A stretch of 64,000 nucleotides of DNA from Candidatus Multivorans sp. (lineage in GTDB: Bacteria > Acidobacteriota > Thermoanaerobaculia > Multivoradales > Multivoraceae). The notes under the pieces are model-generated. The model was not told where the DNA came from. It saw only the letters and a list, made by a program, of their open reading frames with translations, and ran no database searches. The DNA lies in the NCBI GenBank assembly GCA_965262355.1, contig OZ253534.1, positions 1,280,845-1,344,844 of the forward strand. The letters run 5' to 3'. A program made the position numbers and the translations under genes. Below are positions 1 through 64,000 of the stretch, piece after piece (positions within the stretch are counted from its first letter, which is position 1; each line of letters opens with the position of its first letter).

Positions 1-423
1 AACGCGATCCTCGAAGCCCAGTACGAGGCCCAGGGACGGGACACGCCGCCCGGCCTGGGTCAGGCAACCGAACTCGGCCGGCGCATCTGGGACGGCGGCC
101 TGCCGGTGCTCGACGACCTCCACAACCTGAGCTACGGCTGGGTCCCCGAGAGCGGCGCCGACGCCACCGACGAGGAACTGCTGGAATACAAGGTCGAGCG
201 CTACGCCCAGGGCCTGCGCGACCTCCGCCCCGGCGTGACGATGGTCATCATGCACTCCACCGATCCGAGCGAGAACTTCAAGTACATCTCCAGCTCCGGC
301 CCCAGCCGCAAGGGCGACATGCTGGCGATGCTCGACCCCCGCCTCAGGCAGGTGATCGAGGAAGAGGGACTGGTCCTCACCACCTTCCGCGAGCTGAAGG
401 AAAGGCGGGACCGCGTCGACTAG
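1..423 (+). CDS. C-terminal part (5' end outside window) of a ChbG/YdjC/HpnK-like carbohydrate deacetylase
   Basis: Frame 1 is open from nt 1 to the stop at 421-423. C-terminal motifs (VIMHSTD ... R..L.AL..P.V...I...G..L..F.EL) fit the YdjC/ChbG family. Family assignment is from memory, not from a search. Confidence 0.4.
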   Translation, partial: NAILEAQYEAQGRDTPPGLGQATELGRRIWDGGLPVLDDLHNLSYGWVPESGADATDEELLEYKVERYAQGLRDLRPGVTMVIMHSTDPSENFKYISSSGPSRKGDMLAMLDPRLRQVIEEEGLVLTTFRELKERRDRVD

Positions 424-723
424 CAACCGGCTCCTCCGGCCCGGTGGCGATCACTCCGCCGAACAGGCGGCAGCAGTCTGGTTGATTCAGGCGAAACGGT
501 TGCTCGACTCAGCCGATCTGCCCACCCACCTGACGGCCGTTCGACCAACTCAGGAGGGACATCTGGTCACGCTCAAGCTTCCAACCGGCACGAGTCCTGA
601 GACCACAAACGCCATCCTCGAGTGGGCCCTCGAAGCAGCGGCCCGGGTACTCCGGGGGAATCCCCAGCCCTCCGACGCCGAGGTCTACAAGGCGGCTCGG
701 AGCCTTCCGCGCCGCGCTAGCTC

Positions 724-1563
724 CTAGCTGGTGATGCGCTGGAACCTCGGCGGCCGGCGCTCGACGAAGGAGGCGACGCCTTCCTTGAAGTCGTCGCGCT
801 GCAGGCTCTCGGCCATCAACTGGTTTGACTCGCGCAGGGCGTCGCCGGTGTCCATCATCAGGTGGCGGTAGACCTGCTGCTTGATGACCTTGAGCGATTT
901 CGGCGCGGAGCGCTCGGCCAGAGCCTTGATGTAGTTCCGGGCCTCGGGGACGACCCGGTCGTGCGGCACGGAGCGATTGACGACGCCCATCTGGGCTGCC
1001 TCCGGACCGTAGAACTTGCGCCCGGTCCACAGGATGTCCAGCGCGTTGGACGGACCGGCGACGCGCGGCAGGATCCAGCTCAAGCCGTGCTCGGCGATCA
1101 GGCCGCGGTTGACGAAGGCGGACGCGAAGACGGCGCGGTCGGATGCGATGCGGATGTCGCACAGCATCGCGACGGCGAAACCCAGACCGGCGCAGGGGCC
1201 GTTGATCGCCGCGACGATCGGCTTGCGCACCGCCATCAGGTAGTTGAAGGTGACGCCGAAGTTGTCTTCGCCCATCTCCTCGATCGCCCCGGCCTGGGCG
1301 TCCTCGAAGGTCGCACCCCCGCTGCCGCGCTCGCCGCGGCTGGTGGCCTGGAGGCCCTGCATGTCCGCGCCGGCGCAGAAACCGCGGCCGGCGCCGGTGA
1401 GCAGGATGCCGACCGCCCGCTCGTCCTGCTCGGCGGCCGCCATCGCGTGCTTCATCTCGGCCATCATGCTGCCGGTGATCGCGTTCAGTTGCTCCGGCCG
1501 GTTGAGAGTGATCGTGGCGATGGGATCGTCTACGTCGTACTTGATCAGTTCGTACTCGGTCAT
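724..1563 (-). CDS. enoyl-CoA hydratase/isomerase (crotonase) family protein
   Basis: 279 aa. ITLNRPEQLNA and GxGxxFCAGADM oxyanion-hole motifs; typical crotonase length. Confidence 0.9.
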   Translation of the reverse strand: MTEYELIKYDVDDPIATITLNRPEQLNAITGSMMAEMKHAMAAAEQDERAVGILLTGAGRGFCAGADMQGLQATSRGERGSGGATFEDAQAGAIEEMGEDNFGVTFNYLMAVRKPIVAAINGPCAGLGFAVAMLCDIRIASDRAVFASAFVNRGLIAEHGLSWILPRVAGPSNALDILWTGRKFYGPEAAQMGVVNRSVPHDRVVPEARNYIKALAERSAPKSLKVIKQQVYRHLMMDTGDALRESNQLMAESLQRDDFKEGVASFVERRPPRFQRITS

Positions 1564-1742
1564 GCCTTGGCCTCCAGCGGCTGTTCGAGATGAGCGGCCA
1601 AGAGTAACGCAACCCGATGGCCGCTAAGCCCGCATACTTCACCGAGGTCCGTAGCGAGGGCGTGGAGGCGCGACATCCCTGAAATATGCGGGCTAACATG
1701 GCCCAACGCCCTGGAACGCACGCCGCATTGAAGGAGAACGTC

Positions 1743-2579
1743 ATGCCTCGAACTTCAACAACCGGCGACGACTGTCGCACGGCCATGCCGGCGCCGCTTG
1801 CTCTGGTCGCCGCGGCGCTGTTCGTGGCCTGCGCCGGCCCCGAACCCGAACCGGCGCCCCGACCCGAGCCCCCGCCCGGCACGTCCGAACGGCTCGAGAT
1901 CGTCGACCGCGCGATCGAACTCCACGGCGGCGAACTGTTCGAGCAGTCCCGGGTCAAGCTGACGGTGGCTTCGCGATCCGGGAGCTTCGACGTCGACTCG
2001 ATGGTCGACGGCGACCGCTTCGAGTACCGGATCCGCGCCTCGAACGGCAGCGACGAACGGGAGTACCGGCGCGACAACATGGCGCTCAAGGTGACGGAGA
2101 GCGGCGAGCCGATGGAGATGGAGGAGGCGGAGCACGTGCGCGCCGAGAGCTACGTCAACCAGCGCATGTACTTCCTCTTCCTGCCCTACAAGCTGAACGA
2201 TCCCGGCGCCTACAAGGAGGACCAGGGCCTCGAGGAGTGGCACGGCAGGCAACTGCACCGCGTCCGCGTCACCTTCGAACCTGGCGCCAGCGACGGCGCG
2301 GACAGCGCCTACGTCTACTGGTTCGATCCCGAGACCGCCCGCCTCGAGCAGTTCGCGTACGACTACAGCGAAGGCGCCGGGCTCCGCTTCCGGGTGCTGA
2401 CGAACTACCGGCGGATCGGCGGCCTGCTGTTCTACGACGCGGACAACTACGGCCTGAACACAGCCGACGGCGGCCTGACCGTCGACGACATCAACCCGGT
2501 CTACGTCGGGGAGGAGTTGCCCCTCGTCTCCCAGATCGAACTGCGCGACATCGATGTGGAACGGACCGGCGCCAGTTGA
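1743..2579 (+). CDS. hypothetical lipoprotein
   Basis: AGGAGA RBS 6 nt upstream of the ATG at 1743. Signal peptide with lipobox (LFVACAG). Realistic amino-acid composition, whereas the antisense ORF 1755..2618 is Arg/Gly-rich. Confidence 0.55.
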   Translation: MPRTSTTGDDCRTAMPAPLALVAAALFVACAGPEPEPAPRPEPPPGTSERLEIVDRAIELHGGELFEQSRVKLTVASRSGSFDVDSMVDGDRFEYRIRASNGSDEREYRRDNMALKVTESGEPMEMEEAEHVRAESYVNQRMYFLFLPYKLNDPGAYKEDQGLEEWHGRQLHRVRVTFEPGASDGADSAYVYWFDPETARLEQFAYDYSEGAGLRFRVLTNYRRIGGLLFYDADNYGLNTADGGLTVDDINPVYVGEELPLVSQIELRDIDVERTGAS

Positions 2580-3049
2580 AGGTGCGCTTCGCCACGGCCA
2601 TCGCCGGCCTCGCCGCACTTCTGCTGTTCGCCTCCTGCGAACCGCCGGCGCTCGAGGAACCGGCCCCGGAGTTCGACCCCCAGACCGTCGCGGCGGCGGT
2701 GCTCGATGTGCTCGACATGCAGGTGGAAGCCTGGAACGAGGGCGACATCGACGCCTTCATGGCCGGCTATCTGAACAGCGACGAACTGCGGTTCACGTCG
2801 GGCAACGAGGTCCATCGCGGCTGGAGACAGACCCGTCAGCGCTACCACCAGAGGTACCCCGACCGCGCCGCGATGGGAACGCTCGGCTTCGAGAACCTGG
2901 ACGTGCGCGTGCTCTCCGAGCATGCCGCCATGGTCTTCGGCCGCTTCCGGTTGACGCGCAAGGCCGACGAACCGACCGGGCTGTTCACCCTGCTGTTCGA
3001 GCAGCACGGCGAGCAGTGGCTGATCGTCGCCGACCACACCTCGCAGTAG
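2576..3049 (+). CDS. NTF2-like (SnoaL/DUF4440-like) lipoprotein
   Basis: TTG/GTG start overlapping the upstream stop. Lipobox LLFASC. NTF2-fold-like sequence (EAWNEGDIDAFMAGY ... WLIVADH). Confidence 0.55.
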   Translation: MKVRFATAIAGLAALLLFASCEPPALEEPAPEFDPQTVAAAVLDVLDMQVEAWNEGDIDAFMAGYLNSDELRFTSGNEVHRGWRQTRQRYHQRYPDRAAMGTLGFENLDVRVLSEHAAMVFGRFRLTRKADEPTGLFTLLFEQHGEQWLIVADHTSQ

Positions 3050-3082
3050 CGGCGATACGCTCGCCACTGGTAAACGAAGACG

Positions 3083-4120
3083 ATGAGAGAGCCAAGCGTG
3101 ATCTTGATGGGCACGGCGTCGGTCCTGACCCTGGGACTGGCCACCTTCGCCCTCGAGGGACCCCGCATCCAGGCCGAGATCGAGGCGCGAACGGCGGCGG
3201 CGCTGGCCGACGTCGGCGTCCGCAACCTGAGTGTGCAGGCGAAGGGGCGCGACGTGACGCTCTCCGGCACGGTCGCCTTCGCCGAGATCGGAATCGAGGC
3301 GGCGCGGCGCGTGGCAGCGACACCCGGCGTGCGCAAACTCGACAACCGGCTGGAGATGGCCATCGGTCCCTCCTTCGAGTTCGCTCCCGACGGCGACATC
3401 TGGTTGCTCCGGGGCAAGATGCCGACGCCCGAGACCAGGCAGGAGCTGTTCGACGCCGCCGCCGCCATCGTCGGCCAGGGCAACGTGATCGACGAGACCG
3501 AAGTCGACAGCTCCGTGACCGAACCTCCCTGGCTGTCGACGCTGCCGAGGCTGATCCAGCTTCTGCGCCGCCTGGACGGCGCTCCGGGCCTGCGGCTCGA
3601 GGACAGGACGCTGACGCTGACCGGTCACACCTCCAGCGAGGGCCTGCGCGACCACCTGGTGTTCGAGATCACCTCGATCGGCGCCGGGGCCAATGCCAAC
3701 TGGAACATCGCCAATCGGATGAGGATCTCGCCCGTGGCCGTAAACCACAGAGCGGAGGACCGCATCCGCGGCGTCCTGGAACGAGGGCCGATCGAGTTCG
3801 AGGACGGCACGTCGACGCTCACCGCGGAGGCCACGACCAGGATCGACGAGATCGGCGCCGCGCTGGCCAACGTCTCCGACATCCGCGTCGAGATCCTCGC
3901 CCACACCGACGCCGGCGGCGACCCGGCGGCAAACCGGACGCTCAGTCTCGAACAGGCAAGGGCCGTGCGCGACGTACTCTCAGCCAGCATTCATCCGGAC
4001 CGGTTGCTGGCGGTCGGTTACGGCAGCGACCGCCCGCTTCCGGCGGACGGCGACAACACAACAGACACCGGCGGCGCCCCGACTCGCCGCATCGAGTTCC
4101 GCGTTCTTCACCGTCCCTGA
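3083..4120 (+). CDS. BON-domain protein with C-terminal OmpA-like peptidoglycan-binding domain
   Basis: Two BON-like segments (VTLSGTV / LTLTGHT). C-terminal OmpA_C signature (EILAHTDAGGDPAANRTLSLEQARAVRDVL ... VGYGSDRP). Confidence 0.75.
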   Translation: MREPSVILMGTASVLTLGLATFALEGPRIQAEIEARTAAALADVGVRNLSVQAKGRDVTLSGTVAFAEIGIEAARRVAATPGVRKLDNRLEMAIGPSFEFAPDGDIWLLRGKMPTPETRQELFDAAAAIVGQGNVIDETEVDSSVTEPPWLSTLPRLIQLLRRLDGAPGLRLEDRTLTLTGHTSSEGLRDHLVFEITSIGAGANANWNIANRMRISPVAVNHRAEDRIRGVLERGPIEFEDGTSTLTAEATTRIDEIGAALANVSDIRVEILAHTDAGGDPAANRTLSLEQARAVRDVLSASIHPDRLLAVGYGSDRPLPADGDNTTDTGGAPTRRIEFRVLHRP

Positions 4121-4130
4121 ACCGCCACCG

Positions 4131-4325
4131 ATGCTCTACGTCCTTCTCGAAATCTGGATCTGGGTCGCCGCCGCGGCGCTCGTCGGCGCGATCTTCGGCT
4201 GGTGGATGCGCAGCATCCGGGCCGGCAGGCAGGTTGCCCGCGAAGCGATGATCTGGCAGCGCCGGCTGAAGCGCCAGAAGAGACTCGCTGCCCGCGAACG
4301 GCAGAAGCCGGAAGGCCGTGATTAG
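4131..4325 (+). CDS. small membrane protein (one TM helix, basic tail)
   Basis: 64 aa: hydrophobic helix followed by an Arg/Lys-rich tail. Immediately downstream of the OmpA-like gene. Confidence 0.35.
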   Translation: MLYVLLEIWIWVAAAALVGAIFGWWMRSIRAGRQVAREAMIWQRRLKRQKRLAARERQKPEGRD

Positions 4326-5764
4326 TCGCCGCCGGTGCGGAGATCGAACTCCGACGGCGCCACCACGACTCCGGCCCGGTGCTGCAAAGCGCGCGACGTG
4401 ACGTCCGCCAGGACCTCCGGCTGCTCGGCCGCGATATCCCACTGCTCGCCGGGGTCGAGCGCCAGGTCGTAGAGCAGGGGCGGATCCTGTTCCGTTCGTT
4501 CGCCGGCAAGACCGTACGCGCCCTGGGTGATGAAGTGCGCCTTGTAGTTCCCGACCCGGTAGGCGTAGAGCTCGCTGCCGCGGTAGAACGGCATCTCCCG
4601 GCGCGGCCCTCCCCCCTCGCCTCGGAGCACCGGTCCCAGATCGAGGCTGTCCATCGGCCGGTCGTCCGGCATGGCGCCGCCGGAAAGGGCAAGGAAGGTC
4701 GCAAACACGTCGCTGGTCGACCCGATCTCGTCCGTGACCACGTCCGGGGCGATCGTTCCGGGCCACCAGAACAGCCCTGGCACCCGCACGCCGCCGTCCC
4801 AGGTCATTCCCTTGCCTTCGCGGAGCGGCCCGGCCAGACCGCCCTGCGTACGGAAGGCGGTCCACGGGCCGTTGTCGCTGCTGAACAACACCACCGTGTT
4901 CTCGGCGATCCCCTCCTCCTCGAGGGTGTCGAGGATGCGGCCCACGCTCCAGTCGATCTCTTCGATCACGTCGCCGTAGAGCCCGGCGCCGCTGTGGCCC
5001 TCGAAGTCCGGCGCCCTGAAGAGCGGCACGTGGGGCATGCTGTGCGGCAGGTAAACGAAGAAGGGCTCGTCCCGGTGGGCGCGGATGAAGTCGACTGCCT
5101 CCTCGGCGTAGCGCTTCGTGATCGTGGTCTGGTCCGCGGGCTGCTCAAGCGTTTCCGTGACCACCTCGCCGGCCTCGTCGCGCTCTGAGCGAATGAGAGG
5201 CACGTCCCAGTACTCGATCTTCGGGTCGACGAAGGCGGCGCGGCGCTCCCCCGGCGCCCGGGTCGACATCATGTCGTTCGAGTAGGGAATGCCGAACCAG
5301 TAGTCGAAGCCGTGCCGGGTCGGCAGGTACTGCGGGCGATCGCCCAGGTGCCACTTGCCGAACATTCCGGTCGCGTAGCCGAGGTCGCTCAGCGCCTCGG
5401 CGATCGTGACCTCCTCGTCCTGGATGCCGCCCACGAAGTCCGGGAACAGCACCCGGGCCCGATCGCCGTAGAGCCCGTTGCGCACCGGCAACCGCCCGGT
5501 CAGCAACCCCGCCCGGCTCGGCGAACAGACCGAAGCCGTGACGTAGAAGTTCGTCCAGCGCTGACCCTCCGCCGCCATCCGATCGAGATTCGGCGTCCTG
5601 ATCACCGGCGCGCCGTAGCTGCCGAGATCGCCCCAACCCAGGTCGTCGGCGAACACGACGACGAAGTTGGGGGGGCGGTCGGAGGCGATGTCGGCGGACG
5701 GCGGCGAACCGCACGCGGCCAGCAGCAGAACGGCAGGAAGAGCGAAGCGGACGGTTTGTGACAT
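4322..5764 (-). CDS. arylsulfatase-family sulfatase (lipoprotein)
   Basis: Sulfatase signature C-S-P-S-R (FGly site) within VTASVCSPSRAGLLTGR. Lipobox LLAACGS. 480 aa. Confidence 0.9.
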   Translation of the reverse strand: MSQTVRFALPAVLLLAACGSPPSADIASDRPPNFVVVFADDLGWGDLGSYGAPVIRTPNLDRMAAEGQRWTNFYVTASVCSPSRAGLLTGRLPVRNGLYGDRARVLFPDFVGGIQDEEVTIAEALSDLGYATGMFGKWHLGDRPQYLPTRHGFDYWFGIPYSNDMMSTRAPGERRAAFVDPKIEYWDVPLIRSERDEAGEVVTETLEQPADQTTITKRYAEEAVDFIRAHRDEPFFVYLPHSMPHVPLFRAPDFEGHSGAGLYGDVIEEIDWSVGRILDTLEEEGIAENTVVLFSSDNGPWTAFRTQGGLAGPLREGKGMTWDGGVRVPGLFWWPGTIAPDVVTDEIGSTSDVFATFLALSGGAMPDDRPMDSLDLGPVLRGEGGGPRREMPFYRGSELYAYRVGNYKAHFITQGAYGLAGERTEQDPPLLYDLALDPGEQWDIAAEQPEVLADVTSRALQHRAGVVVAPSEFDLRTGGD

Positions 5765-5862
5765 GCGGGCAGTCTACGAGAGAGCGGACGTGGGCCGCGG
5801 CGGTCGCGAAGAGGCAGTAGGATCGCCAACTTCCGCCCCAGGAACCGACCGGAAACGCAGCT

Positions 5863-7038
5863 ATGACCCCAACCCGAATCGACGAAGCCCGCGCCCTCGA
5901 CCACCTGATGGACCTGCTCGCGATCGAGGGGTTGAGCGGACGTGAAGCCAAGGTCGCGGCGGCGGTCCGCGAGAAGCTGCTCGCCGCGGGCTGCGAGCCG
6001 TCCTGGATCGGGCATGACAACGCGAACGAGCGGATCCCCGGTGACTACGAGGTCGGCAACCTGATCGTCGACCTGCCCGGCACAAGGCCGGGCCCGCGGC
6101 GGCTGTTCATGGGTCACATGGACACGGTGCCGCTCTGCCGCGGCGCGGTGCCGGTGCGCCGCAACGCTCGGATCGAGGCGGAGGGGGACACGGCGCTGGG
6201 CGGCGACAACCGGACCTCGATCGGCGCCCTGGTGACGATGATCGAGACGCTGCTCGCGCAGGACACGCCAAGGCCCCCGATCACCGTGCTGATGACGGTC
6301 GGCGAGGAGGTCGGACTGTGGGGCGCGCGGACCGTGGAACTGGAGCGCCTCGGCACTCCCGAGATGGGCTTCAACATCGACTCCGGCGCGCCGCACGTCG
6401 TGATCATCGGCGCCACCGGGGCCGACCGCTGGCAGGTCGACATCCATGGCAAGTCCTCGCATGCGGGCGTTCATCCCGAGCACGGAATCTCCGCGGCGCT
6501 GATCGCCTCGCGCGCGGTCGCCGACGTCGCCGCCCAGGGCTTCTTCGGCAAGATCGAGCTGCCGGCCGGCGCCGGCACCTCGAACATCGGCCGGATGACC
6601 GGCGGCGAGGCCAGCAACCAGGTCACGGACCACGTCTTCGTCTCCGGCGAGTCGCGCAGCCACGACAAGGCATTCCTCGCGCAGATCACGGCGGCCTACC
6701 GAGGCGCCTTCGAAAGCGCCGCCAGGAGCGTCACAAGCGCCGACGGAACCTGCGGCCGCGTCGACTTCCGCGCCGAGCAGGACTACGAGGCGTTCGAGAT
6801 GCCTGTCGAATCGCCGCCGGCGCAACTCGCCGCAGCACAGATCCGAGCCGTCCTGGGCGCCGACCCGGCGTTCTCGGTCGTCAACGGCGGACTCGACGCG
6901 AACTACCTGAACGCCAAGGGTCTGCCCACGGTGACCCTGGGCGCCGGACAGCACAACCCCCACACCGTGGACGAGTACGTCGATGTGCGGGAGTACCTCG
7001 ACGGCTGCCATTTGATCGCCGCCATCGCCGCGGCCTGA
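5863..7038 (+). CDS. M20/M42-family metallopeptidase (peptidase T-like)
   Basis: GHMDTVP and GGDNRTSIGALV metal-binding motifs typical of M20 hydrolases. 391 aa. Confidence 0.8.
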   Translation: MTPTRIDEARALDHLMDLLAIEGLSGREAKVAAAVREKLLAAGCEPSWIGHDNANERIPGDYEVGNLIVDLPGTRPGPRRLFMGHMDTVPLCRGAVPVRRNARIEAEGDTALGGDNRTSIGALVTMIETLLAQDTPRPPITVLMTVGEEVGLWGARTVELERLGTPEMGFNIDSGAPHVVIIGATGADRWQVDIHGKSSHAGVHPEHGISAALIASRAVADVAAQGFFGKIELPAGAGTSNIGRMTGGEASNQVTDHVFVSGESRSHDKAFLAQITAAYRGAFESAARSVTSADGTCGRVDFRAEQDYEAFEMPVESPPAQLAAAQIRAVLGADPAFSVVNGGLDANYLNAKGLPTVTLGAGQHNPHTVDEYVDVREYLDGCHLIAAIAAA

Positions 7039-7077
7039 TTGCCTGCCACTGACTGCCAGCCACCTGGAGGCCCCCGA

Positions 7078-7995
7078 ATGAACACGCGCATGCTCCACGA
7101 GAAAGTGATCGTCGTCACCGGCGCCGGCCGCGGCATCGGCCGCGACATCGCCCTGCTGGCGGCCGCCCACGGCGCGTCGGTGATCGTCAACGACCTCGGC
7201 GGTTCGGAGCGCGGCGACGGCGCCGACCAGACGCCGGCCCAGGGCGTCGTCGACGAGATCGTGGCCGCGGGCGGACGCGGCGCCGCGAACTACGAGAGCG
7301 TCGCCGACTTCGACGCCGCCGGCCGCATCGTCGAGCAGGCTCTCGACTGCTACGGGCAGATCGACGGCATCGTCAACAACGCCGGCATCCTCCGCGACGG
7401 CATCTTCCACAAGATGACCGAGAGCGACTGGGACGCCGTGATCGCCGTCCACCTGAAGGGCAGCTTCAACATGGCGCGGGCCGCCGCCCCCCACTACCGC
7501 AAGCAGATCGGCGGCGCCTTCGTCCACATGACCTCGACCTCGGGGCTGATCGGCAACTTCGGCCAGGCGAACTACGCCGCCGCGAAGCTCGGGATCGTCG
7601 GGCTGTCCAAGTCTCTGGCGCTCGACATGCAGCGCTTCGAAGTGCGCTCGAACTGCATCGCGCCCTTCGCCTGGTCGCGGCTGATCGGGACGATTCCGAC
7701 CGCGGACCCGGCCCAGGCCGCCCGGGTGGCGAAGATGCAGGCGATGACTCCGGCCCTGGTCGCGCCTCTTGCGGTCTACCTGTTGAGCGACTCGGCGAAG
7801 GACGTGAGCGGTCAGATCTTCGCGGTGCGCAAGAACGAGATCTTCCTGATGAGCCAGCCGCGGCCGATCCGCTCGGTCCACAACGGCGACGGCTGGACCC
7901 CGGAGGCGATCGCCGAGCACGGCATGCCCGCCCTGGCCGGGTCGTTCCACGACCTCGACCGGACCACCGACGTGTTCACCTGGGATCCGACGTAG
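7078..7995 (+). CDS. SDR-family NAD(P)-dependent oxidoreductase (MFE-2-type 3-hydroxyacyl-CoA dehydrogenase-like)
   Basis: TGAGRGIGR Rossmann motif and YAAAK catalytic motif. GGAGG RBS upstream of the ATG at 7078. Confidence 0.85.
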   Translation: MNTRMLHEKVIVVTGAGRGIGRDIALLAAAHGASVIVNDLGGSERGDGADQTPAQGVVDEIVAAGGRGAANYESVADFDAAGRIVEQALDCYGQIDGIVNNAGILRDGIFHKMTESDWDAVIAVHLKGSFNMARAAAPHYRKQIGGAFVHMTSTSGLIGNFGQANYAAAKLGIVGLSKSLALDMQRFEVRSNCIAPFAWSRLIGTIPTADPAQAARVAKMQAMTPALVAPLAVYLLSDSAKDVSGQIFAVRKNEIFLMSQPRPIRSVHNGDGWTPEAIAEHGMPALAGSFHDLDRTTDVFTWDPT

Positions 7996-8014
7996 CGCCG
8001 CAGGCGCCTAGCTG

Positions 8015-8701
8015 CTAACGGGCAGAGCGCGCCACCAGGTCCCGCGCCGCCGCCCTCCAGTCCGTCACGTCGAAGCGGAATCCCGATTCCGTGATGCGGC
8101 GGGGAACCACGCGACGACTCTTGAGGATCAGCTCGGTCTCCGTCCGCATGGCGAAAGTGCCCATCTCGAGCATCCACCTGGTGGCCGGAAGGCCGATCGG
8201 TACGCGAGCGGCCCGGCGCAGTTCGCGGATGAAATCGCGCTGCGGCAACGGCCCGGGCGACGCCACGTTCACGGGGCCCGAGAGATCGTCATGGCTCAAC
8301 AACCAGTACACCCCGCGTACCAGATCGCGGTCGTGGACCCAGGAAACGTACTGACGGCCGTTGCCCCACCAGCCGCCTAGGCCGAGGCGGGTCAGCCCAA
8401 GGATCAGTCGAAACGGCGAGCCGGCATCCGGCGACATGACGATCGCGGTTCGCATCGCGACTCGCCTGGTGCCCGGGGTGTCGGCTTCATCCAGCGTGCG
8501 CTCCCAGGCCTTCGCAACGTCGATGCTCGCCTTCCAGACCCGCGGAAGATCGGGCTCGCCGCCGCCGAGGACGCCGGCGACGTCGTCGTGGGCCTGCTCG
8601 GTGTGGTGGCTGTAGATCGTCGCGGTCGATGCCTGAAGCCAGACCCGCGGCGGCTTGGCGGCACCGCCGACGTTCTCCGTTTCCGCTGCGGCCGTCTGGC
8701 C
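8015..8701 (-). pseudogene. N-terminally truncated YfcH/DUF1731-family NAD-dependent epimerase/dehydratase remnant
   Basis: The frame is open from 8015 up to the in-frame stop at 8702-8704, which is also the thiolase stop. The sequence aligns with E. coli YfcH from about residue 105 onward (SATGYYG-like to the C-terminus). The ~100-aa Rossmann GxxGxxG N-terminus is absent. Confidence 0.55.
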
Positions 8702-9883
8702 TCACGCCACCTCGAACAGCCCCGCCGCGCCCATGCCGCCGCCGACGCACATCGTCACCACGACGTTCTTGGCGCCGCGGCGCTTGCCCTCGATCAGCGC
8801 GTGGCCGACCATGCGCGCACCGCTCATGCCGTAGGGATGGCCGATCGAGATCGCGCCGCCGTTCACGTTCAGCTTGTCGTTCGGGATGCCCAGCCGGTCG
8901 CGGCAGTAGATGACCTGGACCGCGAAGGCCTCGTTGAGCTCCCAGAGGTCGATGTCGTCCATCGTCAGGCCCTGGCGCTCGAGCAGCTTGGGAACCGCGA
9001 AAACGGGGCCGATCCCCATCTCGTCCGGCTCGCAGCCGGCGACCGCCATGCCCCTGTAGATGCCGAGCGGCTCGATGCCCCGCTGCTCGGCCAGCTTCGA
9101 GTCCATGATCACGCACGCCGAGGCGCCGTCGGAGAGCTGGCTGGCGTTGCCCGCCGTGATCGTGCCGTTCTCGCGCACCGGCTTGAGCGAGGCAAGGCCC
9201 TCGATCGTGGTGCCCGGCCGGTTGCCCTCGTCCTGGCTCAGCTCGACCTCGCCGAAGCTGATGTCGCCGGTCGCCCGGTCGAGGATCATCTTCGTCGCCT
9301 TCATGGTGATGATCTCGTCGTCGAAGGCGCCCGATTCCTGGCCCGCCGCGGTCCGCTGCTGGCTCTGGAGCCCGTACTCGTCCTGCTGCTCGCGGGTCAC
9401 GCCGTAGCGCTTCGCCACGACCTCGGCGGTGTCGATCATCGGCATGTGGAGCGCCGGCTTGTTGTCCCGGATCCACGGATCGGGAGCGCGGAAGCCGTTC
9501 ATCTTGTCGTTCTGCACCAGGCTGATCGAGTCGATGCCGGCGGCGACGACGACCGGCGCCCGGTCGACGATGACCTGCTTGGCCGCGGTGGCAATCGACA
9601 TCAGGCCCGAGGAGCACTGGCGGTCCATCGTCATCCCCGACACCTCGACCGGCAGGCCGGCCCGGATCGCGGACTGGCGGCCTACGTTGAAGCCCTGGGT
9701 GCCCTGCTGCATGGCGCAGCCCATGACGACGTCGTCGACCTCGCCCTTTTCGATACCGGCTCGCTCGATGGCGGCGGAAATCGCGGCCGCACCCATCGTC
9801 GGCGATTCGAGATTGTTGAACGCGCCCCGGAAGGCCTTGCCGATCGGCGTGCGGGCGGTGGAAACGATGACGGCGTCAGTCAT
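8702..9883 (-). CDS. acetyl-CoA C-acyltransferase (thiolase)
   Basis: [18 protein letters not shown]-terminus and C-terminal thiolase signature (CVGGGMG). GGGAG RBS upstream of the start at 9883. Confidence 0.9.
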
Positions 9884-9971
9884 GGAGAAACTCCCTAAGC
9901 TCGATTGGTTGCTGTGTGTTCGGTTCGGTGGAGCACAAAACAATAACACCTACCGTCCGTTCGGTCGGCCC

Positions 9972-10643
9972 CTACTCGTTCAACCAGGCGTTGAAGGCCG
10001 GCTGCCGCTTGTCGCGGAATGCCGCCACACCCTCGCGGGAGTCCGGATGATGGTCGCCGATCGGCGTCCGGGCCGCGATGTCCTCGAGCGACTGCTCCCA
10101 GGTCTGGTCGGCGGCGTTGTAGAGGCTGCGCTTGAGCAGCAGGTAGTGGCCGCCCTCGTCCGGCAGCAGACCGAAGCGGAGCGTGCCGCTGCCCATGCGC
10201 GCCGCGGTCGAGGCGATGCGGAAGTCGCAACTGAGCGCCAGCGAGAAGCCGGTCTGCACCGCGACGCCGTTCATCGCCGCGATCGTCAGCTTGTCCATGC
10301 CCCGGATCGCCGTGTTCACGGGCTGCGAGATCTTGCGCAGTCCATTGATCGTGCCGAGCACGTTGTCGTGGCCCCGGTGGATGTCCGGCACGAGCTGCTC
10401 GCCGCGTTCGCCCCGATCCTTGCCGCTGATGTCGTCGCCGGCCGAGAACGCCCTGCCGCTGCCGGTGAACAGCACCACGCGCACCGAATCCTCCATCGCG
10501 GCCTGGGTGAGCGTCTCGAGCAGATCCCGCTTCATCGGCGCGTTCATGCCGTTGAGCCGGTCCGGCCGGTTGAATGTGATGACCAGGATCCCCGGATCCT
10601 CCACCTCTACTTCGAAGCCCTGGAACTCGCCCGTCTGGATCAT
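9972..10643 (-). CDS. enoyl-CoA hydratase/isomerase family protein
   Basis: ITFNRPDRLNGM and FTGSGRAFSAGDD crotonase motifs. AAGGGAG RBS before the ATG at 10643. Confidence 0.8.
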   Translation of the reverse strand: MIQTGEFQGFEVEVEDPGILVITFNRPDRLNGMNAPMKRDLLETLTQAAMEDSVRVVLFTGSGRAFSAGDDISGKDRGERGEQLVPDIHRGHDNVLGTINGLRKISQPVNTAIRGMDKLTIAAMNGVAVQTGFSLALSCDFRIASTAARMGSGTLRFGLLPDEGGHYLLLKRSLYNAADQTWEQSLEDIAARTPIGDHHPDSREGVAAFRDKRQPAFNAWLNE

Positions 10644-10779
10644 GCCTGCTGCTCCCTTTCTGGTTGCTCGTTGTGCGATCGGGGCGGTCATTGTGCCAGA
10701 TGCGCGTGCTACTCTGCCGCCGCCCCCGAAGTGCGTGGGGCCCCTTCAATCCACGCAGCAGACAAAGAGGACCCAACTG

Positions 10780-11151
10780 ATGAAACGCTTCATCGGCGTG
10801 CTTGCTCTCGTCCTCGCCGGCGGCCTCCTGCAGGCTTCGGCGTACGCCTCCGGCTCCATCTCGGCCGGCAAGGGAATCAACCCGCGGGACGCCTACACGA
10901 TGGGCAAGGCGCTCACGTTCCAGAAGCTCGTCTGCCCGTCCTGTCCCCTGCAGAAGCGCGATCTCGACCGCGACCGCGCCCTGAGCCTGAAGAACAGCCT
11001 CGAGGCTCGTGACGAGGCCGAGAAGCCGGGTACCGCGGATGACGAGAACATCGCCGTTCTCTGCCCCGGCGCCGGCGACGCCATGTGCGACGGCAAGCCG
11101 GACGAGCAGGAACTCGTTCATTTCTATCTGAACCGCCGCTACAAGCTGTAG
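10780..11151 (+). CDS. small secreted Cys-rich protein
   Basis: AAGAGG RBS. Signal peptide MKRFIGVLALVLAGGLLQASAYA, then CPSCP ... C ... C motifs. 123 aa. Confidence 0.5.
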   Translation: MKRFIGVLALVLAGGLLQASAYASGSISAGKGINPRDAYTMGKALTFQKLVCPSCPLQKRDLDRDRALSLKNSLEARDEAEKPGTADDENIAVLCPGAGDAMCDGKPDEQELVHFYLNRRYKL

Positions 11152-11161
11152 GCCGGAGAGA

Positions 11162-12116
11162 ATGATGAACACAAGGCTTCTCCGTTCCTCGCTCGCCGCG
11201 ACTACGGCCGCCCTCGCGCTCGCGGCGTCGCCCGGTCGTCTCCGATCCGAACACCGGACGGAAAGCGGCCGCCCTCGCGCTCGCGGCGTCGCCGCTTGCC
11301 GCAGACGGTTCGCCCTGGTTGCCCGCCCCCGGCGCCGGGTCCATCAGCGTGTCCTACGTCTCCCAGGAGGCGACCGAGTTCTACCGCGCCGCCCGGAAAG
11401 GACCGACTCCCGCCGGCGGCCACGAACTCGGCCAGCAGACTCTGTGGGTTACCGGGTCCTACGGCATTTCCGACGCACTCGCTCTCGACTTCCGCGTCGG
11501 AGGCGCCGAGAGTTCCTTCATGGCCGGGCCGTCGGCGCCGTTTCCGCCGCAGGAAAGCCTGAGCGGCCTGCAGGACGTGAACGCCGGTGTCGTCTGGCGG
11601 TTCAAGGACGAGGTGACCAGTTCGGGGCCCAGCGTGGCGCTGCGCGCGGCTGCGATCATCGGCGGCAGCTACAAGACCGGCTACATCAGCTCCCTGGGTG
11701 ACGGGGGTGACGGGGGCGACGGCGCCGAGCTGTCGGTGCTCATTGGCAAGTACGTGGGCGAACGGGGCGCCCTGTCGGCAGAACTCGGGTATCGCTACCG
11801 CAACAGCAACATCCCGGCCGACACCTTCATGAACCTGTCCGCCGGCGTGCTGGTCGGGAACCGCGTCGGACTGAACATCGGCTACCGGATGGTCGACGCC
11901 GAGTCCTCCGGGCTCGACATCGGCGTGCCCCCCTTCTCCCCTGCGCGTTTCCCGGAACTCCAGGAAGAAATCCAGCTCGTCATCGGCACAATCAGCTTCG
12001 GCCTGTCCGACACCACGAATCTGGGCATCTCCTACGGGTCGGTCGTCGGCGGCCGCAACACCGCGGTATCCGATGTCATCGGCGTCTCGCTCAGCTTCAA
12101 CTTTGACACCTACTGA
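11162..12116 (+). pseudogene. outer-membrane beta-barrel protein gene, frame-disrupted by a 61-nt insertion flanked by a 28-nt direct repeat
   Basis: The signal peptide MMNTRLLRSSLAATTAALALAASP is in frame 2 (11162...). The beta-barrel body (alternating-hydrophobic strands, C-terminal ...SLSFNFDTY) is in frame 0 from about 11266. The shift coincides with the exact 28-mer CGGCCGCCCTCGCGCTCGCGGCGTCGCC at ~11205 and ~11266 (offset 61). Confidence 0.5.
11205..11293. repeat. 28-nt exact direct repeat (2 copies, 61-nt period) inside the OM-protein gene
   Basis: Both copies encode AALALAASP, but in different frames. Confidence 0.6.
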
Positions 12117-12136
12117 TCGTTCTGCCGCGCAGGCTT

Positions 12137-12958
12137 CTACGGCTCGTTGAGGCTCCAGTCGTACTCGTAGTCGACCGAGCCTTCGAAACCCTCGAGGCGC
12201 GCGGCGAGTTCCTCGTCCGCGTACTCCGCGAGGTGTTCGACCACCGACTCCTCGGTGTTGCCGAAGTCCTCGGCGTACCAGTCGTAGAGGCTTGAGATGA
12301 CGATGAAGTCGTCATCCACGAAGTCGACCCCGCGCGGATTGTTCACGTAGTCCCGGGCACCCTGCTCCAGCAACGCCCCCGTGTTGGCCGCGGTGAAGGC
12401 TGTCGCCAGCAGGTGGGGGCAGCCGTAGGCGGCGCAGTTCACCGCGTAGTGGATCCGCCTGTCGCGCCAGAGCGGTCGGAGGATGCCGTGCTCGATGTCG
12501 TCGAGTGTCAGGTCCCGGCCGTTCACCTTGGCGTGAACGTCTCCCCAGGGGCCCGTGTTGGGGATGACGCCCTCGTGGATGTCCCTGATCGTGTCGACGG
12601 GGTACTCCGCCAGCACGACCTGGACCGTCGTCGCGTTGTAGAGGTTGATCCAGTACGCCATCTGCTCTGCGCGCGAGTAGGCGCTCGGGTCGAGTCCCTG
12701 CAGGTACTCGAGGTAGCCGGTCAGCCTCGCCTCGTCGTCGCCGCTGGACGAGATCGCCGCGTAGTCGAACAGGTTGACGCCCGAGTCGTCGGTGCGGACG
12801 TAGCCGTCGAGTATCTCCTGCCAGGCGCCATGATCGATCGTTTCGGTACTTGTTTCGTCACTGACGTCCCACCCCGCGATCTCTTTCGGTTCCGGGGCGC
12901 CGCAGGCGACGGCGATCATCATCGCGCCGAGCGCGGCCATCAGTTTGCGATTCGTCAT
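12137..12958 (-). CDS. DUF547-domain lipoprotein
   Basis: MTNRKLMAALGAMMIAVACG lipoprotein signal. Conserved DUF547 core (WINLYNATTV ... HYAVNCAAYGCP). Start codon overlaps the upstream gene stop (ATGCAATGA). Confidence 0.75.
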   Translation of the reverse strand: MTNRKLMAALGAMMIAVACGAPEPKEIAGWDVSDETSTETIDHGAWQEILDGYVRTDDSGVNLFDYAAISSSGDDEARLTGYLEYLQGLDPSAYSRAEQMAYWINLYNATTVQVVLAEYPVDTIRDIHEGVIPNTGPWGDVHAKVNGRDLTLDDIEHGILRPLWRDRRIHYAVNCAAYGCPHLLATAFTAANTGALLEQGARDYVNNPRGVDFVDDDFIVISSLYDWYAEDFGNTEESVVEHLAEYADEELAARLEGFEGSVDYEYDWSLNEP

Positions 12959-14253
12959 TGCATTTCCTTTCGTATCCTTCTCCGGCGGCGCAGGGTGACG
13001 CCGGCCACGAGCGCCAGGAGGATCAGTCCGAACTCCAACCCCCGGGCCCGAACCGGCTGTTCGTAGGGTTGCAACGTGTAGTCGGGCAGGTTGAGCCCGG
13101 TGATGTAGCTCAGCAGGACGGCCATCGACGCCGTCCATGCCCAGAAGCTCGGAAAGACTACCGCGAAGGGCAGCAGCCACAGCAGGTACCAGGGGTTGAT
13201 CACCGGCGACAGTGCCAGCAGAACGCCAAATAGCCAGTCGCCGCGCGGGATTCCCTGCTCGCCGCTGCCGCGGGCGTAGCGAAGGCAGTACCAGCCCCAG
13301 AAGGCGGCGAAACCCACGCCCAGCACGAGCCGCGCCTCGAACGGCGGCACGATCGTCTTCAGCAGTCCGAACACCGCGGAGTTGAACTCCCAGTCCCGAG
13401 CGAAGACCTGAAGCGACAGCAGATCGGTGCCCCCCAGAACGACGAAGGGCAGGTAGACCGCAGCCGCCGTGGCCACGAAGAGAAGCCAGTGCCTGAGCCC
13501 CGCGCGCACCAGAATCAGCGGCGCCAGCACCAGGGCAAACGTCTTCGTCGCCACCGCCAGCCCAAGAAGGGCGGCCGCGATCCACCAGCGGCGGTGCCGA
13601 GCCAACACGATCGCCGCCAGCAGCAGGCAGACTCCGACGCCGTCCGGATGCGCGGTGAAAGCGATCTCCTTGACGACGAGGGGACACCAGGCGTACAGGA
13701 GGACATTGCGCGCCGGCGCCAACCGCAGCAGGAGAAACACCGTGGCGAGATCGACCGCGATCAGGATCGCCTGCAGGGCCGCGACGCTGGCCGGCTTGAT
13801 CCAGTACGCGACCAGGAACACGAGCTGCGTGACCGGCGCGTAGATCGTCGGCAACTCCGGGTAGTTGACACCGTCCAGGACGCCCTGGAACAGCGCGGGC
13901 ACCGCCGGGTCGACGAAGAACGCCTCCGGCGCCGCGCCGTAGGGCGTGCCGGCGACGGCGAAGCGGTAGCCGTCCCACAGGTAGCGGAAGAAGTCGTCCT
14001 CGTAGAACGGCCCGCCGATCAGACCGCAGAGGCGAAACGCGGCCGCCCAGACCAGGAGTCGGCCAACCGGAAACGGCGCCCCTGTCTTCCAGAAGTGGAA
14101 GAACAGCCCGAAGACAGGCAGACCGGTCCAGGCAACGAGCAGGAAGAACGCCCCCAGGTCGGGCTCGCCCGGCTGCCGCGCCAGAAACGCAAGGGTCGCG
14201 TACCCCAGGACGCACCACAGACCGACCCCGTCTACATATCTCTTAGAAGCCAA
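12955..14253 (-). CDS. polytopic membrane glycosyltransferase-like protein (DUF2029/GT87-like)
   Basis: >10 predicted TM helices with aromatic-rich loops. Start placed at a TTG with GGAG upstream; the Arg/Ser-rich N-terminal extension of the track ORF is discounted. Translationally coupled to the DUF547 gene. Confidence 0.55.
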   Translation of the reverse strand: MASKRYVDGVGLWCVLGYATLAFLARQPGEPDLGAFFLLVAWTGLPVFGLFFHFWKTGAPFPVGRLLVWAAAFRLCGLIGGPFYEDDFFRYLWDGYRFAVAGTPYGAAPEAFFVDPAVPALFQGVLDGVNYPELPTIYAPVTQLVFLVAYWIKPASVAALQAILIAVDLATVFLLLRLAPARNVLLYAWCPLVVKEIAFTAHPDGVGVCLLLAAIVLARHRRWWIAAALLGLAVATKTFALVLAPLILVRAGLRHWLLFVATAAAVYLPFVVLGGTDLLSLQVFARDWEFNSAVFGLLKTIVPPFEARLVLGVGFAAFWGWYCLRYARGSGEQGIPRGDWLFGVLLALSPVINPWYLLWLLPFAVVFPSFWAWTASMAVLLSYITGLNLPDYTLQPYEQPVRARGLEFGLILLALVAGVTLRRRRRIRKEMQ

Positions 14254-14412
14254 CCCACTCCGTCCAGCCGGACCCGCGGTGGCCGAAGTCGAACACGTCC
14301 GGGTGCAGCAGTTCGGCCAGGATCTCCGCCGACTCGACGACCCGGGGACCCGGCCGGTTGAAGAACCCGGATGGCGCGAGTCGCGCCATCCGCGAACCAC
14401 TCCGAGCGCCCG

Positions 14413-15240
14413 TCATCGGGCGCTCGGATGGCACTGGTTGCCGTCGGTCAGGAACACGCGGCCGCTTCGCACCGCGGAGAGACCGGACCAGCCGGGACGG
14501 GCCGCGAGCGGCGGCATCTCGGCCGCGGTGCGGGGGATGTCGAAGCCGCACGGCATGACCGCGATGACATCGGGGTCTGCCTTGATCATCTGCTCGAACT
14601 CGAAGTAGCCGGAGTGCCTTCCCGCCTTGCCGAGCATGACCTTGCCGCCGGCGATCAGGGCGAGTTCCGGCACCCAGTTCTCGGCATGCATCAACGGGTC
14701 GATCCACTCGATGCAGGCGATCGTCGGCCGTTCCGGGAGTCGGCTGGACCGCTCGCGGATCGCGTCGAGGCGCCCGGTCATCTCGGCAGTCAGCCGCTCC
14801 GCCCGCTCGGGGCGGCCGAGCGCCGAGGCGACCGTGCGGATGTCGTCGAACACGTCGCCGAGGTCCATCGGCGCCAGCGAGACGATCCGCGGCGCCGACG
14901 ACACGAGCTCGCACACCGCCCGCTCCACGTCCTTCAGGCTGACCGCGCACACCTCGCACTGGGTCTGGGTCACGATCACGGTCGGCGCGAGTTCGTCGAG
15001 CAGCCGGCCGTTCACGCGGTACACCGAGAGCGCCTCCGCGACGATCGCGCGCACCTGGTCGTCGATGGCGCGGCTCGAACCGTCAACATCGACCTTCGAC
15101 GACGAGCACACCGGCAGCTTCTCGACCGACGGCGGGAAGTCGCACTCGTGCGACCGGCCGACCACGGCTTCCTCGAAGCCGAGCGCGCAGACGATCTCCG
15201 TCGCACTGGCGATCAGGGAGACGATCCGCGGTTCGGTCAT
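14413..15240 (-). CDS. BtuF/TroA-like periplasmic-binding-fold protein (cobalamin/siderophore-type ABC substrate-binding)
   Basis: MTEPRIVSLIASATEIVCALG and C-terminal ...AVMPCGFD pattern typical of class III PBPs. Confidence 0.65.
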   Translation of the reverse strand: MTEPRIVSLIASATEIVCALGFEEAVVGRSHECDFPPSVEKLPVCSSSKVDVDGSSRAIDDQVRAIVAEALSVYRVNGRLLDELAPTVIVTQTQCEVCAVSLKDVERAVCELVSSAPRIVSLAPMDLGDVFDDIRTVASALGRPERAERLTAEMTGRLDAIRERSSRLPERPTIACIEWIDPLMHAENWVPELALIAGGKVMLGKAGRHSGYFEFEQMIKADPDVIAVMPCGFDIPRTAAEMPPLAARPGWSGLSAVRSGRVFLTDGNQCHPSAR

Positions 15241-15253
15241 CGTGCCGCCGAGG

Positions 15254-17575
15254 CTACCGTCTTCCCAGCAGCAGCACCGCCGCCGCCGGCAGCACCGTCA
15301 CCGACGCCAGCAGGCACGCCGGCAAACCGATCAGCATGACCGCGGCCATCGTCTCCAGACCCAGGTGGTCGGTGAACAGGAGAACGGAGAAACTGGCGGT
15401 CGTCGTGAGCGTCGTCATCGCGATCGCCCGGCCCACGGACAGGGTGGCGAAGCGGATCGACTGGGCCTCGTCATCGAGGATGCGGTGAACGACGTGGATG
15501 CCGTCGTCGATGCCGAGCCCGAAGATCAGGGGCAGCACGAGCCAGCTCATCACGTTGAAGGGAATCCCGACCCAGCAAAGCACGCCCAATGTGAACGGCA
15601 CGGCGGCCAGCACCGGTAGCAGAGCGAGCAGAACCGACGCCCGGCGGCGGAAGTCGAGGCACAGAACGAGCAGAACGAATCCCAGGATCGAGACCGCGAT
15701 CCATGGGATCCACGGCCGGTTGCCGATCATCATCCCCTCGACCACCGCCAGGAGCCCCGTGGCGCCGGGGTCGATCGCCTGGACCGCCAGGCGCTGCCGC
15801 CGGGCCAGATCGCCGTCAGCCTTCGAGTCCACGGGGTACGCGTAGACCAGGAACTCGCCGGTCGGCGCGATGAACTTCTCCCGCAGACCGGCCGGCAGGG
15901 AGTCGATGTCCGGCGGGCCGGCGGCCGCGGCGCGTCGGAGCGCTTCGACCGCGAGCCCGAGCGGGCCGCCCGCCGCCGGCCTGCTCACGTCCTGGGCGCC
16001 GAGAACCCGGTCCAGGGCAAGGGCGCGTTCCGCGAGATCGGCCGGCAGGATGGTGCCGAGGCTCACCGTCTCGCTGAACAGCGGATGACCGTCAAGCCGG
16101 CCAGCGAACTCCCGAGCCCGCTCGAGACTCTCCGCCGCCAGGATCCAGGGCGCGCCGTTCGTACCCAGTACCTCCTGAATCCGGTCGACCGTGGCGATGG
16201 CCGGCACTCCGCGATTCATGAGCCGCTCCAGGCGCGTCTCGACCTGGAGCCGGGGTAGCCCCGCAAGCGTCACCGTCAGTACCGCGACGCTCACCACCAG
16301 GCAGCGCACCGGCCGCCGTGTCGCCCATCGCACCAGGAACGCCAGCCCCGGCACCCGAACCGGCGCGGCGCGTCGCGCCGGCAGGGCAGCCGCCGGTGAG
16401 CCGCGGCCTCCCTGCCTCCGCTCCCTCAGAACCCACACCGACGGCAGGATCAACAGCGTCAGCGGCAGGCAGAAGAGCAGCCCCAGGCCGCCCGACAAAC
16501 CGAGGTGCAGGGCAACCGGGTCCGGGGCCGCGGCGGCGACAAGAAAAGCGCCCGCGGTCGTGATGCCACCGGCCACCACGCCGCGGCCGGCGCCCGTCAC
16601 CGTCCGGCGCAGCGCCTCCTCGAAGGGAAGCCCGTTGGCCAGCTCCTCGCGCTGGCGCACGAACAGGTGGACGGCGAAGTCGATGCCGAGCCCAAACACC
16701 GTGACCCCGAAGAACGTCTCCATGACCGTCAGCTTCCCGGTCAGCAGACCCACCGCGCCCAGCGCCGCGCCGATCGACAGCACGAGCACCGCCGCCACGG
16801 ACACCAGGCCGCCCGGCCGCTTCTCGACGATCCGGAACAACAGCAGCACAAGCGCCAGACTGATCGGCGTGAGGCGCTTGATCGCCCCGAGCGTCTGCTC
16901 CTGGTCGCCAGCCGATACCGCCGGCAGTCCCGAGAAGCCCACCGTGACCCCTGAACCGGCAAGCGCGCGCTCGACCGCGGCTTCGAGTTCGAAGAAGGTG
17001 CTCCGACCGACCTCTTCCTCCAGCGGGTCGAGCGCCATCTTGATTTCGACCAGCCGGGCGCCGGGCACGCCGCCGACGGCGCCGCGCAGCGCGATCGCGG
17101 AAGCCGCGAACTCCGCCGCGTTGGCGAGGTCGTCGGGGCGTTCCACGACCCCCGTCCAACGGTCGAACAGGGAGCGCTCGACCAGCCACGGCGCCTGCTC
17201 CTCGAGCCACTCGACCGGCAGCGGACGGCGCGCCGCGACCACCGTCGGCAGCGTCGACGCGGCCCGAATCGTGCGCTCGACCGCGTCGTCTAGCGACTCC
17301 TCCTCGCCTTCGAGCAGCACCAGCAGCAGTCCGCCAAGTTCGAAGCGCTCGGATACCTCGAAGTAGCGGCCGATGTGCTCGTTGGCGCGGTTCATCACGC
17401 CCACGAAGGTGAGGTCCACCGGTGTTATCGGCAGCAGTGCCGCCAGCGCGAGCGCCGGCACGACCGCCCACGCGATCGCGCTCCGCGGCGAGCGGATCGT
17501 CCAGCGCGCGACCGCGTCGAGCGCCCGCCGCATGCTCACGGAAGAAGCCCCCGGAAACGTCGCGAACCGGGCCAC
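15254..17575 (-). CDS. RND-superfamily exporter (MMPL/HpnN-like, two SSD-type 6-TM bundles)
   Basis: 773 aa. Two repeated hydrophobic bundles (GLGIDFAVHLF / GLGIDDGIHVV) separated by periplasmic domains. Confidence 0.8.
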   Translation of the reverse strand: MARFATFPGASSVSMRRALDAVARWTIRSPRSAIAWAVVPALALAALLPITPVDLTFVGVMNRANEHIGRYFEVSERFELGGLLLVLLEGEEESLDDAVERTIRAASTLPTVVAARRPLPVEWLEEQAPWLVERSLFDRWTGVVERPDDLANAAEFAASAIALRGAVGGVPGARLVEIKMALDPLEEEVGRSTFFELEAAVERALAGSGVTVGFSGLPAVSAGDQEQTLGAIKRLTPISLALVLLLFRIVEKRPGGLVSVAAVLVLSIGAALGAVGLLTGKLTVMETFFGVTVFGLGIDFAVHLFVRQREELANGLPFEEALRRTVTGAGRGVVAGGITTAGAFLVAAAAPDPVALHLGLSGGLGLLFCLPLTLLILPSVWVLRERRQGGRGSPAAALPARRAAPVRVPGLAFLVRWATRRPVRCLVVSVAVLTVTLAGLPRLQVETRLERLMNRGVPAIATVDRIQEVLGTNGAPWILAAESLERAREFAGRLDGHPLFSETVSLGTILPADLAERALALDRVLGAQDVSRPAAGGPLGLAVEALRRAAAAGPPDIDSLPAGLREKFIAPTGEFLVYAYPVDSKADGDLARRQRLAVQAIDPGATGLLAVVEGMMIGNRPWIPWIAVSILGFVLLVLCLDFRRRASVLLALLPVLAAVPFTLGVLCWVGIPFNVMSWLVLPLIFGLGIDDGIHVVHRILDDEAQSIRFATLSVGRAIAMTTLTTTASFSVLLFTDHLGLETMAAVMLIGLPACLLASVTVLPAAAVLLLGRR

Positions 17576-17641
17576 GGCGGGCTGCTACAGTCCCGCGCGC
17601 CAACGCCCGGAGAACGAGGAGAAGCTGTGAATTCAAGCAGA

Positions 17642-18484
17642 ATGAAGTTCGGCATCATGTTCGCCAACACTGGCCCATTCGTCGACGGTCAACGCGCCGT
17701 GGCACTGGCTCAGGCCGCCGAAGCCGCCGGCTTCGACTCGCTATGGACCGTGGAGCACGTCGTCGTCCCGCGCGGCTACGTCTCCTCCTATCCCTATGAC
17801 GACAGCGGCAAGATGCCCGGTGGACGCGAGGATTTCGACATCCCCGACCCGCTGATCTGGCTATCCTACGTGGCCGCGGCGACCAAGAGCATCAAGCTCG
17901 CCACCGGCATCCTGATCGTCCCGCAGCGCAGTCCCCTGGTCACGGCCAAGGCCGTCGCCACGCTCGACAAGCTCTCGGGGGGGCGCGCCATCCTGGGAGT
18001 CGGCGTCGGCTGGCTGGAGGAGGAATTCAAGGCCCTCGGCGTGCCCTTCGCCGGCCGCGGACGCCGCCTCGACGACTACCTGCGCGCCTTCCGGGCGCTC
18101 TGGAGCGAGGACTGCGCCAGCCACGACGGCGAGTTCGTGTCCTTCTCCGACTGCTACTGCCGGCCGCAGCCGGTCAATGGCTCCGTACCGATCGTGATCG
18201 GCGGCCACTCCGAGCGCGCGGCACGCCGCGCCGGCGAACTGGGCGACGGCTTCTTCCCCGCCATCACCGACGTCGACAAGCTGAAGCACCTGTTCCGCAC
18301 CATGCGCGAGAGCGCCGAGGCCGCGGGCCGCGATCCCGACGCGATCGAGATCACAGCCACCGGCGGACCGCCGGACCAGATCGCCCGGATGGCCGAACTC
18401 GGCGTGTCGCGCGTCTTCGTGCCGCCGATGGCGCCCGATCGGCTGGCCCAGTTCGGCGAAGAGGTGGTCGCGAAGTTCGGTTGA
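17642..18484 (+). CDS. LLM-class flavin/F420-dependent oxidoreductase (luciferase-like monooxygenase family)
   Basis: MKFGIMFANTGP ... IKLATGILIVPQRSPLVTAKAVATLDKLSGGRAILGVGVGW signature of LLM-class enzymes. Confidence 0.85.
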   Translation: MKFGIMFANTGPFVDGQRAVALAQAAEAAGFDSLWTVEHVVVPRGYVSSYPYDDSGKMPGGREDFDIPDPLIWLSYVAAATKSIKLATGILIVPQRSPLVTAKAVATLDKLSGGRAILGVGVGWLEEEFKALGVPFAGRGRRLDDYLRAFRALWSEDCASHDGEFVSFSDCYCRPQPVNGSVPIVIGGHSERAARRAGELGDGFFPAITDVDKLKHLFRTMRESAEAAGRDPDAIEITATGGPPDQIARMAELGVSRVFVPPMAPDRLAQFGEEVVAKFG

Positions 18485-18518
18485 GGAGACTGCGCTCGTG
18501 CAGTGGTAGCTTTTGCCC

Positions 18519-19415
18519 ATGATCTACCTTCGGCGCTTCGCCCCACTCGCACTCGCCTTCACGCTGCTCCTGGCCGCCGCCAGCCCCACCCTCGCCTCCG
18601 AGCACGAAGCGGACGGCCCCGTCCGCGTCCTCTTCGTCAGCAAGTCCTCCGGCTTCGAGCACTCCGCGATCAGGCGCACAGACGCCCAGCCGAGCCACGT
18701 CGACACCGTGCTCGCCCAGATCGCGGCCGACCGCGGCTTCGCCGTCACGTCGACCAAGGACGCCGGGATGATCAACGCCACCCAGCTCGCCAACTTCGAC
18801 GTCGTCATCTTCTACACCACCGGCGACATGACCCAGCGCGGCGGCCAAGGCTCGGGCATCTTCCGCGGCGACGGCAATCCCCCCATGAGCGCCGACGGCG
18901 TCTCCGACCTGATCGAGTGGATCGAAGCCGGCGGCGGCTTCGTCGGTTTCCATCCCGCCACCGACACCTTCCACGGCGAAAACGACGAAGTCACTCCCTA
19001 CGTCGGCATGATCGGCGGCGAGTTTCTCCACCACGGCGCCCAGTTCGAAGGCATCGTCCGCGTCGCCGATGCGGACCACCCGACGATGGGCAACGTCGAA
19101 GACGGCTGGAAGATCATGGACGAGTGGTACCTGTACAAGAACGTCGCCAAGGACGAACTGCACGTCCTCGCCCTGATGGACCCCGGCGAAGAGCGCGCCA
19201 AGCAGGAGGTGTACGACATCGCCCCCTACCCCATCGTCTGGTGCCGCGAACTCGGCGCCGGCCGCGTGTTCCACAACGCGATGGGCCACCGCGAAGACGT
19301 CTGGTCCCACCAGATGTTCCAGACCTGGGTCGGCGACACGATCGAGTGGGCGGCGGGCAAGGGTGAAGCCGCGGCAGCCCCGAACTGGGGCGATGTGGTG
19401 CCTAGGACGCCCTAG
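18519..19415 (+). CDS. ThuA-like (class I glutamine amidotransferase-like) secreted protein
   Basis: Signal peptide. ThuA motifs (FDVVIFYTTGD ... GGGFVGFHPATDTF). Confidence 0.8.
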   Translation: MIYLRRFAPLALAFTLLLAAASPTLASEHEADGPVRVLFVSKSSGFEHSAIRRTDAQPSHVDTVLAQIAADRGFAVTSTKDAGMINATQLANFDVVIFYTTGDMTQRGGQGSGIFRGDGNPPMSADGVSDLIEWIEAGGGFVGFHPATDTFHGENDEVTPYVGMIGGEFLHHGAQFEGIVRVADADHPTMGNVEDGWKIMDEWYLYKNVAKDELHVLALMDPGEERAKQEVYDIAPYPIVWCRELGAGRVFHNAMGHREDVWSHQMFQTWVGDTIEWAAGKGEAAAAPNWGDVVPRTP

Positions 19416-19485
19416 AGAAGCCAATCGGCGGACCGGCAGTGACGACGCTGCGCTCCTGGGCCACTCGTAGTAGCGTGTCAACGCG

Positions 19486-19710
19486 ATGCGGCCTCGACAC
19501 CCGAAGAAGGATGTCGAGGCTGCGCTGGCTGAAGCCGAGAAAGCAGGCTGGAACGTGACACTGACACCACGCGGCCACCGTTGGGGCGTGATGAAGTGCG
19601 GTGAAGCCAGCCGATTGGGCTGCCAAATCTCAGTCTCGTCTACTCCCAAGAACTCGGGACACCACGCCAAGCGGCTTCGACGCTATGTCAATCGCTGCCC
19701 ACACAAGTGA
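19486..19710 (+). CDS. HicA-like (YcfA family) small toxin candidate
   Basis: 74 aa. The pattern GW-V ... RGHRWGVMKCGE ... ISVSSTPKNSGHHAKRLRRYV parallels E. coli HicA (G-SNHLKLRFHGRRSVMPRHP ... LRKAILKQLG). First gene after the GC drop at the island edge. Confidence 0.4.
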   Translation: MRPRHPKKDVEAALAEAEKAGWNVTLTPRGHRWGVMKCGEASRLGCQISVSSTPKNSGHHAKRLRRYVNRCPHK

Positions 19711-19737
19711 CGCCAGCAGAGCCAGGAGCACAAGCCC

Positions 19738-20259
19738 ATGCCTATCCAGCAGTTCACCCTGATCGTCGAAGGTGCCGATCTGCAGTCCGAACCGGTCTTC
19801 GACGCGCTCTTTGAAGCCGGTTGCGACGATGCAACGGTCGCGCGGGTCGACGGAGTCCAGTACATCGACTTCGACCGCAATGCAGCCAGCCCGGGCGAGG
19901 CCATCCTCTCCGCGGTGCGAGACGTCAAAAGCGTCGCAGGCCTTCGAGTCACTCGCGTTGCCAACCTCAACCCAGTCTCCAAGGCCAACATCGCGGACCG
20001 AGAGCCGTGCACCCTCGACAGTGTCGGATTGTTCGTCACTTCAGCGCCCGGGCCGATCGGATTCCCTTCGCCAGTAATCGACCCGCACAGCCCGTATCGA
20101 CTGGCGCCCTGGTCCGACCTCGGACAGCTCTCCCAACCCGGCTCGGCGAACAAGCAGCGGAACCCCCTCCCCTCTTCCCCGCAGTCAACCCAAAGTTGGA
20201 ACTTCGTCGCCATTAGCACGGAATCCCTACGACCCGCAGGGACAGTCTTCGGGCTCTAA
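19738..20259 (+). CDS. hypothetical protein; possible cognate antitoxin, but only weakly HicB-like and without a recognisable DNA-binding C-terminus
   Basis: Immediately downstream of the HicA-like ORF (27-nt gap). Only the first ~100 aa look protein-like; the 3' extent is uncertain. Confidence 0.3.
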   Translation: MPIQQFTLIVEGADLQSEPVFDALFEAGCDDATVARVDGVQYIDFDRNAASPGEAILSAVRDVKSVAGLRVTRVANLNPVSKANIADREPCTLDSVGLFVTSAPGPIGFPSPVIDPHSPYRLAPWSDLGQLSQPGSANKQRNPLPSSPQSTQSWNFVAISTESLRPAGTVFGL

Positions 20260-20370
20260 CCGGCCGGTCGTGAGGTCAACCGGGGAACAGCAAACCTCTT
20301 GAGCGTCACGCTAGAGCAGCGGTAGATAGTCCGTCTTCGCCAAGCCGACCCACCGAACCCTAACTCCGAG

Positions 20371-23300
20371 ATGAAACGCCCATCCCACTCGACTGAGAAG
20401 GCCGTCTTCGCCCTGAGCGGAAACCAATGCGCCTATCCCGACTGCACACAACGTATCACGCACCGGCCAGCGCCTTTCGCCGACACGACTGTCGTTGGCG
20501 AGGTGTGTCACATACAAGGAAAGAAGCCTGGAAGTCCCCGGTGGAACCCGAAAATCACCCCCGCACAAATCCACAACATTGGCAACCTGATACTCCTCTG
20601 CCCGAATCACCACACAGTCGTGGACGACCAACCCGAGGTCTACCCTACCCACGTTCTGCACCGATGGAAGAAGGACCACGAAAGGAAGTTCTTCGCGACT
20701 CAGATCGAGACGATCGACCACAGCCCCTATGCCACCGCCGCCCCACGCTTCCCGACGTCACTCGTAGACAAGGAGATCGAACGGGAGCTTGAGGTCATCA
20801 GAAAGGGCCGTCTCTTCCCGGACTTCGACACCTCTCAACGCTGCCTGCAACTCGGCTTGGCCCTATCCAATGGCGAGTACGCAGGTGCAGCCACAGCAGT
20901 ACGCTGCCGAACACTGGCCTGGTGTGCCCGGCTCCTGACGCGGACCGACGAGTCGGACACCGCCAAGGAGTATCTCCGACAAGCGAAGCGACTGGGTGCT
21001 GAAAACGAAGTCGCGATCGCCAGCGCCTTGGCGAACTCCCACGAGGGCAACCATCGAGCAGCCCTCTACGTCCTGGACCGCCTCGACTCCCGGATGGCAA
21101 GGTCCGCTGCTCTCGTAGTAGCGGCCGATCAAGACGGACCGGCAGGAGCCTTGCGATGGACAAGCGACGCCGGAATCGTGGCCGCCGATCTGGATCCAGA
21201 CGGAAAGTTCCTCCTTCTCGCTTGGTTCCTTGAGCTCGGCGACTGGCATGCGGCGTTCTCAACACTTGAGGCCGTAACCGACGAGGACCGCTCAATCGCG
21301 CCTGCCATCAGTCGGCTCACAGCTCTAGCGCATCTCCTCCAGGCTGTCCCGGCGGAGTTTCGCGCGACCGTAGCCCAGAACGTACCGTTCTTCGCGTCGG
21401 ACTTTCCCCTTGCCACAGACAGGAAAGCGCTTCGGTCGCGCAGCAGAGCCCGGCGTCACGTCCGCGACGCCGCTAGGGCTGCACGAGACCTCGGCTGCTT
21501 TCTGACTGCGGAGACCTGCGAAGAGTACGCCTTGTGGCTCGAGCTTCTGGACCCGACTCACAGGCACGAGGCACGGGTGGACCTGGAAATGAAACTCCAG
21601 GACCTTGGGATGCACCTCCACTTGGTCTATCTGGGCCTACAGTTTGGCGTTCAACTCGATCTGTCTGCAATCGAGCAGGAGATTCGACACCAAGTCTCAA
21701 GGAAGGGCGGCAACACGCCAAGCACCGCGACAGCCCGGCTGGCGATAGCCACGGTGCAAGAAACACCCGAAGCGGTCGCGGAGTACGTAGCTCAGCATCG
21801 GTCAGAACTCGTCGACCACTTCGACGAGAAGTTGCTCCGGTCACTCGAGATCGATGCTCTTTCACGAGCCGGCCGCCTAGATGAGGCGCGGTCTAGCCTG
21901 CATAAGCTCGTGCGAGACGGAATCGCCGGCGCCGAAGAGGACCGGCTTCGCGATGTGATCGCCAGAGCCGAAGGCAACGACACAACGGCTTCGGCGAGGC
22001 GACGGTTTGAGGAGACCGACTCGCTGCCCGATCTCATCAACCTCGTCGAAGAGCTCGCCACCCAAGATGCACCCTCGGAAGTCCTCAAGTACGGCGAACT
22101 TCTCTTCCAAAGAACTCGTTCAAAAGAACATGCCGAACTCGTCGCCGACGCGTTGGTTCGAGTCCAGGACTACCACGGCCTCGCAGACTTCCTGGACGCC
22201 AACAGAGACCAGGTCGAGCGATCCGAAGCGCTGCAACTCTGTTCCTCCTGGTCTCTGTTCTGGCAGGGCTCTTTGCTTGAGGCTCGGAAGTCTCTGGAGA
22301 GCTTTGTCGGCAGCCATGATCAGTCGAACTATCGCAACCTACAGGTCCACTTGGCCGTCTCCCTGGGTGACTGGGAATCAGCATCGATGATTGTCGAGTC
22401 GGAGTACCAAGCTCGGGAACGGAGAAGCGGGTGGGAACTAGTGAGAGCCGCCCAACTGGCTGCCGAGCTGGGATTCCCGCGCGCGAAGGAGCTGACGTTG
22501 GCGGCAGCGGAGAAGGCCGAAGATGACGCAGGATTCTTCGCGGCTCTCTACTTGCTGACGGTCAAGGGAGGTTGGGACAACGAGCCAGATGCTGTAGCCT
22601 GGCTCCACCGGGCAGTCGAACTCTCGGGTCCGGATGGCCCCTTTCAGCAGATACGTCTCGAGACTCTCATGAGTGAGAGCCCAAAGTGGCGCAAAGGCCG
22701 GGTCAGCGTACTGGAGAAACTGGACCGAGGCGAGATTCCGGCTTTCCTGGCCGCCGAGTACCTCTACAGCTCCCTCTCAAACCTGATGCTGCGCCCGGCT
22801 CTGGCCAATGAGTCGGAGGACGACCCGCGCCGCAGGCGCTGCGTTCCGGCATACAGCGGCAAACGCCCACAAGTGCCCTGTAAACCGGGAAGCCAGGCTT
22901 GCTTTGACGGAACGGCACTTCTCACACTGGGCTTTTTGGATTTGCTCGACCAAGCTCTGGACGTTTTCGACACGATCTACGTTCCGCACTCCACACTCAC
23001 TTGGCTCTTGCGCGAGAAGACAGGAGCGTCTTTCCATCAGCCGAGTCAGGTAGAGGACGCGTGTCTGGTACACGACTTGCTCGAGGATGGGACGATCTCA
23101 GTCGTCCAGCCAACCGTCTCGCCGAACGTCAAACTGGCTTCCGACGTAGGGCACGAACTAGCCATGCTGATTGCCGAGGCCGGGACGGACGACCCGGCCG
23201 GCAGTCAGCGGCTGGTCGTTCGGCCCTTTCCGGTGTATCGCATCGGATCCCTGATGGATGACGTAGTCGATCTTACGGCGCACCGTCGCGTTCTCACGAG

Positions 23301-24456
23301 TTGCCAGGCAATCGTCCAGAGTCTGGAGCGGCAAGGTCTCTTGACCGAAGGCCAGTACGAAGCCGCAGTCTCGTATCTGCGCCTACAAGAGAAACCCTGG
23401 CCCGAACAGCTCGAGATCAGCACGCCCGCCGTCCTTTACCTAGACGGCCTAGCCATGACCTACTTCCTTCGGCTCGGCCTGCTTGGAGTTCTGCGGTCAG
23501 GCGGCCTCAAAGTCTACGTCCCTCCCGACACAGTTTCCGAGATGAACGAACTGCGTTCATATGAACGCACATCCGATGAAGTGACGGCGATCCTAGAACG
23601 CATCCGAATCGCTGTCAGGTCCCGGATCGAATCAGGACGCGTACACATCGGACCTGTCCAGCCTCCTGAGTCATCCGATGAAGAGTCGCACGTGCGGCAT
23701 CCAACCATGGAAGTCGTGGCCTTGGCCGACCGTTCGGATGTCATCGTGTCCGATGATCGTTTCCTCAATGGCTACCCTGAGATCGGCCAGGGCGACGGTT
23801 CCGCACCCACCGCCACGACACTCGATCTTCTGGACACTCTGGCAGCGGCCGGTGCGATCTCGGAAGCGGACCGGCGACGCCATAGGACCCGGCTTCGCCG
23901 CGCCGGGTATCTCTTCGTGTCGGTCGAGAAAGACGAACTCCTCTCTCACCTGCTGAAAGCGACAATCCTGAACGAACGCCTCGTGGAAACGGCAGAACTC
24001 AAGGCCGTGCGGGAGAGCGTTCTCGTCGCGCGGATGGGCAGCCAGCTTCAAGTTCCCGACGAATCACAGTGGCTTACAGACACGATCGGCGCATTCGTCG
24101 CCGCCTTGAAGGACTTGTGGCGAGGTGAACCCGATGTCTCTGGTGCGCGACTGCGGTCGGACTGGATCCTGGAGCAGATTGATCTCCGAGGTTGGACCCA
24201 CCGGCTACCTCCGGACGGCTCCAGTCGGACCATGGACGGCGTCCGGGCCGAGCAAGTGATCCAACTCGTGCTGGCGCCTCCAGAGGCCTCAGCGACCGTG
24301 AGCGGACGCTACTGGGATTGGGTCGAGGAGCGAGTGCTGAAGCCGATTCAGGCGACTGAACCGGCCCTGTACTCTTGGCTCGCCGAGCAGTTCCTGCTCA
24401 CCGTCTCGCGGGTGGCAGACAAGGCTGCTGAGAACGCGGAACCTGACGATGACTAA
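20371..24456 (+). CDS. 1361-aa multidomain protein: N-terminal HNH nuclease, long TPR-like helical region, tandem PIN-like motifs near the C-terminus
   Basis: HNH signature C-x2-C ... GEVCHI ... N ... LLCPNHH within residues 1-110. No Walker A motif found. Two psi-x-psi-P-x2-T-psi-x-E segments (IYVPHSTLTWLLRE, VYVPPDTVSEMNE) and a PIN C-terminal-like DRSDVIVSDDRFLN. Lower GC than flanks. Confidence 0.7.
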   Translation: MKRPSHSTEKAVFALSGNQCAYPDCTQRITHRPAPFADTTVVGEVCHIQGKKPGSPRWNPKITPAQIHNIGNLILLCPNHHTVVDDQPEVYPTHVLHRWKKDHERKFFATQIETIDHSPYATAAPRFPTSLVDKEIERELEVIRKGRLFPDFDTSQRCLQLGLALSNGEYAGAATAVRCRTLAWCARLLTRTDESDTAKEYLRQAKRLGAENEVAIASALANSHEGNHRAALYVLDRLDSRMARSAALVVAADQDGPAGALRWTSDAGIVAADLDPDGKFLLLAWFLELGDWHAAFSTLEAVTDEDRSIAPAISRLTALAHLLQAVPAEFRATVAQNVPFFASDFPLATDRKALRSRSRARRHVRDAARAARDLGCFLTAETCEEYALWLELLDPTHRHEARVDLEMKLQDLGMHLHLVYLGLQFGVQLDLSAIEQEIRHQVSRKGGNTPSTATARLAIATVQETPEAVAEYVAQHRSELVDHFDEKLLRSLEIDALSRAGRLDEARSSLHKLVRDGIAGAEEDRLRDVIARAEGNDTTASARRRFEETDSLPDLINLVEELATQDAPSEVLKYGELLFQRTRSKEHAELVADALVRVQDYHGLADFLDANRDQVERSEALQLCSSWSLFWQGSLLEARKSLESFVGSHDQSNYRNLQVHLAVSLGDWESASMIVESEYQARERRSGWELVRAAQLAAELGFPRAKELTLAAAEKAEDDAGFFAALYLLTVKGGWDNEPDAVAWLHRAVELSGPDGPFQQIRLETLMSESPKWRKGRVSVLEKLDRGEIPAFLAAEYLYSSLSNLMLRPALANESEDDPRRRRCVPAYSGKRPQVPCKPGSQACFDGTALLTLGFLDLLDQALDVFDTIYVPHSTLTWLLREKTGASFHQPSQVEDACLVHDLLEDGTISVVQPTVSPNVKLASDVGHELAMLIAEAGTDDPAGSQRLVVRPFPVYRIGSLMDDVVDLTAHRRVLTSCQAIVQSLERQGLLTEGQYEAAVSYLRLQEKPWPEQLEISTPAVLYLDGLAMTYFLRLGLLGVLRSGGLKVYVPPDTVSEMNELRSYERTSDEVTAILERIRIAVRSRIESGRVHIGPVQPPESSDEESHVRHPTMEVVALADRSDVIVSDDRFLNGYPEIGQGDGSAPTATTLDLLDTLAAAGAISEADRRRHRTRLRRAGYLFVSVEKDELLSHLLKATILNERLVETAELKAVRESVLVARMGSQLQVPDESQWLTDTIGAFVAALKDLWRGEPDVSGARLRSDWILEQIDLRGWTHRLPPDGSSRTMDGVRAEQVIQLVLAPPEASATVSGRYWDWVEERVLKPIQATEPALYSWLAEQFLLTVSRVADKAAENAEPDDD

Positions 24457-26407
24457 AGCGAGCGAGCTCCGAACCGCCACGGCCTTGCTTGCATTGGAGT
24501 GCATACCGCCGTCCTTGCGAGAGACCTTGGCGCGCCACGTCCGGATGCGCGACGACTATGGCATCCGACTCGACACCATCCTTGAGGTCGGTGATTCAGA
24601 CTTCAAGGCACCCGTTTCAGCCATCGTGCGTGGCGTCACAAGTGCCCTTAGTGGCACCCCAAGAACCACTCTTCGGGACACGGGCGGTAACGACTGGTCA
24701 ATCGAGCCCGACACCGACCGTGAACAACCCGCGCTTGTCTTCGCCCATGGCGAGCGTCACGTCGGTATGCATGCGTGGCTGACGCTGTCGCCGGACCGGA
24801 GCACAAGGCTTCGTTGCCTTGAGGCGCTCGCCACCGACGCCGGTCTGCCGCCGAAGGCCTGCTCCTCCTGGCGACGGGTCCTTGAAGAACGGAGCCTCAA
24901 CGGCGAGGAGGTGCCTGACTTCCTCTCGGACCTTCACAACACGCCACACGTTCAAGAGCAGTTTCTCGCCAACAGCATTGGCACCCCCGGGCTGAACTCG
25001 CAGTTGGCCGCGCCCCCATCTCGGACGTACTTTGAAAGACTCGTTGGCTCGCGAGGCGACAGCGCCTCGATCCAACGTCACGCTGCGGTCGGCGCCCGGG
25101 AACACCTTGCCGAATTGGCCGCTTGGCGGCCATATGAAGGCTTCTTGCAGAGTCTCTACATGGCCTCGCATCCTTGCCTTAGCGCGCAGATTCGGGTCGA
25201 CGGCATGAGCAGCGACGAGCTCGTACAAGCGTTCGAGTTTATCCTTCGCGTTGGAGACCAAGTGTCGCAGCTAGGCACCATCGAGGTGGGGTTCCGCGTG
25301 TCCGCTGACCGGCCCGAGGTGATTCCGGCGCTCAACAAGTTAGTGGATCTGATGCGCAGCGACGACACAACCGACAAAGAAGGTCGGTTTCGCACGTACT
25401 CGCTCCTGTACATGCTTGTTACGAGCGAGTTGTCGACACGGCAACAACTCGCTGGGGAACCTCCCTTCTACCGACGTCTGGCAGCCCTGGCGCAAGCCGG
25501 CGTGATTCAGCGGCAGATGGTAGTCGCAGGCATTACCCTGAAGGACTCCGCCCTTGAGTCGGTGACTGGAGAGTATCTTGTGCGGTCCGTCGTAGACCTT
25601 CGGCTGGAGCCACGGCGGCACCCAACCCTCGCCTTCGCAGAGCAATTGCAGGCCCACTTCTTGAGGCGCGTTTTGCGAGCCGCCATCCGGTATGAGAACG
25701 AGCTCTACACGGAACTCATGGGGGAACTTGGGCACCTGCTGGGTCCCGAGGGCCTCCGCCAAGCCGGCGAGGCATTCGTTCTATACACGCCTGGGCCGCT
25801 AGAGGAACCTGAGGAGAATCGAGCGCTACCAGCCGAGTTCGCCCAAGCAATCCAGGTACAGCTCGACACGGACGACGCCATCGAGCCCGCTGACTTCTCA
25901 GCGCTCAGGACCTCCACGACGAGCTTTCGTATTGGTAAAGCACAAGCAGATTTGGCGGCGGCCGCACTCACACGTTCCGCTAACCGGCTGGCGAACGTCA
26001 AGAGTCACTCCGAACTCTTCGCTACGCTGGCTGGCTTGGCGTCCGTTGCCGCGATAGCTCGGAGCGAGCGGCTTGCGGACACGCTTCGCGTCGTGGTGAG
26101 AAGGTACCGCCGGGACTCTGAGTTCCCGATCGCATTCTTCGAAGCAGCGCAGATCCTGCTGGTCGCGGCCGCGAGCAGGGCGGAACTAGGGAACTGGGCG
26201 GACTTCGTAGGGGATTGCCTGACGGAGTTGGCCTTTGGCGATCTGGCCGAGGGCGACGGTGAGATTCTCCACGGTTATGTGCGACGTCTCTGCGAAATCG
26301 TGCCCGAGCTATGGGCGACCTGCGGGAGCGCCGACGCAGCTCTCATGGCCTACAACGGTTCGATACCGAGCGATCAGGGCAGTCAGAAGCAAACGTCCGG
26401 CACCTGA
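24449..26407 (+). CDS. 652-aa all-helical partner protein of unknown function
   Basis: Start ATG overlaps the upstream stop (ATGACTAA, 8-nt overlap), indicating translational coupling. No catalytic motif recognised. Confidence 0.65.
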   Translation: MTKASELRTATALLALECIPPSLRETLARHVRMRDDYGIRLDTILEVGDSDFKAPVSAIVRGVTSALSGTPRTTLRDTGGNDWSIEPDTDREQPALVFAHGERHVGMHAWLTLSPDRSTRLRCLEALATDAGLPPKACSSWRRVLEERSLNGEEVPDFLSDLHNTPHVQEQFLANSIGTPGLNSQLAAPPSRTYFERLVGSRGDSASIQRHAAVGAREHLAELAAWRPYEGFLQSLYMASHPCLSAQIRVDGMSSDELVQAFEFILRVGDQVSQLGTIEVGFRVSADRPEVIPALNKLVDLMRSDDTTDKEGRFRTYSLLYMLVTSELSTRQQLAGEPPFYRRLAALAQAGVIQRQMVVAGITLKDSALESVTGEYLVRSVVDLRLEPRRHPTLAFAEQLQAHFLRRVLRAAIRYENELYTELMGELGHLLGPEGLRQAGEAFVLYTPGPLEEPEENRALPAEFAQAIQVQLDTDDAIEPADFSALRTSTTSFRIGKAQADLAAAALTRSANRLANVKSHSELFATLAGLASVAAIARSERLADTLRVVVRRYRRDSEFPIAFFEAAQILLVAAASRAELGNWADFVGDCLTELAFGDLAEGDGEILHGYVRRLCEIVPELWATCGSADAALMAYNGSIPSDQGSQKQTSGT

Positions 26408-26574
26408 CGTGCTGGGTGACTATCTGAGTCGCTCTTCGAAGTCTGCCCACGCCCCTCGGTAGTCCTCCTCCCGATCGCACCGGTCGAACGGGCACAGTAC
26501 TCGATACAACTCCGGCTCGGGTGCGTCGAGCATAGCCACGATGCCCTTTCTGGCCCGCACCCCAACAGGCACAA

Positions 26575-28038
26575 TCATCCGGCTCGGTGCGAGAGCGACG
26601 AACGTAGCTGCCGGAGTTCTTCATTCGCCTCGTTCGTCTGGTCTCCGTCGCTCGACACATACAGCCATCCCCAGACGTGGACGTTCGACGCCACCATCAG
26701 AACAATCTCCCGCTGCCCAAAGCCCAACTTGGCGAGGAGAATCACCCTTACAAGCGCCACTGCCTTCCCGGCCAAGGACCGCGCGTCGTTACCTCCCCAG
26801 GATCCCCCGTGAACCAGCCGGCTTCGACACTCCCACAGCTCCCTCACGAGGTCTCCAGGTTCGTCCACAACGTCGCGGTAGGGTCGGAGCAGATCTTCAA
26901 TCGCCCTCCGCCTACTCTGCTTGCACAGCCAAGCCTTCATTCTCATCCAGGCCTTAGTTTCCCCCGAGCACGAACTCAAGACCTTGTCATAGAGCCGGCG
27001 CGCCTCCGAATCCTCCTTGTCCCGCGAAGCCAAGCTCTCCAGGCACTGCACGGCGTCGACTAGACTGTGCCTCACGAGATGTCGACCGCAACACAAACTC
27101 AAGTAGAGATCGACCAGCCACTCGTGTCTATCGTAGTACTCGAACCAACTTCCGATCACACTTTCTTCTCTGCGCCCGATATCCTTGGCCAAGAACAGCA
27201 TGTCGATCCAAGTCACATCCGGTTCATCCTCGGGCCTGGACGGAGTCCACTCAGGCTTGAAGACCTTCTCCCCATCCCGGCCCGAGAGCGAGAGCAACCG
27301 CATCGGTCTGTTCGTCACGAACCAGAGGAATCGTTGAAAGACCTCCGCCACCCGAACGAAATCTCCGACAGCCACTCCCTGTTCTTCAACCGCCTCGATC
27401 CTCAAGACCGGCCGCTGCCGGATGACGACTTCGTGGGTGTTGCTCGCGGAACCCTCCCAAGAGAACCCGCAGGATAGGTGGAATTTGATCCCCCGACTCA
27501 CCACTTCTACTCGGGGCAGGGCCGCTGCACTCTTCGACACGGAGAACGTACACTCCCTGAACCACACGAGGGGTTCCGTCTCGATTCCACGTACATCCAA
27601 CCAGGTGTCGAGACCCTCAATGGTCACGTTCATGCCTGTCAGCGAAGGTGATTCCTCAAGCGGCTCCTGGCGCAAGAGAGCACGCGTCGGCCAGACCCTC
27701 TCGCTAAGATTGACGAAGGCGCCGAGCGTATGGCTCCGCAGAATAGGCTCGTAAGAGTAGCCGCACCCTTCGAGAGCGACGTATCGACCATCATGAAGGC
27801 GCCCGCACACCAACGTGTCGATTCTCTGAGAGGCATGATACGGAATCCCCAAGAACGAAGACCTCTCTTCATCTTCGAAGGTGAGTGCAGTGCGGTATCT
27901 GTCCGGGAGGTCGAGATCAAGTACTGCCCTACCGCTCCTCGTGAGGGTCAGGGTTCCATCGAGATGTTCGATCTGGTCTTCGGCATGCTCGGGCAACCAG
28001 AACTTCCCTCGCAGCTTCTGTTCGCTCTGGATCTTCAC
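26575..28038 (-). CDS. ApeA-like protein with C-terminal HEPN (Rx4H) domain
   Basis: 487 aa. C-terminal ELWECRSRLVHGG matches the HEPN R-x4-H motif. The architecture (large N-terminal domain plus C-terminal HEPN) resembles the ApeA single-gene defence protein. Family call from memory. Confidence 0.45.
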   Translation of the reverse strand: MKIQSEQKLRGKFWLPEHAEDQIEHLDGTLTLTRSGRAVLDLDLPDRYRTALTFEDEERSSFLGIPYHASQRIDTLVCGRLHDGRYVALEGCGYSYEPILRSHTLGAFVNLSERVWPTRALLRQEPLEESPSLTGMNVTIEGLDTWLDVRGIETEPLVWFRECTFSVSKSAAALPRVEVVSRGIKFHLSCGFSWEGSASNTHEVVIRQRPVLRIEAVEEQGVAVGDFVRVAEVFQRFLWFVTNRPMRLLSLSGRDGEKVFKPEWTPSRPEDEPDVTWIDMLFLAKDIGRREESVIGSWFEYYDRHEWLVDLYLSLCCGRHLVRHSLVDAVQCLESLASRDKEDSEARRLYDKVLSSCSGETKAWMRMKAWLCKQSRRRAIEDLLRPYRDVVDEPGDLVRELWECRSRLVHGGSWGGNDARSLAGKAVALVRVILLAKLGFGQREIVLMVASNVHVWGWLYVSSDGDQTNEANEELRQLRSSLSHRAG

Positions 28039-28179
28039 CCTTCCACCTCACAAGTTGGTCTGTTTGCGCCACTCCACCGGACGACATCGAATTGCACTGG
28101 TTCCGTCGGCTCCACTACCACTGCCCACCTTCCGACATGGCCAAGCCTCGAAATGACCGGCATGGAGACCGACTGGCAG

Positions 28180-31100
28180 CTAGACCGTGACCTTAGTTTC
28201 CGCATCACCAGCCGCCAAAGCGTTCATGTACGCCAGGATCAGGTTACTGCTCCGGTAACCATCAAACTCAGCTTCGTCGTGGCGCCGGACGATAGGGAAC
28301 GTTCCGAGAACGTACTCCGCGTCTTGTCGGGACAACCCGTAGAGCAGGAAGTACAACGCATTCAGCCTGGCACGCAAGTGTCGGCGGTCCTCTTCATCCC
28401 AGGAGAGCGGAGGCCGGTCGTAGCCGAGGTCACGCGCAATCGACTCCATGTCGTGCGCCGTATAGCTGAGGCGCAGGATGTGGTCGCGGACCAGGTCCAA
28501 GGCGGTCCTCTTCCCGAGTCGGCGCTCGTAACCCTCACGGCGAATGACCGGCAACTGCTCGACGATGAACCAGTTCAGGTGCTGGCCCTGGACCTTCTGC
28601 CGGGCCACGAAGTCGAACACGAAGGAGTTGAAGTTCGCTGCGAGCAGCCACAGCGCCTCGGCGTCGGCCGCAGTTGAGCCGGCGCCAGCCGGCAAAAGCA
28701 AAGGCAGTGTGTTACCCACGCCGGAGCGAGGTATGAGGGCAGCGATCATCGTGCGGACGTTCGTCGGCGCGGTGACATCCTTGAAGGCGAGCGCCCAATC
28801 GAGACTCTCAGGCCAATCTACGTCGTTCGACGAAACCCAGAACTGTGGATCAGGGGACCAGCCAGGGTCTTCATGTTCCGCCAACGTCGCCATTCGCGGC
28901 TGTGCCGGCCGGTTCAGGTTCTCCGGGTTGACCACGATGTTCGCCGCGCGGTGGTCGAATGCCTGCACCATCTTCCCCTCGTACAGCGGCAGCCACTCTT
29001 CCTCACCTCGCTTCCACCGATTCCCAGCGACCGGGTAGCAACCCGCTGACTCAAGCTCCGCAGCAGTCCGAAACAAAAGCGAACCGGCCACACACGCCGC
29101 TCCCCACCGCCGGATCGGTCCACCAGCACCGGATGGCGTTCGTAGATGCCCCGCGTGATCTCGGCGTCCCGGCGGGTGCGGAAGACGGGCGCGGTGCCCG
29201 TATTCGGATTGACCCGCGTAAAGTCGGTCGGACTTAGGGGGAAGCATCGTTCCGGGTCGCTCAGATCCCCCGAGCTGTCGAGAAAGAAGCCGCACGGGGT
29301 CTCCGAGAACGTCCGCTCGGCGCCTCCGAGGATCAAGGCGGAGAACTTGAAACTACGGTGGACGTCCGCGAAGAACGGCGGCAGCCCGGTACCCAGGCGC
29401 CGATTCTCGAAGTCGAAAAGGCCAGCCAACCGGCCACCGGTGGACATCGACTGGAAGAACGGCGCGGCCGTCATGTCGGCGTAGATGCCTGAAGGCACAA
29501 GCAGCCCCACCAGGCCGCCAGGCCTAAGCACGTTCAGCGCCCGCTCGACGAAGAGCGAGTACAGGTTGATGTCGCCCCTGCCAAGCAACGGATAGTCGCC
29601 TGAAGTGCGGAACAGCGTCAGGAGGCTGTCGGCGCGCTGCTTCGCCTCGTCGAACGCGGCGGCCAACGGCTCACCGCGGTCTCGGAGTTTCTTGATGCCA
29701 ATACGGCGCTGTGCCGCGGTGGGAGCGCGGGCAAGCTCTGGATCGCGGGTCGCGAACCACTCCACTTCCTGCAGTTTGATCCGGTCCCAGGGCGGATTGC
29801 CGATCACCGCGTCGAACCCGCCATCCGGGCTGCGCCGCTGCCAGTGTCGCCAGACCCCCGGGAAGGCCACCTCCCAATGCAGGAAGGTCTCCCGTTCGGC
29901 CAGCGCGCGGGCATCGCGCCATAGCTCGCCGAATCTCGAGAGGCCGGCGTCGTCCGAACTGGCCGAGGTCGCATCGATGGCTTCCGGACCCTCCGCGAGG
30001 AGTGAATACGCCCTGGCCGGATAGGCGCCAATCACTTCGAGCAGTCCACGCGTCTCGAACTCGTTGCGCTGCTTCTTCTTCATGCCCGCGGTCAACCAGC
30101 GAAGGCTGCACAGGAAGTCGAGCGCGCGGCGCAGCTCGGAGGTCGCCTGGTCAACGCCCTCGAAGAGCATCGCCGACTCCCGGACCTCCGCCACGTCGGC
30201 GTCGGACATCTCCTCGATCAGCTCCATCCCGGCAACCGCGTTCTCGGCGCCCTGGATAGCGCTGGAAGCGATCAGCCCACCGAGACGGCGAAGCTCATCC
30301 GTTCCATCGCCGACCCTGAGGCCGACAAGCGAATCGCCGCACCGCAGATGATGATCCAGGAACGACAGCGGCGCGCCGACGGTGAAGCTGTGCAGCCATA
30401 GCGACACCTTGGCCAGTTCCACCGTCAAGCGGTTCTTGTCCACGCCGTAGATACAGCGCTTGAGCACCATTCGCCGGATGATCGCCTGATCCGTGAGTTG
30501 CGCCTCGTCGATCACCCAGTCCGATTCGGCGGCGCGATGGAGGATGCCCTGCCGGATACGAGCGATCCGACCCACAAGGGGCGATTCGTACGGCTCGTCA
30601 AGCCACTCCGGCACCGCCGGCACGTACTCGATGAGTTCCGCCACATAGTCGGAAAGGAAGTCCACGGCCGTGACCAGGAAGTGGCCGCTTCCCATGGCGG
30701 GATCGAGCACCTTGAGATCCAACACGGCCTCCGCCGGGTCGATCTGCACCAGATCCGCTAGGCGGTCGTCCTTGGTCCGGCGGTCGCTCTTGAGCTCCTC
30801 GGCCTTCGCCTCGAACGCCAGCAGGCGCTCTTCCGCCAGCGGCTTGAGCGTCTGCTCGACGATCAGGTCGACCAGTTCCTGGCTCGTGTAGAAGCTGCCG
30901 CTGTCCTTCCGCGCGAAACGGTTGAGCTGGATCGAGACGTTGCCTGCCGGGTCTCGCACCGGCTCCCGCTCAAGGAGACGCTCGTAGATCGAACCCAACT
31001 GCTGGACCGACATATCGCGGTAGTTGACGAACCTGGCCCGACCATCGCCCCTGTGGCCGAAATGGCTGAGCCCGAAGACGACCGGGGCCGTCTCACTGTC

Positions 31101-32216
31101 TGCGAGACGAACCCTTGCCAGCAGTGGCGCCGCTTCCTCGGCGAACAGACCGCCGTTGTAGGGCGGCAAGCCGATCGACCGGTCACCGCCGTCGATCTGC
31201 CGGAAGAGCTCCATCAGACGGTTGTAGTAGTTGCCGGCCGTGCTCGAGAACGTGTCCCCTTCGGCCATCCGGCGGGCAATGTCGTCCCGCACTCGCCGCC
31301 TCAGACCGTAGTCGTCGTACCTGGGGTCGTTGACCGGCAAGAGACCCCGGTCCTCGGCGTAGAGAACGAACAGCAGCCGGTAGAGGAAGATCAGCGCGGC
31401 GTCGCGGATCTCGCGCAGATCGGCCGATGGGGCCCTCTCAGCAAGCGCGTTCAGAAGTCGGGGGAAAGCATCGTCGAAGACGGCCTGAGAGAGGTCCTCG
31501 GCGACCTTCTCCTCATAGCGCTTTCCCTCTGCGATCGCCGCGTCGATGAAGGTCGTCGTCGCTCCGTCCTGCAGCGTGAACGCCTGACGACCGAACAGGA
31601 GAAAGAACCTTCTCAGACCCTCCTCGTCCTCCGCCCTCAGCATTGAAGCCAGGTCCGCCTCGAAGTACGCGCTGGCTCGGGGGCGGGCGCGAAAGTCGTA
31701 GAGCCTCCAAATCTCTCCGTTGGTCAGGATGCCCCAACGAACTCGGCTATCGGAGACAGCCTCGGCGGTCGCCAGATAGCGGAGGATCTGCCCGTGCGGC
31801 GTGCCAAGAGACGACCGGTCCGTACGGTCACGAGCGTCGAGCGCCAGACCGAACCGCTTGCTCTCCTGCACCACCAGAGCGTCCCGGTAGCGATCGTCGG
31901 GAACCGGGCGCTCGGCAGCACGAGCTTTCGCCCCGGGGTTTTCGAACAGCAGGTGATCCGGGATGCCCTCACCCCTGGAAGCCGCTTGCTGAGGCAGGTA
32001 GTCCGTCCATCCCAACAACCTGAGGACCGGACGAACCACCTCCTCCTCGGTCACCGCCTCGTTCGGGTCCGTGAAGCGGCTGAACTCCGCCAAGCAGTTG
32101 GAGACACCGGCCCGGAACTCGGCAAAGGCCTCCGGGTGACGGACCGACTCCCGCCACTCGGCCGTGTCCCGAATGCCGTCGGTCAGGAAGTACTGGGTGA
32201 AGAGTTGGCCGGGCAA
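28180..32216 (-). pseudogene. type IIG restriction-modification enzyme (MmeI/Eco57I/PglX-like: N-terminal PD-(D/E)xK, gamma-class N6-adenine MTase), split by a frameshift
   Basis: WGILTNGEIWRLY and D...VVQESK nuclease motifs. MTase motif I VLDPAMGSGHFLV and motif IV GNPPW. The 1100-aa ORF (32216 to 28914) degenerates into an Arg-rich tail after ...IYERHPVLVDRSGG, while the real-looking C-terminus continues in another frame (ORF 29295..28180: LFRTAAELESAGCYPVAGNRW ...). The shift lies at ~29080-29110, by a C4/G4 run. Confidence 0.7.
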
Positions 32217-32574
32217 GGTCGTATCAATGGAGCATCGAAGGCGGGAAGCGACCGAAACGTCGCCGCGTAGGCGAGAACGAGAGCATGGAGTCTAGGGCTT
32301 TGCGCGCCAGAAGCAAGCTAGCCGCCGGGTCGGCCGGGACGCCCACCGGCTCAACCCGGACGCCTTCCCCGTCGTGAGTCCGCGGTTCACCGGTTCCGAT
32401 TGAGCGGAGCCCAGGAGGACGCCATCCGGGGATCTGCGTCGGCCTCAATCGCTTGTGTTTAGCAAGCATTCATGCTAGATTCCTTACCTTCGACGGAGGC
32501 CCCGAACGGCCGGTTTCGCGGCCTCCGACACCTGCCAATCGGACCGTCAGGTCCCAGCACTGGGTGGCAACCAA

Positions 32575-34014
32575 ATGATTGACAAACAAACCGGCATGAG
32601 CAGCAAGGAGCGCATGGGCGAGGAGATCGCCGCGCTCGCTGCGCGCATCGATGCGGCGACTTACGAACTGCTCGTCCTGATCCGCAAGTTCGATGAAGAG
32701 GAAGGCTGGAACCGCGGCTTTCTCACTTGCGCCCACTGGCTGACCTGGCGGATCGGGCTGGCGCCCGGCGCGGCCCGTGAGCGGGTGCGAGTCGCCCGAG
32801 CCCTAGGCGACCTGCCCTTGATGAGTAAGGCCATGAGACGCGGCGAGCTCTCCTACTCCAAGGTGAGAGCGCTCACCCGCATCGCCACGCCGGACACCGA
32901 GCAGTCGCTGGTTGACTTGGGCAGGGCCGGAACCGCCGCGCAAGTCGAGCAAGTGGTGAGAAGCTGGCGGCGGATCGACCGCACAATCGAGGCCCACGAC
33001 GACGAGCTGCGCGACGCATCCAGCCATGTGACGACCCACATCGACGAGAACGGCATGTTCGTGATCCGCGGTTGTCTGGCGCCGGAGGCGGGCGAGGTCC
33101 TGATGAAGGCACTCGATGCGGCGAGCGACAAGCTCTACGCAGAGCAGCAGGAAGACAAACCGCCAGTCGGAAAAGTGCGCGCCGACGCTCTTGCTCTGGT
33201 TGCCGAGAGCGCGCTCAAGGGCGGACTCGATCCGGGGTCCAGCGGCGACCGCTATCAGGTCGTGGTTCATGCGAACGGGGAAGAGCTGACGGCGCAGGAG
33301 AGCGCCACGGCTGACAACCGGACTCACGTTCCCGCGGGAACGTCTCGGGCACGCGTTCCCGCGGGAACGTCCCCGTTCCCAGGAGCTGTCAACGGCGCCT
33401 GGCTCGGGACCTCCCATGTCCCTGTTTCCGCGGAAACAGCCCGGAGGATCGCCTGCGACGCCGGCAGAGTCTCGATGACCCACCGGGACGGCCAGATCCT
33501 TAGCGTTGGCCGCAAGACCCGCACGATCCCGCCGCCGATCCGGCGGGCCCTGGAGTTCCGCGACCAGGGTTGCCGCTTCCCCGGCTGCACATCGGAGCAC
33601 TGCGACGCTCACCACATCGTCCACTGGGCCGACGGCGGCGAAACGAAGCTCTCCAACCTCGTGCTCCTCTGCCGCCGACACCACCGCCTGCTTCACGAAG
33701 GCGGCTTCAGCGTCAGGATGAACGAGGCACGCGCCGTTCAGTTCCTTGACAAACGTGATCGGCCGCTGGAGCGCAGCCCCGCGCCGCCACCTGTTGGCTG
33801 CCCGCGAGCTGATCCGCCACCTGGAGGACGCCGGCATTCTGGTCACCGGCAAGGAATCGATGCCCGCTTGGGACGGCACACCGATGGACCTGCCTTACGT
33901 CATGGAGTGCCTGTGGCGGCCGCCACCGCATCTCGAAGCAGCGGTCGCCCGGGAACGAAACACATCGCACGCCGCGTAGGGGCCAACGGCTCGGAACGGT
34001 GCTCGCTCCACTAG
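32575..34014 (+). CDS. DUF222 + HNH endonuclease (13E12-repeat-family type)
   Basis: N-terminal DUF222-like helical region. C-terminal HNH (CRFPGCTSEHCDAHHIVHWADGGETKLSNLVLLCRRHHRLLHEGG). The real stop is probably near 33.78 kb; the Arg-rich tail to 34014 looks like read-through. Confidence 0.8.
   Translation: MIDKQTGMSSKERMGEEIAALAARIDAATYELLVLIRKFDEEEGWNRGFLTCAHWLTWRIGLAPGAARERVRVARALGDLPLMSKAMRRGELSYSKVRALTRIATPDTEQSLVDLGRAGTAAQVEQVVRSWRRIDRTIEAHDDELRDASSHVTTHIDENGMFVIRGCLAPEAGEVLMKALDAASDKLYAEQQEDKPPVGKVRADALALVAESALKGGLDPGSSGDRYQVVVHANGEELTAQESATADNRTHVPAGTSRARVPAGTSPFPGAVNGAWLGTSHVPVSAETARRIACDAGRVSMTHRDGQILSVGRKTRTIPPPIRRALEFRDQGCRFPGCTSEHCDAHHIVHWADGGETKLSNLVLLCRRHHRLLHEGGFSVRMNEARAVQFLDKRDRPLERSPAPPPVGCPRADPPPGGRRHSGHRQGIDARLGRHTDGPALRHGVPVAAATASRSSGRPGTKHIARRVGANGSERCSLH
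33326..33379. repeat. two copies of an 18-bp perfect palindrome (A)CGTTCCCGCGGGAACG(T) 27 nt apart, plus a CGTTCCC half-site, inside the DUF222/HNH gene
   Basis: Read directly; encodes the repeated peptide HVPAGTSRARVPAGTS in the inter-domain linker. Confidence 0.6.
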
Positions 34015-34037
34015 CGGGATAGCGTGGCAGGAGCGAC

Positions 34038-34595
34038 ATGGACGAGACGGCGGCGCCCGCTCAGACGCGGTGGGAACAATGGGGAGTTCGGGTTCTCCGG
34101 TTCCCGCTGACCCGGATCGTCCTCTTTGTCGCTGGTATCGCCGCGGCCGTCGTGCTCCAGGGTCTGGCGGCCGCCGGGCTCAGCCTGTGGTTGGAAATCT
34201 CCTGGCTGCGCGTCGCGGTCGGAGTGGTCTTTCCCATCCTCGCCGTTCACTTCGCCTACCGTGGAATGACCCGTCTCCTGGAGCGACGGTCTGCCGCGGA
34301 ACTCTCCCTGAGCGGGGCACTGCGTGAAACCAGCGCGGGTGCTCTGGTCGGCGCCGCCTGCTTGACGTTGATCGTGGCGCTCATCGCGGCGCTTGGCTTC
34401 TACCAGGTGCAAGGAGCTCGGCAGCCTGGAGCCGCTCCTGTTGACCGCGTTCGCCATCGCCGCCGTGTCAAGGCTATCGCCGAGGAGGTCGCATCGTTTT
34501 CGCGGTGTGGTGTTCCGGATTCTCGAAGAGGGGCTCGGAACATGGCTGGCCCTCACCACGGCTGCGGCAGCGCTCTTACGGACTCGTACACCTGA
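34038..34595 (+). pseudogene. CPBP-family intramembrane protease (CAAX protease/Abi domain), copy 1, frame-disrupted
   Basis: The N-terminal TM region is intact. Downstream motifs (FRGVVFRILEEGLGTWLAL) fall in a different frame (ORF 34393..34878), and the FxxxH/HxxxN motifs are lost to indels. Confidence 0.5.
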
Positions 34596-34921
34596 GCGGA
34601 ATCCGAACGGCAGACCGTTTCCCGCACCGCCTTGGAAAACCGGCAGACCGGTTTCCCACAGCGCAGCGCTACTGCTACTGACTCAAGGGGACCGACGGAG
34701 CACAGACTCGCGTACACTCAACACGGCCGAGGTGGCTCACTTTCCAAACGGTGGCTCACTTTCCGAGCGTTGCCAACATTCTGGTCACCGGCAAGGAATC
34801 GAGCGCACACCGATGGACCTGTGTCATGGAGTGCCTGCCACCGCATCTCGGCGCCGAAACACATCGCACGCCGCGTAGGGGCCAACGGCTCGGAACGCTC
34901 CACTAGCGGGATAGCGTCGAC

Positions 34922-35769
34922 ATGGACGAGACGGCGGCGCCCGCTCAGACGCGGTGGGAACAATGGGGAGTTCGGGTTCTCCGGTTCCCGCTGACCCGGA
35001 TCGTCCTCTTTGTCGCTGGTATCGCCGCGGCCGTCGTGCTCCAGGGTCTGGCGGCCGCCGGGCTCAGCCTGTGGTTGGAAATCTCCTGGCTGCGCGTCGC
35101 GGTCGGAGTGGTCTTTCCCATCCTCGCCGTTCACTTCGCCTACCGTGGAATGACCCGTCTCCTGGAGCGACGGTCTGCCGCGAACTCTCCCTGAGCGGGG
35201 CACTGCGTGACCAGCGCGGGTGCTCTGGTCGCTTGACATGGCGCTCATCCGGCGCTTGGCTTCTACCAGGTCAAGGAGTCGGGCCTGGATGACCGCGTTC
35301 GATCGCCGCCGTGTCAGGCTATGCCGAGGAGGTGCTTTTTCGCGGTGTGGTGTTCCGGATTCTCGAAGAGGGGCTCGGAACATGGCTGGCCCTCACCATC
35401 TCGGCAGCGCTCTTTGGACTCGTACACCTGAGCAATCCGAACGCGACCCTCTACGGCGCCGCGGCGATCGGTATCGAAGCGGGCGTGCTGCTCGGCGCCG
35501 CCTACGTCCTGACCCGGCGACTATGGCTCGCGATCGGCATCCACTTCGGATGGAATTTCGTGGTGCGTATTCGGCGAATCTCTCCGGCATCCAGGTGCAA
35601 ACTTGAGTCCCCTGAGCGGACCCGACTTCCTCTCCGGCGGCGCTCTCGGGGTAGAGGGTTCCGTGTTCGCCATTGCCGTGTGCCTGCTGGTGAGCGTCGT
35701 CTTCCTGAGGCGGGCGCGGCTTCAGGGCCGGTTCATCCGGCCGTTCTGGCGGCGAGAAGCGACCCGTGA
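34922..35769 (+). pseudogene. CPBP-family intramembrane protease (CAAX protease/Abi domain), copy 2, frame-disrupted
   Basis: N-terminal 90 aa identical to copy 1. The catalytic half (EEVLFRG ... FGLVH ... HFGWN) is intact but in a different frame (ORF 35311..35769). Confidence 0.5.
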
Positions 35770-35947
35770 GTGCACCAGTCGGTGACAATGACCGGATTGG
35801 GAGCCAGCTACCGGTTCCATCTCTCTTCCGGCATTCGGGTCATCCTCGGTCTGGTGACGTTCCAGTTGGTGCTTCTGCTGGTTCTGGTGGCGCTTCAACC
35901 ACCCGCGGCGCGTGAGTCGTTCCCCCGGGGACCGGATGTCACCCCGA

Positions 35948-36640
35948 TCAAGCGGGAAGCGAACCCGAGAAGACGCGGGGTTCGAAGTCCGCCTCGTTGA
36001 CGATGCTGGCGCTGCTGCCGGTGGCACGGATGACGAACAGCCCTTGCCGCTCCGCGTACCTCGTTACCGAGCTGTCGCTCTGGAGATACGCCACCGCGCC
36101 GTAGATCCGATGTTCCCGGTACGCCGGGAACCACTCCGCGAACCGCGACAGCTTCTCCACGAAGCGGGTGACGTCTCGGGGCCTGAGTGTCGTCTTGACC
36201 TCGACGACGACAACTTCCGTGCCGTTCAAAGCGAGGATGTCGATCTCGAAGTGCTGTCCGTTCCGCCTCCCTTCGAATCTCTGCAAAGTCCCTTCCACCG
36301 CGATACCCCGCTCCTTCAGCAGGGGTACGAGGTCGCCCTCGACCAAGCTCTCCATCAACTTGCCCCACTGGGACGTGAACAGGCCTTCCGCCTTCTTGAG
36401 CCGCCGGTCCGTCTCCTGCATCTGGCGGTCGGTCTCCCTGAACCGCCGGTCAGCCTCCCTCGCCTGTTCCTTCAGCAGCCGGTCGGTCTCCTTCATGCCC
36501 TCTCTGACCTCGACCATCCTGGCATCGCTCTCCGCCATCAGGTCGGAAGTGTGCCGCAGAATCGCCCAGATCTCCTCCGGCGTACCGCGAGCGCCGCGGC
36601 TCTCTTCAGGTGCATTCCTCGTCGTCATCGTCTCCTCCAC
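35948..36640 (-). CDS. DUF3782-like protein: N-terminal coiled coil plus C-terminal PD-(D/E)xK nuclease-fold domain
   Basis: RETDRQMQETDRRLKK coiled coil. FEIDILALNGTEVVVVEVKTTL fits a D ... E-V-K restriction-endonuclease-like core. Confidence 0.55.
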   Translation of the reverse strand: MEETMTTRNAPEESRGARGTPEEIWAILRHTSDLMAESDARMVEVREGMKETDRLLKEQAREADRRFRETDRQMQETDRRLKKAEGLFTSQWGKLMESLVEGDLVPLLKERGIAVEGTLQRFEGRRNGQHFEIDILALNGTEVVVVEVKTTLRPRDVTRFVEKLSRFAEWFPAYREHRIYGAVAYLQSDSSVTRYAERQGLFVIRATGSSASIVNEADFEPRVFSGSLPA

Positions 36641-36789
36641 CGCAATCGGCGCCGCGAGAGGGTCCGCTCATGCTGGCAAGGTCGGGACCGCCCGTCGGCC
36701 GCTTACGCGCCGAACCGGGCGACGACGATGGTAACCCGGAACGCGGGGCGCACGAGTGTCGCCGGCGCCTTCCCTCCCGCCTTCTCCTC

Positions 36790-37947
36790 CTAGGTCTCCA
36801 CGCCCTCGTTCAAGATCCGCAGATACTCGCTGTAGACGTACACCCGGTTCCGGCTGAAGCCGGTGAGTTCGCGGACCGTACCTGCCTCCTCCAGGAGCTT
36901 CATCGCGGCGGAGGCGGTCGGGAACGAGAGGCCGGTGCGGTCGCACGTTGCCGGAATGGAGAGCAGCGGCCGCTGCCGTAGGGCTTCGTGGACCCGCAGT
37001 GCCGAACCGGCTCGCCGACCGGTGTTGGCCAGGCGTTCGCGGTCAGCGGTGAACCGTTCGGTGAGGCGCTGTGCCGTTCTCGCGGCATCTTCGGCGGTCT
37101 CCTGAACGCCTTGGAGGAAGAAGGCGAGCCAAGCCTCCCAATCACCGTCACGGCGCACGCGGTCGAGCAACTCGTAGTACTGGTCGCGGTGGCGCTTGAA
37201 GTAGACGCTGAGGTAGAGGAGCGGCTGGCTCAGCATCCCGGCTTCACACAACAGCAGGGTGATGAGCAGCCGGCCTACGCGGCCGTTGCCGTCGAGGAAG
37301 GGGTGGATCGTCTCGAACTGGACATGTGCGAGACCGGCTCGAACCAGGGTCGGCAACCAGTCGTCTTCAGCGTGCAGGAAGCGCTCGAGTTCAGCCATGC
37401 AGTCGGGCACGGCGAGGTGCGGCGGCGGCACGAAGACAGCGTTGCCCGGGCGGGTGCCGCCGATCCAGTTCTGGGAACGCCGAAACTGACCCGGTTCCTT
37501 GCTTACGCCGCGACCGGCAGACAGCAGGATGCCGTGCAGCTCGCGGATCAACCGGTTCGAGAGCGGAAAGTCCTCGCCGAGTCGCTTCAGGCCGTGTTCC
37601 AGGGCGTCGACACAGCGCGAAACTTCCGCCGCATCGGCGATCGGCACTCCCGGCGCCTGGTCGAGTTCGAACAGCAGGAGATCGGAGAGCGACGACTGAG
37701 TGCCCTCAATCTGGGAGGACAACACCGCCTCCTTGCGGACGTAGGAGTAGACGAAGAGCGTCGGCTCCAGGAGTTGATTCGCTCCCTCCAGCCGCCCAAG
37801 GGCGAGACTGGCGGCTTCCAGGGATCGCAGCAGGGGGCCTTCGAGGTTCAGCGGGGGTTGCGGCGGCAGGGGCGCTGGAATGAAGGCGCGCACCTGCTCG
37901 CCTCCTTCGGCGGTAACTTCATGGCGACCCGGCATTGGACGTTTCAT
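36790..37947 (-). CDS. Fic-family protein (Fic/DOC AMPylase fold) with C-terminal winged-helix
   Basis: Canonical Fic motif HPFLDGNGRVGR. Confidence 0.85.
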   Translation of the reverse strand: MKRPMPGRHEVTAEGGEQVRAFIPAPLPPQPPLNLEGPLLRSLEAASLALGRLEGANQLLEPTLFVYSYVRKEAVLSSQIEGTQSSLSDLLLFELDQAPGVPIADAAEVSRCVDALEHGLKRLGEDFPLSNRLIRELHGILLSAGRGVSKEPGQFRRSQNWIGGTRPGNAVFVPPPHLAVPDCMAELERFLHAEDDWLPTLVRAGLAHVQFETIHPFLDGNGRVGRLLITLLLCEAGMLSQPLLYLSVYFKRHRDQYYELLDRVRRDGDWEAWLAFFLQGVQETAEDAARTAQRLTERFTADRERLANTGRRAGSALRVHEALRQRPLLSIPATCDRTGLSFPTASAAMKLLEEAGTVRELTGFSRNRVYVYSEYLRILNEGVET

Positions 37948-37993
37948 CGAGGGGTCCGCCTCCTGACCTCAGTTCAGTTAAACAACTCTGCAT

Positions 37994-38005
37994 TGGTCGA
38001 CCAAC
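37994..38005. promoter_or_regulatory. perfect 12-bp palindrome TTGGTCGACCAA in the divergent Fic/imuA intergenic region (candidate operator)
   Basis: Read directly. The region is AT-richer than its surroundings. No canonical LexA box was recognised. Confidence 0.25.
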
Positions 38006-38205
38006 TATGAAAAGTTGCGGCGTAAGTTTTATCACAGGACCGCCAACCGCTTCCTTGTGCAGGAACTCTGAATAAGGGATCAGCCAGCCATCGGACCCGC
38101 TTGACCGCGATGACGACGCAGGCAGCAGTATCCGTTTACGCCCTAGTTGCGCTATGATGCTCTCTTCCCACTTTCCCGTTTCTCGCGTTCCGCGTCCTCG
38201 ACGCC

Positions 38206-39039
38206 GTGACTTCCCTGCCCGCAGCTCTCACCGACCCGCAGTGGCCGCGGTCGCTGGTGCGCCAGATCCGGCGCGGGCGGGAGCTGGTGGGCGACAGTCC
38301 TGCGGCCGGAATCCAGGAGACGGACGCCAAACTGTTCGCCACGCGGCTTGCTGGCGTCGACCGACTCCTCGATGGCGGGATCTGTCGCGGGCAGACGGTC
38401 GAGCTGGTCGGTCCCCGGAGCAGCGGCCGCTTCTCCCTGGTGCTGGAGCTCCTGGCCGGCGCCACCCAGAGCGGTGAATCGGCGGCGCTGGTCGACCTGG
38501 GAGATCACTTCGATCCGCAGGCGGCCGCGCGCACCGGAGTCGTCCTCGAACGGCTGCTCTGGGCGCGGCCCCAGCGACTGAAGCAGGCGCTGGGCAGCGC
38601 GGAAGTGCTGATCGGCGGCGGCTTCCCCCTGGTCGTGGTCGACCTCGGACTGCCCCCGGTTCCCGGCGGCCGCGGCAAGGAGTCGGCATGGCTGCGGCTG
38701 CGGCGGGCGGCGGAGGACCATCAGGCGGCGCTCCTGATCGCCAGTCCGTACCGCGCCGGCGGCACGGCGCCGCAGAAGATCCTCGACCTGGGATCCCACG
38801 CGTTGCCGGTCCGCGCCCTCTGGGGGCAGGCCGCGCCGAGGAGCCCGCGGTTACTCGACGGACTCGCGACCCGCCTGGAACTCGCCAAGTCGCGCGGCGA
38901 ACGGCCGGGCGCCGCGACCAACGTCGAACTGCGCGTTCTCACCAGCAGCCTGCGGCGCCCCCTACCCGTCGCGCCGCCCAGGCCGGCGGAGAGCAGCCGC
39001 GGCGGCTCGCCCGCCGAGGTGCTGAGACGTGCCGGCTAA
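38206..39039 (+). CDS. imuA: ImuA (SulA/RecA-fold SOS-mutagenesis protein)
   Basis: GTG start. ~277 aa. RecA-like core (LVGPRSSGRFSLVLELLAGA). Position immediately upstream of imuB, and dnaE2 in the same orientation. Confidence 0.7.
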   Translation: MTSLPAALTDPQWPRSLVRQIRRGRELVGDSPAAGIQETDAKLFATRLAGVDRLLDGGICRGQTVELVGPRSSGRFSLVLELLAGATQSGESAALVDLGDHFDPQAAARTGVVLERLLWARPQRLKQALGSAEVLIGGGFPLVVVDLGLPPVPGGRGKESAWLRLRRAAEDHQAALLIASPYRAGGTAPQKILDLGSHALPVRALWGQAAPRSPRLLDGLATRLELAKSRGERPGAATNVELRVLTSSLRRPLPVAPPRPAESSRGGSPAEVLRRAG

Positions 39040-40591
39040 GCGGAGATCCCGCATCGCCTGCATGAGGGCGGCGCTCTTTCCACTGGCCGCCTACCTGCGG
39101 GGGGCGCCGGAGCTCGCCCGGGAGGCGGTCGTGGTCCACGAGGGACCCTCGGCGCGGATCGTCGCCGCCTCCCGGCTGGCGCGCCGCGCGGGGGTGCGAC
39201 CGGGGCTGACCGTGGCCCAGGCCCGGAACATCGAGTCCGGCCTGGTCGACCGCGTCCGCGACCCGGAGCGCGAGCACACCGCGCAGGAGGTGCTGATCGA
39301 GATCGCCGGCGCCTTCTCGCCCCGGGTCGAGGACGGCGGCGAGGGCATGGTCTACCTCGACATCGCGGCCGATGACGAACACAACTTCGGCCAGACGATG
39401 ATGCGGGACATGGATGCCGCCGGCCTGCCCGGGCGGGTCGGCATCGCCGGCAGCAAGCTCGCGGCGCAGGCCGCGGCCGCCCTGCCGCGGTCGCCGAACG
39501 TCGTGGCGCCCCGGGGTGAAGCCCGGTTTCTGGCGCCGTTGCCGCTCAACGCCCTGCTCGAGAGCGGCGGCAGCGGTTCCGGCGACACGGCGCCGAAAGG
39601 CGACGACCAGGAGATCCTCCCCACGCTGAAGCTCTGGGGCCTGCGCACGGTCGGCGACCTGGCCGGCCTGCCGGCTGGCGAGGTCCACAGCCGTCTCGGC
39701 GAGCGCGGCACAGCGCTCCACGCCGCCGCCCGGGGCATCGATCCGGCGCCGCTCACTCCCCGTCCGCCGCCGCCCACCTTCCGCGAGTCGCAGACCCTGG
39801 AGTGGCCTATCGACAACCTGGAACCGTTCCTGTTCGTCGCCCGCGGGGCGGTCGAACGGCTCACCTCCCGGCTCGAAGCCCGAGGCATGGGCTGCAAGCG
39901 GCTCGAGCTGTCACTCAAGATCGAGCCCGAGGGCCTCCACGAGGTGGCGATCGAGCTGCCGGCGCCCACGCGCGAGGCCCGAACGCTGCTGTCGCTCGTC
40001 CGCCTCCACCTGGAGGCGGAACCGCCGCGGGCGCCGATCACCGGCATGCAGCTTTCGGCTCACCCCGATGCCCCGCGCCAGGCTCAACTCAGCCTGCTCG
40101 GCCCTGCCGCCCTGTCGCCCGATCGCCTGGCCGCAGTTACGGCCCGGCTACTCGCCCTGCTCGGGCCGAACCGGGTCGGCTCGCCGCGCACCCGGAACGG
40201 CCACCTGCCGGAACGCTTCCGGATCGCCGACTACGACCCGCCGCCGCCGCCACGCATCCGGCTCGAACCGCGGCCCGGCCGCGGCATGCTGGCGGTGCGC
40301 ACCCTGCGGCCTCCGGTCGAGATCGAGGTGCTGACCGTCGAGGCGGGCAAAACTCCCGCTCCCTGTCCCGAACCGGTGCGGATCAACCTTCTGCCCACCG
40401 AGGAACGCCATGTCCGGATCGAGGGTGCGGTCCGCACCGCTGCCGGGCCGTGGGAGATCGAGGAGGGCTGGTGGCGGGAGGTCCCGGCCCTGCGGGACTA
40501 CTGGGACGTGGAACTGCGAAACGGCGCCGTGTGCCGGATCTATCGTGACCGGGGTTCGGAACGGTGGTTCGCGGATGGAGTGTACGACTGA
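39029..40591 (+). CDS. imuB: ImuB (catalytically inactive Y-family polymerase homologue)
   Basis: Y-family palm/fingers-like N-terminal half lacking the acidic catalytic triad. 520 aa. Start may be at 39062 (MRAALFPLAAYL...). Confidence 0.75.
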   Translation: MPAKRRSRIACMRAALFPLAAYLRGAPELAREAVVVHEGPSARIVAASRLARRAGVRPGLTVAQARNIESGLVDRVRDPEREHTAQEVLIEIAGAFSPRVEDGGEGMVYLDIAADDEHNFGQTMMRDMDAAGLPGRVGIAGSKLAAQAAAALPRSPNVVAPRGEARFLAPLPLNALLESGGSGSGDTAPKGDDQEILPTLKLWGLRTVGDLAGLPAGEVHSRLGERGTALHAAARGIDPAPLTPRPPPPTFRESQTLEWPIDNLEPFLFVARGAVERLTSRLEARGMGCKRLELSLKIEPEGLHEVAIELPAPTREARTLLSLVRLHLEAEPPRAPITGMQLSAHPDAPRQAQLSLLGPAALSPDRLAAVTARLLALLGPNRVGSPRTRNGHLPERFRIADYDPPPPPRIRLEPRPGRGMLAVRTLRPPVEIEVLTVEAGKTPAPCPEPVRINLLPTEERHVRIEGAVRTAAGPWEIEEGWWREVPALRDYWDVELRNGAVCRIYRDRGSERWFADGVYD

Positions 40592-40619
40592 GGGTCTCGA
40601 CCGAAACACGCGCTGCTCC

Positions 40620-41738
40620 CTAGTGTACTGTCTCCAACATGGCTTTACCACGTGTAACCTTTGCGATGATGCTGTCGGCGGTGGCCGTCCAGACGAACGG
40701 CCGGGAGTTTTCGTTGCTGTGCTCCACGTAGTCGTAGATGGTCTTTACGAGGTCGTTGACGCTCTGGAATGCACCGCGCCGGATCGCCTTCGTGGTCAGA
40801 CCGCCCAGCCAGCGTTCGACCAGGTTGAGCCAGGGCGACGAAGTCGGAATGAAATGGAAGTGGAAGCGAGGCTTTCGCTCCAGCCATGCGCGCACGGCGG
40901 CGTGTTTGTGGGTCTGGTAGTTGTCCAGGATCAGGTGCAGGTCGAGATGCTTCGGGATCTCACGGTCGAGACGCTTGAGGAAACGGAGAAACTCCTGGTG
41001 GCGCTGCCGGCCCATGCACTCCGCGATCACCGTGCCCTCCAACACGTTCAGCGCAGCGAACAACGTCGTCGTCCCGTTGCGCTTGTAGTCGTGGGTCATC
41101 GTTCCCGCGCGGCCGCGCTTGAGCGGCAAGCCCGGCTGGGTCCGGTCCAGAGCCTGGATCTGGCTCTTCTCGTCCACGCACAACACAAGCGCGTTCTCGG
41201 GCGGATTCCGGTACAGGCCCACAACGTCCCGCAGCTTTTCCACGAACCTGGGGTCGTTGCTCAGCTTGAACGTCTTGACCAGATGGGGCTTCAGCCCGTG
41301 CGCCACCCAGATGCGCTGGACCGCCGCCGGACTGATGCCCTGGGCCCGAGCCATCGAACGCACGCTCCAGTGGGTCTGACCGGGCGGCTTCTCGTGCAGC
41401 GTCGCTTCGATCATTTTACGCACGACCGACTCCGAGAGCGGCGGCTTTCCGCAACCGCGGGGACGATCCCTGGTCAGCCCCGAAGGTCCGTCCTCCGCGA
41501 ACCGACGACGCCACAGCAGCACCGTGGGCCGCGAAACGCCGAGTTTCGCCGCAATCGCCCGATTGGCCGTGCCCTCCGCCGCAGCGAGCACGATCCGGCT
41601 ACGCCGGACGGTGCGTTGCGTCGTCGTCGGCGCCTCTACCCATTTCTTGAGAAGCGCTCGATCGCTCTCTTCGATGTGAAGTCGTTCCGCTGGTTCCCAC
41701 ATGAACGGAATACTGACGAACTTGCCCGAGACTGTCAA
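40620..41738 (-). CDS. IS630-family transposase (HTH + DDE_3)
   Basis: 372 aa. The transposase stop TAG overlaps the TA duplication. Confidence 0.9.
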   Translation of the reverse strand: MTVSGKFVSIPFMWEPAERLHIEESDRALLKKWVEAPTTTQRTVRRSRIVLAAAEGTANRAIAAKLGVSRPTVLLWRRRFAEDGPSGLTRDRPRGCGKPPLSESVVRKMIEATLHEKPPGQTHWSVRSMARAQGISPAAVQRIWVAHGLKPHLVKTFKLSNDPRFVEKLRDVVGLYRNPPENALVLCVDEKSQIQALDRTQPGLPLKRGRAGTMTHDYKRNGTTTLFAALNVLEGTVIAECMGRQRHQEFLRFLKRLDREIPKHLDLHLILDNYQTHKHAAVRAWLERKPRFHFHFIPTSSPWLNLVERWLGGLTTKAIRRGAFQSVNDLVKTIYDYVEHSNENSRPFVWTATADSIIAKVTRGKAMLETVH

Positions 41739-41759
41739 CCCATGTCGGAGACACTACAC
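40623..41759. mobile_element. IS630-family insertion sequence, copy A (1137 bp), with TA target duplication
   Basis: Terminal inverted repeats GTGTACTGTCTCC ... GGAGACACTACAC flanked by TA at 40621-22 and 41760-61. Confidence 0.85.
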
Positions 41760-41937
41760 TAGAAGCCCACGCCACTACGCCAGACACCACCTCTCTCGCT
41801 CGGTGAAAACGACACTCTCACTCTTGTGCTAGACACTCGGGCTGCTACACGACCACTTCGGTCAAGACACGCCTGCTCATACCCATCGGAACGACCGACC
41901 ACCAGGCGCCGGGCCTGCGCATGAACGAACAGAGGAT

Positions 41938-42720
41938 ATGAAGTTGCCACACCAAACGTACTTCTCCCAACGCACCGGCGTGAATCCACATCCCGATGGC
42001 CTACCGCTCGCTGACATCGTCGACCTCTTCCTGCGTGTCTACGAGGACCTAGAGACTGAGGGCTACTTCGATGAGGCGTTCGGTTTTGAATGCGTCGATG
42101 CAGGCCACATCGCGGGTCGCGTGAAGGACGTGGAATTGGAAGTCCTCTTGGCAATCCGAAAGAGAGAACTCTGGCCTATCGCTGATCATGCCGACGGGTA
42201 CAGCGAAGATGACCTCTTCGACCTACTGGAGTTCCTATTCCAACATGTGTCAAGACCGGTCGACGGTGAGAATCATAGTTGGGGTCAATGTGGGATGCAC
42301 TGGGAGACCTTTAACCGCGAGGACGGCCAGGAGCACTACCGGTCAAAGATGAACCAAGTCCTGGACCATTACGAACGAGCATTCGAGCTGTCGCCGGAGG
42401 GCCAGATCCTGCGCCGAGTAGAGGCAGGATTTGAGACGACCTTCGAAGCGGACATGCCATCAGAAGACCCCAAAGTGGTGTCACGTGTTGAAGCCGCAGT
42501 CTCCACCTACCGTCGACACCATTCGACAGTGGAGGATCGACGCCAAGCCGTCCGCGACTTGGCGGACGTACTTGAGCACCTTCGCCCTCAGATCAAATCA
42601 CTACTCACAAAGAAGGACGAAGGAGACCTCTTCAACATCGCCAACAACTTTGGAATCAGGCACCACAACGACAAGCAGCAAACCGGATACGACACCGCAC
42701 TGTGGCTCAGTTTGAGCTTG
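41938..42720 (+). pseudogene. hypothetical protein gene (low GC), 3' end interrupted by an IS3 insertion
   Basis: The coding-looking frame runs into the IS3 left inverted repeat at ~42719. No family recognised. Confidence 0.45.
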
Positions 42721-42766
42721 ACCCGTTTTGGTGGACACCTCATTCTTGGAAGAGGAGGTATCCACG

Positions 42767-43075
42767 ATGTCGAGAAGAAGGAGCCGGTACCCAGCAGAGT
42801 ACCGGCAGCAGATGGTGGATCTGGTCCGGTCCGGGCGGAGCCCGGACCAACTAGCCCGCGAGTTCGAGCCGTCAGCGCAGTCGATCCGGAACTGGGTCGC
42901 CCAGGCGGACCGGGACGAGGGTCGCCGCAGCGACGGGAGCACGACGGCGGAGCGTGAGGAGTTGCGCCGTCTGCGCCGGGAGAATCGCCGGCTGCGGGAA
43001 GAGCGGGAGATCCTGGCAAAAGCAACGGCCTGGTTCGCTCGGGAGACGGAACCGAAGGGGTCTTCCGGTTCATGA
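42767..43075 (+). CDS. IS3 OrfA (HTH transposase N-terminal part)
   Basis: MSRRRSRYPAEYRQQMVDLVRSGRS ... leucine-zipper region. Ends 4 nt inside orfB. Confidence 0.8.
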   Translation: MSRRRSRYPAEYRQQMVDLVRSGRSPDQLAREFEPSAQSIRNWVAQADRDEGRRSDGSTTAEREELRRLRRENRRLREEREILAKATAWFARETEPKGSSGS

Positions 43076-43920
43076 GAGCGCACCGGGCCGAGTTCCGCGT
43101 CACGACGATGGCCCGCGTGCTCGGCGTCTCCACGAGCGGGTTCTACGCCTGGCTGAGGCGCCCGCGGTCGGCCAGGGAGAAGTCGGACACCGCTCTCGCC
43201 GAGCGGGTGCGGGCGATTCACGAACGGAGCCGAGGGACCTACGGGGCGCCGAGGATTCAGGCTGAACTGGCCGACTGTGGGTTCGCAGTGAGCCGCATGC
43301 GCGTTGCCAGACTGATGCGAGAGTCCGGCCTGGCGGGCATCAGCCGCCGCAAACGGCCGACGACGACCCGTCGCGCCGCCTCGGTTCGCCCGGCGCCGGA
43401 CCTCGTTGATCGGCAGTTCGTGGCCGAGACCCCGGATCGGCTGTGGGTCGCGGACATCACTTACGTTCCGACGCTTGCCGGGTTCGTGTACCTGTCGATC
43501 GTCCTGGACGTATTCAGTCGGCGAATCGTCGGCTGGGCCATGAACTCTTCTCTGGCAACCGACCTCGTGCTCAGCGCTCTGGAGATGGCGATTGCCCAGC
43601 GGCGACCCGAGTGCGTGATCCACCACTCCGATCAAGGCAGCCAGTACGCTTCCCTAACGTTCGGGAACCGCTGCCGCGATGCCGGCATCGCACTCTCGAT
43701 GGGTTCCGTCGGAGATTGCTACGACAACGCCATGGCCGAGAGCTTCTTCGCCAGCCTCGAGTGCGAGCTGCTCGACCAGACAACGTTCCGAAATCACGCC
43801 GAAGCGAAGGCGGAACTCTTTCGCTACATCGAGGGCTGGTACGATACCCATCGTCGCCATTCGGCGATCGGACAACGCTCACCCGTCAACTTCGAAGAGG
43901 CGTACCGAGAGGCCGCCTGA
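43072..43920 (+). CDS. IS3 OrfB (DDE integrase-core transposase)
   Basis: D..D..E catalytic core (WVADITYV ... HSDQGSQY ... ESFFASLE). Confidence 0.9.
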   Translation: MRAHRAEFRVTTMARVLGVSTSGFYAWLRRPRSAREKSDTALAERVRAIHERSRGTYGAPRIQAELADCGFAVSRMRVARLMRESGLAGISRRKRPTTTRRAASVRPAPDLVDRQFVAETPDRLWVADITYVPTLAGFVYLSIVLDVFSRRIVGWAMNSSLATDLVLSALEMAIAQRRPECVIHHSDQGSQYASLTFGNRCRDAGIALSMGSVGDCYDNAMAESFFASLECELLDQTTFRNHAEAKAELFRYIEGWYDTHRRHSAIGQRSPVNFEEAYREAA

Positions 43921-44045
43921 TTCCCGAAACACAAACTGTCCACGAAACCGGGGCAACTCCAGTTGGATGTTCTACTTCTATCTTGCGACTATCCACGTCG
44001 TGCTCCGCAAGATCAAGCATGAGGGCAACTCGTAGTGTTAAGCTC

Positions 44046-45242
44046 CTACACCACGGTACGGGACTCTGGACCACGTAAACAGCGACGCACGAAGTCGTCG
44101 AACCAGGGTACCGTAAAGTCAACCTCACCCCAACGCGGCGAGTAGCAGAGCCCCTTCTTGATCAGCTTGTCGCGCACAGGTCCCACGCCCGGTGTGTCCT
44201 TGCCCATGGTTGCCGCGACACGACCTGAAGCATACGGACCCTCGCCAAGCGACGCCATGGCGACCAGGTACTCGCGCTCTGAATCGGTCGTGCGGTCGAT
44301 CCGGACTCGGAAGAAGCCGGTATCCAGTTCATCGACCGCAGTCGGCACCGCGGTATCCACGTCCCTGGCAGTGATTTTGGCCGGACCATCCGCCAGGTCC
44401 CACGCCTGCTTGCCGAACTCCTGAAGGAAGTAGGGGTAGCCCCGAGTCTCGCCGACGATTCGGTCGAGCGCGTCCGGCTGCCAGACGACTCCTTCTTCTT
44501 CAGCCGGCTCGACCAGCGCTGCTCTGGCGTCGCCGTCGTCCAAACTGTTGATCGACTGGAAGTTGAAAAGGCGCTCCGCGTACGATTTCGCTTCGCCGGC
44601 GAGGGCCGGCACCGACGGCAGGCCAGCGGCGACCAACATGAATGGAAGCTGCTCCTGATTGACTTGGTGGAGGCCAACGATCAGGGCCCCCAGGTCCTTC
44701 CGCTTCAGGTACTGGACCTCATCCAACGTGATCAACACGCCGCGCTCTCGCTCCCGGGCTACGTCGCCGACCTCGGTGAACAGACCAGACAGGTCCTCGT
44801 CCAGAAGCCCGGAATCTGCCCAGCCGGGCACGGGGTCCAGTCCGACGGTCACATCGCCGCCGTCCGGAAGGTTCCAGCGCATCTGGAAGGACTTCAGGAC
44901 TCCCAACGCACGCCGGCCCCGCTCGGCCAGGTTGTGCGCCGGTGAAAGCCGCAAGAGCACCTTGCGCACCAGTCCGGCCACAGCTTGGGGGAGTCGCATC
45001 CCCTCACTAGCCTCAAGCGGCTGGCAGACCCAGTCCCGCTCTTGGCCGAGGCGACGAAACTCCCGCAAGAGGACCGTCTTCCCGACGCCGCGCAGGCCAG
45101 TCAGAATCACGCTCTTGGCGGAACGGCCGAGCCTGAGACGCTCGATCGCGACACGGATGATCTCAAGCTCAGCATCACGACCTACGAGTGCGGGCGGCGG
45201 ACTGCCGGCACCTGGGCTGTAGGGGTTCCGGATCGGGTTCAT
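44046..45242 (-). CDS. AAA-type ATP-binding protein (ORC/Cdc6-like AAA+ with C-terminal winged-helix/DUF234-like)
   Basis: NPYSPGAG ... LVGRDAELE ... LTGLRGVGKT Walker A and DEVQ Walker B. 398 aa. Confidence 0.8.
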   Translation of the reverse strand: MNPIRNPYSPGAGSPPPALVGRDAELEIIRVAIERLRLGRSAKSVILTGLRGVGKTVLLREFRRLGQERDWVCQPLEASEGMRLPQAVAGLVRKVLLRLSPAHNLAERGRRALGVLKSFQMRWNLPDGGDVTVGLDPVPGWADSGLLDEDLSGLFTEVGDVARERERGVLITLDEVQYLKRKDLGALIVGLHQVNQEQLPFMLVAAGLPSVPALAGEAKSYAERLFNFQSINSLDDGDARAALVEPAEEEGVVWQPDALDRIVGETRGYPYFLQEFGKQAWDLADGPAKITARDVDTAVPTAVDELDTGFFRVRIDRTTDSEREYLVAMASLGEGPYASGRVAATMGKDTPGVGPVRDKLIKKGLCYSPRWGEVDFTVPWFDDFVRRCLRGPESRTVV

Positions 45243-45376
45243 CGGACGATTATAGGGTTCTGCCCGATTTATATCTAGATTAGCTATAAACTAGGCAGAT
45301 CGCTATAAACGCGAGACGACGCAACGACTGCTCACGCTTGGCGTGTAAGCAGCCCGGTAGTCCGAACGCGCCAGCC
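45243..45376. promoter_or_regulatory. AT-rich segment upstream of the ATPase gene with direct repeats GCTATAAAC (x2) and a CTAG ... CTAG symmetry
   Basis: ttatagggttctgcccgatttatatctagattagctataaactaggcagatcgctataaacgcg. A striking AT island in ~70% GC DNA. Confidence 0.3.
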
Positions 45377-45766
45377 TCAATCGCCTGGCAGGGTGGGTCG
45401 CGGCACCTGCCCGCCAATCACCTGCTCCGCCACCACCCGGCCGCCGATCAGGTGTTCCTGGATCACTCGTTCGAGCACCTCGGGGGTGCAGCCCCAGTAC
45501 CAGACGCCCTCCGGGTAGACGACCGCGATCGGGCCGGCGTCGCAGATCCGCAGGCAGTTCGCCTTCGTCCGCATGACCGTGCCGGACTCCGTCAGGCCGA
45601 CCTCGACCAGGCGGCGCTTGAGGAACGCCCACGACTCGAGTGACGTCTCCAGCTCACAGCACTTCGGCGTCGTCTGGTCGCAGCACAGGAAGATGTGCCG
45701 CTGCACGTTCGAGATGCCGATGGCCTCGGCTTTGCGACGGGCACGGTCGAGCGCTTCGCGGTCCAT
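45377..45766 (-). CDS. thioredoxin-like (2Fe-2S) ferredoxin-domain protein
   Basis: Cys cluster [10 protein letters not shown] ... CLRICD. Start taken at MDREALD (45766) rather than 45820, to avoid start codons overlapping the divergent gene. Confidence 0.55.
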
Positions 45767-45818
45767 GGCGCCGATGATTCCATGACCGGTGCGGAGCCCG
45801 GCGATAGTCTGCTCCGCC

Positions 45819-46196
45819 ATGAAGCTGTTCGAGGCCGCCTATCCGTTCCAGGACGATGTCCTGGCTCTGCCGGTCGAGGATCTCGACGCGACTGCGAAGT
45901 GGTACGCGAGTGCCTTCGGCCTCCAGGAGGTCGAGCGACGTGAAGAGCCCGTGCCGACGGTCATCCTCGAACGCGACGGCGTCCGGATCGGCTTCGCGAT
46001 CAACGGCGGCGACGCGAGCATGGACGGCGCGGCGATCCTGGTCACCGACATCAAGCGAGCGCGGGCCGAACTCAAGGGCAACGGCGTCAAGGTCAAGAAC
46101 TGGCGCATCGACAAGCGGGACGGGAAGAAGTTCCGGGTCTTCTTCGTCGTCGCGCCGGATGGTCTCTGCTACTATTTCCATCAGCCGGTCCTGTAA
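45819..46196 (+). CDS. VOC-family (glyoxalase/bleomycin-resistance fold) protein
   Basis: ~125 aa. Paired beta-alpha-beta-beta-beta modules; H/E metal-ligand positions plausible. Confidence 0.65.
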
Positions 46197-46288
46197 TCTC
46201 TACGACCCGCCAACGATGGGCGACCGCGTAGAATCAGCGGCGACGCCAACGCCCGCTACGGGCTTTCAGCCAGCACGGTATAGGCCTG

Positions 46289-46624
46289 ATGCTCACTCTC
46301 GACCCCGATGAACAGACTTGGCTGGATGAGTACCGGGGAGCGCTCCGAGACGCCCACGCCGAGGCTGTTCTGCGCCTGGTCGTCTACGGGTCCAAGGCCC
46401 GCGGCGACGCCCATGCAGAGAGCGATCTGGATCTCCTGCTCATCGTGCGAGACGATGCCGCCGACCTGAAACGGCCACTCAGGCGCATCGGGTACGAACT
46501 GGCCGCGCCCGCGCTGGTTCACCCGTCCATCATGGCGTACACGCAAGCGGAGTGGAACGCGCTTGAGCGCTATCGCTCGACCTACCACGCCTCAGTCGAG
46601 CGCGAAGGCATCCCGGTGCTTTGA
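46289..46624 (+). CDS. MNT-type nucleotidyltransferase (antitoxin-like)
   Basis: YGSKARGDAHAESDLDLLLI matches the GSx9-13DxD minimal-nucleotidyltransferase motif. Confidence 0.8.
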   Translation: MLTLDPDEQTWLDEYRGALRDAHAEAVLRLVVYGSKARGDAHAESDLDLLLIVRDDAADLKRPLRRIGYELAAPALVHPSIMAYTQAEWNALERYRSTYHASVEREGIPVL

Positions 46625-47043
46625 ACAAGGAAGCGGTGATAGCGGAGTGGCGACGGGCCTTGACTTCCCTGGGGGCAGCCGAGGTCCTCGTGCGGGCGGC
46701 CCACCATGAGGACGCTGTCGGCACCTCGTACTATGCGATCTTCCACGCGGCGAAGGCGGCCTTAGCCGTCCACAGTGTCGAAACATCGACCCACGCGGGA
46801 CTGCGGAGCATGTTCGGCCTGCATTTGGTGCAAGAAGGCGAGATAGAACCTCGGTGGGCAGCCGACCTCGGCGAAAGTCTCGACGATCGCGTGAAGGCCG
46901 ACTACAACGTCTTCGCTCACTTCTCGGAGGAAGACGCCAGCGATCAGCACGATCGAGCGAGGGTGTTCCTGAAACGTATTCGGGACTACCTCCTGGCGAG
47001 GGGGTTGACCGAGAACGAGATTCCAACCGCCCCAGCCGACTGA
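46621..47043 (+). CDS. HEPN-domain protein (toxin-like partner of the MNT)
   Basis: TTGA start/stop overlap with the MNT gene. All-helical ~140 aa. Classic MNT-HEPN pairing. Confidence 0.7.
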   Translation: MNKEAVIAEWRRALTSLGAAEVLVRAAHHEDAVGTSYYAIFHAAKAALAVHSVETSTHAGLRSMFGLHLVQEGEIEPRWAADLGESLDDRVKADYNVFAHFSEEDASDQHDRARVFLKRIRDYLLARGLTENEIPTAPAD

Positions 47044-47055
47044 CTGGCACAGCCG

Positions 47056-48711
47056 ATGGTCACTACTCCACCTCCGCAGCCTGGATCCGCCCAGCTCATG
47101 CGGCTCTCCAATGCCCTCGTAGTCTACAACCGGGCCTTCCGAAGTCATCTCAGCGCTGTCCTGCGGAAAAACCTCGGCCGCGATTGGTGGCAGCAGGGGA
47201 TCGTCCGAAGGATCTCCACGATTCAGGCAGACATCGAACACCTCGGCCTTGAGATCGAGACCGACATTGACGCCTTGTCGGTACTGGAGCCGAAGCACTA
47301 CCCTTGGATCGTCAGAGAACACCGGGAGCACTTCCAGAGGCTGTTCAACAAGCGCAGCTTCCACATCGCCAAGGTAGGAGGCAGCCCGACAACCCTCATG
47401 CATGAGGTGGCTGACTGGCGAAACGTGAACGCCCATCCGCCCGCACGCGACCTCGACCCTGCGGTCGTTGACCGGGCTGTCGACTCGATGCTCCGTCTTG
47501 TGGGCCTCTTCGACCCAGAAGCACATGACGAACTATCCAAGCTGTCGGGCAAGGCGAAGATCAAAGGAGAGCCGGAACACCGGCCCAATATCGTCTCCGG
47601 AGCCGAGAGCAAAGCGAAGAGCATCGTCGCAAAGGCGGAAGACCTGGCGCGCACTATCCGGAACGACGCCGAACGGGAGGCGATGGACATTCAGAAGGAC
47701 GCGGAGGCCCAAGCCGAAGCCATTCGGGCCGGAGCGCAGGAGAAAGCCAGGTCCAATCGGGCTTCAAGACCGAATACCTTCGTTCCTCGCGAAGATCGCG
47801 AGAAGATTGACCGTGTTCAGATGCGCGTGCGGCAACTCGAAAACGAGAAGGCGAGCGCACAGTCCGAACTCAAAACGGCACGCCGCAACATCATTGTCCT
47901 TGAGAAACGCGCGCGTTCGATAGAAGACGACGCCAAGAGGAAAGCTGGCAGAACCCTGCGAACGGCACGAGAAGAGGCCGAGACCATCCGTCTGCGACCG
48001 CAGCAGAGTGAGACCTTCCAGTCGCTTCTCAAAGAGGCCGAGGAAAAAGCGGCGCAACACGCCGCAGACATCCTGCAAGACGCAAACGCTGCGCGACAGG
48101 AGACCCTCGCCGGAACGAAAGGTCAAGCCGAGAGGATCCTCGCCGAAGCCCGTAGGGAACTGGCCACCATTCTCGCTGACGCCAATGAGAAAGAGCGCGG
48201 GGTTCTGGCGAAAGCGGAGCGCAGGGCAACCGAGATCCGCGAGGAGGCACGGCGGGCCCCAGGGAGAATCCGCGGCGAAGCTCACAGTGTCGAACCGCCA
48301 GCTCGGGACGAACCAGGCCGTGAGAAGCTCAAGGTAGCCCAAAGCAGAGCCGCAGACGACTTCCGGAGGCGTTTCAAGCCCGCGCGGTCGGGAAACGGCC
48401 ACCTCCGCTCTTTCGGCATCGACGGTTGGTGGCTCAACTGCTGGGTGGGTAGAACGAATGGACTACCTCGCGCCAGTGTCTTCGCCCCAGCCAAGACCAT
48501 CAACGGGAGGCGAATCGAGGCCCAGGACACACCCTTGATGGAGAGCGTATGCGCCAGCGAGGAGGGAGCCTTTGAATGGCTGCGCGAGAGGGATGAAAGT
48601 GGTCAGATCCGCCGGGAGGCGCGTCGTGCGATCCATTTGTTCGAGAGAGAGGAGCGCGACGACGAACCCACGCTCGAGAGCGATGCGCTCGACGACGACA
48701 TTCCGTTCTGA
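47056..48711 (+). CDS. 551-aa protein: N-terminal Swt1-like HEPN (R-N-x3-H) domain fused to a long ATP-synthase-b-like coiled coil and a unique C-terminal domain
   Basis: EVADWRNVNAHP matches the Swt1-type HEPN Rx4H motif. Residues ~170-400 are E/A/R/K-rich heptad repeats. Confidence 0.55.
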   Translation: MVTTPPPQPGSAQLMRLSNALVVYNRAFRSHLSAVLRKNLGRDWWQQGIVRRISTIQADIEHLGLEIETDIDALSVLEPKHYPWIVREHREHFQRLFNKRSFHIAKVGGSPTTLMHEVADWRNVNAHPPARDLDPAVVDRAVDSMLRLVGLFDPEAHDELSKLSGKAKIKGEPEHRPNIVSGAESKAKSIVAKAEDLARTIRNDAEREAMDIQKDAEAQAEAIRAGAQEKARSNRASRPNTFVPREDREKIDRVQMRVRQLENEKASAQSELKTARRNIIVLEKRARSIEDDAKRKAGRTLRTAREEAETIRLRPQQSETFQSLLKEAEEKAAQHAADILQDANAARQETLAGTKGQAERILAEARRELATILADANEKERGVLAKAERRATEIREEARRAPGRIRGEAHSVEPPARDEPGREKLKVAQSRAADDFRRRFKPARSGNGHLRSFGIDGWWLNCWVGRTNGLPRASVFAPAKTINGRRIEAQDTPLMESVCASEEGAFEWLRERDESGQIRREARRAIHLFEREERDDEPTLESDALDDDIPF

Positions 48712-48715
48712 GGGT

Positions 48716-50434
48716 CAGCGGCCAATAGGTCGCTGCTTCCCGCTCGTGACGCTCCTTCTGGTCACGCCGGCCATCTCCGCCACCGCCCAGGACTTCGCCG
48801 AACTCCTGGAGATCCGGCGCGTCAGGGCAACCCTGGACCTGAGCCAGGTGCCGGAACCGGACCTGACCGGGGTCCCCGCGGTGGACGCGCGGCGCCTTCG
48901 GGACTACCGGGCGCTCACAGCCGGCGCTCTGGAACACGCCGCCGAACCGCTGCAGGCGCAGTTGGCGGTGAACAGCTACGGCGATCTCTGCGTGCGTTAC
49001 CTGCACTACGAGCTTCACGACACGGCCGCCGCCTGCCTGGACCAGATCCGGGAGCTGGCGCCGGCGGACTTCCAGTTTGCCTACTTCCAGCTCTTGCTGG
49101 ACATTGCGACCGGCGACCTGGAAGGGGCTCTCTCCAGCGCCGAGCAGGCGCTCGTCATCCGGCCCGACGACCCGCCGGCCTTGATCCGCCTGGCCGAACT
49201 CCACGTCGCGACCGGCGACGTCGATGCCGCCGAAGCCGCGTACGAAGCGGCGCTTGCGGCCTATCCGGAGAGCGCGACGGCCCGCGTCGGCCTCGGTTAC
49301 ATCGCGATGGAACGCGGCGACCCGGCGCGCGCGCTCGAGATCTTCCAGGAAGTCGCTGCGTCCCAGCCCGAGGGCAGCGAGGCGAACCACCACGTCGGTC
49401 TCGCCTACCGCACCCTCGGCGACGCCGACCGGGCTGCCGAGGCGTGGCGCCTGAACCAGGACATCCTGATCCCGATGTACGACCCGCTACTCGAACGCCT
49501 CAGGCCGCTTGAGGAAGACGTGATCCTGCCCCTGGACCGCGCCGTCGCCGCCGCCGCGGAGGGCGACCACGAGCGGGCGGTCGGGCTGTTTGAGGAGATC
49601 CTCCAAGCGAACGAAGCGGACGACGAGGCCCACTTCCGCCTGGCCGGCTCGCTGCTGGTGTCGGGCGACTCGGCACGCGGCCAACGGCACCTGCGCCGGG
49701 CCATCTCCCTGAACGCGGACCACGCCGGGGCCCACTTCGCTCTCGCCATGGTCCTCGCCCAGGCCGGACGCCGCGCCGAGGGCGCCCAGCACCTGGAACG
49801 TGCGGCCGATCTCGCACCCGAGAACCTGACCTGGCGTCTTCAGCGGGCACAGATGCGGGCCGCCTCGGGCAACACCGCCGGCGCCATCGACGAACTCAGG
49901 CAGGTCGTTGCCCTCGACCCCGGGATGATCGAGGCGCGAAGGATGCTCTCCGCCGTGCTGGTCGGCACCGGCCGGACGGAAGACGCCGCCGCCCAGTTGC
50001 AGGCTCTGGTCGCTCTGACGCCGGACGACCTGCAGGCGCGGTTCAATCTCGGACTGATGCTGTTCGAGACCGGCCGCTACGCGGAGGCGCGTGTGGCTCT
50101 CGACGAAGCTCTGGGGCGCTTCCCCAGCGATGTCGCCACCCGCCACCTGCTGGCGCGATTGCTGGCTACGAGTCCCGACGACGCAGCGCGGGACGGCGCC
50201 CGGGCGGTCGAGCTGGCTCAGTCGGTGGTCGACGAACAACCCGCACTCGACCACCTCGAGACGCTGGCGATGGCCCTGGCCGAGGCCGGGCGGTTCGACG
50301 ACGCGATCGCCTGGCAGCAACGGGCGCTGGAACGGGAACGGGCCGAGGCCGGTGGCAACTCGTCCCAGCGGCTGGATCGGCTGGCGCTCTACCAGGCGCG
50401 CCAGCCGCTGCGGGCGCCGCGGCGGCAGAACTAG
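48716..50434 (+). CDS. secreted TPR-repeat protein
   Basis: Signal peptide (PLVTLLLVTPAISATAQD); the start is uncertain because the 5' region overlaps the previous gene end. More than 10 TPR-like repeats. Confidence 0.6.
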   Translation, partial: QRPIGRCFPLVTLLLVTPAISATAQDFAELLEIRRVRATLDLSQVPEPDLTGVPAVDARRLRDYRALTAGALEHAAEPLQAQLAVNSYGDLCVRYLHYELHDTAAACLDQIRELAPADFQFAYFQLLLDIATGDLEGALSSAEQALVIRPDDPPALIRLAELHVATGDVDAAEAAYEAALAAYPESATARVGLGYIAMERGDPARALEIFQEVAASQPEGSEANHHVGLAYRTLGDADRAAEAWRLNQDILIPMYDPLLERLRPLEEDVILPLDRAVAAAAEGDHERAVGLFEEILQANEADDEAHFRLAGSLLVSGDSARGQRHLRRAISLNADHAGAHFALAMVLAQAGRRAEGAQHLERAADLAPENLTWRLQRAQMRAASGNTAGAIDELRQVVALDPGMIEARRMLSAVLVGTGRTEDAAAQLQALVALTPDDLQARFNLGLMLFETGRYAEARVALDEALGRFPSDVATRHLLARLLATSPDDAARDGARAVELAQSVVDEQPALDHLETLAMALAEAGRFDDAIAWQQRALERERAEAGGNSSQRLDRLALYQARQPLRAPRRQN

Positions 50435-50484
50435 GAGCGGCTGAGACTCTTGCCTTCCATTGCCGCCCGGTTTACGCTTACCGG

Positions 50485-53400
50485 ATGGCCCCCAAGGTAC
50501 CCAAGGTCGACGTACCGGCCCGCAACATGGGCCTGTCCGGCTCGATGCGCAAGGGCAGCAGCCGCGGCGGCGGTAGCGGCAACGGTCTGCTCGACGCCCG
50601 GGGCGAGCCGAACCCCGGCTACGCCGCGCCGGGTGCGGTCAAGGAGCAACTGCGCCGGCGCCAGTTCCAGTCTCCGCCCAAGCGCCGGCGGGGGGCCCCG
50701 CCCTACGCCGAACTCCACACCGCTTCGTCGTTCTCCTTTCTGCGCGGCTCGTCGCAACCCGAGGACCTGGTGGCGCGCGCGGCGGCGCTGGGGCTGCCGG
50801 CAGTCGCCCTGCTCGACCGGAACGGCGTCTCCGGCGCGCCGCGCTTCTACAAGGCGGCGCGTGAGGCGGGAATCCGGGCGCTGGTCGGCGCCGAGGCGGT
50901 CATCGACCGGCCGCAGGCGTCCACGGCGTCGCGGCAGCGCGAGGAGCGGCCGATGCTGGACGACCAGGAGACCCGCGTCCACCTCCTGGTGCGGAGTCGA
51001 CAGGGCTATCGCAACCTCTGCCGCCTGCTGACCGCCGGAGCGCTCAACCACCCCAAGGGCGAGGCCCGGATCGACTGGACGCTGCTCGAGGAACACGCGG
51101 CGGGGCTCCACTGCCTGGCCGGCGCCGCAACCGATCCGGTCGGCAGGGCGCTGGCGCGGGAAGGGTTGGAGGCCGCCCAGCGGCAGCTCGAACGGCTGCA
51201 CGCCGTTTTCCCCGGCCGCCTGCACGTGGAGCTCGCTCGGCACGGCATCCGCGCCGAGGAACACCGCAACCAGGCCCTGGTCCGGATGGCGCAGGGGCTC
51301 AAGGCGCCGGTCGTGGCCACCGGCGGCGTGCGCTACGCCACCGCCGCCGACAAGCCCCTCTACGACCTGATGACCGCGATCCGGCACCACGTGACGGTCG
51401 ACGACGCCGGCGCGCGCCTCGCCCGTGAGCGCCAGCGCCGCCTCAGGAGCCCGGAGGAGATGCACCGGCTGTTCGCCGATCTGCCGCAGGCGGTCCACGC
51501 CGCACACGATCTGGCCGCTGAACTCGACTTCACCCTCGCCGACCTCGGCTACCGCTTCCCGGACTATCCGCTGCCCGCCGGCGAGACCGCGATCTCAACC
51601 CTCCGCGAACTGACCTGGCAGGGGGCGCGGGAGCGCTTCCGGCCGCTCACCGCCCGCGCCGGGGCACAGCTCGAGAAGGAACTCGCGCTGATCGGGAAGC
51701 TCGACCTCGCCGGCTACTTCCTGATCGTCTGGGACATCGTCCGCTTCTGCAAGGAGCAGCGGATCTTCGCCCAGGGCCGCGGCTCGGCCGCCAACTCCGC
51801 GGTCTGTTACGCACTCTCCATCACCGCGGTGGACCCGGTGAAGATGGACCTCCTGTTCGAGCGCTTCCTGTCCGAGGAACGCGGCGAGTGGCCGGACATC
51901 GACATCGACCTGCCGTCCGGCGACCAGCGCGAGAAGGTGATCCAGTACGTCTACCGGCGCTACGGCCGGCACGGCGCGGCGATGACCGCGAACGTGATCA
52001 CCTACCGCGATCGTATGGCCGCGCGCGAGGCGGCCAAGGCGCTCGGGTGCTCCAAGTCCCAGGTCGACCAGCTGGCCAACTTGAGCCGCGGCGACAGCAA
52101 GGAGATGGACAAGGAGTTGACCGAACTCGGGTTCGATCCCCGCGACCGGCGCATCCAGCTCTTCATCCGCCTGTGGCGGCAGCTCCAGAACCATCCCCGT
52201 CACCTGGGGCAGCACTCGGGCGGCATGGTGCTCTGCGCCGGCCGGCTGGACGAGATCGTGCCGCTTGAACCGGCGGCGATGGAGAACCGGGTCATCGTCC
52301 AGTGGGACAAGGACGACTGCGCCGATCTGGGGATCATCAAGGTCGACCTGCTCGGCCTCGGCATGCTGAACGCGCTCGAGGAGGCGGTGCCCCTGATCCG
52401 CCGGCACGAGGGCACGGAGATCGACCTCGCCCACCTGCCGCCCGACGACCCGGCGGTCTACGAGATGATCTGCCGCGCCGACACGGTCGGGGTCTTCCAG
52501 ATCGAGAGCCGGGCGCAGATGGCGTCCCTGCCGCGCCACCGGCCATACAAGTTCTACGACCTCGTGATCCAGATCGCGATCATCCGTCCCGGCCCGATCG
52601 TCGGCCGCATGGCCCATCCCTTCTTCGAGCGCCGGGTGGGCCGCGAGGAGGTCACCTACCCTCACCCGCTGCTCGAGCCGATCCTGCGCCGCACCCTCGG
52701 CGTGCCGATCTTCCAGGAGCAGATTCTCAAGATCGCCATGGTCGCGGCCGGGTTCTCCGGCGGCGAGGCGGAGGACCTGCGGCGCGCGATGGGCTTCAAG
52801 CGCTCCGTCGAGCGTATGCAGCAGATCGAGCACCGGCTGCGCTCCGGCATGAACGAACGCGGCATCCAGGGCGTTGCCCAGGAGCAGATCGTCAAGGCGA
52901 TCACGTCGTTCGCGCTCTACGGCTTCCCCGAGTCGCACTCCGCCAGCTTCGCCCTGATCGCCTACGCCAGCGCCTACCTGAAGCGTCACCACCCGACCGC
53001 CTTCTTCCTGTCGCTCCTGAACGCCTGGCCGATGGGCTTCTACCACCCGGCGACCCTGGTCCGCGAAGCGCAGCGCGCGGGCAGCGTCGTGCTGCCGATC
53101 GACGTGAACGAATCGGGGGTGAGGTGCCGCTGGCAGGACCGGCCGGCGGAGAACGACGCCGGTGTGCAGACCGGCGAGCCGCCCCCGCCGGGCGCGATCC
53201 GCCTCGGGCTCCGTTACATCAAGGGGATGCGGCGCGAAGCGGCGGAACGGATCGAGGCCGAGCAGGCGGCGAGGCGGTTCCGTTCGATCGAGGATCTGGC
53301 CGAGCGCTGCCGCCTGCGCCGGAACGAACTCGTGGCCCTGGCGTCCATTGGCGCGTTGCCCGGGCGCGGCCGGCGCGCGGCACTGTGGCAGGCGGCCCAG

Positions 53401-53880
53401 GTCGAGAAGCCGAAGGGCCCCCTGTTCGCGGATCTCTCAACCGCGACTCCCTCGCCGCTCGACGAGATGACAGAGGTGGAAGAGACCGCAGCCGATTTCG
53501 CCATCGCCTCGATCACCACCGGCCCTCACCCGATGGAGTACTACCGCCGGGCGCTCGACCGCCGCCGCGTCGTGACCGCCGCCGCACTCCCGGACCGGCC
53601 CGCCGGCCGCCGCGTGCGCACCGCCGGCTCGGTCATCGTCCGCCAGCGCCCGGGCACCGCCCGCGGCCTCCTGTTCCTGACCCTGGAGGACGAGACCGGC
53701 ATGAGCCAGACCATCGTCATGCCGGATCAGCTCAAGAAGCACCGCCGCACGATCGTCTCGTCCTCCGGCCTGATCGTCGAAGGCGTGCTGCAGAAGAAGG
53801 ACGGCTCGCTATCCGTCAAGGCGGACAAGTTCTGGCCGATCGACCGGCTGGAGCGGATCCCGAGCCACGATTTCAGGTAG
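50485..53880 (+). CDS. dnaE2: error-prone DNA polymerase DnaE2 (ImuC)
   Basis: PHP domain (YAELHTASSFSFLRGSS), Pol III alpha core, OB-fold. 1131 aa. Same strand as imuAB. Confidence 0.9.
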   Translation: MAPKVPKVDVPARNMGLSGSMRKGSSRGGGSGNGLLDARGEPNPGYAAPGAVKEQLRRRQFQSPPKRRRGAPPYAELHTASSFSFLRGSSQPEDLVARAAALGLPAVALLDRNGVSGAPRFYKAAREAGIRALVGAEAVIDRPQASTASRQREERPMLDDQETRVHLLVRSRQGYRNLCRLLTAGALNHPKGEARIDWTLLEEHAAGLHCLAGAATDPVGRALAREGLEAAQRQLERLHAVFPGRLHVELARHGIRAEEHRNQALVRMAQGLKAPVVATGGVRYATAADKPLYDLMTAIRHHVTVDDAGARLARERQRRLRSPEEMHRLFADLPQAVHAAHDLAAELDFTLADLGYRFPDYPLPAGETAISTLRELTWQGARERFRPLTARAGAQLEKELALIGKLDLAGYFLIVWDIVRFCKEQRIFAQGRGSAANSAVCYALSITAVDPVKMDLLFERFLSEERGEWPDIDIDLPSGDQREKVIQYVYRRYGRHGAAMTANVITYRDRMAAREAAKALGCSKSQVDQLANLSRGDSKEMDKELTELGFDPRDRRIQLFIRLWRQLQNHPRHLGQHSGGMVLCAGRLDEIVPLEPAAMENRVIVQWDKDDCADLGIIKVDLLGLGMLNALEEAVPLIRRHEGTEIDLAHLPPDDPAVYEMICRADTVGVFQIESRAQMASLPRHRPYKFYDLVIQIAIIRPGPIVGRMAHPFFERRVGREEVTYPHPLLEPILRRTLGVPIFQEQILKIAMVAAGFSGGEAEDLRRAMGFKRSVERMQQIEHRLRSGMNERGIQGVAQEQIVKAITSFALYGFPESHSASFALIAYASAYLKRHHPTAFFLSLLNAWPMGFYHPATLVREAQRAGSVVLPIDVNESGVRCRWQDRPAENDAGVQTGEPPPPGAIRLGLRYIKGMRREAAERIEAEQAARRFRSIEDLAERCRLRRNELVALASIGALPGRGRRAALWQAAQVEKPKGPLFADLSTATPSPLDEMTEVEETAADFAIASITTGPHPMEYYRRALDRRRVVTAAALPDRPAGRRVRTAGSVIVRQRPGTARGLLFLTLEDETGMSQTIVMPDQLKKHRRTIVSSSGLIVEGVLQKKDGSLSVKADKFWPIDRLERIPSHDFR

Positions 53881-53894
53881 CGCGACCAAGCACT

Positions 53895-54539
53895 TCATCC
53901 GCCTTCGGGAAAGATGCACTGGAGATTGTCCACATCGCTCTCTGTCGCGTAGAAAACCCGAGATCCTGTCTCCCACGGAACATCGAGCGCACCGCGCGAC
54001 ATCTCAACTCCAATCAACTCGGGCTGATCCACGGCGTGCTTGAAACCCAGGAGATGAAACAACTCGTGGACGATGACCTCTCCGTCGCGTCCATTGGCGT
54101 TCCCCTGACAACAAGGATCGTCATCGGTCCACCATGGCCCCAGGGCGCGTTTGTTGTAGCTCAGAGTCCCGCAACAGGCATGGGCGCTCATTATTGAGCC
54201 CCCTCTGCCATCCCAATCCTGAGGGTTATCGTCGTTCATGTAGAACACAAGGATTTGACCGCGCTCGCGAAGCAGATAGGACTCCGAGAAGCGACCGAAT
54301 TCCTGATCCCAACCCGCTGGTGCGCTGGACGGGACCTCGATCAACTCGCCCATCTCAACGATCCGGTACCCGAGCTGCGCCTCGATCTGATCGGCTAGCC
54401 GACCGATCGGATCGAGCAACTGCTGGAGATCTGTGTCGGTGACGAACTCGGGAAAGTTGCGCACCATGTCCACACGAAACGGGGTTCCATCCCACTCCCC
54501 GACTACGCCGTGGTCTCCGAAGTAGGAATCATGGCGCAA
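53895..54539 (-). pseudogene. metzincin-type zinc metalloprotease domain (HELFHLLGFKH), 3' portion of a gene split by IS630 copy B
   Basis: HExxHxxGxxH motif. After removing the IS and one TA copy, the frame is continuous with the repeat-protein ORF at 55720+. Confidence 0.6.
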
Positions 54540-54580
54540 CGCCAGGGATCTGGTGTCCGTACATTCTCTGCCGGCGGCTA

Positions 54581-55717
54581 GTGTAGTGTCTCCGACATGG
54601 GTTGACAGTCTCGGGCAAGTTCGTCAGTATTCCGTTCATGTGGGAACCAGCGGAACGACTTCACATCGAAGAGAGCGATCGAGCGCTTCTCAAGAAATGG
54701 GTAGAGGCGCCGACGACGACGCAACGCACCGTCCGGCGTAGCCGGATCGTGCTCGCTGCGGCGGAGGGCACGGCCAATCGGGCGATTGCGGCGAAACTCG
54801 GCGTTTCGCGGCCCACGGTGCTGCTGTGGCGTCGTCGGTTCGCGGAGGACGGACCTTCGGGGCTGACCAGGGATCGTCCCCGCGGTTGCGGAAAGCCGCC
54901 GCTCTCGGAGTCGGTCGTGCGTAAAGTGATCGAAGCGACGCTGCACGAGAAGCCGCCCGGTCAGACCCACTGGAGCGTGCGTTCGATGGCTCGGGCCCAG
55001 GGCATCAGTCCGGCGGCGGTCCAGCGCATCTGGGTGGCGCACGGGCTGAAGCCCCATCTGGTCAAGACGTTCAAGCTGAGCAACGACCCCAGGTTCGTGG
55101 AAAAGCTGCGGGACGTTGTGGGCCTGTACCGGAATCCGCCCGAGAACGCGCTTGTGTTGTGCGTGGACGAGAAGAGCCAGATCCAGGCTCTGGACCGGAC
55201 CCAGCCGGGCTTGCCGCTCAAGCGCGGCCGCGCGGGAACGATGACCCACGACTACAAGCGCAACGGGACGACGACGTTGTTCGCTGCGCTGAACGTGTTG
55301 GAGGGCACGGTGATCGCGGAGTGCATGGGCCGGCAGCGCCACCAGGAGTTTCTCCGTTTCCTCAAGCGTCTCGACCGTGAGATCCCGAAGCATCTCGACC
55401 TGCACCTGATCCTGGACAACTACCAGACCCACAAACACGCCGCCGTGCGCGCATGGCTGGAGCGAAAGCCTCGCTTCCACTTCCATTTCATTCCGACTTC
55501 GTCGCCCTGGCTCAACCTGGTCGAACGCTGGCTGGGCGGTCTGACCACGAAGGCGATCCGGCGCGGTGCATTCCAGAGCGTCAACGACCTCGTAAAGACC
55601 ATCTACGACTACGTGGAGCACAGCAACGAAAACTCCCGGCCGTTCGTCTGGACGGCCACCGCCGACAGCATCATCGCAAAGGTTACACGTGGTAAAGCCA
55701 TGTTGGAGACAGTACAC
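54581..55717. mobile_element. IS630-family insertion sequence, copy B (1137 bp), inverted relative to copy A
   Basis: Same inverted repeats as copy A. TA at 54579-80 and 55718-19. The transposase CDS differs from copy A by one residue (V vs M). Confidence 0.85.
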
Positions 55718-55720
55718 TAG
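54602..55720 (+). CDS. IS630-family transposase
   Basis: 372 aa, 371/372 identical to copy A. Confidence 0.9.
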   Translation: MTVSGKFVSIPFMWEPAERLHIEESDRALLKKWVEAPTTTQRTVRRSRIVLAAAEGTANRAIAAKLGVSRPTVLLWRRRFAEDGPSGLTRDRPRGCGKPPLSESVVRKVIEATLHEKPPGQTHWSVRSMARAQGISPAAVQRIWVAHGLKPHLVKTFKLSNDPRFVEKLRDVVGLYRNPPENALVLCVDEKSQIQALDRTQPGLPLKRGRAGTMTHDYKRNGTTTLFAALNVLEGTVIAECMGRQRHQEFLRFLKRLDREIPKHLDLHLILDNYQTHKHAAVRAWLERKPRFHFHFIPTSSPWLNLVERWLGGLTTKAIRRGAFQSVNDLVKTIYDYVEHSNENSRPFVWTATADSIIAKVTRGKAMLETVH

Positions 55721-56725
55721 GTGCGGGACAATCCCCATTAGACCCTGCGTGTCATGCACGAACAGGCTGCCGGTCCCGAATACGCTTCGCGTGGTCTCTA
55801 CACCCCCTGGATCGAGCGCCGCCGCTCCCCCACTCAAGCGCCCTTCGCATATCAACGGAGCGACAGCCGCATTGCGGTCCCCGTTTACCCAGTACCAACC
55901 GTCATCCCCGATGTCCGTGAATGAAACCTGACACTGCACCGGATCACCATTTGCACCGGCACACAGGGAATCGGTCAAGAGTTGGACGACCAAGCCGTCG
56001 GACCGTGGAAACAGGGTTTCTCGCACAGCCGTGCCGTCGCGCTCGATGCTGACTTCCAGGGACTGACCGCCTTCCGGCTTCGCCACGAATCCGCCGGTGC
56101 CGCGAAAGAACGGCGCAACGTGACGCTCGCAGCTCTGCGTGTCGCCGCCGCCAGCTCGAGAAAGCTGCGGAACGATCCCCATGAGACCCTGCGTTTCGTG
56201 CACAAAGAGCGTTCCCGTCCCAAACCTGCCTCGTGTTGTCTCCACGCCGCCGGGATCGAGCGGCGCCGCGCCACCACCCAGGTCGTCCTCGCAGATCAGC
56301 GGAGCAACGGCGGCGTTGCGGTCGCCGTTCACCCAATACCAACCCCCGTCCTCAATGCCGCTGAGCGTGACGCCGCACTCAACCGGATCGCCACCAGGAG
56401 ACGCCGTGCAAAGGGACGATCTCAACAACTCGACGGCCAGACCATCGCTACGCGCGAACACCGTCCGGACTTCGGTCTCATTGGAGCCCTGAACAGTCAG
56501 TTCCGCAGAGCGGCTATCCGTGGGCGCCACCACGAGTCCGCCGGTACCTCGAAAGAACGGCGCCCCGTAGCGTTCGCAACCCTGCGCGCTGTTCGCGCCG
56601 CCTACTAGAAGGACAATCGGGAACAGGACCAGCAGGCGACTCGCAATCCCGGCGGCCCTGGTCCGCGAAGCGCAGCGCGCGGGCAGCGTCGTGCTGCCGC
56701 TCGACGTGAACGAGTCGGGAGTGAC
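55718..56725 (-). pseudogene. 5' portion of the secreted metzincin gene: signal peptide plus two tandem ~140-aa Cys-containing repeats
   Basis: Repeats CERYGAPFFRGTGG ... GWYWVNGDRNAAVAPLICE ... GLMGIVPQL and CERHVAPFFRGTGG ... GLMGIVPHL. The start is uncertain (a GTG near 56725 or further downstream). Confidence 0.5.
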
Positions 56726-56736
56726 GTGCCGCTGGC
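56638..56736 (+). other. ~97-nt diverged (~94% identical) copy of an internal dnaE2 segment (matches dnaE2 nt ~53047-53143)
   Basis: Direct comparison: cccggcg[a/g]ccctggtccgcgaagcgcagcgcgcgggcagcgtcgtgctgcc ... cgctggcagg. Confidence 0.7.
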
Positions 56737-56745
56737 AGGCCTGGA

Positions 56746-56991
56746 TCAGGACATCATCTTCAGCGCGATATAGGGAACGACATTCAGGACCACCACTGCG
56801 AGTCGATATTGCTGAAACACGCGGAAGAAGGTTACCGCCGCTTCTTCCTTGGTCACACCGAACATCTTCGCAGTGATGGTGGCGAAGATGTCGCGAAACA
56901 CACTGAAGACCAGCATGGCCAGGAGCAACAATCCGACATTGAGCGCCGTACACCAGCCGAAAAACGTCGCCAGCGTGTCGATCGAGTTCAT
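56746..56991 (-). CDS. small membrane protein (2 TM helices)
   Basis: 81 aa, hydrophobic, plausible codon usage. Sits just after the dnaE2 fragment. Confidence 0.4.
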   Translation of the reverse strand: MNSIDTLATFFGWCTALNVGLLLLAMLVFSVFRDIFATITAKMFGVTKEEAAVTFFRVFQQYRLAVVVLNVVPYIALKMMS

Positions 56992-57040
56992 GATCTTGAC
57001 TCCTGTAGTGGCCCGGTTTCGTGACTGTACCGCGCGCGGT

Positions 57041-59491
57041 TCATGGCCGGCCCGACCGCACCGGTACGCCCTGCCGGTACTGCTCCAGTCTCCGGTTCAG
57101 CAGTTCGAGCAGCCGTTCCCGGTCCGCCGGCGCGGCCTGCCGCCGCCCCGACGCGCCGCGGATGGCCTCCAGGGCGGTCTCGATCGTTCGCACCGCGGCG
57201 TCGAAGTCGCCGGTCTCGGCGTAGGCGGCGGCCAGAGTCTCGAGCAGGGCCGGCTCTTCGCCGCCGGCGACCGCGTTCAGCTCGAGCGCGATGATCAGAG
57301 CGAGCTGGCCGTCCCGGCGGCGGCTGTCGCGATCGGTCGCCAGGGTCCAGGCGAGGTCGTTGCCCCGTGCGAGCAGGCGCTCGTCCTCGACGTAGGCGCG
57401 CCGCAGGTGATCCGTGCCCTCCATAGCGCCCTCGGGTCCGCTACGCAGAAGAGTCAACCCGAGTTCGTGGCGGCCGGCAGCGTGGGCCGGGTCGTGTTCC
57501 AGCAGCGCCCGGTATCTCTCGATTGCCTCCTCCAGACGGCCCGTACCGGCAGCCACCTGAGCGGCGCCGTAGAGGGCGGCGACATCGCGAGGCGCCACCG
57601 CGAGGATCGCGCGGTAGTGGGCGCCAGCCGCCTCCGGGTAGCCGCTGCGGACCGCCGCGACGGCCAGGATCCGGTGCGCCTCGACGTGCCGCGGATCGCG
57701 GTCGACGACCGCGGCGAACTGCTCCATCGCCTCGGAGAGCCGGTCCAGCTTGCCGAGCAACTGGCCGTAGAGATAGCGGAGTTCCACGTCGTCGGGGCTC
57801 TGCTCCACGGCGCGACCGAGTTCATCTGCCGCGGCCTCCGTTTGCCCTTCGCTGTCCAGGAGTTCGGCCAAGCGCACCCGTGCCGCGACATTGCCGGGAT
57901 CCGCGGCCAGCGCCGCCTCCGCCTCGGCACGTACCTGGTCCACGTCGCCGGCATCGACCAGGGCGTTCTGGTAGGCCATCCGCGCACCCGGATCGTCCGG
58001 CTCGAGGTCCAGTGCGGCGCGCGCGTGACGGACGGCGGCCCGGTTGTCTCCGCGCCGGCTCTCGATCACCGCCAGACGCTGGAGCGACTTGAACAGCCGG
58101 TCCCTCGCACCGCGCTGCTCGAACGACGCCCGACCCCCGCCGTCCATCCGGCTGCCGTCCAGCCGCGCCTGCTCCACCTCCACCGACCGTTGCAGAAAGT
58201 CCACGGACTCGGCGGGGAAACGGTCCTCGAACCAGCGCGCGTAGCTGGCCAGCGACACCTCGTCCGGCGGCTCGGTGAACCAACGGCCGGCGACCGGCGC
58301 CGACGCAGCCCGCAGCGCGGAGCGCGGAGCGTCGAGCAGTTCGAGGTCGGCCAGAAGATCGCCGGCGGTCACACCACCGCGGTAGAGAACGGCGACCCGG
58401 CCCTCGCCGTCGATCAGCATGGAGAACGGCAGCGACAGGGGGAAGCGGCGGTCGAACAGCGAGCGCTTGACGATCTCGACCTTGTCGAGGGTCTCTTCGG
58501 TCGCCATCCCGCTAGAGAACGGGAAGCCGACCTCGTCCATGAACTTCCGGGCCGACTCCTCGGTCGTGGTCGGCACGTCGCCCAGTCCGTCGGTCGACAG
58601 CGCCGCGATCTCGAGCCCGGCGGCGCGTAGCGCGTCCTCCTCCCGCGTCAGGTCGAGCAGCTCTGACCGGCAGGGAGCGCACCAGCTCGCCCAGATGTTG
58701 AGCAGTACCGGCCGACCCCGCCCGATCGCGATCGGCGCCGGCGCCGCGGCGCCGAAGGGTCGCATCGAGAGCTGCGGCGAAGGCGGCCGCGGCGCCAGCA
58801 CGACCCGGGCGCCCGTGGTCGGCGCCGGGGGCTGCTGCTCGCCCGGTTCGAGGGCTGACTGCCGTCTGCGCACCGGCGCCGGCGCCGCCCGGCCGCTGCC
58901 CTGGACGATCCGGTAGCGGCCGCCGGCCGCGATGCCGCTGAAGGTCTCCCGGCCGGCGCCCGGCCAGTGGACGATCGCCGTACCCGTCGGTTCGGCGGCG
59001 CCGAGGCCGAAGTGCAGCCAGCGGCTGGACTGGGAGAGGAAGCCCTCGCCGGCTCGCACCGAGCGCCGCAAGGCGCCGTCCGTCGTCTCGAGCTCGACCC
59101 GGGCGCCCACCGCGTCCCGGTTGGTGCCGGCGCCGTCGCCCTCGAGATACAGCGCGACGAAGCGGTCGGCCGCGGGTAGTTCGTTGCGCATCAGCCGCAA
59201 CCGGGGCGCCGTGCGGTTGCTGATCGCCACATCCAGGTCGCCGTCGCCCTCCAGGTCGAGGAAGGCGACGCCGCGGCCGTCGTCCGGGAAGTCCAGGCCG
59301 CTCACCGCCGAGGCGTTGGCGAAGGCGCCGCCCGCCCGGCCGGGGTTCAGGAAGACGCAGTTCCGCTCGTTGCCGCTGAAGGACAGCCCCTCATCCAGCC
59401 GCTCGTGAAGCGCGCGCAGGGATTCGAGATACGGCGCCAGCGAACGCTCATCCGGAGCGCCGTCTTCGAGGGCTCTGGGCGCACGCGGCAC
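57041..59491 (-). CDS. ASPIC/UnbV domain + thioredoxin-like (TlpA/redoxin, WCAPC) + C-terminal TPR region; probably the 3' part of a single CRTAC1-like gene
   Basis: ASPIC/UnbV motifs (RDAVGARVELETTDG ... WLHFGLG ... IVHWPGAG). Redoxin WASWCAPC. Multiple TPRs. The called start is a GTG 7 codons after an in-frame TGA. Confidence 0.75.
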   Translation of the reverse strand: MPRAPRALEDGAPDERSLAPYLESLRALHERLDEGLSFSGNERNCVFLNPGRAGGAFANASAVSGLDFPDDGRGVAFLDLEGDGDLDVAISNRTAPRLRLMRNELPAADRFVALYLEGDGAGTNRDAVGARVELETTDGALRRSVRAGEGFLSQSSRWLHFGLGAAEPTGTAIVHWPGAGRETFSGIAAGGRYRIVQGSGRAAPAPVRRRQSALEPGEQQPPAPTTGARVVLAPRPPSPQLSMRPFGAAAPAPIAIGRGRPVLLNIWASWCAPCRSELLDLTREEDALRAAGLEIAALSTDGLGDVPTTTEESARKFMDEVGFPFSSGMATEETLDKVEIVKRSLFDRRFPLSLPFSMLIDGEGRVAVLYRGGVTAGDLLADLELLDAPRSALRAASAPVAGRWFTEPPDEVSLASYARWFEDRFPAESVDFLQRSVEVEQARLDGSRMDGGGRASFEQRGARDRLFKSLQRLAVIESRRGDNRAAVRHARAALDLEPDDPGARMAYQNALVDAGDVDQVRAEAEAALAADPGNVAARVRLAELLDSEGQTEAAADELGRAVEQSPDDVELRYLYGQLLGKLDRLSEAMEQFAAVVDRDPRHVEAHRILAVAAVRSGYPEAAGAHYRAILAVAPRDVAALYGAAQVAAGTGRLEEAIERYRALLEHDPAHAAGRHELGLTLLRSGPEGAMEGTDHLRRAYVEDERLLARGNDLAWTLATDRDSRRRDGQLALIIALELNAVAGGEEPALLETLAAAYAETGDFDAAVRTIETALEAIRGASGRRQAAPADRERLLELLNRRLEQYRQGVPVRSGRP

Positions 59492-59512
59492 GACCTGCCG
59501 CCAGAAGAAGCT

Positions 59513-61339
59513 TCACAGGTCGTCCGGGAGGGTCTGGGTCAGGTTGCCGTTGGCTACGACCAGATCCTCCCAGCCATCGTTGTTGATGTCGGCGAACACC
59601 GACGACCAGGACCACCGGCCCATCGTCACGTCGGCCTGGACGCTCCGGTCGACGAAGTCGCCCCCGTCCGAGCCCGCGAAGAGCGAATTGCCGCGCGCCA
59701 TCCGCTGGACCTCCGCCAGCGGGCCGGCGCGCTGCCGGTCGCGCTCGAACTTCCGCTGGTAGGTGATCCGGTTGCCGGCGGCCGAGAACATGTTGCCGAC
59801 GTACACGTCCATGCGGCCGTCGCGGTTGTAATCGGCCCAACTCACCGACATCCCGGACGAGATGTCCTCGACTCCGGCGTCGCCCGCCACGTCGACGAAC
59901 CGGCCGCCGTCGTTGCGGTACAGGTTGTTGCGGCCGTAGTCGTTCGCCACGTAGAGGTCCGCGTCGCCGTCGCCGTCGTAATCCTCCCACGACGCCGCCA
60001 GACTGAAGCGGCGGTTGTTGCGGTCGAGCCCCGCCGCGGCCGTCGCGTCGACGAACCGGAACCCGCCGTCGTTGCGCAGCAGCACGTTGCGGCCGCCGTT
60101 GTTCGCGTCGTGGTACGGCACCGGGCTCGCCACGCCGCGCTCGTCGTAGGCGCGGCGGTAGGCGCAGACGTAGAGGTCGAGGTCGCCGTCGCCGTCGTAG
60201 TCGGCGGCCGAGAGCGAGTTGCTGTCCGGGATATCGCCCGCGACGTAGCGCACCCGGGCGAAGCCGCCGTTGCCGTCGTTTTCGAGCACCAGCACCGCCG
60301 GCCGGCTGGAGAGCACCAGGTCCGGGTCGCCGTCGTTGTCGAGATCGACGAACAGCCCGGCGAGGGCGCGCTCCAGGTAGTCGACCGCCGCCGCGGCCGA
60401 ACGGTCATCGAACGTGCCGTTCGGATTCTGTACGTACAGCCGGTTCGGCAGTCCGCCCTGCTCGGGCAGGAAGATGTCGTCCAGACCGTCACCGTTGACG
60501 TCGGCCACGGACACGCCCTGCCATCCCGTCTTGTTGTAGCCCGCCGCCTTGGTGATCCGGTTGAGCCAGGCGTCCGGCGGCTGCAGCAGTTGGTCCCGGT
60601 AGCTCGGGTTGTGGCCGACGGCGGCTTCGGTGACGTCGACGAAGAGCGTGCCGCCGGCCGCGGACGTCTCCTCGTAGTCGCTCACCTCGACCGTGCGCAG
60701 GAGCGGCTCGCCGGTGCCGTCCGGCGGCGCCGTCCAGGTCGTCGTCCAGACCGCGTTCAACTGGCGACTGCCGCCCGCTCCCGCTGCCGACGCCTCGAAG
60801 TAGGAGCGGGTGGTGAAGCTCGCCGCGTCGCCCTCGATCGTGAAGAGCTTGAAGTCGGCCCGCGGCGGTCCGTTGCCAGCCAGCCGCTCGCCCAACGCGC
60901 GAAGCGCCTCCAGGAAGCCCTGGCCGCCCCTATAGGCGAAGCGCCCGGGCTGGCCAACAACCACAGCGAAAGCCGGACCGGAGTAGCGCTCGATCAACTC
61001 ATCGGGGACGAAGCCCCGGGTCTCGAACGTCTCGTCAACCGCCTCATCCAACGCATCCGGCGACACCGCGGCCACGCCGCCTACGAGCCAGCCCGCGATG
61101 CGCTTGAGCTGCGCCTCGGCCTGTTCGCTGAGCGCTTCGCTGTCCCAGCCATCGGCACGGGGATCAACGGCAGCGGCGAAGTTCTCCGGCCCGAAGGCGG
61201 GAGATGTCTCAACAGCCGCGGCCGCCGCGCGGCGATCCTGTGCCACCGCCGTCGGTGAGGCGCCCAGCAGGATGACCGCCGAGAGCGTGGCCGCGGCAGG
61301 CTGAAAAAGCAGTGGCTTGAGCAAGTTCTTGAGCGCCAT
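59513..61339 (-). CDS. FG-GAP/VCBS-repeat protein (CRTAC1-family N-terminal part), secreted
   Basis: Signal peptide. Repeated DxDGDGDxD FG-GAP/VCBS motifs. Ends at the in-frame TGA at 59513-15. Confidence 0.8.
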   Translation of the reverse strand: MALKNLLKPLLFQPAAATLSAVILLGASPTAVAQDRRAAAAAVETSPAFGPENFAAAVDPRADGWDSEALSEQAEAQLKRIAGWLVGGVAAVSPDALDEAVDETFETRGFVPDELIERYSGPAFAVVVGQPGRFAYRGGQGFLEALRALGERLAGNGPPRADFKLFTIEGDAASFTTRSYFEASAAGAGGSRQLNAVWTTTWTAPPDGTGEPLLRTVEVSDYEETSAAGGTLFVDVTEAAVGHNPSYRDQLLQPPDAWLNRITKAAGYNKTGWQGVSVADVNGDGLDDIFLPEQGGLPNRLYVQNPNGTFDDRSAAAAVDYLERALAGLFVDLDNDGDPDLVLSSRPAVLVLENDGNGGFARVRYVAGDIPDSNSLSAADYDGDGDLDLYVCAYRRAYDERGVASPVPYHDANNGGRNVLLRNDGGFRFVDATAAAGLDRNNRRFSLAASWEDYDGDGDADLYVANDYGRNNLYRNDGGRFVDVAGDAGVEDISSGMSVSWADYNRDGRMDVYVGNMFSAAGNRITYQRKFERDRQRAGPLAEVQRMARGNSLFAGSDGGDFVDRSVQADVTMGRWSWSSVFADINNDGWEDLVVANGNLTQTLPDDL

Positions 61340-61399
61340 TCGACACGTTGGACTCTATCGGCGGAGCCTAAACCGAAAGCGCTCTTCTATGATCGGGCC

Positions 61400-63616
61400 G
61401 TGCGCCCCAGTTCAAGGATCCCCTTCGGCCTGGGGCAGACCAAGCCGCACCACTTCCTGGAGATGGGGAAGGTGGCGTGGCGGAACCGGGACGAGGCCGG
61501 CTACGCGTGGCGCATCCTGCGCGACGGGGTCTGCGACGGCTGCGCGCTGGGAACTTCGGGTTTGCGCGACTGGACACTGGACGGCGTCCACCTGTGCATG
61601 GTGCGTCTCGATCTGCTGCGGCTGAACACGATGCCGGCCCTCGACCCGGCCGTCCTCGCCGATGCCGACGCCCTGGCCGCCCGCGACTCCACGGCGCTGC
61701 GCGGTCTGGGACGCCTCGCTCACCCGATGCTGCGACGGGCCGGAGAGCCAGGGTTCCGGAGGATCGGCTGGCCCGAGGCGACCGACATCGCGGCGTCCAG
61801 GCTCGCGGACGTCCGGCAGCGCGACCCGACGCGGGCGGCCTTCTTCCTGACCTCGCGCGGCATTCCCAACGAGACCTACTACGTGGCGCAGAAGGCCGCC
61901 CGCTTCTTCGGCACGCCCCACGTAGACACCGCTGCCCGCCTCTGCCACGCCGCCTCCACGGTGGCGTTGCATCGCGCGCTGGGATTCGGCGCCGCGACCA
62001 ACTCCTACCGCGACTGGCTCGACGCAGACCTGATCGTGTTCTTCGGCTCGAACGTGCCGAACAACCAGCCGGTGACGATCAAGTATCTCCACTTCGCGCG
62101 CCGCCGGGGCGCCGAGATCGCGGTCGTCAACCCGTATCGCGAGCCCGGCCTCAAGCGCTACTGGGTGCCGTCGGTCCCTTCGAGCGCCCTGTTCGGCACC
62201 GACCTCGCCCAGCACTGGTTCGCGGTCGACACCGGCGGCGACCTCGCCTTCCTGAACGGCACGATGAAGGCCCTGCTCGATCTGCCCGGAGGCGTCGCGC
62301 GCGACTTCGTCGAGCGCTCCACCGAGGGCTTCGCCGAGGTCGAGGCGGCGCTGAGAGGAACCGGCTGGTCCGAGCTCGAGAGCTCGAGCGGCGCCTCGCG
62401 CGCCGAGATGGAGCGTTTCGCGGCACTTCTCTGCTCCAAGCCGAAGACGATCCTGGTCTGGTCGATGGGGCTGACCCAGCACCGCCACGGCGTCGACACC
62501 GTGCTCTCGATCTGCAACCTCGGCCTGATGCGCGGCCTCCCGGGCCGTCCCGGCTCGGGCCTGGTTCCGATCCGCGGCCATTCCGGCGTCCAGGGCGGTT
62601 CCGAGGTCGGCTGCGCGCCGGTGACCGAAGCGCAGACGCTCGACCGTTGGGCCGGGGTCTGGGGTTTCGAGCCCCCGCGCGGTCCCGGACTGGCCGCGAC
62701 CGGCCAGATCGAAGCGGCAGCGACCGGAGACATCGACGCGTTCTGGCTACTCGGCGGCAACTTCCTGGAAACGACGCCCGACCGGGAACGGATCGAGCGT
62801 GCGCTGCACCGGCCCAGGCTCCGGATCCACCAGGACATCGTGCTCAACGGCGCGATGCTGGTCGAGCCGAGCGACACCGTGCTTCTGCTGCCGGCGACGA
62901 CCCGCTACGAGATCCCCGGAGGCGTGACGGAGACGACGACGGAGAGGCGGATCGTCTACTCGCCGCCGATCGACTACGGGGGCGCCGAGGCGCGGCAGCT
63001 CGGCGAATGCCGCCCGGAGTGGGAGGTGCTGTGCGAGATCGTCGGCCGGGCGCGGCCAGAGCCCGCGGGGGCTCTCGACTTCGCGGACACGGCAGCAATC
63101 CGCGACGAGATCGCACGCGCCGAACCGCGCTACGCCGGCATCGAGCACCTGAAGCGGAAGGGCGACCAGTTCCAGTGGGGCGGGCCGCGCCTGTTCGAGG
63201 ATGGACGCTTCGCGACCCCCTCGGGCCGAGCCGGCTTCCACGCCGTCGAACCGCCCGCGGAGCGCGGCCTCGAGGATGGCGAGCTCTTCCTTTCGACCCG
63301 CCGGGGCCGCCAGTTCAACTCGATGGTCCATCACGGGCGCGATGCCCTGACAGGGCTCGAACGTTCCGACCTGCTGATGAACGCCGAGGACGGTCGTATC
63401 CGGGGGATCGCGGACGGCGACCGGGTCGTCGTCTCGTCTCCCGTGTCGCAGATCGAACTGGTGGCGCGCTTCCAACCGATCAAGTCGGGCAACGTCGAAG
63501 CCCACTGGCCTGAGTGCATGGAGTTGCTGCCGTGGTCGCTGGACCCCGATTCGGGCGAGCCCGAATACGGCGTGCGGGTGCGGATCGAACGGGCGGGCGC
63601 CGCACATGGCGGCTGA
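61400..63616 (+). CDS. FdhF/YdeP-family molybdopterin oxidoreductase
   Basis: N-terminal Cys cluster (CDGCALG ... HLC), MGD-binding core, C-terminal MopB barrel. GTG start assumed. Confidence 0.8.
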   Translation: MRPSSRIPFGLGQTKPHHFLEMGKVAWRNRDEAGYAWRILRDGVCDGCALGTSGLRDWTLDGVHLCMVRLDLLRLNTMPALDPAVLADADALAARDSTALRGLGRLAHPMLRRAGEPGFRRIGWPEATDIAASRLADVRQRDPTRAAFFLTSRGIPNETYYVAQKAARFFGTPHVDTAARLCHAASTVALHRALGFGAATNSYRDWLDADLIVFFGSNVPNNQPVTIKYLHFARRRGAEIAVVNPYREPGLKRYWVPSVPSSALFGTDLAQHWFAVDTGGDLAFLNGTMKALLDLPGGVARDFVERSTEGFAEVEAALRGTGWSELESSSGASRAEMERFAALLCSKPKTILVWSMGLTQHRHGVDTVLSICNLGLMRGLPGRPGSGLVPIRGHSGVQGGSEVGCAPVTEAQTLDRWAGVWGFEPPRGPGLAATGQIEAAATGDIDAFWLLGGNFLETTPDRERIERALHRPRLRIHQDIVLNGAMLVEPSDTVLLLPATTRYEIPGGVTETTTERRIVYSPPIDYGGAEARQLGECRPEWEVLCEIVGRARPEPAGALDFADTAAIRDEIARAEPRYAGIEHLKRKGDQFQWGGPRLFEDGRFATPSGRAGFHAVEPPAERGLEDGELFLSTRRGRQFNSMVHHGRDALTGLERSDLLMNAEDGRIRGIADGDRVVVSSPVSQIELVARFQPIKSGNVEAHWPECMELLPWSLDPDSGEPEYGVRVRIERAGAAHGG

Positions 63617-64000
63617 CCGCCCGGCGGCTGGCGGGGCCGGACGCGCCGCGGCCCGTGAGGCCCTGGTCGAGCGCGGCGAGGGCGATGTGCGATGCGACCT
63701 GGTGGCGGTCGAGGCGCCGCTGGAGATCCGGGTCGACGGAGAACCGCTCGTCATCACCATGCGCAGCCCGGGCGCCGAGGTGGAACTGGCCCTGGGATAC
63801 CTCTACGCCGAGGGTTGGATCGAAGACGCCGCTGACGTAGACGAGGTCGCCGCCGGCGCCGCCACCCGCTCCGACGGGCAGCCGGCGGTTCCGGCCGACG
63901 ACGAGCCCACGCTGGTCCCCGGCTCGATCGTCGACATCCGGCTCTCGGCGGCAGGACGCCGGCGGACTGGCCAACGGAAAGATGCCGGCATGCGCGAACG
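63606..64000 (+). CDS. fdhD: FdhD (formate dehydrogenase accessory sulfurtransferase), 5' part; continues beyond the window
   Basis: ATG overlaps the upstream stop (ATGGCGGCTGA). MRSPGAEVELALGYLYAEGWI matches the FdhD N-terminal signature. Confidence 0.7.
   Translation, partial: MAADRPAAGGAGRAAAREALVERGEGDVRCDLVAVEAPLEIRVDGEPLVITMRSPGAEVELALGYLYAEGWIEDAADVDEVAAGAATRSDGQPAVPADDEPTLVPGSIVDIRLSAAGRRRTGQRKDAGMRE

What the first reader, a model, noticed from the sequence alone, without database searches (positions are those of the whole stretch)
19486..37947. Lower-GC defence/accessory island inserted after the ThuA-like gene
GC drops from ~70% to ~52-60% starting at 19.5 kb. Gene content switches to toxin-antitoxin-like (HicA-like), HNH nucleases, HEPN (ApeA-like), type IIG RM, CPBP/Abi protease copies, DUF3782 nuclease and Fic. 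Many genes are degraded by frameshifts or duplications, which is typical of a fast-turnover island. No integrase, tRNA or att repeat marks the boundary, so the insertion mechanism is unclear.
Basis: partly seen in the sequence, partly recalled or inferred. Interest (0 to 1): 0.55.

Follow-up and report, generated by a model that had tools for sequence, protein, structure and literature searches.

The report
Layered defence-gene hotspot between thuA and imuA
The low-GC stretch is real, but it is a long-standing variable "defence hotspot" between two conserved genes of an uncultured acidobacterium, holding an old decaying layer and a recently acquired 8.8 kb layer, which is a known and fairly ordinary kind of genome architecture.

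Summary
GC falls right after thuA, in two tiers: 61% (19.4-28.2 kb) and 65% (28.2-38.1 kb) against 69% in the core. It does not fall to 52-60%.

Sixteen related Thermoanaerobaculia/"Ca. Multivorans" genomes show a variable interval between conserved anchors: thuA and, where the fetched loci reach it, imuA-imuB.

The 28.2-38.1 kb part holds type IIG RM, DUF222-HNH, CPBP, a PD-(D/E)xK nuclease and SoFic. Most of it sits at the same site in relatives, with divergence tracking the core. Here the RM has a 34-bp frameshifting deletion and both CPBP copies are broken.

The 19.4-28.2 kb part is strain-specific. Relatives carry other defence candidates there (PycTIR-like, HEC-01, PDC-S64, MNT).

Its cargo:
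- a PDC-M06A/B-like pair
- a two-gene variant of the TPR-GreA/B-C-PIN system: a 1361-aa HNH-helical-HTH-PIN protein plus a 652-aa permuted-GreAB-C/solenoid partner, fused in some homologues
- an ApeA-HEPN gene

The four-gene unit recurs elsewhere, once at 98.5% identity.

No integrase, tRNA or att repeat exists, so exchange through conserved flanks is inferred. "HicA-like" is unproven by sequence and only weakly suggested by fold. This is a new member of a known kind.

The parts
18513..19415 (+). thuA (ThuA-family protein), the conserved left anchor of the hotspot
   Evidence: Pfam ThuA 2.5e-38. Found in all 16 related loci at 85-96% aa identity. DNA collinearity with every relative ends at 19402-19412.
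19467..26505 (+). Strain-specific four-gene unit that recurs in other genomic contexts. GC 0.614.
   Evidence: Homology with L024 and L026, both unrelated contexts, starts at exactly 19467 and ends at 26407-26505. L025 is 98.5% identical over 19802-26492 but is followed by IS elements. No terminal repeats.
19486..19710 (+).
   Evidence: PADLOC PDC-M06A 4.8e-21. No Pfam, NCBIfam or PDB sequence hit. Conserved at 72-74% aa in L024 and L026, where no gene was called. Invariant C38, C46, C71 and H73. AF2 topology alpha-beta-beta-beta-alpha, pLDDT 80. HicA3 4p78_C appears only at rank 4, E = 2, TM 0.41-0.45.
19738..20259 (+). 173-aa PDC-M06B-like protein
   Evidence: PADLOC PDC-M06B 6.4e-12. No Pfam or PDB hit. 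N-terminal ~130 aa conserved in L024, L025 and L026.
20371..24456 (+). 1361-aa protein: N-terminal HNH effector, long helical (TPR-like) region, HTH, then a double PIN region
   Evidence: Pfam HTH_upst_double_PIN 2.5e-18, PIN-TPR-GreABC 8.2e-17, HNH_2 6e-4. PADLOC HNH effector models reach 9e-33 on residues 4-112. 138 homologues, mostly ~1360 aa. Invariant C20, C25, C46-H47, N72, C77, H80-H81, E882, E936, E1007 and D1128-D1129 across 25 sequences.
24449..26407 (+). 652-aa partner: permuted GreA/B-C-like alpha/beta domain (~44-106) plus an all-helical solenoid (~110-640). Overlaps the upstream gene by 8 nt.
   Evidence: Pfam Permuted_GreAB-C 0.002, 18 bits, below the 27-bit cut-off, but most of the 120 listed homologues carry PF24388. 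About 20 homologues of the 1361-aa protein are ~2010-aa fusions of both genes. AF2 pLDDT 83, pTM 0.85. Foldseek gives only non-significant helical-repeat matches.
26423..26494 (-). Remnant: the last 24 codons of a large Eco57I-like gene that follows the unit in L024
   Evidence: tblastn of the L024 1658-aa protein, residues 1635-1658: 67% identity, E = 1e-4. DNA homology extends to 26505.
26575..28038 (-). ApeA-family HEPN protein (487 aa), strain-specific
   Evidence: Pfam ApeA_NTD1 1e-17 and HEPN_Apea 7.7e-7, both above cut-off. PADLOC PDC-S58 3.5e-13. R405-x4-H motif. No homologue in any fetched locus.
28180..32216 (-). Type IIG restriction-modification pseudogene (Eco57I/MmeI-like), split by a 34-bp deletion at about 29077
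   Evidence: Pfam Eco57I 2.6e-18. PADLOC REase_MTase_IIG/DrmMI up to 7e-84. Relatives have a single intact ORF of 1351-1420 aa. The deletion and frame change are mapped. The C-terminal ~300 aa are 66-79% identical to relatives, the N-terminal part 88-91%.
32575..34014 (+). DUF222-HNH endonuclease (479 aa)
   Evidence: Pfam DUF222 5.4e-24 and HNH 4e-7. Present at the same site in nine relatives at 79-93% nt identity.
33956..35769 (+). Tandem duplication (~885-bp unit) covering a CPBP/Rce1-like protease gene. Both copies are frameshifted.
   Evidence: Repeat families D1, D10 and D17. The copies are 89% identical with 65 gap positions. The intact 298-aa orthologue in L003 maps onto the window in pieces in different frames. 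Pfam Rce1-like 5.5e-18 on the 35311-35769 fragment.
35948..36640 (-). 230-aa PD-(D/E)xK (Hjc/NERD-like) nuclease with a coiled-coil N-terminus
   Evidence: Pfam Hjc 9.4e-6. PADLOC CARF_PDDEXK C-terminal region 3.7e-7. D133...E146-V-K148 motif. Absent in L003. Its 3' part is 99.1% identical to L001.
36790..37947 (-). SoFic-like Fic protein (385 aa)
   Evidence: PADLOC SoFic 1.2e-118, full length. Pfam Fic_N and Fic. Motif HPFLDGNGRVGR at residue 215. Present in L003, L007, L010, L011 and L014 at 80-82% nt identity.
38131..40591 (+). Right anchor: conserved imuA upstream block (38131-38205), imuA (38206-39039) and imuB (39029-40591)
   Evidence: Pfam RecA-like 6e-14 and IMS 8.5e-12. Collinearity with L007 and L010-L014 resumes at 38131-38134. 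The upstream block of about 45 bp is nearly invariant. GC 0.733.
40619..41767 (-). IS630-family element, copy 1 (body 40623-41759), inserted directly after imuB at a CTAG site
Evidence: Inverted repeat I1. DDE_3 transposase 1.2e-23. TA on both sides and ~20-bp terminal inverted repeats.
54573..55721 (+). IS630-family element, copy 2 (body 54581-55717). One internal mismatch to copy 1.
   Evidence: It has its own CTAG/TA site and different flanks, so it is an independent insertion.

Best explanation
The interval between thuA and the imuA-imuB mutagenesis genes is a chromosomal variable region, a defence hotspot bounded by conserved genes. It was filled in layers, not by one insertion.

LAYER 1 (28.2-38.1 kb): type IIG RM, DUF222-HNH, CPBP protease, PD-(D/E)xK nuclease and SoFic. 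Most of this layer has been resident since before the related species diverged, and most of it is inherited together with the flanks. The PD-(D/E)xK nuclease is the exception: it is variable among relatives. In this genome part of the layer is decaying. The RM gene is frameshifted, and the CPBP gene is duplicated with both copies broken.

LAYER 2 (19.4-28.2 kb): the slot next to thuA, which turns over between species. Here it holds three things:
(a) A PDC-M06A/B-like small-gene pair.
(b) A two-gene variant of the TPR-GreA/B-C-PIN conflict system. The 652-aa protein would supply the RNA-polymerase-docking GreA/B-C-like domain on a helical scaffold. The 1361-aa protein would supply PIN RNase modules and an N-terminal HNH DNase as the lethal back-up effector.
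(c) An ApeA-type HEPN RNase.

HOW IT TURNS OVER. New cassettes most likely arrive by recombination that uses the conserved flanks, with some illegitimate joins. They do not arrive by site-specific integration.

SHOWN: the composition tiers, the breakpoints, the synteny, the domain content, the conserved catalytic residues, the gene fusions, and the recurrence of the unit in other contexts.

INFERRED: the recombination route, RNA polymerase sensing, the nuclease activities, and any anti-phage phenotype.
For: ANCHORS. thuA is present in all 16 relatives. imuA-imuB is reached in seven of them (L007, L010-L014). The spacing between thuA and imuA ranges from about 2.7 kb to more than 10 kb.

BREAKPOINTS. 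They fall at gene ends: 19402, about 28200 and 38131.

TWO TIERS. The synteny classes match the two GC and tetranucleotide tiers.

CO-INHERITANCE OF LAYER 1. Identity of the shared block tracks the core. For L001 it is 90-93% against 93-96%. For L009 it is 81% against 81-88%.

DIFFERENT DEFENCE CANDIDATES IN THE SLOT. L003 has a PycTIR/CAP12-TIR protein. L005 has HEC-01A (2e-147). L016 has PDC-S64. L001 has MNT/PDC-S09. L008 and L009 have DUF4365-TPR.

THE UNIT MOVES. The four-gene unit occurs at another chromosomal site in L008's genome (L026), on a 35-kb contig among helicase and RM genes (L024), and at 98.5% nt identity next to IS elements (L025). In each case it is lower in GC than its surroundings.

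NO SITE-SPECIFIC HALLMARKS. There is no integrase, tRNA, Rfam hit or boundary repeat above chance.

SCARS. A 24-codon remnant of a former neighbouring gene lies at 26423-26494. A 34-bp deletion sits at the point where type IIG identity to relatives changes. Only half of a palindrome survives upstream of imuA.

SYSTEM ASSIGNMENT. Pfam PIN-TPR-GreABC, HTH_upst_double_PIN and Permuted_GreAB-C match. About 20 of the 120 listed homologues are fusions of the two genes. HNH and PIN residues are invariant. The partner model shows a small alpha/beta domain plus a solenoid.

LITERATURE. The architecture and the proposed mechanism are described in PMC8195603. One experimentally tested member, Bab/Agp, is described in bioRxiv 10.1101/2024.11.07.622273. 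Defence hotspots flanked by core genes, with transfer through conserved flanks proposed as a possibility, are described in PMC10250203.
Against: - No recombination tract or donor has been identified, so the flank-homology route is inferred from absence of other marks.
- In L002 and L006 the 10 kb after thuA hold a sugar-utilisation cluster and imuA is not reached. The anchor pair is therefore not shown to be universal.
- Six of the closest loci end before imuA, so their right-hand ends are unseen.
- Several slot genes in relatives have no defence annotation, and some are metabolic (radical SAM, glyoxalase).
- The window's own GreAB-C hit is below Pfam's cut-off (18 against 27 bits).
- The helical region of the 1361-aa protein gave no TPR hit in this protein.
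- PADLOC 'PDC' and 'HEC' models are candidates, not validated systems.
- There are no expression or phenotype data.
Confidence: 0.72

Rival explanations
1. One reading: one genomic island of about 18.5 kb (19486-37947) was inserted in a single event after thuA by an unknown mechanism.
For: The interval as a whole is lower in GC than the core and is full of defence-type genes. It lies between two core-like blocks.
Against: There are two distinct compositional tiers (0.611 and 0.653). The right half is shared at the same site with up to nine related species, at divergence tracking the core, while the left half is unique. Relatives carry different subsets: SoFic only in L007 and L010, DUF222-HNH plus CPBP only in L013, neither in L012.
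Confidence: 0.07
2. The strain-specific 8.8 kb arrived by transposition, or on an IS-rich plasmid or integrative element, rather than by recombination through the conserved flanks. The hotspot pattern would then reflect repeated IS-mediated events.
For: The 98.5%-identical copy (L025) lies on a contig crowded with IS elements (DDE_Tnp_1, IS21 and IS3 types). The window itself has two nearly identical IS630 copies and an IS3 within 25 kb. L004 has a DDE transposase inside the hotspot. Constant-region homologues occur on three megaplasmids.
Against: There is no IS, terminal inverted repeat or target duplication at either edge of the unit or of the 8.8 kb block. The IS630 copies flank a different segment (40.6-55.7 kb), and each has its own CTAG/TA site. 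There are no phage hits.
Confidence: 0.2
3. Differential loss rather than gain: the ancestor carried a large accessory region after thuA, and the lineages kept different remnants.
For: Layer 1 genes are patchily distributed yet always in the same order. Decay is visible here as a frameshifted RM and broken CPBP copies. A gene remnant lies at 26423-26494.
Against: The slot cassettes of different species are unrelated to one another (clustering). The 19.4-28.2 kb block is compositionally the most foreign. A 98.5%-identical copy exists in a different context, which points to recent gain. Loss probably does explain part of layer 1.
Confidence: 0.12
4. Assembly artefact: the low-GC block is a chimeric join in a metagenome-assembled genome.
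For: All related records are MAGs. The source genome could not be retrieved from the contig index.
Against: Both flanks are collinear with 16 independent assemblies. The identical 652-aa protein is recorded on a 5.44-Mb contig. The unit occurs independently in three other assemblies. The junctions fall at gene ends, not inside genes.
Confidence: 0.03

Closest known systems
Core defence hotspots (cDHS1/cDHS2 of Pseudomonas aeruginosa, PMC10250203; E. coli defence-island hotspots, PMC10121019)
   Same: Conserved flanking core genes. Highly variable, lower-GC content between them. Enrichment for defence systems. No membership of an obvious mobile-element class. Transfer via the conserved flanks is proposed there as a possibility.
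   Different: Different phylum (uncultured Acidobacteriota, Thermoanaerobaculia) and different anchors (thuA and imuA-imuB). It is much smaller, about 3 to 19 kb in the intervals fully seen, against a median of 26 kb. Only 16 genomes were sampled. A second small variable slot sits inside the imuA-imuB...dnaE2 cassette.
TPR-GreA/B-C-PIN ('TGP') conflict system of Kaur et al. 2021 (PMC8195603); tested member Bab/Agp (bioRxiv 10.1101/2024.11.07.622273)
   Same: A variable N-terminal effector (HNH is one of those listed), a helical repeat region, a GreA/B-C-type domain and the family-specific PIN domain. It is found in defence neighbourhoods. The constant region recurs without the HNH head (plasmid hits start at residue ~130).
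   Different: The domain order and packaging differ. Here an HTH and a double PIN follow the helical region. The GreAB-C domain is circularly permuted and lies on a separate 652-aa solenoid protein, which is fused C-terminally in about one in six homologues. There is no amyloid or Bell partner. In acidobacterial copies a PDC-M06A/B-like pair travels with it. Pfam already models this variant (PF24407, PF24388), so it has been catalogued, though I found no experimental study of it.
HicAB type II toxin-antitoxin
   Same: A small (~74 aa) first gene with predicted alpha-beta-beta-beta-alpha topology, followed by a larger second gene. The gene order is hicA-hicB-like.
   Different: There is no HicA or HicB sequence-model hit at any threshold tried. 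The structural match to HicA3 is not significant. An invariant Cys3-His set suggests a zinc site, which I do not know to be typical of HicA. The second protein has no detectable HicB or DNA-binding domain.
MmeI/Eco57I-type type IIG restriction-modification enzymes
   Same: Single-polypeptide nuclease, methyltransferase and target-recognition architecture. Hypervariable C-terminal part.
   Different: Inactivated here by a 34-bp frameshifting deletion. Orthologues in five relatives are intact.

Membership tests
Integrase-mediated genomic island | Integrase or recombinase gene at one end | tested here: not met
   Every ORF that fills 19.4-38.1 kb was scanned and none is a recombinase. No unassigned space is large enough for one.
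Integrase-mediated genomic island | tRNA/tmRNA target and flanking direct (att) repeats | tested here: not met
   No tRNA or tmRNA in 64 kb and no Rfam hit. The longest boundary repeats are 6-9 nt, against a shuffled maximum of 10-13.
Integrase-mediated genomic island | Atypical composition and patchy distribution | tested here: met
   GC 0.611 and 0.653 against 0.691 in the core. Content is absent or different in relatives.
Defence hotspot flanked by core genes (cDHS type) | Same conserved flanking genes across related genomes | tested here: met
   thuA in 16 of 16 relatives. imuA-imuB in the 7 loci that reach it. Not reached in L002 and L006 within 10 kb, and unseen in six loci that end earlier.
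Defence hotspot flanked by core genes (cDHS type) | Content differs between closely related genomes | tested here: met
   Slot proteins from different species mostly fail to cluster with one another. The interval length varies from about 2.7 kb to more than 10 kb.
Defence hotspot flanked by core genes (cDHS type) | Enrichment for defence systems | tested here: inconclusive
   There are many PADLOC and Pfam defence hits in the window and in the slots of L001, L003, L005 and L016. No genome-wide background was available to compute an enrichment, and some relatives carry metabolic genes there.
TPR-GreA/B-C-PIN system (Kaur et al. 2021) | Family-specific PIN domain | tested here: met
   PF20698 at 62.2 bits against a 27.8-bit cut-off. 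Acidic residues E882, E936, E1007 and D1128-D1129 are invariant.
TPR-GreA/B-C-PIN system (Kaur et al. 2021) | GreA/B-C-terminal domain | tested here: inconclusive
   The window protein scores 18.2 bits against a 27-bit cut-off. Most homologues carry PF24388, and the model has a small alpha/beta domain at that position. No significant structural match to GreA/B was obtained.
TPR-GreA/B-C-PIN system (Kaur et al. 2021) | Variable N-terminal effector domain | tested here: met
   HNH head with an invariant Cys/His/Asn signature. Plasmid homologues match only from residue ~130 onward.
TPR-GreA/B-C-PIN system (Kaur et al. 2021) | All domains in one polypeptide in the order TPR, GreA/B-C, PIN; mostly a standalone gene | tested here: not met
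   Two overlapping genes, with the GreAB-C-like domain on the second one after the PINs. Fused in only about 20 of the 120 listed homologues.
TPR-GreA/B-C-PIN system (Kaur et al. 2021) | Binds RNA polymerase and cleaves transcripts; abortive-infection phenotype | not testable with these tools
   A hypothesis in PMC8195603. Only Bab/Agp has phenotype data (bioRxiv 10.1101/2024.11.07.622273).
HicAB toxin-antitoxin | HicA toxin sequence family | tested here: not met
   No HicA hit in Pfam at E up to 1, in NCBIfam, or in a PDB profile search at E up to 10.
HicAB toxin-antitoxin | dsRBD-like HicA fold | tested here: inconclusive
   AF2 topology alpha-beta-beta-beta-alpha, pLDDT 80. HicA3 at rank 4, E = 2, TM 0.41-0.45, not significant.
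HicAB toxin-antitoxin | HicB antitoxin partner | tested here: not met
   The 173-aa protein has no Pfam, NCBIfam or PDB sequence hit. Its fold was not predicted.
PADLOC candidate system PDC-M06 | Adjacent A and B subunit genes | tested here: met
   A at 4.8e-21 and B at 6.4e-12, with the genes 27 nt apart. The system is itself only a candidate.
SoFic defence protein | Full-length match and Fic catalytic motif | tested here: met
   PADLOC SoFic 1.2e-118 over 355 of 361 model positions. Motif HPFLDGNGRVGR. The NCBIfam equivalog cut-off is not reached (150.8 against 550 bits).
Type IIG restriction-modification enzyme | One intact ORF with nuclease, methylase and target-recognition parts | tested here: not met
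   The domains are present, but a 34-bp deletion splits the reading frame. Relatives have intact ORFs of 1351-1420 aa.
ApeA HEPN family | ApeA N-terminal domain plus HEPN domain with Rx4-6H | tested here: met
   Both Pfam models are above cut-off. R405SRLVH lies inside the HEPN region.

The most novel reading that the evidence does not exclude
Two readings are not excluded.

1. The four co-travelling genes form one integrated four-component defence system. These are the 74-aa Cys3-His/HicA-like protein, its 173-aa partner, the HNH-PIN giant and the GreAB-C/solenoid protein. The small pair would act as a toxin-antitoxin-like trigger or regulator of an RNA-polymerase-sensing nuclease.

2. The placement of variable defence slots on both sides of imuA-imuB, and inside the imuAB...dnaE2 cassette, reflects a functional link between damage-induced mutagenesis and defence, for example shared induction.
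Probability: 0.12. Interest if true: 0.55.

Novelty: new member of a known kind. Interest (0 to 1): 0.3.

Why it matters
The locus shows that the "hotspot flanked by core genes, without an integrase" way of organising defence genes also operates in an uncultured acidobacterial lineage. That organisation has so far been described mainly in Pseudomonas and E. coli.

It provides a well-bounded natural example of cassette turnover, with exact breakpoints, scars and a near-identical copy elsewhere.

It also flags a compact, apparently intact two-gene variant of the TPR-GreA/B-C-PIN system, plus a linked PDC-M06-like pair. These could be tested experimentally.

None of this overturns current understanding. 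Its main practical value is as an annotation correction: it is a hotspot in two layers, not a single island.

Tried and rejected
- HICA BY SEQUENCE. Pfam at E up to 1, NCBIfam and PDB profile searches gave nothing. Fold prediction gave a compatible topology but no significant match.
- att-LIKE REPEATS. None at the edges of the unit, the strain-specific block or the whole interval exceeds shuffled expectation.
- TERMINAL REPEATS OF THE FOUR-GENE UNIT. None was found in alignments of its edges across four contexts.
- tRNA, tmRNA AND Rfam. No hits.
- COMPOSITE TRANSPOSON FORMED BY THE TWO IS630 COPIES. Rejected for this finding. They bracket 41.8-54.6 kb, not the island, and each has its own CTAG/TA site and unrelated flanks.
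- LexA BOX (GTTC-N7-GTTC, recalled from memory for Acidobacterium) upstream of imuA. Absent. The two matches in the window are at chance level.
- PHAGE ORIGIN. There is no tblastn hit of the 1361-aa protein in 50,697 phage records.
- STRUCTURAL IDENTIFICATION OF THE 652-AA PARTNER. Only non-significant helical-repeat matches were found.
- RETRIEVING THE SOURCE GENOME BY EXACT PROTEIN LOOK-UP. This failed twice.
- 'DUF3782' LABEL FOR THE 230-AA NUCLEASE. Not reproduced.
- ONE WASTED LITERATURE SEARCH. The term 'TGP' was swamped by Toxoplasma papers.

Full report
OBSERVATION

Sliding-window composition confirms a drop in G+C that begins at the end of thuA (stop codon 19415). The drop has two tiers. 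Core sequence (1-19402 and 57041-64000) averages 0.691 in 500-bp windows (sd 0.024, minimum 0.642). The 19403-28198 stretch averages 0.611, every one of its windows is below the core minimum, and its tetranucleotide distance to the core is about double. The 28199-38130 stretch averages 0.653. Other low-GC stretches exist at 40.6-48.8 kb and 53.9-57.0 kb, so the window holds several accessory segments.

GENE CONTENT

I selected ORFs by third-position GC and scanned them against Pfam, PADLOC and NCBIfam. In order along the window:

- thuA (18513-19415).
- A 74-aa ORF (19486-19710) matching PADLOC candidate PDC-M06A (5e-21).
- A 173-aa PDC-M06B-like protein (19738-20259).
- A 1361-aa protein (20371-24456) with an HNH head, HTH_upst_double_PIN and PIN-TPR-GreABC domains.
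- An overlapping 652-aa gene (24449-26407) with a sub-threshold Permuted_GreAB-C hit.
- An ApeA-HEPN protein (26575-28038, minus strand).
- A type IIG RM gene in two frames (28180-32216, minus strand).
- A DUF222-HNH protein (32575-34014).
- Two broken CPBP/Rce1-like copies within a tandem duplication (33956-35769).
- A 230-aa PD-(D/E)xK nuclease (35948-36640, minus strand).
- A SoFic-like Fic protein (36790-37947, minus strand; PADLOC 1e-118).

Catalytic motifs are intact in SoFic, ApeA and the PD-(D/E)xK protein. Immediately to the right lie imuA (38206-39039) and imuB (39029-40591). The matching dnaE2 is at 50485-53880.

COMPARATIVE EVIDENCE

A scan of species-representative genomes with ThuA returned 16 loci at 85-96% identity. 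All are from Thermoanaerobaculia or "Candidatus Multivorans" MAGs, which places the window in the Acidobacteriota. Protein and DNA mapping gave four results.

1. Every relative is collinear with the window up to 19402-19412.

2. Six relatives (L001, L003, L005, L008, L009, L016) resume collinearity at about 28200. They continue through the type IIG gene, DUF222-HNH and CPBP, and in L003 through SoFic. Their own, different 2.4-4.6 kb lies in between.

3. Other relatives carry subsets:
   - L007 and L010 have thuA, SoFic, a radical-SAM gene, then imuA.
   - L013 has thuA, part of DUF222-HNH, CPBP, then imuA.
   - L014 has thuA, DUF222-HNH, two unknown genes, SoFic, then imuA.
   - L012 has thuA, 2.7 kb, then imuA.

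4. Collinearity on the right resumes at 38131-38134, where a promoter-proximal block of about 45 bp upstream of imuA is nearly invariant.

Identity of the shared block tracks that of the flanking core genes. For L001 it is 90-93% against 93-96%. For L009 it is 81% against 81-88%. The 28.2-38.1 kb layer is therefore a long-resident accessory layer, most of which is inherited with its neighbours, and only 19403-28198 is specific to this genome. In L002 and L006 the 10 kb after thuA encode a glycoside hydrolase and ABC transporter cluster and imuA is not reached. The anchor pair is thus not shown to be universal.

THE SLOT IS DEFENCE-RICH IN RELATIVES

The thuA-proximal slot of the closest relatives has low GC (0.58-0.63). 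Its proteins are mostly unrelated to one another. They include:

- an MNT-type nucleotidyltransferase pair in L001 (PDC-S09-like);
- a CBS protein plus a CAP12/Pycsar-type TIR effector in L003;
- HEC-01A (2e-147) in L005;
- PDC-S64 in L016;
- a DUF4365-TPR protein in L008 and L009.

This is the pattern described for defence hotspots flanked by core genes in Pseudomonas (PMC10250203) and E. coli (PMC10121019). I could not compute a formal enrichment because no genome-wide background was available.

DECAY IN THE OLDER LAYER

Five relatives have an intact type IIG ORF of 1351-1420 aa. The window has a 34-bp deletion at about 29077 that shifts the frame. The C-terminal ~300 residues are only 66-79% identical to relatives, against 88-91% for the rest, and that pattern does not follow relatedness. 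This is consistent with swapping of the specificity region.

L003 has one intact 298-aa CPBP gene. The window has a tandem duplication with a unit of about 885 bp whose copies are 89% identical with many indels. Neither copy can be read through without frame changes.

The remaining genes look intact.

THE STRAIN-SPECIFIC LAYER

A search with the 1361-aa protein found 138 homologues, mostly about 1360 aa long. About 20 of the 120 listed are about 2010 aa and also carry the permuted GreAB-C domain. In those proteins the two window genes are fused. The 652-aa protein has its own family of about 640-650 aa, and most members pass the PF24388 cut-off.

Context look-ups show the same four genes (74 aa, about 175-190 aa, about 1350 aa, about 650 aa) in three other places:

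- L024, a 35-kb contig, where they sit among a DEAD/MZB helicase, a UvrD helicase and a 1658-aa Eco57I-like gene.
- L026, a different chromosomal site in the same genome as relative L008.
- L025, at 98.5% nucleotide identity, followed by IS elements instead of ApeA.

Homology with L024 and L026 begins at exactly 19467, about 20 bp upstream of the 74-aa start codon. It ends at 26407-26505. The 72 nt at 26423-26494 encode the last 24 residues of L024's Eco57I-like neighbour, which is a scar of a previous context. In every context the unit is lower in GC than its surroundings.

In distant homologues (Thalassospira, Paenibacillus, and a 6.3-Mb MAG where the pair sits inside a type I RM operon) only the two large genes, or their fusion, are conserved. 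The small pair is absent. The unit is therefore two two-gene modules that co-travel in Acidobacteriota. ApeA has no homologue in any fetched locus.

WHAT THE LARGE PAIR IS

Kaur et al. 2021 (PMC8195603) defined a conflict system with a variable N-terminal effector followed by a constant TPR, GreA/B-C and PIN region. HNH is among the 13 effectors they list. [quoted passage not shown] The window's version shares three features with that system:

- the family-specific PIN domain;
- an HNH head with an invariant Cys/His/Asn signature;
- conserved acidic residues in the PIN region.

It differs in packaging. An HTH and a second PIN-like region are present. The GreAB-C-like domain is permuted and carried by the separate 652-aa protein.

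An AlphaFold2 model of that partner (pLDDT 83, pTM 0.85) shows a small alpha/beta domain at about 44-106 and a helical solenoid at about 110-640. It has no significant structural neighbour beyond generic repeat scaffolds, which suits a sensor or scaffold role rather than an enzyme.

Pfam already holds models for this variant, so it is catalogued. I found no experimental work on it.

Plasmid records contain the constant region, matching only from residue ~130 onward, on three megaplasmids. Phage records contain nothing.

THE SMALL PAIR AND THE HicA QUESTION

The 74-aa protein gives no HicA hit by any sequence method. Its family has invariant C38, C46, C71 and H73. Its predicted topology is alpha-beta-beta-beta-alpha (pLDDT 80). 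From my own knowledge, that is the HicA/dsRBD arrangement. The only HicA structure recovered (4p78_C) ranks fourth with E = 2 and TM 0.41-0.45. The HicA-like label is therefore possible but unproven. "PDC-M06A/B-like pair" is the supported description.

HOW THE LOCUS TURNS OVER

There is no integrase, tRNA, Rfam element or boundary repeat above chance. The breakpoints fall at the ends of conserved genes. Scars of illegitimate joins are visible in three places:

- the gene remnant at 26423-26494;
- the 34-bp deletion at the point where type IIG identity to relatives changes;
- a half-palindrome upstream of imuA, where three relatives have a full 12-bp-arm palindrome.

I infer that cassettes are exchanged by recombination through the conserved flanks. 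This route has been proposed for such hotspots (PMC10250203). It is an inference from the absence of other marks, not a demonstration.

IS-mediated or plasmid-borne delivery remains a reasonable rival. The near-identical copy in L025 is embedded among IS elements, and the window itself carries active-looking IS630 and IS3 elements.

OUTSIDE THE INTERVAL

Two IS630-family copies sit at CTAG sites with TA on both sides. Their bodies are at 40623-41759 and 54581-55717, and they differ at one internal base. They are inverted relative to each other.

Copy 1, a PDC-S32-like 339-aa gene and an IS3 form a window-specific 3.4 kb inserted exactly between imuB and a conserved AAA-ATPase gene.

The imuB-to-dnaE2 spacer is itself variable among relatives. 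The mutagenesis cassette is thus flanked and interrupted by variable slots.

VERDICT

The locus is best described as a layered defence hotspot bounded by conserved genes, not a single inserted island. This is a new member of a known kind. Its most testable component is an intact two-gene variant of the TPR-GreA/B-C-PIN system with a linked PDC-M06-like pair.

Noticed in passing
window 40619-41767 and 54573-55721: Two inverted copies of a 1137-bp IS630-family element. They differ at one internal base (41414). Each sits in a CTAG site with TA on both sides and has ~20-bp terminal inverted repeats. The near-identity suggests recent transposition.
   Followed up: yes
window 40622-48776: A second variable slot lies between imuB and the TPR-dnaE2 genes. 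The window has IS630, a 339-aa PDC-S32-like gene, IS3, an AAA ATPase, a 147-aa gene, a glyoxalase, an MNT(PDC-S09-like)/HEPN pair and a 551-aa Swt1-HEPN-like protein. L012 has only the 147-aa gene there.
   Followed up: partly
window 48572-50434: A 620-aa TPR protein with core-like GC3 sits between imuB and dnaE2 in the window and in every relative whose locus reaches that far (L010-L014). This may be a lineage-specific extra component of the imuA-imuB-dnaE2 cassette.
   Followed up: no
window 53895-56640 (minus strand): IS630 copy 2 appears to interrupt a low-GC gene. Two tandem ~149-aa repeats (…GWYWVNGDRNAAVAPLICE…) read straight into the IS from the right. The 214-aa ORF on the other side of the IS (weak Peptidase_M10 hit, E = 0.033) may be the C-terminal half of the same gene.
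   Followed up: partly
window 56648-56744: An orphan 97-nt copy (93% identical) of an internal dnaE2 segment (53046-53142) lies 2.8 kb downstream of dnaE2. Its origin is unexplained.
   Followed up: partly
window 35821-36145 vs L001 20567-20891: The 3' part of the PD-(D/E)xK nuclease gene is 99.1% identical to L001, whereas neighbouring shared DNA is 88-94% identical. L003 lacks the gene altogether. This suggests a third small variable sub-slot between CPBP and SoFic, with recent exchange.
   Followed up: partly
window 38003-38074; L012, L013 and L014 upstream of imuA: Three relatives have a palindrome with 12-bp arms (GAACTTTGAATA-N10-TATTCAAAGTTC) upstream of the conserved imuA promoter block. 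The window keeps only the left half (38063-38074), plus a degenerate right-half-like stretch displaced upstream. It may be an operator or a terminator. No GTTC-N7-GTTC LexA box is present.
   Followed up: partly
L029 1-14098: In a 6.3-Mb MAG the two-gene HNH-PIN / GreAB-C pair is embedded inside a type I RM operon, between hsdS and an AAA_14 gene followed by hsdR. In Paenibacillus elgii (L028) the fused form lies between type I RM / AAA_15-21 genes and a Hachiman-like HamA-helicase pair.
   Followed up: no
L024 9132-9350; L026 9101-9322: The conserved 74-aa PDC-M06A-like ORF was not called as a gene in either locus's annotation, although it is 72-74% identical to the window's copy. Small genes of this family are probably under-annotated.
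   Followed up: yes
L025 6692-7966: In the 98.5%-identical copy of the unit, a DDE_Tnp_1 IS element is inserted about 85 bp after the 652-aa gene. The window sequence 26483-26492 appears on both sides of the insertion, which looks like a ~10-bp target duplication.
   Followed up: partly

Follow-up and report, generated by a model that had tools for sequence, protein, structure and literature searches.

Two overlapping genes in the window (the whole 64,000-nucleotide stretch of Candidatus Multivorans sp. DNA analyzed here), designated gene A and gene B, probably constitute a two-subunit branch of the effector-TPR-GreA/B-C-PIN (TGP) counter-invader family, judging from their domain content and that of their homologues. 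TGP is a biological conflict family predicted by comparative genomics (Kaur, Iyer, Burroughs & Aravind, eLife 2021; PMC8195603), and the sequence-only reading of the pair as an undescribed module outside any named system must be revised, since PF20698, PF24407 and PF24388 match both proteins or their families and the parent family is already in the literature. What is new is the two-subunit, double-PIN, permuted-GreAB-C organization, for which no description was found in the searchable literature and no model in PADLOC v2.

Organization of the locus

Gene A (20371..24456, + strand), recognized from its open reading frame and translation and from Pfam and PADLOC matches, begins with an ATG and encodes 1361 aa. 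Gene B (24449..26407, + strand), recognized as an open reading frame, also begins with an ATG and encodes 652 aa. As read from the window sequence, the ATG of gene B (24449-24451) lies just ahead of the TAA of gene A (24454-24456), and the resulting 8-nt overlap, ATGACTAA (24449..24456, + strand), suggests that the two genes are translationally coupled. GC content is 0.60–0.62 across 20–28 kb versus 0.66–0.70 in the upstream flank, and the neighbors of the pair include ApeA (26575-28038, - strand), an MmeI-like type IIG restriction-modification (RM) gene (28914-32216, - strand) and a DUF222-HNH gene, which adds to the defense context. The two overlapping ORFs, the low-GC setting and the ApeA and type IIG RM neighbors had all been pointed out from the sequence and are borne out here; a proposed HicA-like neighbor is not, as the ORF at 19486-19710 had no Pfam match at E<=0.01. 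A scan for promoters and terminators around the operon returned sites no more numerous than in shuffled sequence.

Domain architecture of gene A

The N-terminal part of gene A (aa 1-110; 20371..20700, + strand), occupying a variable effector position, is an HNH (His-Me finger) nuclease by both PADLOC and Pfam. PADLOC models of HNH effectors align to residues 4-107 with E values between 9e-33 and 1e-20 (9e-33 for PDC-M68A, 1.9e-21 for the CBASS-type endonuclease effector, 1.4e-20 for SAVED_HNH). Pfam HNH_2 scores 24.3 bits on the isolated N-terminal segment, and all 38 homologues that bear an HNH keep C20, C25, H47, N72, C77 and H81 unchanged. These matches and invariant residues confirm the HNH domain that had been claimed, with the correction that its first zinc-ligand pair is C-x4-C (C20...C25) and not C-x2-C. 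In the PADLOC v2 scan this was the extent of the match, the other 1250 aa of A and all of B being unmatched, and an NCBIfam scan of the two proteins gave no meaningful match.

The HNH domain is followed by a TPR-like alpha-helical repeat region (aa 116-762; 20716..22656, + strand), presumed to act as a sensor or scaffold. Its Pfam matches stay below threshold (TPR_6, E=1.6e-4, under the cutoff; PPR, weak), and a PDB-sequence profile search gave weak TPR/Sel1 matches at E~0.3; the region is colinear in 66/66 homologues at 29–63% identity. A helical TPR-like stretch of ~700 aa had been expected; the conserved region, putatively of this kind, measures ~640 aa. Immediately downstream is a 70-aa domain (aa 763-832; 22657..22866, + strand) that matches HTH_upstream_double_PIN (PF24407) over its full length (1-70/70) at E=2.5e-18 and 66.6 bits (cutoff 27), and that is helical in the predicted structure.

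True to its name, this domain precedes two PIN domains, namely PIN1 (aa ~840-1017; 22888..23421, + strand) and PIN2 (aa ~1018-1178; 23422..23904, + strand), the latter carrying the motif DRSDVIVSDDRFLN. Both are copies of the TGP PIN domain in Pfam (PF20698), in agreement with the two PIN segments noticed beforehand, and their acidic residues are kept in 61–67 of 67 sequences. The protein ends in a conserved helical domain (aa ~1179-1361; 23905..24453, + strand), which in fused homologues joins straight onto B. Although this domain had no Pfam match as an isolated segment and no relevant match in a PDB-sequence profile search, it is found in 66/66 homologues (identity 27–68%), is helical in the predicted structure and contains the invariant tryptophans W1234, W1250, W1265, W1275 and W1317. 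The Walker A motif [AG]xxxxGK[ST] is absent from both A and B, as is any NTPase match in Pfam. The order of HNH, TPR-like region and two PINs without an NTPase, as originally described, is supported, and with it the claim that the pair is not of the Avs/STAND type.

Gene B and its putative Gre-like domain

Gene B encodes a short helical N-terminus, an alpha/beta domain (aa ~40-112; 24566..24784, + strand) and a ~530-aa alpha-solenoid (aa ~113-640; 24785..26368, + strand), with a predicted structure of pLDDT 80 and pTM 0.78. The alpha/beta domain, a putative RNA-polymerase-docking module, shows strands at 44-46, 53-55, 73-76, 82-88, 95-100 and 103-106 and a helix at 56-67 in that structure, so that the partner is not the all-helical protein lacking a recognizable domain that it had been taken for. 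The family of the domain is Permuted GreAB-C (PF24388). The window copy scores 18–20 bits, under the cutoff of 27; PF24388 is above cutoff in full-length B homologues that are 40–44% identical (two tandem copies reach 80–97 bits), and most of 120 listed B-family matches have it as a precomputed annotation. A PDB-sequence profile search with the B alignment gave no relevant match.

The Gre-like nature of the domain is thus putative, taken from the Pfam family name for a window copy that falls under the cutoff. A circular-permutation test, in which classical GreA_GreB (PF01272) was run against a tandemly duplicated B domain, returned no match. When the B domain was compared by hhalign with a GreA-C profile, in its native order and in two “un-permuted” versions, the probability was ~0.1%, the same as for two control permutations. 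The hhalign test is weak, because the GreA sequences behind the profile share 87% identity or more with E. coli GreA and the profile is of low diversity (Neff 1.6). In our own reading, the order of strands and helix in B and the S-x-I-x-R-G motif of the helix would be compatible with a permutation. PF01272 likewise had no match in gene A, even when its segments were scanned separately at E<=10, and the slot between the TPR-like region and the PINs is filled by the PF24407 HTH.

Pairing, fusion and effector exchange among homologues

A profile of B recovered 1339 cluster representatives at E<=1e-3, and the syntenic partner pairs sought in other genomes were present. At ~50 of 80 B-homologue loci, B is preceded by an A-like ORF of 1180–1640 aa whose stop overlaps the B start by 1–11 nt, and at 17 others (17 of 66 complete systems) a single ORF of 1890–2235 aa encodes both A and B. 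Fusions make up ~21% of the best 150 library representatives of B, and a downstream partner, whether overlapping or fused, is kept in essentially all complete loci. Conserved pairing, overlap and such Rosetta-stone fusions support a functional link between A and B as one two-gene module, and the existence of natural fusions would itself imply that the two act together. The window pair has the Pfam architecture PF24407 plus two copies of PF20698, followed by a Permuted_GreAB-C protein downstream. One homologous protein (P0178) bears PF24407, PF20698 and PF24388 together, and neighboring proteins at loci L083–L087 show the same double-PIN and Permuted_GreAB-C domain sets.

The N-terminal effector is the part that changes. 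It is HNH in 37 of 66 homologues, and the rest have TIR, PNP_UDP_1, Metallophos, SMEK_N, uncharacterized domains or none on a colinear core. Even the ~18 of 66 homologues with no N-terminal effector retain the PIN pair and its acidic residues, which suggests that the central activity of the system resides in the PINs.

The distribution of A and B is patchy across many phyla, with 3 plasmid and 0 phage records among the homologues; no B homologue was found in a phage collection. The defense-island setting described for the window holds there and in other genomes, where RM and other defense genes lie nearby. Neighbors at L083/84 include an Eco57I-type RM system, TIR, AAA_15/21 and HipA; at L085/86 a type I RM system surrounds the pair, with HsdM/HsdS on one side and HsdR on the other; at L001 the neighbors are the NgoMIV restriction enzyme and a methyltransferase; and those of a homologue on an Agrobacterium pAt plasmid are HsdR-N, SIR2 and an AAA ATPase. 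In a raw tally of 131 ORFs flanking 22 loci, RM, AAA_15/21, HipA, Fic, RhuM and resolvase were the most frequent families. A and B form a widespread, probably anti-phage, module.

Relationship to known systems

The pair resembles the TGP family in several ways. Gene A shares the PF20698 family, named by Pfam for the “PIN domain associated with the TPR-GreAB-C-PIN system”, and has, N-terminal to the PINs, a long putative TPR-type array with sub-threshold TPR matches. Its variable N-terminal effector comes from the set that Kaur et al. describe, which includes HNH, TIR and PNPase, the system includes a domain that Pfam assigns as Gre-derived (under the cutoff in the window copy of B), and both families combine a lack of NTPase with a defense-island context. 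The differences are equally plain. Canonical TGP is one gene encoding TPR, GreAB-C and one PIN, with “few conserved gene neighbors” (PMC8195603), whereas A has the 70-aa HTH where GreAB-C normally lies, two PINs and an extra ~180-aa helical domain, and the putative Gre-like domain is permuted and placed at the N-terminus of an obligate 640-aa alpha-solenoid protein, B, either separate or fused C-terminally. The source table of Kaur et al. (2021) yielded a single PIN+PIN row, SIR2+TPR+PIN+PIN of 2304 aa, in which the B part is unannotated.

A TGP protein is also the basis of Agp/Bab, a two-gene system of E. coli ECOR25 that defends against phage T5 by abortive infection and in which protection requires intact GreA/B-C residues and probably the PIN too (bioRxiv 10.1101/2024.11.07.622273). 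Agp, however, follows the canonical TGP layout, with one PIN and an internal GreA/B-C. Its partner Bab, a membrane effector of 109 aa with a Bell domain, is linked to it by an amyloid motif that both share and is unrelated to the 652-aa B.

Other assignments were rejected. The N-terminal 107 aa of A match the CBASS, SAVED-HNH and PDC-M68A models (E=1e-20 to 9e-33), so its effector would be the same kind of DNase module; CBASS itself does not fit, as those models cover residues 4-107 only, SAVED, CD-NTase and other CBASS components are lacking, and no cyclase was present among the ORFs scanned at 15–45 kb. Avs/STAND was set aside for want of a Walker A motif or NTPase match in either protein, and a Septu-type ATPase because its defining features are missing. 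VapBC was dismissed since the PINs lie inside a protein of 1361 aa whose partner is a downstream protein of 652 aa, fused in ~20–25%, and there is no VapB-type antitoxin. Unlike the PIN RNases of the VapC, SMG6 and Fcf1 types, the PINs of A are in tandem within a multidomain protein.

Possible modes of action

TGP systems have been proposed to defend by inspecting host RNA polymerase. The most probable mode of action for the pair extends the model that Kaur et al. (2021) put forward and the mutational results for Agp. In such a scheme, A and B would form a complex, and the Gre-like domain of B would dock it on RNA polymerase at the rim of the secondary channel. A phage protein or some state peculiar to infection might then be sensed by the TPR-like and solenoid arrays, the PINs could cleave nascent or phage RNA, and the HNH would be released as a DNA-degrading abortive-infection effector. 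It is conceivable, if still rather doubtful, that A-B is an immune nuclease coupled to transcription, its polymerase-docking module having been circularly permuted and moved to the separate solenoid subunit, with the tandem PINs serving as a composite RNase.

Direct protein sensing without RNA polymerase seems an unlikely alternative. Here, a phage protein would be recognized by A through its TPR-like array and by B through its solenoid, much as TPR sensors do in Avs or CapRel-type systems, and the HNH or another effector would then be switched on, leaving the PIN pair and the alpha/beta domain of B to be structural or regulatory, or to cleave bulk RNA or tRNA like VapC. This sits poorly with the intact PINs of the ~18 of 66 effector-less homologues, with the classing of the B domain as Gre-derived by Pfam curators and with the necessity of GreA/B-C residues for defense in the parent family.

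The tight translational coupling, the prevalence of PIN and HNH among toxin domains, the presence of homologues beside an integrase and VapBC on a conjugative Agrobacterium plasmid, and the IS elements close by at some loci could all be accommodated by an addiction module of a mobile element, with A as toxin and the large B protein as antitoxin. We nonetheless consider this very improbable, given that fusion in ~20–25% would be atypical of a labile antitoxin, that B (640 aa) is about as conserved as A, that phage or plasmid enrichment is not seen (3 and 0 plasmid and phage records, respectively), and that at L001/L011 gene A is interrupted by IS insertions with B intact. Inactivation by IS insertions in one genome likewise counts against a housekeeping or stress factor for transcription or RNA quality control, even though Gre-type domains and PIN RNases are active in normal RNA metabolism. 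A polymorphic toxin aimed at other bacteria could account for the HNH domain, which is known from such toxins; yet the nuclease here is N-terminal, the Pfam scan gave no match to secretion, Rhs or PT-trafficking domains, and a small immunity gene was likewise not identified. The sporadic distribution over many phyla, the low GC and the RM and defense neighbors oppose the housekeeping and polymorphic-toxin roles alike, and there is scarcely any likelihood of either.

Implications

At present, the pair carries the labels “hypothetical protein” or “HNH endonuclease” and escapes PADLOC v2, and its recognition would improve the annotation of defense islands. The canonical member Agp/Bab is the sole TGP with experimental support, and here a large, many-phyla branch separates the proposed polymerase-docking domain (B) from the nuclease/sensor subunit (A). 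The pair is therefore suited to asking whether a Gre-like domain directs an immune nuclease to RNA polymerase, which substrates the conserved tandem PINs cleave, and how swappable effectors (HNH, TIR, PNPase, phosphoesterase) couple to one core. If the transcription-coupled reading is true, this branch of more than 1000 sequence clusters would be architecturally distinct, with a partner, trigger and substrate unlike those of canonical TGP, and A-B would represent a new way for bacteria to monitor a hijacked RNA polymerase.

Architecture of the gene pair

The gene pair described here is a variant of TGP (TPR-GreA/B-C-PIN), a conflict family defined by computation, and has two subunits, a double PIN and a putative permuted Gre domain. 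Pfam already models its domains, and it is not the undescribed module that a sequence-only reading had proposed. Gene A (20371–24456, + strand) is an ATG-started ORF of 1361 aa, and gene B (24449–26407, + strand) is an ATG-started ORF of 652 aa. At their junction, gacgATGACTAAagc, the ATG of B begins at 24449 and the TAA stop of A ends at 24456, an overlap of 8 nt. In these respects the earlier reading was accurate, including the stop/start overlap and the placement of the pair in low-GC DNA (0.60–0.62 at 20–28 kb vs 0.66–0.70 upstream). It was also right that A carries no NTPase Walker motif; a scan of both A and B found no Walker A. All of the motifs it quoted for A are present, except that the first Cys pair is C20-x4-C25 rather than C-x2-C.

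In a Pfam scan of A, PF24407 (HTH_upstream_double_PIN) was found at aa 763–832 with 66.6 bits, and PF20698 ("PIN domain associated with the TPR-GreAB-C-PIN system") matched two stretches with 62.2 bits. HNH_2 was weak in the whole-protein scan and above cutoff when the segment was searched in isolation. Isolated segments also gave a partial match for PIN1 (aa 845–888), an end-to-end match for PIN2 (E=8.8e-13), and nothing above threshold for either the ~640-aa helical region, where TPR_6 and PPR were sub-threshold, or the last ~230 aa. PADLOC matched A at aa 4–107 only, through the HNH effector models of CBASS, SAVED-HNH and PDC-M68A.

The catalytic-type residues of both PINs are well conserved, as counted over 67 aligned A proteins. 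In PIN1, D846 is kept in 62, E882 in all 67 and D967 in 63; in PIN2, the counts are 63 for D1025, 66 for E1076, 67 for D1128, 64 for D1129 and 61 for D1152. The HNH residues C20, C25, H47, N72, C77 and H81 are unchanged in 38/38 homologues bearing that domain.

The putative Gre-like domain of gene B

Gene B had been described as a partner with no recognizable domain, a view that its homologues overturn. In the window protein, PF24388 (Permuted GreAB-C) scores 18–20 bits at aa 55–90, below the cutoff of 27. Full-length homologues of equal length and 40–44% identity, however, carry PF24388 as a precomputed annotation, and their two tandem copies of it score 80–97 bits. On this basis the N-terminal domain of the B family is assigned to PF24388, with the window copy as a divergent member.

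Whether the domain is truly Gre-derived is the weakest link, as independent tests gave no support. Tandem duplicates of the B domain did not match the classical GreA_GreB model, and hhalign comparison of native or re-ordered B-domain profiles with a GreA-C profile returned a probability of ~0.1%, no higher than for control permutations. The latter is a weak test rather than a refutation because the GreA profile is nearly clonal, all of its sequences being ≥87% identical to E. coli GreA. By eye, the order of elements (helix and hairpin, then two strands) fits a permuted Gre-C fold, as does the conserved helix S57-x-I-x-R-G...L67, which may be compared with S124-P-I-A-R-G-L130 of GreA, the counterpart positions in Agp being S628 and L634. 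These features offer a lead toward such a fold.

Distribution and coupling of A and B

The module is real and abundant. Among 1.84 billion proteins, a B profile recovered 1339 cluster representatives at E≤1e-3 and 1108 at E≤1e-10, while no B homologue was found in a phage collection. A genome scan yielded 80 loci in Acidobacteriota, Nitrospirota, Latescibacterota, Chloroflexota, Spirochaetia, cyanobacteria, Paenibacillus, many Proteobacteria and others, the closest (56–76% identity) being from Acidobacteriota (Thermoanaerobaculia, Multivorans). At ~50 of the 80 loci, an ORF of 1180–1640 aa overlaps the start of B by 1–11 nt, and at 17 of the 80 A and B are fused into one ORF of 1890–2235 aa. 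Of the 150 highest-ranking library representatives for the B profile, ~21% are likewise fusions. The order TPR-like/HTH/PIN1/PIN2/C-terminal domain (/B) was colinear in all 66 complete systems when searched by blastp with segments of the window A. The fusions, the conserved coupling and the exchange of effectors on an otherwise constant core are, taken together, strong comparative evidence that A and B form a single functional system.

One locus (L001, 1335–8008, identical to L011; from Nitrospirales MAG OZ244941.1) has A in three pieces of 756, 286 and 249 aa, interrupted by an IS3-family element present in two inverted copies, with an intact B and a retained 8-nt overlap; it looks like a recently inactivated copy. 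In a separate search of 5.8 billion proteins, the A homologues among the best 120 of 130 matches were all ≤1047 aa, vs 1260–1640 aa for A proteins from genomic loci. Most of those matches come from short contigs, and tallying domain architectures from that list would give a biased picture.

A variable effector slot

Across the 66 complete systems, the N-terminus is the sole part that varies. An HNH head occurs in 37 and a tail of 24–76 aa in ~18, while the remainder carry SMEK_N, PNP_UDP_1, calcineurin-like phosphoesterase or unknown domains; a TIR head is found at L085/86. In the fused A-B proteins of Paenibacillus (L015, 5216–11911, 2231 aa; L026, 5204–11911, 2235 aa), an N-terminal calcineurin-like phosphoesterase replaces the HNH. 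L064 is headed by PNP_UDP_1 (nucleoside phosphorylase) and a weak wHTH-PRTase-associated domain. At six other loci (L022, L025, L052, L075, L077 and L079), the first 110–175 aa of the A homologue have no Pfam match and are possible uncharacterized effector or adaptor domains. A homologues without an effector retain both PINs and their acidic residues, which points to the PIN pair as the central activity, with the HNH as an accessory.

Genomic neighborhood

The module marks the start of a low-GC island. Upstream are MMPL, luciferase-like monooxygenase and ThuA genes, the last of these (18513–19415) being the last housekeeping gene scanned before A. Between ThuA and A are two + strand ORFs of 74 aa (19486–19710) and 173 aa (19738–20259), presumably what had been read as a HicA-like gene; neither has a Pfam match at E≤0.01, so that Pfam lends no support to that reading. 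The ApeA-like and type IIG neighbors proved genuine. The former (26575–28038, − strand), with matches to ApeA_NTD1 at E=1e-17 and to HEPN_Apea at E=7.7e-7, is oriented convergently toward the 3′ end of B, and the latter is an MmeI/Eco57I-type IIG restriction-modification protein of 1100 aa (28914–32216, − strand). A 371-aa ORF without a Pfam match (28180–29295, − strand) shares ~380 nt with the 3′ end of the IIG gene, which points to a possible error in one of these gene calls or in its start position. Farther along are a DUF222 and HNH endonuclease gene (32575–34014, + strand; E=5e-24 and 4e-7), the second HNH gene of the island; a Fic/DOC protein with a C-terminal wHTH (36790–37947, − strand); an IS3-family transposase (rve; 43072–43920, + strand); and an AAA_16 ATPase (44046–45242, − strand). 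The low-GC variable region seems to reach at least ~48 kb.

Related pairs keep similar company. The pair at L083/84 adjoins an Eco57I-type RM gene, a TIR protein, an AAA_15/21 ATPase and HipA, and that at L001 adjoins an NgoMIV-type restriction enzyme and methyltransferase. On a conjugative plasmid of Agrobacterium fabrum, the pair, with both members annotated "hypothetical protein", is near an HsdR-N protein, a SIR2 protein, an AAA ATPase, VapBC and an integrase. At L085/L086 (5790–11926), the TIR-headed pair (1403 + 641 aa) is flanked by HsdM/HsdS on one side and HsdR on the other, inside a type I RM operon, an example of one defense system nested in another. In a descriptive tally (Pfam, PADLOC) of 131 flanking ORFs at 22 further loci, the commonest were type I and type IV restriction components, ResIII, AAA_15/21, HipA, Fic, RhuM, resolvases and PLD nucleases.

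Relation to TGP and possible mechanism

Kaur, Iyer, Burroughs and Aravind (eLife 2021; PMC8195603) defined TGP as a conflict system, mostly a standalone gene, with a constant TPR + GreA/B-C + PIN core and, ahead of it, any of 13 effectors, HNH, REase, TIR, SIR2 and PNPase among them. They predicted that, with the Gre domain bound to the coiled coil of RNA polymerase beta-prime, the PIN cleaves the extruded transcript, and that the N-terminal effector is a back-up suicide module. Later work with the E. coli TGP protein Agp and its amyloid-coupled partner Bab showed protection from T5 through abortive infection, which was lost when GreA/B-C substitutions mimicked GreA–RNA polymerase contact mutants (2024 preprint, bioRxiv 10.1101/2024.11.07.622273).

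The pair shares with TGP the PIN family, a long helical array with putative TPR-like repeats, a variable effector slot with the same repertoire, the lack of an NTPase, a defense context and a domain that Pfam calls Gre-derived. It differs in that A has an HTH in place of the GreAB-C, two PINs and an extra helical domain, while the Gre-like domain is classed by Pfam as permuted and heads an obligate 640-aa alpha-solenoid partner, either as a separate gene or as a C-terminal fusion. It thus departs from TGP as strictly defined in two features, the internal GreAB-C and the standalone gene, and belongs to the double-PIN architecture of Pfam. The Pfam names HTH_upstream_double_PIN and Permuted GreAB-C show that curators have recognized this variant's domains; literature searches found no paper using those names or their accessions, and PADLOC v2 has no model for the pair. 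The source table of Kaur et al. holds mainly canonical rows, along with one "TM+SIR2+TPR+PIN+PIN+TM" protein of 2304 aa, the size of a fused A-B, in which the B part is unannotated.

The pair is almost certainly a conflict or defense system, and readings as a TA module, a housekeeping function or a polymorphic toxin fit poorly. By extension of the published TGP model, A and B would assemble, as the fusions and coupling suggest; the small domain of B would dock on RNA polymerase, the repeat arrays would sense the state of infection, the PINs would cut RNA, and the HNH would serve abortive infection by degrading DNA. The chief alternative, a repeat complex that senses protein directly and never touches RNA polymerase, is less likely but keeps some weight. 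For the docking model, the split architecture of A and B makes the RNA polymerase hypothesis tractable, and the pair therefore merits experimental follow-up.

Follow-up and report, generated by a model that had tools for sequence, protein, structure and literature searches.

Candidatus Multivorans carries a split imuA-imuB and dnaE2 translesion locus, probably of ancestral layout, bordering a defence island

Three mutasome genes in two units

ImuA, ImuB and DnaE2 are all required together for mutasome function (PMC10421592; PMC6511836). In the window, the whole 64,000-nt stretch of DNA analysed here, which is a chromosomal segment of Candidatus Multivorans (Acidobacteriota, Thermoanaerobaculia), imuA-imuB and dnaE2 lie on the same strand, with 9,893 nt between the imuB stop and the dnaE2 start. 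The sequence-only reading had described this separation, proposed that inserted mobile and defence-like DNA had broken a normally contiguous, LexA-controlled cassette, and considered co-regulation doubtful. We asked whether the cassette was in fact broken in this lineage and whether its parts could still be regulated together. The separation itself was confirmed, and every gene named in that reading was recovered at or near the position given for it.

The first unit consists of two genes that share 11 nt where their reading frames meet. The product of imuA (38206-39039, +) is a RecA-like accessory protein (Pfam RecA, 6.3e-14) encoded directly 5' of imuB, as expected of an ImuA, and an identical protein has a precomputed match to MT3502_N; the NCBIfam ImuA (1.2e-8) and ImuA' (5.4e-7) models both matched weakly, below cut-off. 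The product of imuB (39029-40591, +; Pfam IMS, 8.5e-12, and IMS_C) is an inactive Y-family polymerase homologue: in an alignment with E. coli DinB, the active-site residues D103 and E104 fall opposite G106 and M107, a loss of the catalytic acids. It scored far under the cut-off of all NCBIfam DinB models. Reading by eye, with the beta-clamp-motif consensus for ImuB as a guide (PMC6511836), we noted a clamp-motif-like QLSLLG and a Trp-rich C-terminus, WEIEEGWW...RWFADGVYD.

The third gene, dnaE2 (50485-53880, +), encodes an error-prone Pol III alpha homologue with PHP, DNA_pol3_alpha, finger, HHH_6 and OB domains (Pfam). It matched NCBIfam NF004225 over the full model length at 1250 bits (curated cut-off 939), which places it in the error-prone subfamily. 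A 92-nt relic of dnaE2 (56648-56739, +), corresponding to amino acids 855-884 and 94.6% identical to 53046-53137, is fused directly to native sequence 3' of the gene; the junction corresponds to a 763-nt deletion relative to L004. Since three minus-strand genes stand between imuB and dnaE2, dnaE2 is a unit separate from imuAB and a shared transcript is impossible. The locus thus lacks the one-operon contiguity of the canonical form, which the split forms, accepted members of the group, do not have either.

To place this layout we used 33 relatives holding both imuB and dnaE2 (ImuB 73-98% identical). The two genes are apart in 33/33, by 2,624-8,727 nt, and three metagenome contigs of the family (L044, L052 and L053) agree with the split layout. 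A core of ferredoxin (-), VOC (+) and TPR (+) genes keeps its order in 31 of the 33, with the ferredoxin gene inside the gap in 31/33 and the TPR gene in 32/33. We observed a contiguous imuA-imuB-dnaE2 cassette only in L039, a distant Acidobacteriota MAG (ImuB 34% identical). The premise of a contiguous cassette broken in this lineage therefore fails, and the gene order shared by relatives is the very finding that the sequence-only reading had said would speak against it. Since the parts are apart in all 33 relatives and each has its own conserved promoter region, we regard the split as the old, ordinary layout of the family. The locus is probably the normal, ancestrally split ImuA-ImuB / DnaE2 translesion (mutasome) form of Ca. 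Multivoraceae and their relatives.

The core genes could be delimited further. The ferredoxin (45377-45820, -), a thioredoxin-like 2Fe-2S protein (NCBIfam, 2.5e-14, below cut-off), is 84-97% identical in the 31 relatives and probably starts near 45766. The VOC gene (45789-46196, +) encodes a protein of the glyoxalase/bleomycin-resistance superfamily (Pfam Glyoxalase, 8.6e-7, a match that exceeds the gathering score); its frame was chosen by GC3 pattern, and two longer ORFs over it, 45654-46181 (-) and 45856-46311 (+), were rejected as shadow frames. For the TPR protein (Pfam TPR families, down to 3e-41) the longest ORF spans 48572-50434 (+), and translation may in fact begin as far as ~200 nt 3' of 48572, since many alignments to relatives begin ~46-73 aa inside this ORF. 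Divergent from imuA is a Fic/SoFic-type gene (36790-37947, -; Pfam Fic_N and Fic; PADLOC SoFic, 1.2e-118), a conserved neighbour in most relatives (81-90% identical).

Conserved upstream blocks and regulation

Each unit is preceded by a conserved block. Upstream of imuA (38134-38158, +), the element GTTTACGCCCTAGTTGCGCT (38134-38153) runs into TATGAT (38153-38158), a putative -10 of imuA; the block is near-invariant in 38 loci, and sequence further 5' is not alignable. The dnaE2 block (50450-50484, +) comprises TTGCCT (50450-50455) and the element ATTGCCGCCCGGTTTACGCT (50459-50478), which includes TACGCT (50473-50478) and ends 6 nt before the ATG. The arrangement TTGCCT-17 nt-TACGCT-6 nt-ATG suggests a leaderless mRNA. 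This block is kept in 33 loci, whether the TPR gene or a GYD gene precedes it; since the GYD gene separates TPR from dnaE2 on the opposite strand in 18 relatives, dnaE2 requires a promoter of its own. A simple sigma-70 scan called neither the imuA nor the dnaE2 promoter.

The two blocks have a ~20-nt skeleton in common, GTTnnCGCCnnnnTTnCGCT. At ≤1 mismatch it occurs in the window only at the two upstream sites, against an expectation of 0.17, and 2 matches were reached in 3/100 shuffles. Across 855 kb of window and loci, ~66 of 75 occurrences of TTTACGC are imuA or dnaE2 upstream sites. Conservation of the elements exceeds that of 4-fold degenerate sites only moderately (0.88 vs 0.77). When the family consensus blocks were compared, 20/27 positions matched, a level reached by 2/3000 shuffles; it is the family consensus that carries this similarity, and the blocks to compare were chosen after it had been seen.

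We did not find a conserved GTTC-N7-GTTC or CTG-N10-CAG box. The earlier statement that imuA lacks a canonical LexA box thus held, the sole match being a non-conserved CTG-N10-CAG at 38068. The palindrome noted in its place, TTGGTCGACCAA, is present at 37993-38004 and is not conserved in relatives. A lexA gene is absent from the window and the loci. The doubt cast on co-regulation is not supported, in that a conserved block of its own precedes dnaE2 and shares an element with that of imuA. Since the two blocks are the only sites in the window and share the skeleton, co-regulation of imuAB and dnaE2 through duplicated sites is plausible from sequence.

In the mechanism that we propose, imuAB and dnaE2 would each be transcribed from their own conserved promoter, and in each block a tandem pair of TTnCGC-type half-sites, spaced 12 nt, would cover the spacer and the -10 region. 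A single factor would bind both elements, in all probability a LexA-like repressor that responds to damage. The three proteins would then be co-induced and would assemble in trans, much as happens with the split cassette of mycobacteria. More specifically, we tentatively suggest that the element could be the operator of the Thermoanaerobaculia DNA-damage regulator, either a LexA with an undescribed direct-repeat motif or a non-LexA protein.

Alternatively, imuAB and dnaE2 might be regulated independently, or dnaE2 expressed constitutively, and the blocks resemble each other through general promoter features or common descent. We consider this rather unlikely. The window's own two sites are indeed only modestly alike (16/27 positions, a level that 199/3000 shuffles attain), and the shared element is not palindromic. 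In addition, a strict metagenome scan gave no further regulon members, with no additional sites upstream of other repair genes (4 family matches and 16 others, apparently intragenic where examined), and the mycobacterial parts answer to two overlapping regulators (PMC10421592). However, the positions common to both blocks are those that do not vary within either set throughout the family, the consensus match is rare among shuffles, and both elements stand at the same place with respect to the putative -10 and the start. The joint requirement for all three proteins likewise speaks for common control.

The shared element might instead be the site of an alternative sigma factor or activator (CTTCC-N16/17-CGCT), with co-regulation by positive control, a reading to which we give a low probability. 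As read from the consensus, CTTCC and CGCT stand 16-17 nt apart in both blocks, neither of which fits the sigma-70 consensus well. Direct-repeat half-sites are typical of response regulators, and LexA-independent damage regulators occur in other phyla (PMC10421592; PMC12288472). Against this, a good TATGAT lies directly 3' of the imuA element, and the present sequence evidence fits activation and repression alike. We know of no alternative-sigma promoter consensus that CTTCC and CGCT would fit.

Mobile and defence-like DNA in the gap

The view that the intervening DNA is largely mobile or defence-like proved correct: ~6.9 kb of the 9.9-kb gap is accessory. Its G+C content is 58-65%, compared with 74-75% for imuAB and 69-75% for TPR-dnaE2. 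Cargo sits at two junctions, imuB|ferredoxin and VOC|TPR, and its make-up differs between relatives. Cargo is patchy among the 33 (AAA in 15, MNT in 13, HEPN in 8, Swt1-like in 2), and the same junction elsewhere holds an AAA_15/21 and PIN pair, a methylase, an S41 peptidase, IS4 or ISL3. The window's particular set (IS630, the IS3-interrupted PDC-S32-like gene, the AAA_16 ATPase, MNT/HEPN and a Swt1-like gene) brings the gap to 9.9 kb.

IS630 copy A (40623-41759, -; transposase 40620-41738, -; Pfam DDE_3, 1.2e-23, with HTH_23, HTH_29 and HTH_32) begins ~30 nt past the imuB stop and is flanked by a TA duplication (40621-40622 and 41760-41761) in a CTAG target. Copy B (54581-55717, +) is its inverted repeat with one mismatch. 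The ends, GTGTACTGTCTCC and GGAGACACTACAC, and the arrangement C-TA-[IS]-TA-G at both copies identify the IS630 family. The IS3-family element (42713-43961, +) is a unit of 1,249 nt with the two overlapping ORFs of that family, orfA (42728-43075; HTH_Tnp_1, 2.2e-10) and orfB (43072-43920; rve, 3.5e-24, and HTH_21); L028 holds a 99% identical copy and L063 two copies. It cuts a PDC-S32-like candidate defence gene into a 5' part (41938-42712, +; PADLOC PDC-S32, 3e-12) and a 3' remainder (43962-44035, +), which encodes SSWMFYFYLATIHVVLRKIKHEGNS up to the stop and matches the C-terminus of an intact 283-aa homologue at the equivalent position in L052.

Beyond it lies the accessory AAA_16 ATPase (44046-45242, -; Pfam, 1.3e-16), with a weak Orc1/Cdc6 Walker-A match and no match in PADLOC or PDB. 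The adjacent MNT (46289-46624, +; NTP_transf_2, 1.6e-7) and HEPN (46621-47043, +; HEPN, 6.8e-15) genes overlap by 4 nt and form a toxin-antitoxin pair (PADLOC PDC-S09). The accessory Swt1-like HEPN / coiled-coil protein (47056-48711, +) matched Pfam HEPN_Swt1 below the gathering score (E = 9.3e-4; 19.9 bits against 27.5); it has homologues in L031 and L033 and no match in PADLOC or PDB.

Could this DNA have recently broken a contiguous, LexA-controlled operon, leaving dnaE2 promoterless and uncoupled from the damage response? The IS630 copy next to imuB, the IS3 in the following gene, the low-GC accessory DNA and the contiguous cassette of L039 would fit such an event. However, all 33 relatives are split, almost all with identical core genes; the conserved upstream block belongs to dnaE2 itself in every relative; and imuA, imuB and dnaE2 are all full length and 85-98% identical to the relatives' genes. 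We therefore judge a recent break very improbable. Even less credible is a composite transposon bringing dnaE2 and defence genes beside imuAB on the 15.1-kb stretch between the inverted, near-identical IS630 copies (40.6-55.7 kb), since relatives without these copies have ferredoxin-VOC-TPR-dnaE2 in the same order and in the same orientation to imuAB and to the TPR/FG-GAP gene downstream, so that the segment does not look like a mobile unit foreign to its flanks. Moreover, copy B has simply inserted into a minus-strand gene whose halves continue a single reading frame on both sides, copy A interrupts intergenic DNA of the expected length, and the sibling contigs L063 and L064 carry the same copy A. 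From the sequence comparison, mobile and defence genes appear to have accumulated after the split and not to have caused it.

The locus is on the chromosome, at a defence island edge. Known defence genes adjoin it (SoFic, an Eco57I-type restriction-modification enzyme, ApeA-HEPN and PIN-TPR-GreABC). As in defence islands and integration hot spots, patchy defence-type genes and insertion sequences occupy fixed junctions between conserved genes, whereas the cargo here is mostly candidate defence (PDC-S32, PDC-S09 and the AAA_16 ATPase outside PADLOC). No recombinase or attachment site marking a hot spot was identified at the locus.

Relation to known cassettes

Split cassettes that are still co-regulated have already been described (PMC3919608; PMC10421592), and this locus is a further example of the type. 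Mycobacterium tuberculosis and M. smegmatis have an imuA'-imuB operon and, elsewhere on the chromosome, dnaE2 under a control region of its own; DNA damage nevertheless induces the parts together, and they work as a single complex (PMC10421592; PMC3919608). The two-gene imuA-imuB unit and separate dnaE2 on the same chromosome are alike here. In contrast to mycobacteria, the distance between the parts is just 2.6-10 kb; they share a strand and enclose a fixed trio of unrelated genes, and ImuA is of the RecA-like type, matching the ImuA model and the ImuA' model only weakly. To our knowledge, the candidate element is unlike the SOS box of mycobacteria and also unlike their PafBC-associated promoter motif.

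With the LexA-controlled operon of Caulobacter crescentus and Pseudomonas the locus shares the three families, their order and orientation (PMC6511836; PMC9578287), as well as an inactive ImuB and a DnaE2 of the error-prone subfamily. It differs in that minus-strand genes preclude a single transcript and that neither type of LexA box is conserved. The alphaproteobacterial LexA operator, a direct repeat GTTC-N7-GTTC, lies at the imuA promoter (PMC8565304; PMC9578287). Similarly, candidate tandem half-sites starting GTT, about one helical turn apart, lie over the putative imuA promoter here, with a period of 12 nt instead of 11 and a half-site TT(n)nCGC instead of GTTC, in a different phylum. 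If the proposal is correct, the GTTnnCGCCnnnnTTnCGCT operator would be the first entry point to the damage regulon of a class that is uncultured and known mostly from MAGs.

Genes of the interval between imuA and dnaE2

ORF listing and profile searches bore out every gene that the sequence-only reading had named. We observed that imuA (38206-39039) encodes a RecA-like protein with weak matches to the ImuA and ImuA' models, and that its reading frame overlaps by 11 nt that of imuB (39029-40591). ImuB carries the Y-family IMS and IMS_C domains, and its G and M residues align with the DinB catalytic pair D103/E104. The dnaE2 product (50485-53880) scored 1250 bits against the error-prone polymerase model, for which the curated cut-off is 939. 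IS630 copy A (40623-41759; CTAG target, TA duplication) starts ~30 nt past the imuB stop and is followed by a PDC-S32-like candidate defence gene that is interrupted by an IS3 (42713-43961); an intact 283-aa homologue of this gene occupies the equivalent position on a related metagenome contig. Next in order are an AAA_16 ATPase and a thioredoxin-like 2Fe-2S ferredoxin, both on the minus strand, and then a VOC protein (45789-46196, plus strand), an MNT/HEPN pair, a Swt1-like HEPN protein (weak match) and a TPR protein. The third-position G+C pattern backs the VOC frame and marks the ORFs at 45654-46181 (minus) and 45856-46311 (plus) as its shadow frames. Rfam, tRNA and PDB sequence searches and an exact look-up of DnaE2 gave no matches.

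Upstream of imuA lies an 18 kb defence island (20371-37947) encoding a 1361-aa PIN-TPR-GreABC-type protein, an ApeA-type HEPN protein, an Eco57I-type restriction-modification enzyme, a DUF222-HNH protein and SoFic. Within it, a tandem duplication of ~884 nt (33956-35400; copies 98-100% identical) spans the 3' end of the DUF222-HNH gene and the DNA after it, and is missing from the sibling contig L063.

Layout of the locus among relatives

An ImuB scan with one genome per species yielded 42 loci, nearly all from Ca. Multivorans, Ca. Multivoraceae and other Thermoanaerobaculia MAGs, with many complete chromosomes of 3.7-5.1 Mb among them. Window proteins were mapped onto these loci, 33 of which hold both imuB and dnaE2 (ImuB 73-98% identical). 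The two genes are 2,624-8,727 nt apart in 33/33, and a core of ferredoxin (minus), VOC (plus) and TPR (plus) genes recurs between them (ferredoxin in 31/33, TPR in 32/33). We found imuA, imuB and dnaE2 contiguous only in a distant Acidobacteriota MAG (L039; ImuB 34% identical). The sequence-only reading had taken a normally contiguous cassette to be split by mobile and defence-like DNA, a premise at odds with the split in every relative that has both genes; it had also held that an ancestral order in relatives would speak against it, and our synteny comparison found such an order for the core genes. A recent disruption of a contiguous operon is rejected on the synteny of these relatives. In this family a split between imuAB and dnaE2 is the norm, and it does not point to lost regulation.

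The window-specific part of the gap is the amount of accessory DNA, ~6.9 kb at 58-65% G+C; outside it, G+C is 74-75% in imuAB and 69-75% from TPR to dnaE2. The remaining genes are patchy even in the closest relatives, with AAA_16 present in 15 of the 33 loci, MNT in 13, HEPN in 8 and the Swt1-like gene in 2. At the same junction, other relatives carry an AAA_15/21 and PIN pair, a DNA methylase, an S41 peptidase, and IS4 or ISL3. The two-gene AAA_15/AAA_21 ATPase and PIN-domain module sits at the imuB|ferredoxin junction in three of them (L003 11703-13531, L026 15418-17379 and L029 11545-13518); L026 also has the DNA methylase there and is devoid of ferredoxin, VOC and TPR. In 18 relatives of one subclade (L007 14165-14485, minus, and 17 others), TPR and dnaE2 are separated by an opposite-strand GYD-domain gene. 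The window's subclade is without it, and its TPR-dnaE2 spacing is 50-220 nt.

The amount of accessory DNA also differs between strains, as two sibling ENA contigs with identical ImuB (L063 13685-21285 and L064) carry 6.35 kb extra between two IS3 copies that are 98.6% identical to each other. This segment holds two IS4-like transposase genes and three ORFs. The window's single IS3 is identical to the second of these copies; either a deletion of the IS3 x IS3 kind or the collapse of a repeat during assembly would account for it.

IS630 copies A and B (54581-55717) differ by one base, are inverted and enclose 12.8 kb including dnaE2. We rejected an IS630-bounded composite transposon: relatives without these IS copies have the inner genes in colinear order, and copy B has simply inserted into a gene. 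Recombination between the copies would flip dnaE2 relative to imuAB; we rejected such an inversion, since the flanks bear no trace of it and one reading frame continues across those of copy B. The interrupted gene lies on the minus strand (55722-56650, going on left of copy B towards 54572) and encodes a signal-peptide-like N-terminus and two ~148-aa tandem repeat domains (75% identical DNA), with no Pfam match. An adjoining 214-aa ORF has a homologue 3' of dnaE2 in L010 only, among the related loci. Farther right, a 92-nt dnaE2 relic (56648-56739, plus strand; equivalent to aa 855-884) shares 94.6% identity with the resident gene. The relic runs directly into the native downstream flank, which in the related locus L004 comes after the dnaE2 stop, and the junction corresponds to a 763-nt deletion relative to L004, with microhomology of GGCC. 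It is the record of an earlier rearrangement and suggests that the dnaE2 3' end was replaced or duplicated when the minus-strand genes now at 53.9-56.6 kb came in.

Sequences upstream of imuA and dnaE2

It is implausible that one transcript runs from imuB to dnaE2, given that the other strand encodes the IS630 transposase, AAA_16 and ferredoxin. Family-wide alignments of the imuA and dnaE2 upstream regions revealed two sharply conserved blocks, with 71 sites in all, in otherwise unalignable DNA. The imuA block reads ...TTCCnGTTTACGCCyTAGTTGCGCTATGATG... (window element 38134-38153, TATGAT 38153-38158), and its transcript would be expected to start near 38165. The dnaE2 block, CTCTTGCCTTCCGTTACCGCCTGATTTACGCTTAnCGGATGG, abuts the ATG (window TTGCCT 50450-55, TACGCT 50473-78, ATG 50485), and we infer from its sequence a -35 / 17-nt spacer / -10 promoter that would start on the ATG and give a leaderless mRNA. 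A simple sigma-70 scan called neither the imuA nor the dnaE2 promoter.

Set against each other without gaps in a single register, the family consensus blocks share 20/27 positions, a level reached by 2/3000 shuffles for blocks that were picked after their resemblance had been noticed. The agreeing positions are those invariant within each set; together they define the skeleton GTTnnCGCCnnnnTTnCGCT, in which two TT(n)nCGC half-sites stand in tandem at a spacing of 12 nt. At <=1 mismatch the skeleton occurs in the window only at the imuA and dnaE2 sites (expectation 0.17), and ~66/75 TTTACGC heptamers in 855 kb of window and loci are imuA or dnaE2 upstream sites. The window's own two sites match at 16/27, which 199/3000 shuffles reach and which is not significant alone. 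Conservation of the elements is only moderately above that of 4-fold degenerate sites (0.88 vs 0.77). A strict-motif metagenome scan returned this family's imuA and dnaE2 sites and 16 other matches, which appear intragenic in the cases examined, and no new regulon members. A likeness of the imuA promoter in the outgroup L039, seen by eye, was not supported by the shuffle test.

The absence of a canonical LexA box upstream of imuA, as first read, agrees with our scan upstream of imuA, dnaE2, VOC and TPR for E. coli, Gram-positive, alpha, Bdellovibrio, Geobacter, cyanobacterial, Verrucomicrobia, Bacteroidetes and Xanthomonas types, where the lone match is a non-conserved CTG-N10-CAG at 38068. 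Searches by tblastn with E. coli and B. subtilis LexA queries found no lexA in the window or loci, and an Acidobacteria LexA motif was not found in the literature searched. LexA motifs vary widely, with direct repeats among them (PMC8565304; PMC9578287). The palindrome noted earlier, TTGGTCGACCAA, exists; it is not conserved and lies nearer the Fic start than imuA. At least 14 relatives have a Fic-imuA inverted repeat with a ~16-bp stem, GAACyTTGAATAAGsG...CsCTATTCAAAGTTC (for example L017 8893-8930 and L009 8972-9010), in which one pair covaries (GC in 8, CG in 5 sequences). The window retains its left arm only (38062-38083), and, in loci with a more distant Fic, a lone half-site precedes the Fic start by ~75 nt. 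A Fic-linked operator or hairpin is one possible role for this repeat.

Taken together, the best-supported reading, which we favour with modest confidence on sequence grounds, is that imuAB and dnaE2 are co-regulated by duplicated control sites.

Significance for the family

In the standard example of a split cassette, the mycobacterial imuA'-imuB/dnaE2, the parts are still induced jointly by DNA damage (PMC10421592). The locus described here adds another split case from a little-studied class, with a lineage-specific set of genes in between and a candidate operator whose sequence is unfamiliar. Viewed without relatives it resembles a mutagenesis operon just broken by mobile DNA, and the value of the comparison is corrective: the observation of the genes and their split stands, its interpretation does so only in part, and the layout is an ordinary one. 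The locus is of low to moderate interest, chiefly for the shared element, a concrete and testable candidate damage-response operator where none is described for the class in the literature searched. The imuB|ferredoxin and VOC|TPR junctions may also be of use, as places where defence-type genes reproducibly occur as cargo in Ca. Multivoraceae.
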